Assembly: GCA_001938485.1 (NCBI GenBank) | Contig: MQRK01242779.1 | Location: 1 to 56,025 of the forward strand | From: Girardia tigrina | Lineage: Eukaryota | Length of the DNA: 56,025 nt | Reading direction: 5' to 3' | In this document: piece after piece, positions 1 to 56,025 of the stretch | How the letters are laid out: the number at the start of each line of letters is the position of its first letter | Numbering within the stretch: the stretch's first letter is position 1 | Notes under the pieces: generated by a model | What the model saw: the letters and a program-made list of their open reading frames with translations, nothing else | Database searches by the model: none | What the model was told of the DNA's origin: nothing | Program-made: the position numbers and the translations under genes

Positions 1-162
1 GATTTTATTAAAGAATTTATTGATTTATCGATAATTTATTTTTTTATGAAAGATATCAAACTGTTAAGCTACACATTTTGGCAAAATTTCATTAATATAT
101 TTAATACCATTCAAGAGATATAGCCAATTTTCACTTCGTCCGGTTATTTTTGAGCGCTACTG
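1..162. mobile_element. Right end (TIR) of a Tc1-like element inserted in a TA run
   Basis: Reverse complement reads CAGTAGCGCTCAAAAATAACCGGAC, Tc1-type; abuts (TA)n. Confidence 0.5.
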
Positions 163-529
163 TATATATATATATATATATATATNTGGTCATGAAACTT
201 GAAGTAAAAACATTTCTGTAGTTGCAGATGTGAAGAAATATGGCATGTTACACAGCAAAATTCATGAAAAAACAGTTACTGGAGAAGCTTTAAAACAATA
301 TTTAAAAGAAATTGAGGCAAGTTGTCTATAAGCAAACATAGCCGGCGACGAGCCCCGGCGTCGGTTGGGAGTTTCAGAGTGGTTAGAATTTTTGTCTCAC
401 CTGAGTGGGAGTTGGAACTTCAGATAATCAAAGAACCCACATCATGTTTTAAGATTGAGAGAAGGAAGTCTGAATGAAGTACTTTTATCGGCTGTCTCCA
501 AAAGTATACGGGGTCGGAGATCTGAAATA

Positions 530-840
530 GAGTCGAAGAAAATCATATTTTTCAACTGCTCGATGGACAATTTGTGGAAGTTGATACATCACTCTAAATG
601 CTTTGAGACGTTTAACTTTGAGAGCAAAGATTTTCTAATTGTAGTTCTTCTGTGTAATCCAAATTTGTGCAGCTCCCGAGGAACAGTTTTTCTGGAAACT
701 GGATTTTATAAGTGTTCATTGAGCTCTGCAACGATTTTAAGAGCTACAGTCTTACTATTTTCTTTAGCAATTCAATTTACACTCCGACGGTTTATCTCTG
801 AAAACTTCGACTTTCGACCAGGCCTGTGCTTTCCTGAATG
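530..840 (-). mobile_element. Tc1 transposase N-terminal remnant
   Basis: Minus strand reads RPGRKSKFSEINRR...KIVAELNEHL*NPVSRKTVPRELHKFGLH...KNMIFFD, with stops. Confidence 0.7.
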
Positions 841-1239
841 AATAATAATAATTAGTGTTTGTGAATAACAAATATTTAATAATTGATAACTCCACAAAAT
901 AAACAAATCTTAATCTATAATTAAATTTTTAATCCAATTTATCTTATTTGTCATTAATAATGTATCGTTGTTTTTACTACAATAATTTAAAACTAAATTT
1001 TAACTTCATAAACTCATTTTAATCATTATTAATTAAATACGAAAATTATCATTAGAAATCAAAAAATACTACTAGAACTTTATGTACATACTAGCGACAA
1101 ATTATTACTGTTGTTATGATACAGTATAAAAGATTGAAGTGGTGAATTTAGTGTTTATTGTATATTGATTTGAATTTTTGAAATATGTTGTTCTCTCACA
1201 TTTAATGTATTTATGGAGACAATAATTTTGAATAAAATT

Positions 1240-3710
1240 ATTTCTTTCTTTCTTGTTGACTTTAGACGTTGGATCGTGGGTGCACCCAATTATAAACAAG
1301 CCTTCGCCACATCTTTCTATTTGTAGTTTCTTTTCTCAGACATTCCATACTCAGTCCAGTTCATTCTTTTAAATCGTCCATCTATTGCCTCTTTGGTCTT
1401 CCTATTGGTCTTTCTCCTTCCACTCTTCCCTCAATCATAACCTTTGCTAGTGCTTCTTTTCTTATTTAATGACCGTAGAATTTCAGCTTCTTTCTCTTGA
1501 TGATCTTTTCTATTGATTCCGGTCTTTTACCTAGTATTTCTGTCACTCTTCTCCAAACAAAGTCATTCATCTTCTTTTCTTTCCACGTGATCTTCAGCAT
1601 TCTCCTATAGCACTTGATTTCAAACGCTTTAAGTGTATCCATACTCTTCTGATTTATTGTTCAACTCTCGCATTCATAGAGGAGTGTTGCCCAGACAATA
1701 GCCTTAATGATCTTTAATCTGCTCTTGAGAAGGATTTCTTTGAGATTAAAAACTGTTCTAAGTTTAATCATTGCACTTGTTGATATACCAATCCGGCTTC
1801 TGATTTCTTCTTCGCTTCCCCCATTCTATGTGATAGTAGAGCTTAAATATTTGAAACTCTTAACTTGTTCCAGCTTCTCCCCTTCAATGAAAATCTCCAG
1901 TTTAACCTCTCTATTATGGTTTCCTGAAACCATTACTTTACTTTTTTGTCTGTTGATTTCCATTCCAAATTTGTTTGATGCTTTGTGTAATCTATTCGTA
2001 AATTCCTGAATCTCTACCTCATCTTTGCCGATTAGGTCTATGACATCATCAAATCGTAGGTTAGTTATTCTTGTTCCTCCACAGCTTATTCCAACATCGT
2101 CTAGATCGTCTATTGCTTCCATAACAATTCTCTCAAGAAAAAGGTTGATCAGTGTTGGTGAAAGAATGCAACTTTATCTTACACCTACTGATGATTTAAA
2201 CCATTCACTAAATTGCTCACTTGTCAACACTTTTGTCTTTGCGTCTTCGTAAAGGCTCTTAATAATTTTCGTGATATATTTTCCTATGTTGTGTTTATTC
2301 ATTATGTGCCATAGTGCTTCGAGACACACCCTGTCAAAAGCTTTTTTGAAATCTATAAAGTTATGACAAATTATTCATTTGTGGTCTCTTTTTTTCATAC
2401 AAATCAGTCTTAAGTTGGTTATCAGCTCAGTAGTGCTGTGGTCTCTTCAGAAGCCTGCTTGCATCTCGCTAAGAACTTGCTCCACTTTCGGTGGGATTCT
2501 TATTTGTAACACTTTCAACATAACCTTTGATGCGTGACTGATCAAACTAATCGTTCTAAAGTCCCTGGACTTTTTACTATTTGCTTTCTTCGGTATTGGA
2601 ATGAGGATAGATTCAGTCCATTGTGAGGGCAAAATTCCACTTTTTTAAAATTTTCTTGCATAATGCATGGAGAATGGTCACTGTATTTTCGCCTTCATTC
2701 TGAATTAGTTCCGCGCTGATGTTGTCCATTCCTGGGCTTTTGCTACTCTTCAGACCTTTTATGACAGCCTCTTCTTCTGATCTTAAAATTTCGCATTCCT
2801 GATCTTCGTCACCGCCATTTGTTTCAACATCTTCAGAGATAATGCCAGGAGAATGCCATGTTGTCTTTCTTGACACCTTGCTTCTATGTAAGGTGTTTAC
2901 AGCAACCATCGTCTGTCTCTCTGGAAAGTCTAAGAGTATCATGCCCCTCTCAGTTGTGATGCCATGTCCAAATTTTCCGGCTGAGGACTGGTTAATGCCT
3001 TCCCCAATCTGTGCATTCTAATCGCCTAGAACAATGATAAGGTCTTTCTTTGGAGTCTTGGCAATGAGCGTCTCAAGATTTTCATATAATTCTTCAACGA
3101 CTTCCTCTTCGTAGTCAGTTGTTGGTGCGAAGACTTGGATGATAGTAGTGTTGAATGGTTTACTAGAAATTCTGATTGAAATTATTCTCTCGGATACTGA
3201 TGTGCATTCCATTACATTGGTTGCAGTACGCTTGTCCACTATGAATCCCACGCCGTGTTGTTTCCTATTTTCATGACCTTGTGTCCATTTTCTGTCGTGT
3301 ATTCTCCCGTGCTAGTCCATTTCATTTCTGATATGCCAACCCCATTTCATCTGACGGTATCTAGTTCTCTAGCCAATAGTTCTATTTTTCCACTTTGAAA
3401 CAAGGATCTCACATTCCAAGTGCCTAGAGCAAATTAAGTTCTCAATGTCATTTTGTCGCCAGTAGCAAACTTTTCGTTCCAACTCCTGTCGGTATCAAGA
3501 GACAACGCGGCCGTTGTTGACCCGGGCCGCGACCGATCCGGTATAAAAAGAATTGTGGCTTCGTTTTGCATATTTTTGGGTTTATCAATAGGCAGATAAC
3601 CTGGTGGCACCTATCTCCTCTCCAGGTATGGATGGCCGTTGGCTCGGATGAGCTAATCTGCCCTTTGCCAGGTTTTTTTTAATCCTGTTGGGTGTCCATA
3701 CACCCTCTCC
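1240..3710 (-). mobile_element. RTE-clade (BovB-like) LINE, both ends retained, internally deleted and degenerate
   Basis: AP endonuclease motifs GTWNVRSL, IIQVFAPT, LIIVLGD, TWHSP; RT motifs KSPGMDNISAEL, FRTISLISHASKVMLK, LRFDDVIDL, FKYLSS; (AAAG)-like 3' tail near 1240-1255; ATG at 3571; abrupt EN-to-RT junction near 2845. Confidence 0.9.
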
Positions 3711-3734
3711 AAAATTATTTAAGGACTAAATAAA

Positions 3735-5003
3735 TACTACCCAAATTCATATGTATTCGGACACGTAAAATAATCTTTACTAAAAATTTTAAATTTTAAA
3801 TAATAAATACTCACTATATTATAGATGAACTAACTTGATATTTTACTTGATACTAACTTGTTATTTTAATCTAAATACAATTCTAAAGTAATATGGAGGA
3901 ATCAAACAAAAAAGTTAAATAATAAAAATTTTATTCTAATACAAAATTGTGTTATCTAATTCAAAAGAATTCGTACACATATTAATTAAAATCTTGTAAC
4001 ATCACCCTTTACTTTTATGATTTCTTCTATTCTTCTATTAATAGAATTTTATAAATCCTGATATTTATCAATGGGTAAACTATTCCATAGTGCTAAAATT
4101 TTATTCTTCAAAACAATTTTATTTTTAGGGCATTTTTTCGTAAATTCTTTTTTATAATTGTCCAAACATTCTCTTTAGGAATTAAATATGAGCTTCCTGA
4201 GAATCATTTTCAGAGGGAAATATTATTTAGCCTAGTTTTTGTAAACTTAGATTTATGACACGATGCTTGAAAAATTTTGTTGAAAAATTAAATCTTCATT
4301 GTCAAAATATTGTGTAATGCGAATTTTTTTTATGTGAACAAAATTTTTGTAGTGGATTAAATAACATTGTTTAACCGAAATGATAAGTGCGCGTGATTCA
4401 AGTTTGGTTATATTTTGGTGAGATAAAAATATTCTTCTTCAGACTTTTCATAACAACTTTTTTATTTAACTTCTTTATTTGATTTCTTCGAATTATTTTA
4501 TTCTTTTTATTAACTTACTTTAAAAATTAAAACTTGATTCCATGGAATTTATAAACCTGTTTTACTCAATCAATTTTCTTCAAACTTTGCACACTTACTC
4601 ATTCTCGAGGACAATAAATGATTATGTAAAAAATTTGATCGAACAAAACTTTTAAGATACCAAAATGAGAAAAAAACGGAAAATTCGGAGTTCCCGAACA
4701 ATATTAATTGCAAGATGTCTATTTATAAATTATAAGTAGTTTAAATTACTTTTAATGTTTTTTAATTTAAAATTTTTAAAATCTTAAATTTTTAAATTTT
4801 AAAAACTTTGTTTGCAAAGTAGAGTTCTGTCTGCATAAAGAATGGATATAAAAATTTTAATTTTTTGATTTACTAATTTTAGAATTGTATTTATATTATC
4901 GTAAATATCAAACTAGTTAATTTATGATATAATAAGTATTTATAATTTAATTTTTTTATAAAAATTATTTTACGTGTCCGAATACATATGAATTTTGGTA
5001 GTA
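3735..5003 (-). mobile_element. Degenerate Tc1 element with intact TIRs
   Basis: ~40-bp TIRs TACTACC(C/A)AAATTCATATGTATTCGGACACGTAAAATAAT at 3735 and inverted at ~4964-5003; interior minus strand reads LIFQQ...CHKSK...KENVWTIIKKNL...LWNSL...RRIEEIIKVKG. Confidence 0.8.
4494..4880 (+). mobile_element. HINE/DINE-like repeat family B, copy 1 (nested in Tc1)
   Basis: Shares ~350 bp with 22712-23105 and inverted 43080-43500; T-rich start, imperfect subterminal inverted repeat, ends gatttacta(g/a). Confidence 0.7.
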
Positions 5004-5461
5004 TACTATAAATACATGTATTTGTTTTAATATTTATTGTATCGAGCGGATAAATTAGAGTGGTCATATTTTATGGTATTTAAATAAATTTTGAAGAAGA
5101 GTTTGACGTTTTTTATAAGTAAACTGAAACGTGTTGAGTTATTAACAGAACGAAAAAAATTGTTTAAATGTGCATGAATACATATCAAAGATCATTACAC
5201 CATGAATTATTGAAAGGTTTCTGTCGCTACTACACTTCTAGAACGTATTCTTTTCAAATCCTATCAACTGTTCTTATTTAAAAATTCTGTTTAATTTTTT
5301 GAACCAAGTTTCCTAATTCGATCGTACAAAATTATTTTACTATATTTGACTTCTTTGATATAACCCGCATGCGAAATCAGAAATATTTATCTGAGAGTAA
5401 TTTTATTCAATCAAATCTATACAAACTTGAAATTTATTTTCTCTTATTTTTTGTGCACATA

Positions 5462-5643
5462 CCGTGTTTCTTCAAATATAAGACACTGTCTTATATTAAT
5501 TTTAATGGAAAAATTACCACTAGGTCATATACTAGCATATTTTCGAAATTAGAAATCTTCGAGTTTTGAATTTTATAGAAATTAGAGCCTCTAATTTTGG
5601 ACTAGGTCTTATACGGGGATGTCTTATATTGGGAGAAACATGG
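5462..5643. mobile_element. pogo/Tc2-type MITE
   Basis: TA|CCGTGTTTCTTCAAATATAAGAC ... GTCTTATATTGGGAGAAACATGG|TA. Confidence 0.75.
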
Positions 5644-5916
5644 TAAGAAAGAAATGTTCTAGAGAGACTAACACTTCGATTATGCCAGTCACTTCAAAAC
5701 TTTTAATGGCACCATATAGTTTCAGTTTAAAATATTTGGTTGTTGACATGCTTCATTAATCTATTATGTCTAGTTAATTATTCTATATCTTTTTACGATG
5801 CATTTTATATAACTTATAGTAATAAAAGTATCTTTACTTAAAATGTATTGAAATATTAAAGTATTTTGAAGTATTATTTTTGTAAATAGGAATACTATTT
5901 ATTTTTTATCTGTTAG

Positions 5917-6008
5917 GTAAGAATACGACTTATAGAAGAAACGGAACCAAAAGTCGACACATCTACAGCAATGTGCGGTACCCTCGAATCCGTCCGAGCT
6001 CTCGATCA
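5917..6008 (+). CDS. Host gene exon (VRIRLIEETEPKVDTSTAMCGTLESVRALD)
   Basis: tgttag| acceptor and |gtaagt donor; GC-richer than flanks; phase-2 end fits the exon at 10556. Confidence 0.65.
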
Positions 6009-9000
6009 GTAAGTAATATTTTCATTTTAAACTTCAAGCTCATCTACTGTAAGCGACATTGTTTTCCTTAGATATTTTGGTATTACATATTCTTGATATT
6101 TTGACTATGCAAATTTTAGTTACTGGTAATTTTTAATTTTTTAATATTTTTTTTAATTCATAAACATATACCACAAATAATGTTTTTTGATGTTTTCTAA
6201 AACTCAAATATTTTTTGGACGAAATACACCTAATAAGGAAATTTAAGTATGGGAAAAATTTTCTTTTTATTGTATAAAAATACGTAAATTATGTACCTTT
6301 ATATTGTGTGTTGGAACGTGTTCGCATATGTAAATTTGTTTGAATAATCAAGTTTGAGAACGAATTTTGAATCTTTTTTTGTACTGAATTAAAGTTTCAT
6401 TCTAGACCTTTTGGATTGTGCGGTTTTAAATATAGCAAAAGTATAAAGACGCTGAAGATTTTGATATCAAGAGTGTGCAGTCTCAACCACAAGGAAAAGC
6501 GAGTGATATTACCTCTGGCATTATCGAGAGAAATGTCGAACGAAATAATTCATAGTCGGAAGAAATAGTTCAAATGATGGAAGAATCTGTGTCATGTTTG
6601 TGGTTTAGGGCGACCCTGCGATCGAATGCAATGATAAGCGAATTTCGAGCCGTGTTCTAGTAATACCGGAAGTTGTTGGACTAAAGACTGAGGTGCTCTT
6701 GATTTTGACGCAATCAGTCAGGTCAGGGCAGTGTGGGCACCAGGAGCTGATTGCATCCGAAAGTTTCCACTAATAGATTATCTTTAGAGAAGCCTTGCAG
6801 GACTGTAGGATACGCGTCGGCCGAGTAGCTTGAAAATAAAATGATCCAGGAATCCATGAAGTTGAAGAATAACGGGGGGTTTATTCCGTTCAAGGACGAG
6901 CCANNNNNNNNNNNGGTAGTGCAAACGGCAAAAGGGAAGGTAAGACTGGTACTAGACTTTCAGGCCTAAAATGAATTATTGTCCAGTCACACCGTTGAGA
7001 GCCTAGTTTGCGTAGAAAAGCTTCGCTAGTTTCGAAGGATGGGCAAGTTGCTTGAAATAATCGACTGGCGGTGGTTCTACCTGCAAATCAAGACGACTTC
7101 ATAGTCAACAGCAGCAAGGTGTCAAGGAAGATTTAGTCTCAAAATATAGCCTCCGGCCATGAGAGTACTCAGACTTGTCGTGTGTGAGATTCGTGTTGAA
7201 CTACAATGATGTCGAGATTGCAAGATATCGGAGTTGCCAGCTCATCAGACGCGATGAAAGCTATTCTTGTGGATCTATTAAGCTTGTTGGTCATTTCCCA
7301 ATCGACAGCTTTCTGATGAGAATGAACAGTTAGTGGTGGAGGTAGTAGAGAAAATTGCAAAGCGTCTCATAAATGAGGATCCAGTGAACGGCAAACGGGA
7401 AGTGACAGATTTCAGTCACTGTCAAGTGTGGTGCAAAGCAAGTTCAATCTTATCGATATCCCTGTAGAGCACCTTGTGTTTGTGCAAGGATGATGACGCT
7501 TCTCATATCAACCTAATAGAGCTCGAAGCTACAAATGAGGCTATTAAGGCAGCTGTTGCATATGACTTGAGCCAATTCGAACTAATGACAGACTACATCA
7601 CCATTTTCCTGTGGTTAACAAACGCTATGACGAGCGATGGCTATGTCAAATCCAGGGAAATGAGCTAGCTGCTTGTTAAATGGAGCGTCAACAATTACTA
7701 ATCAGAAAATTGAGGAAAAGAAGCTGCAAAAGAAACTGAGACTGGTCGGTTTGAAGGAGAACAAGTCAGATTACCTCCCTTGAGCTTCCATTTATTAGTT
7801 AACTATAAGGTTACGGTAACAGTTCAAAGGAAGGAAGAGCCTCTTGAAAACTTATAATACCTTCACCATTTCGGAGTTAGAAGGATGATGTTTCTGGGTA
7901 GAAGACTGTGTGATATGGGACGAGTGACCAAGAAATATGTTGAATCGGTGGGGAAGGGATGTTCTCACTGTGAATTCATACACCCAGAATTATTTTTGAT
8001 CCATCGATTTCGATTTCAATAACAGAAAAGAATTCTGCAAATTATTACAAAATCAATTATGATGTTTAAAAGTTACATGTGTGACAGTCATATTTAGGCA
8101 TTTAAATGCACTAAATTTAAGCATTCAAGGTAAACATGAAAATATTTTGACTTCTAAAGATAAAATTAAAACTTTTCAAGCTAAAATCAAATTATGAAAC
8201 GAAAAAATAAGAGAAGGTAACATAAGTGTGTTCGTAAAAGTGGCGGGAAGTAAAACTTTTTTCTCACTATTTTCCAGAAAATTTAGTCCAAATATGTCTG
8301 TCAAATATGAATCTTTTAAACACCATAATTAATTTTGTAATAATTTGCAGAACTCTTTTCTGTTTATTGGTGAAAAAATTCCTCAATTTCTTTCTTTAAT
8401 TCGAAGAAGCGATTCAAGACGTAACCTTTATAAAGCCATCATATTTTCGTATCAAAAATTTAGCTTTTATGTTGACTTCCCATTTCTTCACATAGTTTTT
8501 CAAAAGTTCTTGATTTAAGTGACCTGCTTTTAATATAAGTAACCATTTTAATTACTTCATCCAAAACTTGTTTGAGTTTCGATCACTGTTTTTGCTATTA
8601 GAGCTTCGTGATGTATAAAGCAATGAGTCAGTTTGATATTTTAATTTTGTCTTTTAATATACGATATAAATCCTTTGAGGCAACCTACCATGCAAGATGC
8701 TCCATCAGTACATATGCCGACACACAATACCAACGATAATCCACCAGATATAAAATATGTATCCATTATGTCAAAAACATCTTTTCCTGTAGTAGTATGT
8801 AATCCTTTTGTTGAATCTACTTATAATTTGAATTTTTCGGAAGAAGAGGAATTATTAAGGATTCGAAAGGATCGTTCACTTCGACTGAAACATTCCGAAA
8901 TTTCTATTGATTCGTTTTGGGTAGAAATTCGAAAAAAATATTTAAATATAGGGGAAAGAGCTTGTAAAATTCTATTACAATTTTCTACCTCATATTTATG

Positions 9001-12000
9001 TGAAGCAGAATTTTCTGCTCTCATAAGCATAGAAACAAAAAATGAGCAAGACTCAATTCTGTTGAAAATGAATTGAGAATATCAGTCTTAAATATTCAAC
9101 CTGACATTGACACATTATTTGCAAATCACAAAGGTCAAATGTTTCATTAGTAATTTTTAATAATAAAAAATTATCTTGTTAATGTTCATTAGAAATAAAT
9201 AAATGTACTTGTATGTGATTCTTAGATATATGCATGCATTTTGCAATAAAAATATGGAATGTGATTAAAATGTTCGTTTCTAATAAAAACTTAATTTTAA
9301 AGAAATTTTTAAATTGCATATTGGGGTGCCGCCACCTGAAAACGGTTAAGAAAAACTTATTTAAATAGTAACAAAATTTTTTTAAAAATATTAAAGCTTA
9401 ATTTTATTTAATTTTCTTTATTTGGTTTAAAGATATTTAATATTGATGATGTTTTAACTTAACTTAACTTTTCTCATTTTAGATGTTTATCAATTGGTTT
9501 TAGTGTCTTATTAGCACTGATTCACCATAAACCTCTCATTGAGAATCAAAATTCATCTTTTGAAATTGACGAAGTTCTATTTTTGGAACATCGTAATACT
9601 TAACCTTGGAACAATGTGCTTGAGGATTTTGGGAAACTCTTTCAAATTTTTGAATTAAACTAAACATTTAAAATTAATATTAAAATAAAAAAGTAAAAAA
9701 TGAAGATTTATTGTAAAATAAGTAGACGATAAAAAGTGGTATCAAGTTACAATATTAATAATATTTAAAAAGAAATGTTTTAGATCAAATTTAAAGTATT
9801 GAAATTTGTAAATTAAATAAATTTAAAAAATGAATTAAATTTAAAGTAATAAAATTATTAAATTGAATAGTTTTAAAAATGAATTAAAAATAAGACATTA
9901 AGAATAGTTAAACAGAATTTAATAAACTTTTATAAAGTAAATACAATGGGAAGAAAAATAAATATCATAATAAATATTAAAAATTAACGAAGTTTAATAA
10001 AATTTTCATTCAAAAGAAATTGCAATATTTAAAAAATAAATTGAAAATTAATTTATATAATATTTAAAAACAGTTTATTTTTATTTGAATAGTTTTCAAA
10101 TTAAAAAGTTTTATAAAATTAAATACAATACAAAATTTCGAAAATAATAAATTTACATATATTTATATTTACAATTTATTTTGATATTATTGGTTTGTGC
10201 AAGAAAAATGAAAAATCGTTTCTCTGAAATTTACTTTGGCAAAACTTGTTTAAATAATATGTACTATTGTTGTTATTAAATAAAAGTTTCAAAAAATGTC
10301 TTTATCTGAATTCTCATCAGAATGTATTCTCGAACTTAACAATGTGTATATGGGTTTCAATTAATATGTGACACAATAAAGACATATTTTTCATCCAAAT
10401 TCAAATTCTCTACATTTCTTATATAGATTTTTTACACTTTACTGACTCGCTTTTTATGCTCTGATTTCTTGTACAATGGAACTATATATGTTTACTTTGT
10501 AATTGTATAGAAACTGCAATAAGTTATTAAACTGATAAATTACTAATGATTTCAGTCATCATCAGCGACGCTATCCAAATTTTTTAGACACCTTTAAGTT
10601 AATGGTAAGAAAGTTATAAATGTAACTGATTGAAAGACGGAAAATAGTTTTAATTGTGTAGGGCAAACTTAAATATGTTTATCGAACAATTTAATACTCA
10701 GATCTTCATATATTGATTAGAAAATTGCTAAAAATGACATTATATATGTTAGATGTTTTTAAACATCTTCCACGTTGTCAATATTAAAAGACGACATCAG
10801 TTTTTAAGTTTTATTTATCTAAAAAATGTCTAATCCTTTTTATTTAAACAAATTTAATCGAAATTAAATTAATTTATTTTTTTTAATTTTGAGGAACTAT
10901 TAATTTCCAAAATCTCATACTGGTGTAATAAAAATAAATATAGTATTAATAATCTATATTACTTTTTTTTAATTTCTGACAATTAAATAATCTCACCTAC
11001 TTTAATTAAATTTACGAAATTTTGTCATAGTTAACATAACTTTATTTAGTTCTTGATTTTTTTAAAATTAAAAAAAAAAGACTTTGAATTCAATTATTAT
11101 TTCAAAAATTCTAAAAATATTTCCTAAAATATTCCTAACAATATACATGCTGATTCAAATAAGACAAAACATTAAGCTTTATAAAAATAAATCATTATGT
11201 TCTTTCAAGCACCTTTGAAAACTACAAACGGAAATTGTATTTAATCATTGTTAACTAAATCTTTGTTCTTCAGACTTCTTCCATAATACTTTTGATATTG
11301 AGACATTTTGATGATATATTGATATAATATATTGTTGCTTCGGAATACAGATTCACAAAACCCCATTACGAATGGTAAATAGCTTTCTGTTGGTACTAGA
11401 TAGAAATTATTTATTTAATTGTACCAAAAATGCATCGAACCCCTTGAAATATTTAATCATCAATATTATTTTTTAATCGAACATCCAGTCTCAAAACTTC
11501 ACTTCGGTTCGAAAAATGATAAATGCATATATTATAAAGGGTTTCTGAATAGTAATGATTATGATTTTTCTTTATACAATAAAAAAAAATACTTTTTACT
11601 TGCAATTTAATAAAACTTTGAATTTTTTTTATAAAAAATTCACAATAATCAACCTATAATAGGGGATACAATCAAGGATGCTGGATCATTTTTCCATTGT
11701 TGGTGGTGGAAGAGATCCAGATGGATTTGTTAGAAGAGTATATTTTTGATTTTTCATCATGAGATTATTAATAAAAGAAATTTTAATATTTCAGAAGAGA
11801 GATGAAGATTGTTTAAAATGTATGTTACGAATTCCACACAAAAAATGTGAATCGGTGAGTGGATTAAAATAAGTAATAATTATTTAAAAAAATATACAAT
11901 CGTCTCTCGCTAATCCGTGAATTATGGGATCGAAAAAATGTTTTTTAGGTACATTATCGAAATTGACCGGATTAAAGAATGTTGAAAAATATTTTTAAAA

Positions 12001-13346
12001 AAATAAAAAGTCCGAAAGAAAAGATCTGTTACTTATAATAATCTGCCCGAAACAAATTTTTTTCGGTCCCATAATACAAGGATTAACGAAAGTCAAGTGC
12101 ACTCTGAAAATTACAATTTAAATAAAATTCATAAATAAATATTTTAAAAAATAAATTATATTTTATAAAACTTTTATTTGTTTAAGTAATAAAGTTTAAC
12201 AACAAAAGTTAACATTGAAAACTCTGAATTTTGCATTATTTAAACTCAGTTTCTAAACATTTTCTGGAATTTATTTTAAAGTACAATTAATATAAATAAT
12301 AATAAAACAAAAATTAGATATTCTGACACTTCATGAAACGTAAATATCAAATATCAAACTTAATATAATCATTTAAACTTGTTAGATCATTAAAGCTTGT
12401 TAAATTACTTCCTTTTTAAATAACAGATAATTTATTTAATTTTTAAATGATATAATCAAAATATTGAAAAAATATAATTAATAAATTATTCATAATTTTA
12501 ATAAACATTGTTTTGAAAAATAAGTTAAAGAGGAATTATCATAATTTTATTTAATTAGCATAAGTACATTCGAGTTGGAGGAGGATACCGTCACAGCTAT
12601 TACTATGTCAGGATGTTGTTGGAAAGAATCGAGTTGAACAGACAAAGAGAGGAAATGTTGCGGCGTCGACTTGAAGCTATTTCTGAAGGAAGTAAGTAAT
12701 TTTAATTTATGAGAACCTTTTTATTTAGTTTTAAATGTTTTTGTAATTTCTATTAATTGAAGAGGAGAGATAAATATTGAATATGAAAAATTTTTTGTGT
12801 ACTGTGAATATAATGTCAAACATTCAAATCTAAATTTAAAATAATTTAAAGATGTTTTCATTATCTTGTTGCGGCTAAAGTCAATTATTGGCATATTTTT
12901 AGTTTGCCATATGAAATATAATTTATTTTTTATTACTTGATCTTGATTTTATAAATTTTAGTCCTTTTTTAATCTCACAAAAATACTAGATTAAATGCTA
13001 TTGCTTATTTACTTGAGAGGTCATTATGTCATTCGTGTCTTAGGTTAAAATGCTTAAATATGATTGGATGAAACACTTTGCACGTTTAAACTAGCTTTAA
13101 AAACTTAATTAAAAATTTTCCATAAACGCCTTTGTAATGTACGCAATTGTCGCTTACAAACTTGTCATATATTCAAATATATTTACGCACTTGTCTGATA
13201 ACCGTTTTATTATAATAAAAAATTAATTTTAATAATATAGTAATTTAAATATATTCGACACTACATCTACAAATGTATCCAGGAAAAAACTTGTCTTTTC
13301 AAGATTGGATTTTAATAAATATTACAGTTTTATTGAAAAAGTTTGA

Positions 13347-13381
<35 letters not shown>

Positions 13382-13431
13382 NNNNNNNNNNNNNNNNNNN
13401 NNNNNNNNNNNNNNNNNNNNNNNNNNNNNNN

Positions 13432-13469
<38 letters not shown>

Positions 13470-16400
13470 TCAAAATGACCCCCTACATCAAATTAACCAC
13501 TTAGAAAAAAAGAAAACATCAACAAAATTTTCTGAAAAAAACATTAATTTCGAAAAAAGAAATTTTAAGCTGTTAAACATCTGATTTATGAAAATAAAAG
13601 TATAGGACCGTCTATTTATCCATCCGTGTGTTTCGAAGACATGAAAAATTAATTCCAAATGAAAGACTGTGTTTTAAGAATGAAAATATTTCAGAGACCG
13701 AATAAGTATTATAGTTTAATATTTAAACTTTGGCAGATTGGTGTAAAAGTAAACATTGACTCATACCAATATACTTTTTTAGAAAAGCTCAACAATCGAA
13801 TCTGGAATAATATAAAGTTGAAAGAGGGAGTTTTAATGTGTGTGAGTTTAGGAATACTACAGATAGATCCCGAATTTTATCACTATCTCTTCATTGCATT
13901 TGAAATTCAATTTACGAGCCTTTTCTATTTAAGATTCAGTTATTTGGATACTGTTGGTCATTTTGTAAAAGAAGTATCTAATGACGCACAATTCAAACTC
14001 TCCAACCAGAAAGAGTACTCGCGTGAATTTTTATCCCTCCCAATTTTCAAATCACATCAAGACCAATAATAGCTTTGTAACGAGGCAACATTTTTATTTA
14101 CAATCGTACCTTTCGTGAAACATACATTTTATCAATCACTAAATTATCAATTAAAGTGTTAATTTCACGGCAATTCATAATTAGAAATCTATTAATTAGA
14201 TTTCATCCATGAGTGCTTCCTGCCTCTACTTCAAAGCACTGCACTTTCCTTTCCCAAATAAGAATTCTTTAACCATGAAAACCTGTAAATCTTAATGCAA
14301 TTTTAAACTTATTAGCAAAGTTGTATTGTTACACATATCTAAAACAGGTTACTTTAAACGTCTTTATTGCCTTTGGAGAACATAAACGTTTGGAGAATTA
14401 GACGTTTTAACATAAAAGATATGAAACTTGCAAAGCTCTTTATAGGGTTTAACATTGTCACTGTTGAGACTGTGGAGGACAGGTTCCCCCTTAAAATTTT
14501 GGAAATAATTAATTTTTATAAAGAATTTCTAAAATAAGGAAATATTTAAAATTAAAAGTTTTTCTAAACAATTATAATTAAAAAATATCTTTAATTAATT
14601 TGAAAAGTTATTTTCGGAAATATTTGTATTTTAATTGTAACATAAAACTTAAAATGAAATTAATTGTGAAATAATTGATTTTTAAAATAATGGATTTAAA
14701 AGAAATATATAGACCCAAGGATAATTATTTTTGTATTAATTTTAAAAGTTATTCTGAAAAATAAATTAATGAAATTTTTGTTGCCAGAGATGTTTTTTAA
14801 AAACAGATAAGTTTAAATCTTAAAGTCACTTTTGAATTCTGCTAATTAAAGATTTGACGAATAATTAATTCTACACATTTTTCATAAAACATAAAAATTA
14901 AAACTTTTATCATTAATGTATCGTAATAATATAATAATAAATTTGAATATTGTAAATTATTTTTTGTATTTAAATTGTAAAGATACTAAAGAATTTTTAA
15001 TTAAAATTGATCTAAAAAATTTAAATAAGTTTAAAATGATAAATATTAGGTTGGTCGAAAAATAATGGCGGTTTTTGAGCTTTATACTTTGTTTATCTAC
15101 TTTGATATGTATATAAGTTTAAATGCATTAGTGTTAGATATTATTTGAAATCTTGTGCCTAGCTGTATATTCCTATAGCTATTATTAACATATTGCTGTT
15201 ATTTTTTAGAATATTTACGGTGCTAAATTAATAATGGAAAAAATTAAAATTCGAGCAATTTTCTTATACGAATTTAAACTGGGTCGTAAAGTAGCAGAAA
15301 CGACTCGCAATATCAATAAAGCGTTTGACAAGGGAACAGCTTTTGAGTGCACAGTGCAACGATGGTTCCGAAAATTTTCTTATGGAGATGAAAACCTTGA
15401 AGATGAAGAAGGTCGTGGTCGTCCAGTTGCTGTGAACAAAGACAATTTGAGGACAATGGTGGAAACAGATCCCCGTACAACAATCAGAGAACTTGCAGAT
15501 GGGTTGGGCATTAGTCATTCAACAGTCCTGGATCATTTAGAACAACTTGGAAAAATCAAGAAAGTTGATAAATTAGTTCCACATGATTTGAATGAAAATC
15601 AAGAGAACCGACGTTATGAAATTTGTTCTACCAATCATCTTCTCAATAAAAAACAATCCATTTCTTGATCGTATTGTTACCTGTGATGACAAATAGATCC
15701 TATATGATAACCGACGTCGATCTGCACAGTGGTTGGACAAAAATGAAGTACCGAAACACTTTCCAAAACCGAAACTAACACCCCGTAAGGTTATGGTGAC
15801 AGTTTGGTGGTGTGATGCTGGNNNNNNNNNNNNNNNNNNNNNNNNNNNNNNNNNNNNNNNNNNNNNNNNNNTTTCTTGAATCCAGGTGAAACAATCACAG
15901 CGGAGAGGTACTGTCATGAAATTGATGAAATGCATAAAAAATTGAAAACCCTTTGTCCGGGATTGGTCAATCAAAAAAGTCCCATCCTTCATCATGATAA
16001 CGCTAGACCTCATATTTCAAAAGTGACTCTTCAAAAGCTTAATGAGTTGGGCTATGAAACCCTGCTTCGTCCACCATATTCACCAGACTTCTCGCCAACG
16101 GACTTCTACTTTTTCAGGCATTTGTACAACTTCCTACGTGAAAAAATTTTCAAAAACCAAAATGATGCTCAAATTGCCTTCCAAGAATTCGTCGCTTCGA
16201 GAACCGATGCATTTTATCCTGATGGAATAAAACAACTTGTTTCTCGTAGGCAAAAATGTATTGATGCCAACGGTTCATACTTTGATTAATAAACTTTTGT
16301 TTCCGTGAATTTGCACGTCTTTGAAGTTTGTGTCGCAAAACCGCCATTATTTTTCAACCAACCTAATATCTTTTGTTAAGTTAATTAAAACATGTAAAAA

Positions 16401-19400
16401 AATGAACGAATAAATGGTTAAAATAATTTAGGGTAATAAAGTGTTTTTGAATTGAAATATTGATAATAAATAAAACGTTAAAATATTTTATTAATTAAAA
16501 CGTTTTCATAAATAAAATAAAAAACATTAAACTAATTCTAAAGTAATAAAAAATCTTTTTGTTAAGTTAGTTAAAATATGACTAAAATAAATTATGTTGA
16601 TTTTGTATTTTGTTTTAAATTAAATTTTATAAAATAGTGGAATGTTAATTTTCAAATGAAGAGAATAAAAAAATAAAAATTCAATTTTAAAATAGCTGAT
16701 CAGTATTTATAATTCCATATTTTTATATATTAGAATCTGGTCACAAAAACGAAAGAAAAGTTCCTTGGTTAAAAATTGTTTAAATAATTGTTATTTGTTT
16801 TATAAATAAAAATTTGGTGTTAATGAATTGTAATCTTGTTCAAGAACCCAACAGAGACAATCACATTTTCTTTAGATGTTAGTTCGGGATGCGACCATCG
16901 AAATCTCATCCACAGCATTCCTTTCTAGTTTCAACAAATCTCTGGCAATTTTCAACATCTTTTAAGGCAAGCCTATCTCACTTTTTTTACTTTAGTTTTT
17001 TATAATATTCTGCAGGTCAATGCTTAGTTGCCGACTCTCTTTACCGTACAGTTTATGTCAGTACAATATGCATCCACAATTTCATCATTTGTTGGCTTTC
17101 GCTCCATTAATCATTCGTATGCACCATATTCCGAAAGCTTTTACTAAAATACTAATTACAAGATATTAATACTACTACTATTTGTATTCTCATAAATTGT
17201 AAAAGCTACTCCTACCAAAAAGAAGAGCTACATTTCACACATTTTTTACATCTAAAATCTCATAGGTATGACAAAATTTCGACGATGATTCAACACTCTT
17301 CAATCAAAATCGGTCTTCCGTTAAATTAAGGGATAAGTACCATGTGTATTTTGATATCCATGTTGCCAGAATAGTTTGTAAATAACGTAAAAGGTTTTAT
17401 GAATAAATAAATATTTCCAACTAAAATCATTCACTTGCTCCAACTATGTAGCACATTCAAACAAAAAAAATACAATTATAAAAAAGTTAGAATAATGAAG
17501 AAAGATAAAAGTAAAAGATGTTGTAGGATTCTTCTCATACAATAAATCGACTTATGCACTCAAATTTTAGTTTTTCGAAAACACATATCAGCTGTTTCTG
17601 CAGATAAATTTTAATGTTATTTTCGATAACTAATAATGATCTTCTCTACGATCACATTCATTATCTGAGATTAAAATTTACAAAATTTTTATTTTAAAAA
17701 TTTCTTAGCTTTTCGTAGTTTTCTTTCCCTACTTTTCTTTTCGGATTTGATCTCCAACATAAACTTACCAAACCGCGCAGACTTTTTCGATTTGACTTTA
17801 ATGTTAATTTAAATAAAAATATAAAGAAAAAGGACTTTTCTTATTTGATACGAGAGCAGGCGCAGTGGATATGCGGCCGCGGCACGATGGCGATGGGGGG
17901 CGAAAATCGGGTCGGGGGGGGAGGAAAAATAAATTTTCACCTCGTATTTATCAAAGATCTCGCTGATATAATTATCGAATTCCGATTTGAATTTCGACAT
18001 AATCAATCCAGTCGAAACCGATTTCGACCTCCTATGCAATCTCAATTTCATCGCACAATCGAAGGTTGTTGTCGAAAAACTAATTGATGATGGAGCCAGT
18101 TTGAGAGATTGAAATCGAAATTTCCACAGTAAGTGTAAATTTCACGTCGATCGCATAATCGAATTTGTAAATTGTATAAAACTTCCTGTTCGTTCAAATA
18201 ACTCAACGACGTTAAATCTTTCTGTCCGATAAGAATATCCAGATTTCTCAACAAAGGAAGACCGATTTCCTGTTTATTATTCAGTTTCAATTCGACTATA
18301 TTTCCATTATCGATCAGAATTTCCAGAGAACTTTTATCCTTCGAGAATCGCAAAACCGTATTTCCAATCCTCACGTTTTCCGTATCAGAAATACATATTT
18401 TAACACCTTTAGAATAGAGTTCACATAACATTGAAATATTTTGTAGTTGAAATTCACGAAATTGAAAATGCAGTCAAATTTAATGTCAAATAAAAATTTT
18501 CGTAAATTTTAGATTTATATTTCACTCCAAAAATAACCCAGGAAATCTGTAACTATCATCGACAAAGATTTATTTTTTTCGAATTTCAATCAATCATTCA
18601 AAAACAAAATTTTCGCGCGAATTCTAAGATTTATTTAACTAAACAAACCTCACAAAATCCAATTTCAATTTTCATAAAAAAATAATTTCTTTAATCATAC
18701 AAAACAATCTCCTTTATCAAAACAATTATAAAAATCCCCTACAAAACTTCAAAATTAAATATATAATAATAATGAAACAAAACACAGCAATGTCGTACAA
18801 TTTATCGGAACCAAATTTCATTTCTGTATTGATAACCATTGAGATTGAATAACTTCGCGATACGATTTAAAAAGAATTTTCTTTCGTTTAATTCATTATT
18901 TAAATTAAAATTTATCGCGAAACATTATTATTATTATTTTAAAATTACAGTGAAAGCCGCTTATAGTGGTTGCCTTGATGTATGCACTGTATTTGCAGCA
19001 ACCTTTAATGCATACTCTGGCGCTGACTTTGACTTATAAACAGAACTTTGGATATAATGGTCAGCCTGTTATAGTGGCCGAATCTGACTGGACGAATGTG
19101 GCCACTATACGCGACTTTAACTGTAGTTATTAATTGCAAAAAAATCCAAAGAAAATTATTCGTAAAAAAGTTGTTGTTTAATTTCCTGGTAAAATTGTAT
19201 CTTGTTGATTGGAGAAAAGTCATACGAAGTATTTTCTTGGAAGGAGTTTGAAAGATGAGGAGTCGCTTTTCATTACAAAATGGATCATTTATGAAAGTTG
19301 AAAGATCGGAAGACAGTGAAAACACGATCAGAACATATTTTCGTCTCATAAAAAAATCTCTCAGGCGGTTGTCAGAGAGCTGGAGGTGTTACTCACTGAA

Positions 19401-22400
19401 CGTAAATGGAGCATTTCTGGTGTCCTTCCATCCCAGGGGAAGTCTTAGAGGAGCAAGGAAAGTGGGTAAAATTCGATATAATAAGTCAGGAAAACGGAGA
19501 ATTTACATCAAAGACAGAGCGTGACAACCACGGAATGTCTGTCGCTCTTCGACCAACTATTAATCTACCCAAGAAAATGCGTTTCGGATCCTTTATTTAG
19601 TTTTGGTGATAGATATATTTTAAAAAAATAAAAATAACAGTCTAACCTAATAAAAAGACACATTCAAAGAAATGTAAAACATAAATATAAATACGAAACA
19701 TTAATATAAAACATTAATATAAATATAACTTTTAAAAAATGAAATATTTTTGAAGGAAATATTTACAATATGTATTATTTATAGTTCAGAAGAAGTTTTA
19801 TTTATTTTCATATTTTGGACACATTTAGAAAGACATAACAAAAGAAACTTACAAAAAGTAATATAATAAAAATACAGAAATACGTAGTTTAATTACACAA
19901 TTTTAGACATTAATAAATTGCTATTTTTAATTTTCGTTGTTATGTTAAATAATTTTAAATCTTTGTAATTATAAAATAATTGCAGCTAGGTGAATATTGT
20001 GAGTGTAGGAAACAATAAAAGTATCGCTGTAAAATAATATCTTTTTTGTGGTATAAATGTGTATGTAGGACCCCTTATTTTTTAATTTTCCCCGCGGAAT
20101 TCGACATCTAAATGTCACATTTGTGGTCCAATTTTATGTTCTTCATTTTGTCGTTGCCTTTCAGCTAGGGGTAAAAAATAAATTTGATCGAAAAAAGTTA
20201 ATTACCGTAATTTCCGCACTATAAGGCTTATTATAAGCCGCACATTGCCTGCTTTTCCCAAAAAAAACATTAACGTATAAGCCAAATGTACAATACGCCG
20301 TATTATAAGCCGTACCCTAAATGTAAGGATTTTAAACCCATTTTAAATAAATCAATTCAAAGGAAATAAACTAATAACACTAAATAATATATTCACAAAA
20401 ATATTTTATTAGTTTTTTAAGAAATCATTTAAATTTTCATGATACTCAGAATTGCTATCATTTACTGCATTTGAATCTACAGCTTGATTTTTGTCTCAAT
20501 TACACCTTGTACGCCAGAACTATTAATAATGTCTGTCTTAATGAAACCGTTAATAATTGTTGATGTTGGAATAGTGTTCCAACTTTCAAGAATCCATTTA
20601 GTTATAGTAACAAAGTCAACTCTTCGCTGTCCACCTGTTTTAGTAAAAGTATGATCTCCGGACATCATCCACTCTTCCCAAGTGTTTCTTAATTTGACTT
20701 TAAATGATTTATTGACTGAGATATCTAGAGGTTGAACAATCTTAGTAAATCCACCAGGGATAACCGATAAGACACTATTGGCACGTCTCAGTAATGACTT
20801 TACAGCTTCGGTAAGATGTGCACGCATTGAATCACAGATAAGCATTGAGGATGATGTGTGGAAGAACACACCTGGTCTCTTAATAAAAACTTCACCAACC
20901 CAGGCTTGCATTAATTTTTCGTCCATCCATCCTTTTTCATGTGCCGTTACTACAACTCCATCAGGAAATATACCTTTAGGCAACGTTTTCCTTTTAAAAA
21001 TTACCATTGGTGGTAACTTTAATCCACTCGAAGAACAAGCTAAAACAACAGTACAGGATGTTTTTTCGTTTCCCGTTGTCATAATTGGAACTGATTTAGC
21101 ACCAACCTGTTCAATGGTGTGATTAGCTGGCATATCAAAAGGGATAGATACTTCATCCATATTGAAAATGCTATCATAATGTATATTCTTCTCTGCAATT
21201 TTTGTTTGACAAAACTCACGGAATATGCTGACCTTTTCTTCAAAATCTGCAGGAAGGCGTTGGGCTAATGTCGTTTTGCACCGAATCGAAAGATTATTTT
21301 GTTTCATGAATCTGGTGCACCAAGATTGTCCTCCTGAGAAATTCATAATTCCCAATTCTTTAGCTAGTGTCTTGGCTTTGACCCATATAGAGACCGTTAA
21401 AATGCATCTACCAACTGATCTCATTTCATAGACCAAATTCTTAAGATCATCTTCAAGATGTGCCCATTTTGGAGTGTTTCCACGAAAGCTCTTACGAGAT
21501 TTTTTAACTTGTCTCAACTCATTTTCTTGCTTTCTCCATCTTCTGATCATTGACTCATTGACATTGAGTTCTAATGCAGTTTTACGATTTCCATTTGATT
21601 GAGCTAATTTAATTGCTTTTAATTTCCACTCTGAGGTATATGAAGATCGGTTCATGGCTAAAATTGAAATAATTTATTATAACGTAAACTAACCGTAAAA
21701 TAAAAATATATCGTAAAAAATTTTGAATTATGACTTGTTTAAAGAATATTTAAACAAATATTTAAATTAATTTAAAATATTTTTTGAGCACTTAAAACAT
21801 TAACGTATAAGCCGCAACTCTTAAATTATGACTCATTTCAGGTTTTTAAGTGCGGCTTATAGTCTGGAATTTACGGTAATTAATAATTCACAGTAATAAT
21901 TAAATTCTGCTTAAATATACATTAGTATATGTTGACTTTTCTGTAATGTTATTGATATTAAAAATGTTCAAGTGATTGTTGATATTTTATGGTTTTTGGT
22001 CTTTTTACAAGCTTTTATTACGTTTCATTTGTTTGTTTGTTTGTTTGTCTGTATGGATCAAATCTTGCGATCGAAATTTCACCCACTTCCCGTTGTGCTG
22101 GTGACTTGAAATTTTCNNNNNNNNNNNNNNNNNNNNNNNNNNNNNNNNNNNNNNNNNNNNNNNNNNNNNNNNNNNNNNNNNNNNNNNNNNNNNNNNNNNN
22201 NNNNNNNNNNNNNNNNNNNNNNNNNNNNNNNNNNNNNNNNNNNNNNNNNNNNNNNNNNNNNNNNNNNNNNNNNNNNNNNNNNNNNNNNNNNNNNNNNNNN
22301 NNNNNNNNNNNNTTATTACAAGCTTTTATTACGTTTCATTTGTTTGTCTGTCTGGATGCATCAAATCTTGCGATCGAAAATTCATCCACTTCCCATTCAC

Positions 22401-25400
22401 CTAGCGACATGAAACTTTCAGGATGGATGTAATCTAGGTGACAATACACTTTTTCACTGTCACTGCTCATCTACCGCCTTTAGTTTGACCGCAAAAAAGT
22501 AATTAAAGTGTCGTTCTCATGTTTTCCTCAGTAGTAGGCTTTGAAATTTGCTACATCTAAATGCAAATAGAAAGTGGGTTTTCGCCTAGTAGGCTTTGAT
22601 AATTCAGTCAAAAAATGTGGGAAGTGGGTGAAATAGATACAGAACCGCAAATATATGACAAATTATAAAAGCTTGTACACCAAAAATTTTTTTGGTATGA
22701 TATTATTTCTATTCTTTTTATTAGCTTACTTTCTATATAGGTATATATTTATAAATGAAATATGTATTAATGGAATTTAGGAACCTGTTTTTAAAGGCCT
22801 TTTACTTAATCAATTTTCTTCAAAGTTTGCACACTTACTCATTCTTGATGACAATGAATGATAATGTGACAATTTGATCGAAAAAAAAAATTTTAAGATT
22901 CCAAAATGGGAAAAAACGGAAAATTCGGAGTTACCGAACTTTATTAATTGCAAGAAATCTACTTATAAATTATAAGTAGTTTATGCTAATTTTGAATGTG
23001 TTTTTTTAATTAAAATTTTTTAAATTTTAAAAACTTTGTTGGCAAAGTAGAGTTCTGTCTGCATAAAGAATGAATATAAAAAATTAAATTTTTTGATTTA
23101 CTAGTTTGAAAACATAATCGATTGCAATAGGCCGCTATATAATTTTGTCCAATCAAACAGAGCTAATAATGGGTGCCTGCGCTCATCAACGTAAATAAAA
23201 TAAAAATAAACGGGGGACTGGCCACCAAATCGAGCTGTGAAAACCAGTACCTTTGGGCAGAGTGAGTAGACACCGGATGATGAAGCCTTCAGAACGGTCC
23301 ACGGACACGAATGAACCGATTAGATTTGGTGGCCAGTGGTCGGCGTGCACCCGACGACCGAGATACAGGCTCGCCTCTAGTGTGTCCTTGTTCCAAGTCA
23401 CGGNNCCGCCATGAGTTCCATCGTGGACGACGGTCGTCTCAAACAGAAGTTCAGTTCGTCGATCGCAGTCCCGGATACAGGAAATCCCAACGAGTGGAAC
23501 ACCGGTGGATCCGATCCGTTAAGCACCGCAAGCTGAGGAGCGAAGTTCAGAGTTCGATGCCATGTTTGAATCTCCTTTCGTTTCTACATTTTTAATAAAA
23601 GACGTATTTTTTTTATTTCAAACATTCGCAATTGTAATTATTTAAACAACAATGCTTTTAATTTTTGCGTTTATTTTCAATCGATTTTTTTTCAGTTTTT
23701 TTTCAAGTTTTTGTTTTCGGATTTTTCACTTGGTTTATCGCTGAAGCATCACAGTAAATATACCACTGCAGTCATATTGTGTAAAAGTATTTAATGTCTA
23801 AATTTTAGACTTATGATTCATAAACATTGATACCTTTTTCTTGCTTTTTTAACACATTCAGTTTTTTCCATTTAAAAATTATTTGCAATTTTGTCCATGC
23901 TATTGTATATATCATAATGCTTTGATTATAAATATTCAACTTGGACATAACTACTGATATATATTTATTGACTAGATACCAGGGCTTTCAAAACATATAT
24001 TAGAACCAAAAGTGGAAGATTAATAGAGAAAATTATCTATCTCAGCGAAGAAGATTATTTGGCTTTCAAAGATGCTATTGAAAGAGGTGAAGATCCAACC
24101 AAGCTATTTGAAAAGTATTTATCCAAGAATGAATTGGAAAACTTAGAGTCGTATGATAAAGATGAGCAAATTGGCATTAAAACTTATATTAGAACTAAGA
24201 GTGGTAGACTAGAAGAAAAAATTATCTACATATCTAAAAAAGATTTTGATGCAATACAACGAGGTGAATTAGATGGTGATGCTCTTTTACGGAAGAAACT
24301 TGGATTAAAAAATGGAGAAAAACTAGAAGGTTGGAAAGAATCCCAGTTAAGAACTATAACAACAAAAATACGAACTAAAAGTGGAAGAATCATTGAAAAG
24401 AAAATTGTTATATCTGAAGAAGATTATAAACTTTTACAAGCTGGTGGAAATCTAGATGACATTTTACAGAAATACATGAAAAATGAACCAGGCTCAAAAG
24501 TAGTTGGGTGGGAAAAACCTCAAAAACCAGGAATGAAGGTTGTTAAAACTTTTATTCGAACTAAAAGTGGGCGTTTAATTGAAAAAACAATATTAATGAC
24601 AGAAGAAGAATATAAAAATTTTCAAAATTCGAAAGGTGATCCGAATTTTTTGAAAAAGTATCTAAACTTGGAAGAAGGTGAAACAATAGAAAAATGGGAG
24701 AAAGGCTCAACTGTTTATGAGGGCTCTGATGATGAAGAATTAGCTAAAGGTAAATTAATACCACTTAAAATTTAATTAAATTTCATTTTAAAGCAAAACC
24801 AGGTAAAAAATATGTAGATAAGGATGGTAATGAATATGAAGTTGTTGTTGATCCGTTAACTGGAAAGAAATATAAAAAGTTGGTTTGATATTTTTTATAA
24901 TATAATATAATTTTATGTTAAATAGTATTTTAGTTTTCTAATGTACATTTTATTTAAATTAACTTTTAAATGCCAAATCTGTTCAGTTATTTCGTTTTAT
25001 GTTATCTAAAATTAAACTTATATGCACATGTGATTAATGAAAATATCTAAGTTTACGTGGTACGTTCAATAAGTAAACGACATAAGGCAAGAAAATGTAA
25101 TAGTAAATTTTAGTTTTTGTGTGATTAAATAAATGAATATAGATTTTAATTTCACTAATTGTTTTATTTTATCAAACACATTAAAAGTTTTATATGTGAA
25201 ATTTCAAATTTTCGTCAGTGCATTGATTTCAGATGTCGAATATTTCAGAGTTATCAAGTTTTTTGTGTTGCAGAAGAAGACCTGCTGTGAAATCTACGAT
25301 CTTTTGCCGTAAGTGATATGTGATCCCATCTCTGAAAACTGCTAAATACTTGGTCAGAGAGTTTAAAGGTGGTCGTACCTCCGTTTTAATCAAGAAACAT

Positions 25401-28400
25401 CTGGTCGGAAACAAAATATTTTTGATATAGTTGATGAAGAATTGGAGAAGATGGTCGAAGAAGAGCATCGAATTACCATGAAAATGCGACCAATGAAGCT
25501 CAACACCACTGCTTGTACAGTTAATATCAGATTGAAATCCATTTTCAAAAAACATAGCTCCAGATTCGTACTACACTTCTTGACTGGTGAAATGATGCAA
25601 AATTGCTTGGAGTGCAGTTAGAACAACTTGAAACTGTGGGAAAAGCATGGTAAATTTTTCCTGGAAAATTTAATTACGAAGGATGAAACCCCCTTCAGTA
25701 TGTAATTGCCGGAAACAAAGCGTGACTCAGCAAAGGGGAAACTGTCTTGATAGAAGCCATCTATGAATATGAGAACGGGGACAAGTTATGCACAAGTGAG
25801 GATGCTTTCTATTTAATGCGATAATAAAGGTGTTATTCTCATGGATTTCGCAATAAAATACATCCCCATCAACTCTTACAGCCAACTCGTGGCAACCACC
25901 AGAAAGAATAGAAGCAAGCAGAAGAACATGCCACTATGGCTTCCTCCCTACAATCCATCAATCCTACAAAATTATGCGTAAAGAATCTTAAAATCAAATC
26001 ATCGCTGCATACCCCCAACAATGTTTCAAAAGGTGTTAGGTGAGCTGCAAAAAAATTCTTCTGGTCAAGTGTTCCATAAAATAAAAAAAGTTTTTCAGAC
26101 ACTGAAATAGATTTATAATTGAAATAATTAATTTAAAAAATATTTTTTTAAAAAGGGAATATGTTTGCTTTACAGAAATACTATTTTTGCAAATTTTATT
26201 ATGATTATTAAATTAGTAATTAATTTTTTTACCAGATTACTCAAGGAGGATAATAATGCTATCGTTTATCGTACTAAAGATGGTAGAATAATAACCGAAA
26301 AAGATATCCAGAAAAGAAAAAATTACAAAGAAGGAAAACGCAATCCGGACAGTGACAGTGAATATAGGTAAGTCAATTTACAGAATCATTCAAAAGTATT
26401 AAACTTTAAATCGTCTTCAGATAATAAAGTTCAAATACATTAATATTTTAATTTTAATATTTATTTTTATATTATGATTCAGTTTGATCTATATATCAAA
26501 CAATGATTGAACTAAGTAAAAGATTTCATATCATAAGATTTTCTAATTTATATTATTTATTAATTTAAATTTCACAAGTGTGAAACTCTGAAGGGTCATT
26601 TTCATATTAAAACAATACTGAACACACTACATTAAGTATAAATTGCAGGATCTTGGGTCATATTAATAAATGTAAAGGTAAAGAAAGCAATGGATATGAT
26701 TGTTCGCAACGAGACCGTTGCTTTGCTCCTCCATGGCGATCATTTGTCCCTGCCTCGGGGAACTGTACCAAAACAAACCTTCCCCTCCTCTGTTTATACC
26801 GTGTCATTCCACTCCCCGAGACAAAATACCCCATGATCAACGTATCAACCCGGCTTTATGGTGCCCCTCCGTCCAGACAGGAAATGTCGAGATTCTGCTT
26901 TGGCATTTTTTTATCTAGTCAAAAATCAATAAAAATTTAATACATTTTAAAACGCGACATTTCACTGTCATCCCCGAACGAATATCGATTTTATTAAACT
27001 CAATTTTCACTCTCAGTCGCCACAGTAAATTATTCACAGTCGATGGAATCACATAGAAATTTATTTTCGTTAAATAATTCGATTTTCTGGCTATTTCAAG
27101 CAACCAAATATTGCTTTTATCGATCATTTCCATGAAAGTTTTGAAATTCAATTTGATGATGTCTGTAACCTTAAATTTAAGTTTGAAAATATTGTGATTG
27201 AAACTCATCAATTCTCGTGCAGCATTCTTATTTCAAATTAAAGTATTTCTGACTATTAGCAGCATTTATTAACAACACAAACATTTTCAATAGCAATTTC
27301 TGCGGGAAGCTTCATTCTTGATTAATATGTTTTTATTATTACCACGTTTTTATTAGCTTGCTTTCTTGTCTGTTTGTCTGTTTGTCTGTTTGTCTGGAAC
27401 AAATCTTGCGATTGATTTTTCGACCACTTTCAGTCATCCAATTGAGCTNNNNNNNNNNNNNNNNNNNNNNNNNNNNNNNNNNNNNNNNNNNNNNNNNNNN
27501 NNNNNNNNNNNNNNNNNNNNNNNNNNNNNNNNNNNNNNNNNNNNNNNNNNNNNNNNNNNNNNNNNNNNNNNNNNNNNNNNNNNNNNNNNNNNNNNNNNNN
27601 NNNNNNNNNNNNNNNNNNNNNNNNNNNNNNNNNNNNNNNNNNNNNNNNNNNNNNNNNNNNNNNNNNTTCTAGACATGTGAGAAATTTTATACCTAACCAA
27701 AAACGTGGGGTATAGAAATGATCGATTGTTACTAAAAAGCAGTAAAGAGGAAATAGCAGTTACTAATAGCAGTAATTCAGAAATCAGCCCTACGTTTTTG
27801 GTTAGGTATAAAATTTCTCACATGTCTAGAAAAAATTATTTTCCTCTTTTTAGTGCATTGGTAATGCTTGAAAAACGTGGTTGTTTTTACAAAAAAATTT
27901 TTTTATTAATAATATTATTTTTGTATCTATATTCAAATCTTAAAATCAATTAACTGGACAAGATTAATGTAACTTTTAATTTCTCAAAATTTTATTGGAT
28001 AAAAATGCATTAAGTAATTTTTAAAATAAATATTAGTTTCTTTAAATATATTTAATTCAATAAGTTAAAATTGTTTACTAAAAATATTATTAAAATTTAT
28101 AATTATAAAACTTTTAATTAATTAGTATTTAAAAATTAATCTCATTAAATTAGTTTTGTTAGATTTAAATAATTAATTAAAATTAAATCAATCCCATCTG
28201 AGTAGGAGAGTCACAAATCTAAACAGCATACAAACAAAAAACTTAAAACATTCTGAATTTTCCCTCACACTGACAATAACCAAAATATTTATTTCAAAAC
28301 CTTTTTTTTTACTTTTAAACCAAAAAGTTTTAAACAACTAATTTCTCATACATCATAATTTCCCAATTTTTCAACATACAATTTTAAGTTCTTATTTACT

Positions 28401-31400
28401 CTTCATTTAAATAATTCTTTACACATAATTTTGTTACTTAACACAATTACAAATTTAGATTTTTTCTACATAAAAGAAAAAAAAGTAATTTTTTTACAAT
28501 TTATTTTCCCTTAATAACAAATTTTTCATTTTTACTGAACCCGAATTATAATTCATAAATATCTTAAAATGTTGGCATTTTTTCTACTGTGCTTAGTCGA
28601 AACAACAATCCGGTACACGGTCTCCAGAAACAGAATCATAAAGACAGGAAAGAAGGAAAGAAAGGGGCAATTTAAATCGCAAACCATTCAGATTCTCGAA
28701 TAATTATAAATAGGGCACGGAATTTAATGACCTTAAAAATCAAAAAAATAAGTTTTTTATTTCCTCTCTTTCCGAGTGAGATATTATTTTGTTCTTCCTC
28801 TCTGCCAATAGAGTCTTCACCGTCACCAATCCGCCGCAGTCATTAATAATAAGAATAATAATAATCATTGATAACAGAGCGGGTGGCGCAGTGGTGTAAC
28901 TGCGGCGGATTGGTGACAGTGGAGACTCTATTGGTAGAGGGTAAGAACAAAATAATATCTCACCCGGAAATAGAGGAAATAAAATGGAGTCATTTTTTTA
29001 ATTTTTCAGGTCATTAAATTCCGTGCCCTAATTATAAAGTTTGAAATTTTTTAAAATTAATTTTATAACAAATTATAAAAGGATTATGATAGAAACATTT
29101 AAAAAACATCTTTTGAACTGCGCTTAAACATGAATGGTAATTCACAGCGAAATATTTTTCAATTATTTTAATTGCAATTAATCACTTTATTTTATAACAT
29201 TGAAGTGTACAGTATTTGTATTCAGAATGTTCTGTTTAAATGTAAAAAAATTGAATTTCCGTAAAACTCAGAATTTTTCTGCAAATGGAGTAATAATTTA
29301 GGTAGACTTTGTGGAATATCCTACAATCATTTTAACTGAAAACTTTTCAGTAATACAAACTGAGAAAGAGTATCGAGCCACTTTTTCTGTGTTACCTGCA
29401 CACTGCGAGCATACCGACTGAAATAATCAACTTCATCGAGCTGCCAAAGGCGACCGAATACCAGATCGTGGAGCAGTTTCGTGTGGATGAGGTGAAAGAA
29501 GAGCCTTCGAGTCGTCCAGTAGAAAGACACACGACAGATCAAAGTCTTAGAAGCGCAGTGAGCCCTTCCTGGAACAGGTTTAGCAAATGATCGACGATGA
29601 GCCGTTAGTATCGATGCGTGTTTTACAACTCGACGGTAGTTTGGCGACCGGACAAGCCACTGGTTCATTCATGAAAATCTGTCATACTGCTTATATGTTC
29701 TGAAGATAAACCAGCTGCGACCAGATTCCAATAACAAGAAATGACTGGTGAAGTTCATTCTGCTACTGTTGTCCATGAAGTGCGAGACGGCTAGCCATAT
29801 CCGATTTTTCAGTGATGAACAAAACTTCACCAATGATGTTTAGACCAACCGAAGGTACGATCGATGTTTGTCAAGGATCTAGAGGATATTCGGCGTCTGT
29901 TCATATTCTGATCATCGTTTCTAGCGAAGTTAATGTGATGAAGTTGCACTTTTTTGTCAAGGAGCAGACGATTAATTCAGATATTTACCCTGATGTTTTG
30001 CGCAATGCTGTGAAGATAATACTGTTTATCATGCGTTTAGCATATTTATACATGGTTCGTGAAGTATGAAAAATAATAATTTCGATTTTTACGAAGTGTA
30101 AAAAGAAGTGTAAATTTATGGAAAAAGTAATGAATTCGTTCTTAGAAAAGATATTAATATAAAAGATATTAATATTTGATTTTACTTTCACTTTATAAAT
30201 TTTACCCATAATAAATTTTATCAATTTAAAATTACGCAACATTATCAAATACTTAATCATTTCGCGAAATTTTATTAATTTAAAAATCTCTATCATAATT
30301 CTTTAATGCAGGGTTTTTCAATTAAAGTCAGAATGTGGAAATCAAAATCAAATCATTTAATTAAATTTTAAAATAAATTAATCGTTTAATTTATAAATGT
30401 TATTTATGAAAGCAATTATTGAAAGACATCTTGAAAAATTGTTCATCTAAATTTATTTTTACATGTATAATTCGTATAACAAAATAAAATCTAAGCCCAT
30501 AGTTTTAATCGAAAGAAAAAAACAGCTTTCGAATCATGAAAGAGAATTGATATGCAGTAAATACGACGCTGGAAAAACACTTAAAACGATTTCAAGTGAG
30601 CTCGATGTGAACTATAAAACCGTCTTTAGTGTTGTGAAAGTTTATAAAGCCAGTGGTAGAATAAATTCACTACCAGTCCGTGGTCATAAAACTCCAATTC
30701 TTAACCAAGAACATGTGGATTTTATTAAAAATGAAATCGAAACTGATTGTTAGATAACACTTGGATTGTTAAAAAATGACTTGGCATTGGAAAAAAAAAC
30801 ATTATTGCTTCAAAATCTACAATTTATCGTTCAATAAAAACATTTAATTTTTCTTTGAAACGCGTAAGTATTGTCCCAGAATCTCGTGTATAGCATCACG
30901 ATTTGAGTTTGCAAATTACTACTTGTCTTTAAATGAAGAAGATATTATTTTTTTGGATGAAGCGGGTGTTAATTGTTCAATGAGAAAATCTGATGGACGA
31001 AGCCAGCTAGGAACGCCTGATAAGAAAACAGTTAGAACAATTCGCAGTAAAAACTTTTCAATTTCGGCAGCTATTTGTAAAACGGGGTTGTTAAAATATG
31101 AAGTATTGGAAGGCTCTAATAATGGAAACACTTTTATTTCGTTTATAAACAGGCTGCTTTCTTTCTTGGCGGACAATAACTATGAAAAAAAGGTTATTAT
31201 AATGGACAATTACGCAATACACAAAGTTGGTGGAGTTTGTGAAGCAATTACGAATGCTGGGCATGTTTTAAAATTCCTTCCGCCGTATTCTCCACAATTA
31301 AATCCGGTTGAAGAATGCTTTTCAAAATGGAAAAATGGAATCAAATCTAAAAATGTTGTATGTGCAAGTGAATTGATGGAAGCTATTCAAACAGGGAAAG

Positions 31401-31857
31401 ATTCAATCACATCAGAAGATTGTTTTTGGTTTTTTAATGATGCTCGTCGTTATGCTTTAAAAGCAATGAGACGTGAAGAATTTTGATTAAATAAAACTTA
31501 GGAAGAAGAAATATTTTTAAATTACTGTGTATCATTAATGTTGAATATATTGTTGTTGTACGTTTATATTTTTTAACAAAATTAAAGTTTAATTAAAAAT
31601 AAGTTCTGATTTTTATTGAAACGTTTTTGATTTTAATTGAAAAACCCTGTAATTACCATACATCAAATTTTATAATTAAAAATTACACGAAAATTAACAA
31701 TTATTTTTAATTGATATATTTAATTTTACATTCTTTCAAAAATTTTTTAATAACATTTCTGAATTCCTAACATTCTGTAAAGAGATTCTGCAGAGATTCA
31801 TATACTATATTTACAAAAAAATAAAATTCAATTCCAATGGGAGCCGAATTTACCCAT

Positions 31858-31901
<44 letters not shown>

Positions 31902-32229
31902 TTGAATGTTTGTTTTGGTCTGAGAATATAAAGTTTGATGAATAGGAGATATTGTTTTGTTTGTTTAAAAAAATCGCATCTATGGTCGTTAAATAATAGC
32001 TCTGTCATTAGTAAAGATCAAATAGAAAGACCTGAAGATTTTTGTAAATACTCACATTGTTTTAAATTGCATTGATTGACATTTATTAATAATATTAGGA
32101 AATATTTTCCAAATATATAAAAATATAAACTAATTCAAGTATAAATCATCATATATGAGTATAAACAGACTTACATCAATCTATTATACTTAAGTAAATG
32201 TAATTATTTTATATTTTAATAATATAATG

Positions 32230-32268
<39 letters not shown>

Positions 32269-35200
32269 TATAATAATAAAAAGTTTAAATGATGAATATT
32301 TCCATACAAATTATAACTTTTTGAGGTTAATTGTTTAGTTATTAAATATCTTTTGTTTTGAGAATAATTGCTAAAAGCTTTCTTTTATGCCACATTCAAA
32401 CAACTAACGTTACTTTTTTATATTAATAAAGAATAAATTGTTTAAATTGTATATGGTAATAATTGAGTCAATAGTGTACCTAAATTACTAAATATTTGAG
32501 GAATTATTAATTGTTGAGAATATGGAAATTTAGAACAACCAAATTTTTTATCATATTTTTGTTTATAATCTCTTTTGTTTTGTTAAAATTTTTGATAATA
32601 ATGAAATAATTTTGATAATAACAAAATAATGACATTCCTATTTTATCCAAAATGTTTTGTTGGAGTTCCCAAAATGTGATGAAAACATTTTATGATTGTT
32701 AACAATCTTCTGTTTAGAGTAGGATGTACCGGATTTGATGAATACCATTGATTTATCACTTCCGACTTAAATGATTCTTGTGATTATGGAAGATCTTTTA
32801 TATTTTGTTAGAAACTTAAGTAAAAATAAATAAAGTTTTAGAAATTATTTATTTATAAAAAAGACTATTTAAATACTATTTGTGAGAAATATTTTAAATT
32901 TGGTATGTTGAAATTGGTTTGTTGAATTTTGTATGTTGAGTTTAGTATTTGGAAATGTGTTTCTCCCACCCAGATGGAAAATTGATATTTTAGATGTTCA
33001 TGATAAATAATTATTCGAGTATAATTTATATTTTAAAGTACAGCATAATATATGTAAAAACATTAAAAATATTAAATCTTTTCAAATTTTCATATTAAAA
33101 TGTAAATAAAATAAATAGTTTTAACTAAGTTTTGAATTAATTAAATGTTCTTTCTTTACATAAAATAATTTTTAAATAAAATTAATATGTAAATAAAAAT
33201 TAATACTNNNNNNNNNNNNNNNNNNNNNNNNNNNNNNNNNNNNNNNNNNNNNNNNNNNNNNNNNNNNNNNNATAATTGTTTATTAACAAACATTAATAAA
33301 AAATTATCAATTTAGAACGATGTCGAATGACGAGAGTTTTGCTGAGAGTTGTCCAAAAGATAATTCTGATTGTAATGAAAATAAAAGTTTAAAAACTTCA
33401 TGTTGGTGTTCTTAATACTATTATTTAAACAAAATTGATTCCAAATGTCAAAAATTTAAAATATTATTTTAAATAATAATATAAATTCCCATAGGATAAT
33501 CAACGACATTTTGCTACTGGATTGATGGTAATCACTAATCCTGTTCTGGAACTAAATGATGTATTTCATGTATAACACAATGGGATATTTCATTTTCTTT
33601 TGTTTTTTTAACTGATAATAATTTCTTCTCATTACTTTCCGAATTGTTTCGTCTGCAGAGTATAAAGTGTTTTTTTAATCTTTAATATTGCAAATTTAGA
33701 AAGATAATTTGATTTACCAAATCTTAATTGTTTTACCCAAAGCTTAATTGTTTATTTCGACTATTTCGAGTACAAACAGTAGTTGAGCAGTCAAAACCTG
33801 TCTTCCTAATTATAAACCTAATTCCTATTTATTTAGTTTTTCATGCTCTCATTTATGTCACGAAACACAATCGTTAATTGGTACTGTTTTATCGACTTAA
33901 CTGCTTCCAGTTAAAACATTTGACTTCACACCATTAACAATTTTAAAGAGAATGAGACATGTTGCATTCTTGTTTCATCATAATAGACCGTACTTCACCA
34001 CTGTTAAAATTTCTAACTAGTTAGATATAACACATCCACCATTAACTTCTTGATAATTCGAAAAAGTTGTTCAACTAAGTCCGAGTTTCATAAACCAGGG
34101 GCCCCGACTAAATTTAGGTTCTTAGTTGAATCTATATTCTTTATAGGAATTACAGAAAGGTGCAAATAAAGATGCCAATAAACGACGCCCATCTTTAGAA
34201 CAACAGAAAAAACCACAAATATAATATTTTGCTAGTAATAAATGTTAAATTCAATATTCACAAAACATTTTGTGATGTTTATATTAAACGTTTGTTGTAT
34301 TTGTATGTTGTTTTAGAATGGTGCCTCTCCTATACTGATGGTTTATTTATGTGTTGAATATTCTGATTCTTTTTGATATTTTGTAAAATTCAATAACCTT
34401 TGTTATAATTTTAAATATTTTAAATGATAAATATCATAATTTTCAAATTAATTAGACCGATACCTGAAATATTTCAACAGGTATTCATCGATTTTGGACT
34501 TTTCCGGATAGAGGAAAATCTTGCATTGATATCATACTTAATTTCCGAAAAATAATTAAATATGAGATAGTATCAAAGAATCCTGTAAAGAAAACTGAAA
34601 GCGTGGTATTGACAAAGTAAAAATCCTTTAGGATGAGTTTATGGATGAGTTTATTGAGCTAAGATTGGGCTCTAATGACTTAACATTGACTTAAAAATGT
34701 ATACAAGCTCATATAGAAATGTTTGGAGAAAGCTTTTGTAAACATTTATCCAGTTTGTCTACGTGAAAGTAATAGAGAATATGGTGCTAATAATGACCTT
34801 CAAAGATAGCTAGCCATCAAATTGGAAAGAAAGCTGAAGACATAAAAGCCATACAAATGAGAATGTATAAATTTAATAATGGGAAAATAAATGCATCTGA
34901 AGCAGCGTATAACACAAAAATAAAACTAGAGGAAAGCATATAAAACTATGATGTGAAGGAAAAAGGAAAGAAGAAGAAAAAAAGTTTGATATCAGTGCGA
35001 TACCTGATGGCGTTTCACAAAAATTTGTCCAAAATTGTAAGTGTAATCAAATAGGACAGTAAATAATACAAATTCACAAATATTCGAGATGATGAAAGGA
35101 TCACAATAACTTTGATAACTTTCTAGAATTCTCTGATCTGAAAGTTTGAATAATTAGACAAGTTTGTATATTTCTAGAATTGATTATTCTATTGTATATT

Positions 35201-35896
35201 TCTTGATGTAATGGACCCCTTGATTTTTTTTCAATGATATGTAATAAAAATTTTACAAATACTTCAATAGTTAAATATTATATTTTTATTAATATTCGTA
35301 GTGCTTTAATAGAGCGATAGCCAAGAATTCTGTTTCCAATTATTTTCACAAGTAAAATAGCAATTAGTTATATTTTTTTAAACAAGCTGTAAATTTTTTT
35401 GCAGCCATGACATACTGATGTAGAAACCAATGAGTAACGAGAACATTCGTGACAGCGCAGTCGCAGCTCTCCGGCCCTTGGAGATGGTATCTCGGTGTCG
35501 GGGGATTTTAAGTAATCTCACCAATCCGGACCCAACGTCCAGTTGTTGGGAAAACCACGACTTCATCCTGCTTCGCACCGTCAAACATTTTTTCCGTTCG
35601 TTGTGGAGCGCTTCCGGGTGGCGAAGCTCCCAAACTTTACTAGTTTCAAATTGATATTCATCATTTGCAATTCTAATGAGGACTGATTCGCGTTTCATCA
35701 TCATTTGCGAACAACACTGTAATCATCATTTGTAGTTCTAATGAAGACTGATTCACATTCCCTTTCATAATCATCATCATTTGCAGACAAATTAAAATCA
35801 AATCGCCATTACATTTATTGATTGTAAAAAAAATCAATTTTCAATTCTTCGCAACAATTTACAATTTTAAACATAAAAAAACTTTTTAAATCACTT

Positions 35897-35930
<34 letters not shown>

Positions 35931-38900
35931 TATGTATATTATTTTTTAAAAAACTGATTTCATTTTTCTTCAAATAAAAAAACAATTAATATTGAAAAAT
36001 AAAAACAAAATAATTCGGTCCATTTCTAGAATAAAAAAATCTGATTGACTTATGAAATATAATTAAGATTTCAACGCAATAAATTCATCCATAACATAAA
36101 CCAATGCTAAAAGTGCACAAAATATAAACAAATAAAAATTAACTGGTTGCAAATTTTCAACAAAAGTTATTTTCAAAAAATTGTTTTGTCTTCATCCAAT
36201 ACGTGAAATAACAAAAGAAACATTGCACTTATTACCATAAGATTCGATAAAATTATAATAATTGCACTGACAGCAAATTCCGTGTACACTGGTACTGTAT
36301 AGATACAAATTAATACCGAAAGATTGAGTGAATTTTCAATAAGTTTCATTGAAAGTTTTCTATTACGATTATTGGTAATTTTAAGTGAGTTTTCCATTTC
36401 ATATAACGGCTCGTTGAGGACGAAGTTCAGTTATCCTCACACCAAATTAGCCGAATCCCCAAACCATTAGTGTGTTTTTTTATCAACCCGTTAAAAAGGA
36501 TTTACTATCAAGCATTACAGGTTCAAAATCGTGTTTCTTAAAGGAAATTATATAACATTGGTAGAATGTCCACTGCTTTTTTAGTTAGCAGAAGAGACTT
36601 ACAAAATAAAAATCCATCCTTAATAGATATAAATACAGAGGCATATGTTTATCATTTTGTTGTGATTTAAAAGAAAATTTAAAAACATTGAAAATTCAAG
36701 AATAATTTGGTGTGGCGGACCGCTGAGAATGTATTTATGGACTCAAATTTAAAATAATTAAACATTTCATTTGTGTCATTTAACTAATTTTCGGAAAGGT
36801 AAACAGTTAATTCTTAAAAACGATTATGAGACTCAAAATATTCATAAATATGATTTTTTAACAAACAGAATGAAGATTTCCTTTCCTTATTAATAATTTC
36901 CCTTGGGCCGTTAATCTTAGCGTTTTATAAATAATTAATTACTTTTATTGTAAAAGTTGTTTTTAAAATCAAATCAATTTATTTTCATTGTTCATTATTT
37001 GTCTCCATTTTATTTACAATGGATTCTATGCAAATTAAAAAAATCAAAATGTTTTTCAAATCATATAAAAGAGAAATTACGAGCCATAAAAGTAAAACTT
37101 TCTTTTCAATTTCCAGCTACAAATCATTTGTAAGTGCGGGAGGAACAAGACATGTTAAAAGAAAAAAGAAAAATCTTGATGGGACCTATGGAGATAGTGA
37201 ATCGTACCATAGCAGTCAAGATGAAGATGGAAAGGCTCGACGACGAAATCGAAGACGAAAATTAAAGCATGGTCCCAACAGTGCTCACTCTTATACAAGT
37301 GTTGTCAGTGCAGGAGGAACAAGACATGTGAGAAGAAGAAAGAAAAATCCTGATGGCACTTATGGAGACAGTGAATCATATCATAGTGACGACAGTGCAG
37401 TCTTTAAAGATGCAGAAAAATCTATTCAAAAACAGAAAAAGAAATTAAAAGAAAAACAAAATAATGATAGCGATAGTGATCACTCTTATTTTAGTGTCGA
37501 ATCTGCCGGAGGAACTAAAAGAAAAATGAAACGAAAAAGAATTCGAGATGAACATGGTAATATTGTTGGGTACGGAAAGGAAGTTGAACACGATGGAAAA
37601 GGTTATTTTGTTTTTATTAAATAAAAAATATAAATTTTAGGAATTAAATGTCTTACGTTACCTTTTAACGATAATTTTATTTATGTAATTTTATTTTAAT
37701 AATTTATTAAATATAAAATGAAATTAATTATTCACATTTATTTTTTCATCTGTTATCAAGTGATGTGTTAGAGCAAAAACAATAACAACACCGAAATATT
37801 TATTCAATGTAACTGCGAGATTTCAGTAAAGTCAAATTGCGCACATTTCTGTCCAGTAAAACAAAAACAATATCAACCATATTTGGTTCATGATTAAAAT
37901 TGGAAGTCATAATTTTGTAAACTTTATTTCTACTACAATTTTCATTATTGAAACAAATTTATGAGGAACAATATTTTAATTTCATAATCCAGATCTCAAA
38001 ATTCTAAATATAAATAATAATATCGATAAATATATAAATATGTTATTTTATTCAATTTTGCATAAATATTTTAAAAATATTTTAAAAATTCAATTCCTAA
38101 ATATCTTTCTTTGATTTTAAATCATTCGATTATAAATTATTTCTTTTTAATAAAAACCTTTTATTTGTTTTTAATAAAAATTGCAAAAATAATTTACAAA
38201 TTTAAAATACAATTCACGAACAACACCAGTAGTTTCTCGCTCTCGCTCACAACGGACCTTTTAATTTCCGGATAGCTTGAACGCATTCGTCCAACGACTC
38301 GTCTCGCCTCTACTTCCTTTCGCGTAAGGACTCAAAACAGTCGATTTTCGACATACCGAAAGCCTCGAACAACGGTTTCTATATTTCAGCTTGTTTCTCC
38401 TTCGAATCATCGCTTAGATTGTTCCACACATCATCAGATGCGCCCTCCAGAAGCATCGGGATGACTTCTGTTATACATACCTTCGTAATTTTCGCGACGG
38501 TCGTTAATTTTTCCGTCCAGGCCACCACATCATAATTTTTACCGTCGAAAATTTTTATCGACTTAAGAATTTTCGACATAAATCCGATGATAGCTTGTAA
38601 GAGCAAAAACAATAACAATACCGAAATATTTATTCAATGTAACTGGGAGATTTCAGTCAAGTCAAATTGCGCGCATTTCTGTCCAGTAAAACAAAAACAA
38701 TATCAACCATATTGCTACATGATGAAAAAACCAAATTATAAAATATTCTGTATATTGTTTAATTTAAATGATAATTATTCCTAAATTGAATTTATTCTAT
38801 CTTATTACATCGTGTGTTTTTATGTACCATATATTTAAGTGTATAAGACGGAACTTGCTCCCTAAACATTGTCCCCAAAATAGGGAGCAAAAAAACTGTA

Positions 38901-41900
38901 AAAAATGATCGTTTTGTCCTTTTCTAAGTAAGGAATGTGAATTATACTTACCGTTTGCACCAAAAAAAACTGTATTCATGATATTAATATTTTTGACAGA
39001 CAAATAAACTTTGGTTTACTTCAGCTTCGATTCGTGAGAAACCATTTGATGTTTCGACTAAAAATCCCTGGTCTCTGGTGTGTTGCGATGGGTTAAGATT
39101 TGAGGTTATTAAATAACGTAAAAACAATCATATCATCGTGTTTGAATATGGTCCAAAACCCTTTCAAAGTGATCAAATGATTGCGCTTGTTTATCAGTCA
39201 AATGTTGCTTATATTTTGGCAGAGAGCATTCGCGTTCCCAAATAGTTACCAAAAATATTGAATCTTATTCAACAACTGTAGATTCTCCTTCCATCGGTTT
39301 TATCATCTGTTTCTTGACATTATTCATCAAGAATACTCGTATGACCGCATTCAATATTTTATTGTTTATATTGAACGCACAGACTTACCTGGATTTTCCG
39401 CAAATAAGCGCAAGCGCTTGTATTTAGTTTTTATGTTTTTATGTGTTCCACTTTGTCCCCCAAAATAGGCGCATGTGCTTATCTCTGCAAACTGCCATTT
39501 TTACCTCGAAATTGCATTTTATATAAAAAATGAATTAAATTATATATTAAATAAAGAAAAATTTATTATTATCTTTATTAATAAAAATTGAAATTCATAC
39601 ATTTACTCATGTAAAATTTATACATTCCATAGGAATCTCAAAAAATAACTGTTGGTTCATTTTTAAAGTAGTTCCCTACAATAAATATTATATTGATAAA
39701 ACAAAGTCGCTAATGTAATTAATATTTACATAACTAAACTTGTTTCAAAATGTTTCAATGTGTGTGAACAAAAATCTAATCTAAAACGGAAATTAAATTT
39801 CATCGATAAATAAATTAACGTGTAGCAAGTGTAAAAGTGCTAAAAACAGCTAAAAATCCGTAACAGTTGAATTGATTAAAAAATAATTGGTCAAAAAATA
39901 ATTGTTGTAGTTTTCATTTTTCCCATAAATTTCGGGCTTTAGGTTAAAACCACTACAATTATTTTTTGACCAAGTTTTTGATCAATTCAAATGGAAGCAA
40001 AAATCAGTCTTTATGTCCCCCAAAAGAGGAGCATGCACCTATTTTGTGAAACAAAAACAATAAGCACAGTTGCGCTTATTTTCGGAAAATCACGGTACTG
40101 TAACATTGTTTAATACGTTTTTGTGAAGTTGTTTAAATTTATGACTAAAAAAAATACAATCCAAATGACACAGCCAGCTCTAAACTGGGCCATGATCATT
40201 CGAAGGATAGACTTTACGAATAATATGCTTTTGGTGGTACTTGACTGGGTTGAAAGTTTTCATGATGAGGCTGATTTAAAAATTTTTAAAAAATTATTTA
40301 ATTTTAACAGAGATAAACAATTAGTTTTCTTAAAATTATGGGAATAATGTTTTACAAACCCAAGCATCTACGAAAAAAAATGATTGAATGTATTTTTTAA
40401 ATCATTTTATTTCACATTTTAGGTAAAATCATCGACTCAAAAAATAAGAAAAAGAGGCGGGACCATGACTCCGACAGTGAGTTTTCCTACTTTAGTGAAG
40501 TTAGTGTAGGTGGTACCCATTATAAAAAACGAAAAAAGAAAATAAGAGATAAACAAGGAAAAGTAATTGGATACGGCAAAGAAGAAGATTACAGTTCGGG
40601 TAATATTTACTCTAAAATAATAATAAATTATCTAAATCTTTTATTACATTATTCTTAGTAATTATTCTAAGTTTTAAAATAGTAGGCAATATAAAATATT
40701 AAAAACAAGACAATAATAAGACCATTTCATTCAAATTTGTATTCATATATACCTGTAAAGTTTCACCTGTAAAGACATCCACAGTATTTAGATAATATAC
40801 TTTGCCTTACCAAAATCACCGATCACCTATGTATTTCCCAATAATTTATTTTTTTCTGACATCTTTCACTCTGAATGGCATCTTTTACCATGAAGATGCA
40901 TAGTCGGTATCAATTCTAATCAAATGATTATTATTCCTTTTTCATGACGTTGCAGCACTAGTAAAAATATTTAATTTCCACGAAACACATACATGATGCG
41001 TCCAATAAGTCGTGAGACTAATATGGAAATAATAATAGTAAAAAATTAATACAGACATTTATACTTTAATAAATATAGATTAAGAAAATGTATTTTGTTT
41101 TAAATTATCCATTATTTTTTAAGTCAATTTTTGAGAATATTCAAAAAATACCACTAGAAACTATTCAACTATAGCGTTATTCGCTATCTCTTTCTGAAAA
41201 GACAAAGTAGAGAAGAGGTTCTTTCTGAACTAAAAGCTGTTTACCAACAAGAGTGTACATCTACAGTAACAATGTTTCGTTGGCTCAATTTCTTTCCGAG
41301 TGGTAGAACCTCTGTGATGGACGTAGAAAAATCTGGAAGACCCTCGGAAATTGATGAAGAAATTACGCAAAATCTGCAGATAATCGTGCAAAATGAGAGA
41401 AAAATAACGACGAGAGAGCTTACAACCCGTCTATATGCGAGCAAAGGCACTCTGTATACTCTTCTCACTGAAAGTAGTATTCAAAAACTATGTTCCTGTT
41501 TTGCACCACGCTTCTTAACGGTGGAAATGTGACAATGACGTTTAAAAGGTTGCTTGGAGAATCTGCAGACCAGGACCAATTACACAGAGACCGGTCAATT
41601 GATAATATCATAACTGTGAACGAGACATCATTGTCCCTTTATGTCTTCAAATCCAAAAAAAGTTGCAAGAATGGAAACAGCGTTTTGGGACGCCAATGAT
41701 ATTATTCTGACTGACTTTGCTGAATGTGGAGTGAAGATCAATAGCTCTTATAACTCCAACATCACGCAGCAAGCAAAGAAGGCACGATGCAAGAACAGAG
41801 TGTGTGAACTCTATTTTTATCACGATAATGCTCCCATCCATAACAGCAGCGTTTGCATGGCCACAATTTAGCATTGTGGATTCAATTTGACTCAATAAGA

Positions 41901-44900
41901 GTCTTGCCACAATATCAAAGTGGTGAAGGTAGTAAAAAAGTGAAAGTTGTGATTCCTCACTCAACACATTCGCATCATAGACTATTTTGATCGTCGTCAG
42001 TTAATAATAAAAATAAATATTATATAGTTCAAAATATTTGTTAAAATTCAATATAATTAAAGTATACTGAAATTAAAATGGTAAAAATTGATTTTATTCA
42101 TTTTGTGACTTAAAAACTAAACATATGTTATAAATTAAAATAGAATCAAATATTTTTCTCGTGGCAACCATTGAAAACATTGAGTCTGAGAATTAAATGT
42201 GGTATATTGTATTTAGAAGTACTTTATGAAATTATTAATTGACCTCCTATTAAACATAAAGCAGGAAGCAGGAAACTATGTCATAATTAAAGCATTGTTC
42301 TCATTTAAAATTGTATTCATGTAGACATTCCATATAATACCATCAAATTCTGCAAATAAATCAGAATTATCTTATCAATAAATGGTCCTATGTTGAATTG
42401 AAAAGATCTTTTTCAAAGTTGGTACGGAAGATTTACCAAATGCACAATATCCAATTACTTAAGCATTACAGGGCTTCCCACTTGATTTAAGGCAATACGT
42501 AAATACTTTAACCCTTACATCTTTAGAGTAAAAATCAGTTAAAAACATTTATAAGATATATATCACATTATTTCATTTTTAACTTTTCTCTCTTTCAAAA
42601 ATTTCATTTTTACAAATAAATATAATAAATAAAAAGAGCAAAAATTTTGGCATCAAACAACATTTATAACAACATTTTTTTAAATATTTCTCTTCGAATT
42701 CCTTTTACGCGAATTCTCGCATATGCTGGATGTAATTTTTATATCATTTTCAGTTATAAAATCAGCAATATGATTTATCGCCACAAAAAGCTCATCCCTA
42801 TTTGCGCTATTTGACTTTTAAATTAAATTTTTCCATTTCGGAAAAACTTCTTCAATATGGTTTAGTTGTGCACAATAAGGTGACAAATATTCAACATCAT
42901 GATCACAACTGTTTATAAAATCATTTATTATAAATCATTTATTAAAATCATTCCTTTATGTATACTAAAGTTATCGATTATAAGTTTCAATCCATCCATC
43001 TTATTTTCACGCATCATTAACATTAATTCATGCATATATAACATAGATCCATCTCGATTATATGCTAATTCTTTAATCTTACTAGTAAATCACAAAATTA
43101 AAATTTTTATATTCATTCTTTATGCAGAGAGAACTCTACTTCGCCAACAAAGTTTTTAAAATTTAAAAATTTAAGATTTAAAAATTTTAATTTAAAAATC
43201 ACATTAAAAATTAATATAAACTACTTATAATTTATAAGTAGATATCTTACAATTAATATTGTTCGGGAACTCCGAACTTTCCGTTTTTACCCATTTTTGA
43301 TCTTAAAAAGTTTTTTTCGATCAAATTTTTACATAATCATTTATTGTCATCGGGAATGAGTAAGTGTATAAAGTTTGAAGAAAATCGATTGAGTAGAAGG
43401 CCTTCAAAAACAGGTTTCTAAATTTGATGGATATATATATATATATGTGTGTATATATACCTATATAGAAAGTAAGTTAATAAAAAGACTGAAAAATGAA
43501 CTATTTTGTTTTAGATATTGTTGCCAAAACCGAAAATTTTTTAGATCTTATCGTCGTTACACTTTATCGACGAACACTGGGGTCAAATTTTTGTCGTGCG
43601 CTTCAACTAATACCTACCCATCCAAAAACAATATTTTTTCATCATCCCATGTCAAAAATTAGGTGCATTATTCGAATCTTTTATCAATATTGTTCCAATC
43701 ATTGCTACGTATTGCTACTAATTCAAATTTTTTAATGTGTAATTTAAAATTTATAAACATCGGTGTATCGATACATCGGACTTCGATACATTTACACTGA
43801 TGTCAGATAACTTTGCTTGCAATTTTTTTCATCTAACTGAAACATCATTATCAATTTCTTGCCTGGTCGATTGCTCAGTTACTGTTGATTTTTTTTCTAT
43901 CGGCTTTCAAATCTTTTTAACACTAATTCTTGCAGTATGCTCATATAAAGTTATAATTGAGGCAACCGTTTTGCTATTAATGTCCATTTCAGCGCCAATA
44001 AGTGCCAGGTTTTTTCCCTCTTCATATCATTTTTTTAATTATACGCCGTTCGTCATCCGCAACTTTGTGTTTACTATTTATTGTATTTTGCATTAAGGGA
44101 ATAAAAAAAATTAATTTATAATATTATAAAAATAATTGACTTTGATGTATGTTTTTAGCTAAAATTTTAATTCTCTTGATGTCATCATCATCAAAGAATT
44201 GATGTCATCATTGGTGTTAATGAAAACCCCATGTATTATTATTATATAATCATTTTTTGAAATTTTTTATGTAAAATAATTTATAAAACTTTGATGTAAG
44301 GCAACATAGAAACCTCCTTTTGTCATAGTTTTAAAAAAACTTTTATTAATTTATTCATCATGTAAGCCTAGCATTTACAATACTTAATAATATATATTCG
44401 TATATTTAGCTCTGGAAATTATCTTTTCCCTTTTAAAGAATTATTAATAATAAAACTATTTAATTTAATGCTTTAACTTAATTATTAATAATATAACGAA
44501 TATAACTTCTTTTCAGATTCTGAAGAAAGGTAAAGTAATTTTGGTTTGTGTTTTTTTTCTAATACATTTTAATTATTAATATTTTTAAAAACATTTTTCT
44601 GGTTCATCTGTTGCATAAATAAAAATTTCAAAACTAACGTCCCTGCGTTGATAGAACACCGAATATGTTAAAACGTCCTATGAACATAGGGAGTAATGTC
44701 ATAGAAGATACTGTGTTAAAACACATTTGATAGAAACTGCAGAGTATCTTTGACTTTTAAAATATTTGGAATCACTGTACATAAATAAACGATAATGTAT
44801 AAAAAAAGTATGTCTCTTCAAAATATTTCTAACTTTACTAAGGTAGTAGTGTAGAATGTTAAAACTTTTGATAAGTTGAGTGTATCATTGGAATATACAA

Positions 44901-47900
44901 GTCTTCTAACAAATATATGTGATACAATAATGCTTATAACAGGAATTTCGAAAAGGATAGATGAAACTGTACAAAGATTACATATATTTCTAAAATTAAA
45001 ATTAAATTTTCATATTGGAGTCGATGATCGAAAAGTAATTTGTACAGCGCTTTGCGTCGCTTCGCCGCCAATGTCATCCGTCGTAATTACGGAGAACTGT
45101 TACAAATCTTTTTTTTCTCTATAACCCCACAACCGTACGGAGCCAAGCCTTCGGGTGCTGAACTGATGAGACAGAGATTTTTGAACCCCATCCAGAATTG
45201 TCAGCTCTCTGAAATATTCATTTAACAATTTGTTGGAATTCAACGGTTTCGTTCTCTTTTCATTTTCATCCTAAGTAGTCCATAAAATCTAAACGAGTCC
45301 TTCCACTTTGAATATCCATGAAATCCACGTGAATACCGATTAATAAGGCGACACCGATGCCACCACTCCCATTATCCTCCATAATCTTGACCATTTGTCG
45401 AATCATATCACCGCAAACAGATACGATACACCAGAGATCATCATAATTTTAACTAAACAAAAACTCATTAATTTTTTAACACATTAACACAACGGACATT
45501 TCAGAATATTTTGCAACTGTGAGAAGTGGTTGCAACCTCAATATCAGAATTCATTTTTTTAACACCAAAATTTATTACTATAACAAAAATTCACACATTT
45601 AAACAAATTTTGCTGTTAATTTAATTTTCCCGCCACGAATTAATCTATTAAATTTTTCGATTCAATTTCTTTAAATTAAAAAAAATAATAAATTATTCTG
45701 GCGAGATGTAAATTTAAATTAACCCCTCATAACAACAAAACCATAAAATTCGACATTTTCTGTATAGACAATGGTGACATAATTTTTCGATTTTATAATT
45801 ACATATAAATTACAAATATTAAATATTTCACCAAAATAATAATGATAATAATAGATAAATATAAAAATCAATTCCTAAAATCAAATAAAAATATTTTATA
45901 AATTTCATTACAATTTATAGATGTAAAAATGTAAATTTTAAAAGATTGCTGATTTCTACATTTCTTGAGACATCGGATTTCTTTATTAATTCTTCTTCAT
46001 CATTTTCATCTGAATCCTTTCATCGATTCTAAGTCCGACACACTGTCGGTCCCTGCTATCAGTGGTTCCCAAACTTCTTTGCCAGGCGCTCCCTAAATAT
46101 AAAGAAACATTTTGGAGCCCCTTACATTTTCCACCAGGATATATGGTGTTATAGAAACGCTTAAATTATTATTGTTATTAAGTGAATTTTTAAATTTAAT
46201 TTTAATTTAACATATGGACTGTGTTTCATCTACTATTCTCAGTCTACTTCCATGTTTGAAACGCATTCTACCTATCCATAGAAAAATTCATGAAAATAGG
46301 TTAAGCACATTTATTTTAAATATACAAATCTACCTCATCTTCATTAAATTTGTTCTTAATCTCAATATGTAAGTAAGTAGGTTGAGAATACTGTTCATAA
46401 ATGGTCGCTCGGCTTTCGTGACACTTAAAATCATGTGATGAAAATCTTGTTCCCATTTATGAATGTCTTTTCCAAGGGGTAAGATATCGTTGATATGTAA
46501 TTACAATAAATATTTGTATTTGCTTTTGAATAATTTTTATACTTAATATTTGTACACTAACCATCTTTCAGTATTTATTTATAATAAATTTCATTTTATA
46601 AATCTATTTCAAACTGTTTGAAACAGTTTTAGATACATAAATAAATAGATCAATGTAGTTAAGGATAATTCTCAGTTGTTTAAATAATCGAAAGTCTCGG
46701 CGGGCGTTTAAAAGGAAAATAAATTTTGGTGACTTTTGTTTATTGCTTTACTTTTCAGTTTATCATTTTAAAATTAATTAATAAAATGATCAATTAATTA
46801 TCTAATTTTACCAGCTACGTAAGCTATTTTACAATAAAAATGCATTTATTTTATTCTTGTTTCAAGATACCACTCAAAAATGGATAAGTGGATAAGTAAG
46901 AAACGCAAGGCAGATAACTCCAAAGACGCGTCTTAATCCAGTTAAAGTAATTCAAATGAAGAGGCCCAGTCAATAAACATTGACAACTTCAATCTTAAGA
47001 AAAAGTTCATTCCCAAAAGATGAAAGTTGAGGAAGTATCAAGAAGATTATATAAAATTTGGCTTTAAATTTAATCAAATCGGAAGTACACAACATCCACA
47101 ATGCGTTTTTTGCTCGGAAATTTTGGCTAATGACAGTTTAAAACCAAGAAATTTAAGGCGGCATTTAGTAGCAAAGCCACCAAGTATTGCTGAAAAGCCT
47201 GTAGAGTATTTTGAACGTGTTGGGAGCGTTGTTGAGTTCATAAAATTTTTGAAGTTACAATCTTATCAAATTAATAACTAAACAATTACATTCCGTAAAA
47301 TATGGTTATAGATATTTTAAAATAAGATTTTCAGAAATTTAATGTAAAAAATTAATTCATGTAAGAAATAAAATAAATTTTACAGTAGGTTTATTAAAAG
47401 ATTTATTATAAAGGAAAAAAGTTAATTTCAAATTTGATGAAAATATTTAATTGAAATAAAATCAAAAGTAATATAAAGTTTAATATTTTATTTGCGAAAT
47501 GAAAGTAAACTAAACTATTTTTGTAACTTTCTTTTATTTTACACGATTAAATCGAAGAAAATTAAAAATATAACTGTAATTTTATTTTTTGGAAATTTTA
47601 ATTAGAATCAAAATATAATTGTAAAACAATTAAATCGATTTAAATGAAACTGCGGTTTTAATTTTATTTTTGAAAACGTAATTATTAATGGAAATATAAT
47701 TTTATTTTTTATGTAAAAAGGGGTAATTTAAAAAATATTAAATTAAACGAAATTGCAAATTTAAATTCTATTTTCAAATATTATTAAATCCAAAGTAATT
47801 TTTAAATTTATTATGAAAACGAAAGGAAAAATGCTATTGTATAGAATTGGGAAATTTAATTGAGAAACAGGTAAATTTCAAGGTACAATAAAATTGAAAT

Positions 47901-50900
47901 TTAATAAAAGACGAAACAAAATCTTTATGACAAAATTTTAATTTACTTTATAATTTTTTATTAAAAAAAAGTATAGAATTTTAATTCGAAAAAAATAAAA
48001 TAACCATATTTATATTTATATCAATTCTTATTTATAATGGCTTGTGTAAAAAAAAGTGCAAAAGTTCCTCGGAAATATTTGTTTAAAAAAACTCAAATTG
48101 TGGTAGAAATAAAGTTTTGTGTTCATGACAACGTCTTTTGATCAAGAACCCAATATAACGTAAGAGCATGGAGACACAAAAGCTAGTAGCTCTCATGAAC
48201 AAAATAACAACGACATCAACAAAAGCTCTCTGCTTCTTTTGAATTGTAATATTTGATAGCAATCGACAAGAAGCCTCATACAATTGCAGAAATTCTTGTG
48301 CTTTACAAGAAGCAATAAAAGTATTCAATTTTGTGAAAAGTCAACCTCTAAATGCTCGTTTATTTTCTGTGCTCTGTAAAGAAATGCAATCGGATCATGA
48401 TTCACTTCTCATTCACACTGAGGTAAGATGGCTATCAAAAGGCAAAGTACTGCAACGTCTAGTTGAATTGAACCACGAAGTGTGCATTTGTCTGGAAAAT
48501 GCTAATTCTGAACTAGCTAAACATTTTACAGATTCAAGATGGCTTGAAATTTTATCATTTCTGGAAGATATTTTTCATAAACTTAATGACCTAAAAACTT
48601 CACTTCAAGGGTCAAATACCAACATTTTTCAACTAAACAACAAAATTACTGGGTTTATAAAGAAAATAACTCTTTAGAAAACGCACTGTGAAAATGACAA
48701 CATTGCAATGTTTGAGAACTTTAATGCATGTTTAAATGATAACGAACTTCATTTTCACGAAGTAAAATTATTAATAATAACTCATCTCACTAATCTTAAA
48801 GTTCATTTTGGTAAGTATTTCGATGATTTATCTCTTTCTAAGCATGAGTGGATCAGGAGCCCATTCAATGACATTGAAGAAATAAGTAATCTTTCAATAT
48901 CACAGCAGGAAAAGCTTTTAGAATTGTCATCTGATGGGACTCTAAAAAAGAAATTTGATACAGTACTACTAGCTGAATTTTGGATACTTGTTAAAAATGA
49001 ATATCCTCAACTTTCTGAACTAGCCATGTCAATTTTAATTCCGTTTACTTCTACCTACCTGTGCGAGAAGGCATTTTCCTCAATGGTAAAAATTAAAACT
49101 AAATCTCGAAACCGTCTGCAAGTTGAAGGAGATCTTCATCTTTCATTGTCACCAATTCAGCCAAGAATGGACCTTCTTTGTTCAAATATACAATCCAATC
49201 CTTCCCATTAATTGTAATGATTGAATATGATGTTATAACTTTGCCTGTTATTAATAAAGTAAAAACTTTTTTAATATTTCTTTTTTTTATTATTTTTTTA
49301 TTTTATTATTTTATAATCAAATTATGTTAAAATTTAATACAGTTTGGTATTCGTTCCCCAAAATTGTCTTAGTGCCCCCCCCATAAATGTTTACGCGCCC
49401 ACATAAGGGGGCACGCCCCTAACTTTGAGAACCACTGCATGCGATGACAAGGCTAAGCCCAACTTACGACCCCATGGAATTAGAATCAGACAGAAAAAAA
49501 ACCATCCAAAGGTTTTAGTATGTTGCGTAAAACATGAAATTCGAAAATTAACATTATAGGATCTTGAAGAAGTTTTATATTTTAAAAAGAAAGACTAAGA
49601 TTGTTTTACCGAATAATTAATAATAAAACGGTTTAATAATTAGTTTTAGATTTTATGTATTCTCGTTATTTTAGTTTTAACGCATTTAATCTAATTGATT
49701 TTCAGTTTCATTACGATTAGTGATGGTAAAGGAGGAAAAATTAAAGTAGCAAATCCTAAAAAGAAGGCTAGAAAATATTCTCGAGTCTTTTCAGACGCCA
49801 CAACAGATTCAGATGTTGTAAGAGAGAGAATGAAAAATATGACTGAAGAAGAAAAACAACAATATTTGGCGGAACGTGCTAAAAGAGCTGAAGAAAGAGA
49901 ACAAAAACGAAAAGAGAAATATGGTGATAAATATGAATCAATGAAAAAAATATATGACAAGTTAGCAAACTTTTAAATCTAAATTAATATTGTTTCTTTT
50001 ATTTTTAAGGAAAAAAGAGTTATATAAAAATAGAAAACCATCCGTTCAATTTTCAGACGCCACAACAGATTCAGATGTTGTAAGAGAGAGAATGAAAAAT
50101 ATGACTGAAGAAGAAAAACAACAATATTTGGCGGAACGTGCAAAAAGAGCTGAAGAAAGAGAACAAAAACGAAAAGAAAAATATGGTGAAAAATATGATG
50201 AGATGAAAAAGAAATATGACAAGTAGTTTATTATTTTTTTTCGATTTTATGTTATGATCACAAAAGGAAAAAAGAACAAACTAAAGCAGAAAAGGCAAAT
50301 GCAAAAGAGTAAGAGAAAGTCATTTAAATATTATGAAGTAAACTACAATAAAATTACAGGTTACTTAATAAAAAAGGCAAAATGTTTGCTAAAGATGGAA
50401 ATGAAGCTGATGTTGAAAGTGACGGTGAAGGGAAGAATACTGGAAAGAGAAGGAAAACGGTAAACAGGCCGGGCAGTGTATCCTCCTCTGTAGAATTGGT
50501 ATGCATGATTTAAATATGGGATTATTTAATTAACATAAATAATAATAAAGATTAGAGACGAGGAAGGAAGAATAATCAAAAAAATTAAAAGAAATAAAGA
50601 TGGAACGATAGAAGAAACCGAATACGGTAACGATAATTATTTTATACATTGAAAGCAAAAGAGTATATTTTTAGATAAGGATGGGAAAGTTATAAGTAGG
50701 AAAATAAAAACTAAAAATCAAACTAACGATGACGATGACGATGATGATGGCGACTATTTCGAAATTGGACCGGATGGAAAAATTCGTCTCAAGCAAGGGA
50801 AAACAAAAATTGATTTAAAGAATTTGTCAAAGGAAGATTTAATTAAATTAGGAATAGATCCAAATTTATCGAAAGCCGAACAATTGCGATTGCTAAAAGT

Positions 50901-53680
50901 ATTTGATGATATATATTTATAAAATTGACCAAATGTTTAAGGAAATGTTTGGGGAAAATATTGATGTTGTTTACGGTAAAAAGAAAATCGGAGTGAAAAA
51001 TGCAGAAGATTATGGAAGTGATGCGAATACCACAGATTTGGCAGAAGACAGTGACATCGATATAGACACAGGTTGGAGGTTTAAGTAATTACTACGCCGT
51101 TTATTCTGCATTCCAATATTCTAAAACGAATATTTAACAAGTATATCAAGATACTGATAAAACTATCAAAAAGTCTTTGATAATCTTTTAATAATTTCTG
51201 TATTGAATTCCTTTTTACAGAATTAGTAGTAATAGTACTATCTAAACATATTAAGTACAATTTTATCTGTACATGTACACGTACCTTTGCACATTTAGAC
51301 CATCTATATGCGAACAAATACAGCAGCGCATTAATGTTTTTGGCTCGCTTTTTCTAAAAAGATATAATAGTATATGTGAGCAATATTTTAAATTGTTTGA
51401 ATGTGTAAATGTATTGATGCTGTATGTTGATTTGAGTATGTTGTACTTAGAATGGTGATTCTCTCACCCATATATAAATTGGTATTTTTTTAATATTTAC
51501 ATGATTGACTATTCGAACATAATAATAATAATTTGATAAGTTTATATTTTTAAAATTAAATTTAATATTTTTTTAAGAAAACGAAAGCATTTAACTATAT
51601 TAAAAGCCGCTTATAGTGGCCACCGCTTAAGAGTAACCACCTTGATGTACGCACTGTATATGCAGCAACCTTTAATGCATGCTTTGGCGCTGACTTTGAC
51701 TTATAAATAGAACTTAGTATGTAATGGCCAGTCGGTTATAGTGGCCAATTTTAACAATTTGATAAAATGTTTATTATTGTGAGTTTTTGTTGAAAATGGT
51801 TAAAATTATTATATTTAATTAATATTTTTAGAAATTACGTATTTTAAAAAGATTTAGAAAATTGTTCGAATAATCATGATTAAAAATAGAAATAAAACAA
51901 CCAATTACAGCGATGTCAAACGGTAAACGATTTGTCGAGAGTTGTGATGACTCTACATGTGATAATAATAAAGATTCAAATGAAAATTGTCTCAATGTCC
52001 TTAACATTATAATAAAAATGTTATGATAAATTAAAAGGCGTTGCCGTTTGGCTAAAAGATTCTATTATGTGGCATAAATGCTTTTTAGATGTAACATTGT
52101 AATATTCTTTGAAAGTTATAAATCATAACAAAAGTAACGCTAGATCATGAGTGATTATTTTCTTTGTTTCCATAGTTCTACTTTCAAAATTTTTGCTATT
52201 CAAATTATGCTTTTTAAATTATTTTGCAGGAGTTAATTAATAATTAGTAAATTTTGTAATTACAAATGTGAGTAATATTTTGAATGATGAAATATATGTT
52301 GCTTCATGTTTTTTTAGTACTGTGTCTCTACTACCGAGAAGGTCGATTGGTATTTTTAGTGTTAAAATTTAAAATATAATTTAAATTAATTTATTTAATT
52401 TAATTTAAAATTTATTATTAGAGTTAAATTTGAAATTTCGAAAAATATCACAAAAAAAGATATAAAAAATTATTTAACTTAATAAAATATTAATTATCAA
52501 ATTAAAATTATAAAATAAATAAAATTGTTAATATTTGTATGAATAAAAAGGATTTGCCAAACAGATTTTCATTTCAATCAATAACGATGTCCATGAATGA
52601 AAGCTCTACTAAGGATTGTTCCAATGATGATCCAAATTGTATTTATAATAAAATTAATAATCAATCTCTGATAGATTATGGTATTTTTAGTTCATCCCAA
52701 AGTACTAAAGAATTAAGTAAACATTTTAACAAAATATTATAACCTAAACATCATCAAATTTTTATTCTTGGCAACAATATTATGAAATCTGGTAAATTGT
52801 TTTTGAGTTGTGGGAATTCGAACTGCTTTAAGATGAAATATTTATAAAAGATTTAGGAAGTTATGGAAATTGAATTATAGTTTTGATTTTATAAGTGGAA
52901 GAGGTTGATAAAATATAATATTTTAATTAAATTAATTTGAATAATATTTAAATTAAGACATTCTTGTTCCAAATGATAAAGGTAAATTCTTCAAGGAAGG
53001 ATTCATACGCATGATTTACGACCACAATTTTTATTTGTTTTGGTTGACTGAATTATTTCACTCTCATAATATCATAAAAAATATTATTAAATTTTAAAAA
53101 TGTCTTTAATCTTATTCAGATATTAAATAGTTTACTTTCTTTAAATAAAACATTGCATAGTTTTAACAACTAATTGTTAGTCAAACCTGATCAGCGGGTC
53201 AAAATAATTCTTAAACGAGGAGGAAAGCCCCTTCAAGATCATATGAAATCGGTTGTAGAAAAATCTTTTTTAGAGATTTTTCAGTCAAATGATGAGAAAA
53301 GTACTGAACTAATTATTAATTATTAACTTTATTCACAATTTTGACAGATTCAAAAGTTAACTTTTTATCAACTTATCGCTTGGTAGATCCAAATAATTTG
53401 GAGAAATACGCTCGTTTTTTTGCGGTTGAAGATCATGATGATATGGACGGGATTATTAATTACAAAGTAGTCCATGATGTTTTATTCATTATGAATTGTG
53501 TTTCGTTCAGGGCTGTCGAACTGCTATCATGAATTTGAAAAGAACTCAAGTTATTAACAATTTGACGGAAAAACAAACGGATTATATTATGCTAGCTCTC
53601 GATATTGACAAACATACCGAAATTACGTTCCGAATGTTTTCTGTGATTTCAGCTCTTGCAGACAGGGTAACAAAATTGGA
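5917..53680 (+). CDS. Large multi-exon gene (22 exons reconstructed, ~1195 codons, incomplete at both ends): uncharacterised charged repeat protein with C-terminal EF-hand-like pair
   Basis: Exons 5917-6008, 10556-10604, 11351-11374, 11663-11737, 11795-11854, 12559-12691, 23976-24749, 24794-24878, 26236-26367, 37117-37601, 40423-40599, 44517-44529, 49706-49960, 50010-50222, 50267-50308, 50360-50498, 50551-50626, 50675-50898, 50942-51071, 53181-53300, 53348-53466, 53511-53680. All have AG/GT boundaries; total 3587 nt with matching phases and no stop. The 5' small exons are less certain than those from 23976 onward. Confidence 0.85.
6309..7985 (+). mobile_element. Degenerate LTR retrotransposon pol (RT - RNase H - integrase Zn finger)
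   Basis: VVQTAKGKVRLVLDFQA*NELLSSH...CVEKLR*FRRMG...IIDWRWFYLQI (6916-7090); VWCKASSI and SHINLIELEA...LMTD (7420-7620); HHFGV...CSHC (7860-7975). The left boundary is approximate. Confidence 0.75.
8020..8364. repeat. Foldback/MITE-like element with ~75-bp imperfect inverted arms
   Basis: aacagaaaagaattctgcaaattattacaaaat... matches inverted ...attttgtaataatttgcagaactcttttctgtt. Confidence 0.65.
8500..9357. mobile_element. Rearranged Charlie/Buster-type hAT remnant
   Basis: Minus strand 8520-8797: TTGKDVF...VGICTDGA...THC...HEAL...LKQVLDEVIKMV. Plus strand 8795-9150: NPF...FWVE...LLQFSTSYLCEAEFS. TIR-like end near 9340-9357. Confidence 0.8.
9615..10341 (+). mobile_element. Probable AT-rich solo LTR
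   Basis: Ends GAACTTAACA like the other copies; similar A-rich body; aacaatgtg repeated at both boundaries. Confidence 0.4.
10556..10604 (+). CDS. Host gene exon (HHQRRYPNFLDTFKLM)
   Basis: ttactaat branch-like site, ttcag| acceptor, |gtaaga donor; bridges phase 2 to phase 0. Confidence 0.6.
11351..11374 (+). CDS. Candidate 24-nt symmetric microexon (IHKTPLRM)
   Basis: tacag| and |gtaaat; phase 0-0, so it is not required for frame. Confidence 0.45.
11663..12691 (+). CDS. Host gene exons 11663-11737, 11795-11854, 12559-12691 (GIQSRMLDHFSIVGGGRDPDGFVRR / KRDEDCLKCMLRIPHKKCES / HKYIRVGGGYRHSYYYVRMLLERIELNRQREEMLRRRLEAISEG)
   Basis: Canonical GT-AG introns (first is 57 nt) and open frames; phase-1 end matches the exon at 23976. 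Confidence 0.75.
11897..12098. mobile_element. Tigger/pogo-like MITE, degenerate
   Basis: CAATCGTCTCTCGCTAATCCGTGAATTATGGGATCG versus inverted CGGTCCCATAATACAAGGATTAACGAAAGTCAAGTG. Confidence 0.5.
14462..16853 (+). mobile_element. AT-rich solo LTR interrupted by a mariner
   Basis: Starts TGTTGAG, ends TCAAGAACCCAACA as in the copy ending at 48155; ~1.07 kb once the mariner is removed; TSD only 3/5. Confidence 0.55.
15046..16366 (+). mobile_element. Full-length mariner (DD34D, cecropia/Hsmar1-like TIR); transposase disrupted
   Basis: TA|TTAGGTTGGTCGAAAAATAATGGCGGTTTT and its inverted copy ending at 16366|TA; motifs LVPHDL, IVTCDDK*ILYDN, HHDNARPH, YSPDFSPTD; frameshift near 15650 and an in-frame stop. 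Confidence 0.93.
16870..17130 (-). mobile_element. Possible 3' remnant of another RTE-like LINE
   Basis: Heavily decayed resemblance to RTE C-terminal residues. Confidence 0.3.
18125..18431 (-). pseudogene. myo5: Myosin V N-terminal exon fragment (SH3-like region and start of motor)
   Basis: ELYSKG...[35 protein letters not shown]...IYTYCG matches class V myosin. Conserved W/W/P/P/F are substituted, the expected donor reads GA, and the next exon (IVLVAINPY) was not seen. Confidence 0.85.
18948..19123. mobile_element. pogo/Tigger-type MITE
   Basis: TA|CAGTGAAAGCCGCTTATAGTGG ... CCACTATACGCGACTTTAACTG|TA; related copy at 51598-51750. Confidence 0.8.
20205..21876 (-). mobile_element. Full-length pogo-superfamily (Passer/POGK-like, DD35D) DNA transposon
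   Basis: TA|CCGTAATTTCCGCACTATAAG and CTTATAGTCTGGAATTTACGG|TA; internal subterminal TATAAGCCG repeats. Confidence 0.92.
20477..21655 (-). CDS. pogo-like DDE_1 transposase, 392 aa
   Basis: Brinker-like and CENP-B-like HTH N-terminus; NMDE, ICDSMRAH, QPLDISVN with 35 residues between the last two Asp. Confidence 0.9.
   Translation of the reverse strand: MNRSSYTSEWKLKAIKLAQSNGNRKTALELNVNESMIRRWRKQENELRQVKKSRKSFRGNTPKWAHLEDDLKNLVYEMRSVGRCILTVSIWVKAKTLAKELGIMNFSGGQSWCTRFMKQNNLSIRCKTTLAQRLPADFEEKVSIFREFCQTKIAEKNIHYDSIFNMDEVSIPFDMPANHTIEQVGAKSVPIMTTGNEKTSCTVVLACSSSGLKLPPMVIFKRKTLPKGIFPDGVVVTAHEKGWMDEKLMQAWVGEVFIKRPGVFFHTSSSMLICDSMRAHLTEAVKSLLRRANSVLSVIPGGFTKIVQPLDISVNKSFKVKLRNTWEEWMMSGDHTFTKTGGQRRVDFVTITKWILESWNTIPTSTIINGFIKTDIINSSGVQGVIETKIKL
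22004..22710 (+). mobile_element. HINE/DINE-1-like element family A (two heads, either side of a gap)
   Basis: 5' TACAAGCTTTTAT, (GTTT/GTCT)n microsatellite, TGAAATTT/TGAAACTT motif, 3' inverted ATAAAAGCTTGTA followed by hairpin ACCAAAAA-TTTTTGGT. Confidence 0.8.
22712..23105 (+). mobile_element. HINE/DINE-like repeat family B, copy 2
   Basis: Similar to 4494-4880; ends GATTTACTAG; directly abuts the family A element. Confidence 0.72.
23976..24749 (+). CDS. Host gene exon with four ~60-63 aa RTKSGRxxEK repeats
   Basis: ORF 24059-24775 extended upstream to a gactag| acceptor; donor aaag|gtaaat. Confidence 0.92.
24794..26367 (+). CDS. Host gene exons 24794-24878 and 26236-26367
   Basis: 44-nt intron before the first exon; accag| and |gtaagt around the second; phases consistent; the second matches ORF 26165-26371. 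Confidence 0.85.
25056..25870 (+). mobile_element. Degenerate mariner remnant
   Basis: TA|CGTGGTACGTTCAATAAGT TIR-like start; VREFKGGRTSV, LITKDETP, KGVILMDF; related to 40992-41900. Confidence 0.65.
26700..26860 (-). mobile_element. RTE-like LINE 3' fragment
   Basis: EEGKVCFGTVPRGRDK*SPW resembles the RTE C-terminal EGxxxGxRPRGRxxxxW. Confidence 0.4.
26940..27315 (-). pseudogene. Decayed host-gene fragment, BTB-BACK-like
   Basis: EIAIENVC...FNLK*ECC...DIIKLNFKTFMEMIDKSNI across frameshifts; resemblance judged by eye only. Confidence 0.35.
27335..27900 (+). mobile_element. HINE/DINE-like element related to family A
   Basis: ACCACGTTTTT (27341) with inverted AAAAACGTGGT (27871); (GTCTGTTT)n; CAAATCTTGCGAT block shared with family A. 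Confidence 0.72.
28711..29030. mobile_element. hAT-type foldback MITE
   Basis: TAGGGCACGGAATTTAATGACC termini, ~130-140 bp inverted arms, perfect 8-bp TSD ATTATAAA (28703-28710 / 29031-29038). Confidence 0.9.
29680..30030 (+). mobile_element. maT/DD37D-like transposase remnant
   Basis: FFSDEQNFT and SVHILIIVSSEVNVMKLHFF...INSDIYPDVL. Confidence 0.55.
30309..31649 (+). mobile_element. Full-length IS630-like DD34E Tc1/mariner-superfamily element; transposase disrupted
   Basis: TIRs CAGGGTTTTTCAATTAAA; ORFs 30463-30753 (HTH) and 30923-31486 with FLDEAG, MDNYAIH, PPYSPQLNPVE (D34E); stop and frameshifts between the ORFs. Confidence 0.88.
32229..32266. repeat. (TAA)n microsatellite
   Basis: Direct read; (TA)n tracts also at 163-185, 13355-13461, 31858-31899, 35899-35927. 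Confidence 0.9.
37117..37601 (+). CDS. Host gene exon with three SYxSxxSAGGT basic repeats
   Basis: ORF 37019-37624; ttccag| acceptor in phase 2; donor aaag|gttatt. Confidence 0.9.
37766..38719 (-). mobile_element. Miniature LTR element: ~124-bp LTRs, gag remnant, no pol
   Basis: Direct repeats 37766-37890 and 38596-38719, outer TG...CA, perfect 5-bp TSD TGATG; gag-like IFDGKNYDVVAWTEKL...IPMLLEGA. Confidence 0.88.
39388..40095. mobile_element. pogo/Tc2-type non-autonomous element
   Basis: TA|CCTGGATTTTCCGCAAATAAGCGCAA ... TTGCGCTTATTTTCGGAAAATCACGG|TA; GTCCCCCAAAA subterminal motif; internal inverted repeat 39888-39974. Confidence 0.72.
40423..40599 (+). CDS. Host gene exon with fourth SYFSEVSVGGT repeat
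   Basis: ttttag| and |gtaata; translation parallels the third repeat in the previous exon; missed by the ORF track. Confidence 0.88.
40992..41900 (+). mobile_element. Degenerate mariner
   Basis: FRWLNFFPSGRTSVMDVEKSGRP, FAPRFLT, IITVNET, TAFWDANDII, HDNAPIH across broken frames. Confidence 0.8.
42680..44095 (-). mobile_element. Second IS630-like DD34E transposase pseudogene, split by a HINE
   Basis: N-half 43500-44095 (...TIRSKKFSVLATISK) and C-half 42680-43080 (IIDNFSIHK...YLSPYCAQLNHIEEVFPKWK) parallel the 30309 element. Confidence 0.8.
43080..43500 (-). mobile_element. HINE/DINE-like repeat family B, copy 3
   Basis: Reverse-complement match to 22712-23105; interrupts a transposase. Confidence 0.75.
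44517..44529 (+). CDS. 13-nt microexon (ATTCTGAAGAAAG; D-S-E-E-S)
   Basis: cttcttttcag| and |gtaaag; converts phase 1 (40599) to phase 2 (49706). Confidence 0.72.
45020..45452 (-). pseudogene. Decayed host-gene fragment, possibly ankyrin-repeat
   Basis: GC-richer block after a tttgtttag acceptor; GIHVDFMDIQSGRTRLD resembles ankyrin GADVNxxDxxGxTPL; contains stops. Confidence 0.35.
46060..49437 (+). mobile_element. Charlie/Buster-type hAT element, internally deleted and interrupted
   Basis: TIRs CAGTGGTTCCCAAA / TTTGAGAACCACTG; TSD 6/8 (CCTGCTAT/CATGCGAT); BED finger PQCVFCSEILANDSLKP, KKPHTIAE, HTEVRWLSKG, PFTSTYLCEKAFS; central catalytic part missing near 48300. Confidence 0.92.
47218..48155 (+). 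mobile_element. AT-rich solo LTR inserted in the hAT transposase
   Basis: TGTTGGG...CCCAATA with 5-bp TSD GAACG/TAACG; removing it restores YFER-KSMETQ. Confidence 0.8.
49706..51071 (+). CDS. Cluster of seven host gene exons (duplicated SDATTDSD charged-helix exons, then acidic/basic region)
   Basis: Six GT-AG introns of 43-52 nt; continuous frame; accounts for the ORF fragments at 49695, 49990 and 50903. Confidence 0.9.
51598..51750. mobile_element. Truncated copy of the 18948 MITE
   Basis: Shared AAAGCCGCTTATAGTGG...GCAGCAACCTTTAATGCA...GGCGCTGACTTTGACTTATAAA. Confidence 0.75.
53181..53680 (+). CDS. Host gene exons 53181-53300, 53348-53466, 53511-53680, EF-hand-like region
   Basis: 47- and 44-nt introns; FAVEDHDDMDGIINY and ALDIDKHTEITFRMF resemble EF-hand loops with flanking helices; donor |gtaaga at 53681. 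Confidence 0.85.
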
Positions 53681-55818
53681 GTAAGATTTTAAACAATGAT
53701 TTCCATGAATACCATCCACTTATGTATAGAGACAGCCTTAATATCATCTTTTTTTCATTATATTAGTAACTTTGGCTAGCCCTAACAATGTTTAAAATTT
53801 ATGAATGACAATTTAGCTGTAAATTCCAATTTTATTTGAGAAGATTCTTCAGAAAGTACATATAGTAAGAAAGTATGTATAATATTGTTGGGATTTTAAA
53901 TTTTTAAATTTAAATATTTACTTTTTAAAACACAAATCTTTAATCTGTAATCTGTAATCTGACTCAAATTAATCAGTAAGGACTTCCAACATAAATATAT
54001 AAGTAATGAACACAACTTCTTTTATGAAAATTTATTTTCAAATAACGAAAATTAACACGTAGAATAATAATAATAATTCAATTCTTTGGTGACATAATAC
54101 AAACACAAAACAATATTTCGTGCCAGTTAACAGATTTCAGTAAAAACTGTGAATCTCCAAAACGAACGATGATTTGTTTTCTACCTAAAAACCTTGTTCT
54201 CCCATACGGGGTACTTATGGTTTTAATTAAATTTCAAAAATATAAAGTAAAAATTAATATTAACTTTACTTGCGTACTATTGTAGAGTAATTTTTTGAGC
54301 TAAATTTTGTACAATTTCTTGGGCACACTAAACTAAATTTACTGCTGTTTATTCATTAGTTTTCTTCAGCTTTGAAAATGGATTAAATAAAACAAACATT
54401 GAAGTATTTATGTTTAATTCCAAATTTTGTTAAAAATGTCCATGTATTTTTTGAAACCCTAACAATATGCTTTAAGTATAAAATTAGGAGAGTATAAGAT
54501 TATATTATAATCTTTCGATGTTTGATATACCCTCGATCGGGAGTTGTTCCTCAAACAATAAATAATGATTGAAACGAGCAACAATAAGAAAATCACCACC
54601 ATCTTTTATCAGATGAAATGCCTTAGTTTAAATTCTGTTAAACAATCACAAACAATTTGTTAAAACTAATCCTCTTTCTTTTATTGTTTAATTTAGTTGT
54701 TATTTAAAAAAAGTTTTTTTTTATAATTTTCAAATACATTGTGGCTGAAATGTTTAGTTCGATTGATTTGGATATCTATTGTGAATTTTTTGAAATCAAT
54801 CGAAAACTTTGTTTAAATGAAATCGTGCCCACTTTATTTTTGACTTCCTCGATATCAGTATAAATTGCTTATTTCGATTTCCAATTGATGCGACAATAGC
54901 TTCTTTGATCTGAGACTCGCTTTTGCCGATTCCAGTGAGTTGCCAGGCAAAAGAAAGTAATTCTCTTGTTCAGTTTCACAACCGGTATTATTGATACTCA
55001 AATAATTTTTCATTTCACAATCATCAATTATCTCCTTGATAATATCAGGAGAATAATCCGGCCGATTTCTATACAATTTCTATTGAAATTTGTTGTTAAT
55101 GAGTTGTGAGAAATCTTCTATTAAAATTGACATTGAGTTATAAAATCCATCAATAAATAACGACTAAAATTTTTAAAAAATTAGATCGAAATTTAAATTT
55201 TTTTACATTAAACAAACGTTACTAAGCAACTGTTTCGACAAACAAATTTTTAAAGAATTTTATCGATCACAAACAAAAGTTAATTTTTTAATACACAAAA
55301 TTTTATAATTAAAATTTGTTTTATTTAATTATTCAATTTGGAACATTCGAAATTATCAAGTCACTTGTTTTACAGGAAAGTAAAATAAGTTTGCGAGGAA
55401 TTTTTTGTTAATATTAAGATTTATATCTGATTAATATTGTTTCTCCCAAAGATATTTCTTGTTTCCAAAAAACTACGTTTTTTAAGCAATGATATTGTTT
55501 TTATTGTTTGCTAGAAAATATAGATTAAACATAATTTACATATAAATTATCATAAATTTATATGATCTTAAATAAATTCGTTTGTATCGCCTGCAATACC
55601 AACACCATTTTTTGTGCTGAAAATAAAATTCCCTCTCAAAAAAGCTGAAAAATCATTCCTTTGTTCGAAACTGGAAGTTCTATTTGTTTCCAATCGAGAG
55701 AAAAAAATTAATGGTCGTACATTTCGAGGAATTATGGAGTTGTAATAAGCGCACATTTCTTTAGTGATTTTAATTTTTGATAGCTCTTGAGATATTTGAA
55801 TGTATATTATCATGTATT

Positions 55819-56025
55819 TGTTGGGATATTGGGTGAGTTTATATTTATGAACAAGAAAATTAAAACAAAGTTTCTTTTATAAGATTTATTTTTTATAAAC
55901 AAAATCTACAAGTTGGATTACAAAGTCGATTTTAGGTACTTAACCTATATGAAATTTGCAATTTGCGATAATACCGGGAAGAGAATTCTCTTTCTCGGAA
56001 TTATTTAAATATATAAAATATATAT
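55819..56025 (+). mobile_element. Possible start of another AT-rich LTR
   Basis: TGTTGGGA followed by a similar body; runs off the window. Confidence 0.35.

What the first reader, a model, noticed from the sequence alone, without database searches (positions are those of the whole stretch)
5917..53680. Uncharacterised >1190-aa protein built from three unrelated repeat families plus EF-hand-like C-terminus
Seen: hand splicing gives one open frame, in this order: short Cys/His exon, charged helix, four RTKSGR repeats, four SAGGT repeats, two SDATTDSD charged-helix repeats, acidic/basic linker, and two EF-hand-like loops. I do not recognise a named family. Inference: a repeat scaffold, possibly calcium-regulated, binding a polymeric ligand (for example ciliary or sperm microtubules, or nucleic acid). 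This is the best candidate in the window for an undescribed system.
Basis: partly seen in the sequence, partly recalled or inferred. Interest (0 to 1): 0.7.

Follow-up and report, generated by a model that had tools for sequence, protein, structure and literature searches.

The report
Ancient unnamed EF-hand repeat scaffold
This is a real, spliced animal gene (likely from a flatworm) for a roughly 1,350-residue charged repeat protein ending in a predicted four-EF-hand domain; it belongs to an unnamed family found from choanoflagellates to frogs and likely serves as a structural part of motile cilia.

Summary
The gene is real. Twenty exons (5917-53680) give 1,170 stop-free residues; about 179 more lie on another contig. 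RNA contigs from 4 of 4 runs confirm six introns and both SDATTDSD copies. Collinear full-length orthologues occur across spiralians and invertebrate deuterostomes, none characterised. The C-terminal domain models as four EF-hands, not two, and defines a wider unnamed family in choanoflagellates, a sponge, cnidarians and non-mammalian vertebrates. The RTKSGR repeat models confidently (pLDDT 86) as a small hairpin-helix unit without a clear PDB match. Function is inferred only: most likely a scaffold of the motile-cilium apparatus (about 50%). No localisation data were found. Verdict: undescribed, ancient family; worth naming and testing, mechanism unproven.

The parts
5917..6008 (+). Probable 5' coding exon (basic, RPSSRS); start codon lies further upstream and was not found
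   Evidence: AG/GTAAG boundaries, in frame with 11663; only such candidate in 1-11600; no RNA laid
11663..11737 (+). Exon with GGRDPDGF motif
   Evidence: tblastn to Macrostomum and Cichlidogyrus N-termini; contig length check
11795..11854 (+). Cys/His exon, C-x2-C-x5-H-x2-C, predicted zinc knuckle
   Evidence: motif in 54 of 62 homologue rows that carry RVGGG; zinc binding inferred
12559..12691 (+). RVGGGY motif and charged helix; most ancient N-terminal signature
23976..24749 (+). Four ~60-aa RTKSGR repeats in one exon; predicted beta-hairpin, two helices, strand per unit
   Evidence: AlphaFold2 pLDDT 85.7, pTM 0.59; no clear fold match
24794..26367 (+). Two exons (24794-24878, 26236-26367) with DPLTGK and RTKDGR hairpin-like motifs
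37117..37601 (+). Three SAGGT repeats: Ser/Tyr/acidic tract followed by basic tract
40423..40599 (+). Fourth repeat (SVGGT)
   Evidence: RNA loose end
44517..44529 (+). 13-nt microexon
   Evidence: RNA loose end in 4 of 4 runs located with AG/GT
49706..50222 (+). Two exons (49706-49960, 50010-50222), each with SDATTDSD plus an E/K/R-rich helix; recent tandem duplication, 9 differences in 175 nt
   Evidence: joint 49960>50010 in 4 of 4 runs
50267..51071 (+). Five exons of mixed-charge linker and conserved pre-EF segment, introns 43-52 nt
   Evidence: RNA joints; model
53181..53680 (+). Three exons: lead helix and EF-hand-like motifs 1 and 2; motifs 3 and 4 and the LPKI end lie on contig C8639 (locus L007, minus strand 2607-about 1975)
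   Evidence: fold of the Cichlidogyrus orthologue domain

Best explanation
The locus is one spliced gene for a soluble, highly charged repeat protein with a predicted zinc knuckle, predicted folded RTKSGR repeats and a predicted four-EF-hand C-terminal domain, and it likely works as a structural scaffold of the motile-cilium apparatus (axoneme surface, basal body or rootlet) in ciliated somatic cells. Inferred mechanism: the conserved ends (LPxI/L motifs, knuckle-RVGGG, EF domain) would dock on partner proteins; the RTKSGR units would act as semi-rigid spacers; the basic tracts would grip an acidic polymer such as tubulin tails. The first EF loop would let calcium tune docking in most animals, whereas the flatworm loop is likely calcium-insensitive. 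Shown: gene, splicing of one block, architecture, conservation, family tree. Predicted: folds. Inferred: place, partners, calcium effect.
For: No signal-peptide-like start in 0 of 55 full-length rows and no transmembrane-like stretch in the model. Middle region about 25% K+R and 19% D+E. Named hits come from groups with motile cilia on the body surface, larvae or collar cells (that trait is recalled knowledge): spiralians including the reduced orthonectid Intoshia, amphioxus, hemichordates, echinoderms, tunicates, cnidarians, a sponge, eight choanoflagellate proteins, fishes and amphibians; no arthropod or nematode name appears in these lists. Presence in choanoflagellates argues against a role needing muscle or neurons. 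LP-x-I/L within the last 50 residues in 34 of 55 rows (shuffles: mean 2.8, maximum 9) and the first 25 residues in 32 of 47 (mean 1.7, maximum 7) (rows are related, not independent); that such ends are common in ciliary proteins is my recollection. Four-EF fold, troponin C Z 8.4, rmsd 2.6 over 86 residues. Macrostomum gene not gonad- or neoblast-annotated.
Against: No localisation, proteomic or knock-down evidence. No sequence match to any solved axonemal protein. Two paper searches found nothing tying the LPxI motif to cilia. The taxon list rests on named hits only: 28 newly named of 150 listed of 343, so absence from ecdysozoans and mammals is 'not seen', not shown; mammals have many motile cilia, and no non-choanozoan flagellate was named, which does not fit a core axonemal part. 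Choanoflagellate rows fall outside this gene's own clade. EF-hand fold hits are generic (muscle, endocytic and ciliary proteins tie within 1 Z). Deuterostome orthologues have an Arg/Ser-rich middle (18-29 RS/SR dipeptides in 3 of 4 rows counted, 8 in the fourth) that also fits a nuclear protein. 'Non-Specific' expression fits any somatic role.
Confidence: 0.5

Rival explanations
1. An actin- or myosin-associated elastic scaffold (microvillar collar, cell web or obliquely striated muscle), working like caldesmon or a PEVK-type spring with a troponin-C-like cap.
For: E/K/R-rich helix after SDATTDSD; top fold hits include troponin C and myosin light chains; the Atlas cluster of this family carries the automatic name 'caldesmon-like'; choanoflagellates have an actin collar (recalled).
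Against: Fold hits are generic EF-hands at Z under 8.5; the automatic name has no family support in the aligned part; not seen in arthropods or nematodes, which have muscle.
Confidence: 0.2
2. A nuclear mixed-charge, RNA-binding scaffold (speckle-like), with a zinc knuckle and basic tracts binding RNA.
For: Long basic tracts resembling nuclear localisation signals; RS/SR-rich middle in deuterostome orthologues; conserved Cys/His knuckle; weak Foldseek rows of the repeat to a ribosomal protein (E 0.056 and above).
Against: No RNA-binding domain in Pfam; spiralian rows have almost no RS dipeptides (0-5); patchy range unusual for core nuclear machinery; not neoblast-annotated in Macrostomum.
Confidence: 0.15
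3. A sperm-specific structural protein.
For: Broadcast spawners dominate the named hits; charged repeat proteins are common in sperm (recalled).
Against: Macrostomum Mlig002220.g1 is 'Non-Specific', with no testis-region or germline annotation; Macrostomum sperm lack flagella (recalled) yet the gene is intact; relatives exist in choanoflagellates. The row is for copy g1, the protein used here is g3.
Confidence: 0.08
4. The exons belong to separate genes or the duplication is an assembly artefact.
For: No single RNA contig spans the whole laid stretch; some mollusc annotations split or fuse neighbouring paralogues.
Confidence: 0.02

Closest known systems
Calmodulin/troponin C/centrin-type four-EF-hand proteins
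   Same: Two lobes of paired helix-loop-helix in the model; Z 8.4 to troponin C, 7.2 to a TREX2 centrin chain; weak sequence echo to calmodulin from a choanoflagellate relative (E 0.58).
   Different: Fused to 1,000 residues of repeats; at most one loop near-canonical, none in this species; own conserved tail (FLDY..YIPLF..H..I..NPLD); under Pfam EF-hand cut-offs.
GAR/GAS2 microtubule-binding domain (Pfam PF02187)
   Same: Shares the core R-V/I-G-G-G-aromatic, seen in five GAR loci of the same genome; both occur in proteins with Cys/His and EF-hands (the latter for GAR is recalled).
   Different: No Pfam GAS2 match at E 10 for six motif segments; GAR flanks score no better than shuffles against the family profile (196-1171 of 2000 shuffles as good).
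Caldesmon, trichohyalin and similar charged single-helix scaffolds
   Same: E/K/R-rich helix and overall composition; databases give some homologues such automatic names.
   Different: Compositional likeness only; no shared domain found.
Lophotrochin and trochin (spiralian ciliary-band genes, PMC7441323)
   Same: Unnamed conserved proteins with spiralian-expanded motifs; same kind of candidate.
   Different: This gene has deuterostome and cnidarian orthologues; its identifiers and motifs were not in the four supplementary files held as text. I read part 1 of 7 of the main text.
BRK domain (CHD7)
   Same: Weak 30-residue match to the segment before the EF domain (E 0.17).
   Different: Not significant; that segment models as a helix in the Cichlidogyrus domain.

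Membership tests
EF-hand superfamily (fold) | Paired helix-loop-helix with short beta contact | tested here: met
   Four such motifs in the AlphaFold2 model of the flatworm orthologue P0054; EF-hand proteins fill the fold lists. Model of an orthologue, not of the window protein.
Calcium-binding EF-hand (canonical loop) | Ligands at loop positions 1, 3, 5 and Glu at 12 | tested here: not met
   Window loop 1 has an insertion and Gly at 12; 61 of 88 homologue rows meet a loose version of the rule. Loops 2-4 non-canonical by inspection (alignment).
Calcium-binding EF-hand (canonical loop) | Measured calcium binding | not testable with these tools
   Needs calorimetry or a shift assay.
GAR/GAS2 domain | R-V/I-G-G-G-aromatic core | tested here: met
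GAR/GAS2 domain | Profile match over the about 69-position domain, with the downstream L..(H/Y)DPC signature | tested here: not met
   No GAS2 hit; flanks not above shuffles and no DPC signature.
GAR/GAS2 domain | GAR fold | not tested
RHS/YD repeat proteins | Many YD repeats forming a shell | tested here: not met
   Over cut-off in 2 of 24 homologues with no stretch passing alone, from short Y-E-Y-D hairpins; none in the window exons.
Any solved repeat fold (for RTKSGR unit) | Structural match well above background | tested here: inconclusive
   Foldseek: none at E 0.001 in PDB or viral library; VIA best Z 5.0, rmsd 2.9, 56 residues.
Ciliary proteins | Localisation to cilium, basal body or rootlet | not testable with these tools
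   Ciliome tables of 10.1101/153437 could not be seen; no expression atlas could be tied to this gene.

The most novel reading that the evidence does not exclude
An unrecognised family of at least three paralogues, older than animals, builds a calcium-tunable structural element of the flagellum-collar apparatus from choanoflagellates to amphibians; one paralogue gained a new small repeat fold in bilaterians and multiplied it (one copy in deuterostomes, usually four or five in spiralians) as a spacer for the multiciliated epidermis, and was lost where body-surface cilia were lost.
Probability: 0.3. Interest if true: 0.7.

Novelty: new variant of a known kind. Interest (0 to 1): 0.47.

Why it matters
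A family conserved for more than 600 million years with no Pfam entry and no name is a ready target in planarians, where RNAi gives a direct read-out on gliding. If ciliary, it would be a component missed because flies, worms and possibly mammals lack it, and a marker for how collar cells and ciliated epidermis are related. The RTKSGR unit may be a new small fold. If it proves a generic charged scaffold, the value is mainly annotation.

Tried and rejected
Complex prediction of the N-terminal motif plus first repeat against the C-terminal domain (nemertean orthologue) gave no answer, score 0.01; it says nothing either way. ESM Atlas search of the repeats gave no usable hit; for the C-terminal domain only sub-0.9 EF-hand leads. 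Fold searches for the repeat found no clear match, which does not prove a new fold. GAR membership rejected; BRK and RHS hints rejected as weak. X-box scan was uninformative because the transcription start is unknown. Paper searches: RTKSGR 0; six homologue identifiers 0; six more 0; RVGGG 14 listings, none about this family by title and abstract; LPxI with cilia 1 irrelevant; LPPI with axoneme 0; one search was swamped by a bare number and is uninformative. These cover open main texts only. Supplements unreadable: PMC10396302, PMC10781443; ciliome tables of 10.1101/153437 (only passages of its main text seen) may hold the Nematostella or sea-urchin orthologue. PMC5816591: one supplement searched, no hit. 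Earlier scan findings: none.

Full report
Setting. The window is a whole contig of a 1.43-Gb, 255,254-contig genome, about 29% G+C, with transposon relics in large introns. In a tree of the C-terminal domain the gene groups with the monogenean Cichlidogyrus (100/93) and Macrostomum (100/91), so the host is likely a flatworm; a planarian is my inference from genome size and composition.

Observation. tblastn with eight homologues maps them in collinear order. An 18-exon model from 11795 to 53680 has AG/GT at all boundaries and no stop in 1,115 codons; three exons on contig C8639 extend it to 1,294 residues ending LPKINFST. Two further 5' exons keep the frame (1,170 residues in the window), so the protein is about 1,350 residues plus an unfound start. 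Assembled RNA contigs, laid on 49690-51090 only, splice six introns in 4 of 4 runs, reveal a 13-nt microexon and link to the flanking exons. The runs are guessed or unlabelled as RNA, but their contigs skip GT-AG introns. One upstream contig has exactly the 1,934 letters that the model predicts from 11663 (arithmetic). A search of the genome with one repeat hit this locus only (a floor, not a proof).

The duplication. The two SDATTDSD exons differ at 9 of 175 bases and are spliced to each other. Of 35 full-length spiralian rows, 23 have one such unit, 7 none by the motif used, 5 two; in three bivalve rows the second comes with a larger duplicated or fused block. It is a recent exon duplication, not an old repeat family.

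Range. The repeat exon finds 42 proteins among 3,918 candidates; all 35 with a species name are spiralians, labelled uncharacterised or with automatic names. The C-terminal domain finds 65 long and 87 short proteins, adding amphioxus, a hemichordate, echinoderms, tunicates and Intoshia. My own profiles show that 18 of the 20 long deuterostome rows carry a single RTKSGR-type unit, 17 of them with the N motif, followed by an Arg/Ser/Asp-rich middle in place of SAGGT repeats. Spiralians have mostly five (26 of 35) or four (6 of 35) units. A full phmmer search gave 343 hits, 150 listed; of 29 looked up, 28 were named: 8 choanoflagellate, 1 sponge, 4 cnidarian, 7 fish or amphibian, 4 mollusc, 4 invertebrate deuterostome, all uncharacterised. 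Of 58 new proteins over 500 residues, 18 match a loose RVGGG pattern, one by chance inside the EF domain; none of the named vertebrate rows has it upstream. The tree (51 chosen rows, named ones plus one unnamed; midpoint root; three long branches) gives three animal groups: this gene with cnidarians, invertebrate deuterostomes and spiralians (100/100); a group with the vertebrates (100/100); and a third mollusc-ambulacrarian group (100/99) near Sycon and some choanoflagellates. The host genome holds exons resembling the other two groups as well.

Structure. The four repeats model at mean pLDDT 85.7, each a hairpin with the RTKSGR turn, two helices and a returning strand; pTM 0.59 means their relative placement is unsure. 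No fold match stands out. The other repeats share a similar S/T/D-x-x-G-K/R/T turn between strand-like segments, so they may share a hairpin design rather than be wholly unrelated (inference from sequence). The C-terminal domain of the Cichlidogyrus orthologue models as four EF-hands (pLDDT mostly 75-96 over residues 11-220), best Z 8.4 to troponin C, with many EF proteins tied below. Loop 1 keeps calcium-type ligands in 61 of 88 rows under a loose rule, isoforms included; flatworm rows have an insertion and lose Glu12. C-x2-C-x5-H-x2-C precedes RVGGG in 54 of 62 rows. The RVGGG core is shared with GAR domains but nothing else is.

Function. Nothing here measures it. A soluble, charged, modular protein with conserved docking-like ends and a range among organisms with motile cilia or collars is most simply a scaffold of the ciliary apparatus (0.5). 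Against this: no match to solved axonemes, no literature support found for the LPxI lead, untested absences, and an RS-rich middle in deuterostomes. Actin or muscle scaffold (0.2) and nuclear RNA-binding scaffold (0.15) remain. The only expression datum is one supplement row: Macrostomum Mlig002220.g1 is 'Non-Specific' by position, has no neoblast or germline annotation, and is lower in octets than in pairs or isolated worms (PMC7336406; supplement row, legend and main-text passages seen).

Novelty. It works, by prediction, like an EF-hand-capped repeat scaffold, a known kind; it is a member of the EF-hand superfamily by fold but of no named family tested. My searches of open full texts found no description; subscription papers and several supplements were out of reach. 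Interest 0.47: an ancient unnamed family with a possibly new small fold and a cheap test, but no demonstrated mechanism.

Noticed in passing
window:18051-18473 (-): Open frame with a weak myosin-head match (E 1e-4, residues 85-119) inside the 11-kb intron, opposite strand; stray exon of a nested gene or a captured fragment.
   Followed up: no
window:20480-21673 (-): Unbroken 398-codon pogo/Tigger-like transposase frame (DDE_1 E 2e-27, Tc5 HTH) in an intron.
   Followed up: partly
window:15210-16286, 30451-31483, 47024-49208 (+); 1469-3311 (-): Decayed mariner-like, Tc1-like and hAT transposases and LINE-like reverse-transcriptase pieces.
   Followed up: partly
L008:2236-2460 (+) and L009:1650-2170 (-): Exons of two further paralogues of the four-EF domain in the same genome, one closest to the vertebrate-containing group, one to the third group; each appears on three contigs.
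   Followed up: partly
window:11663: One RNA contig begins, by its length, exactly at this acceptor while two others run 270-281 letters further; this may mean alternative 5' exons or trans-splicing (arithmetic).
   Followed up: no
P0008 and P0131; P0005 and P0046: Molluscs appear to carry an adjacent shorter paralogue lacking the N motif and RTKSGR repeats (consecutive locus numbers), fused to the main gene in some annotations.
   Followed up: partly
window:11795-11854: The Cys/His exon is missing from three homologue models that have the flanking sequence (P0033, P0037, P0041): annotation error or a skipped zinc-knuckle exon.
   Followed up: no
window:49706-53680: Eight introns of 43-52 nt here, against introns up to 11 kb elsewhere in the same gene.
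   Followed up: no
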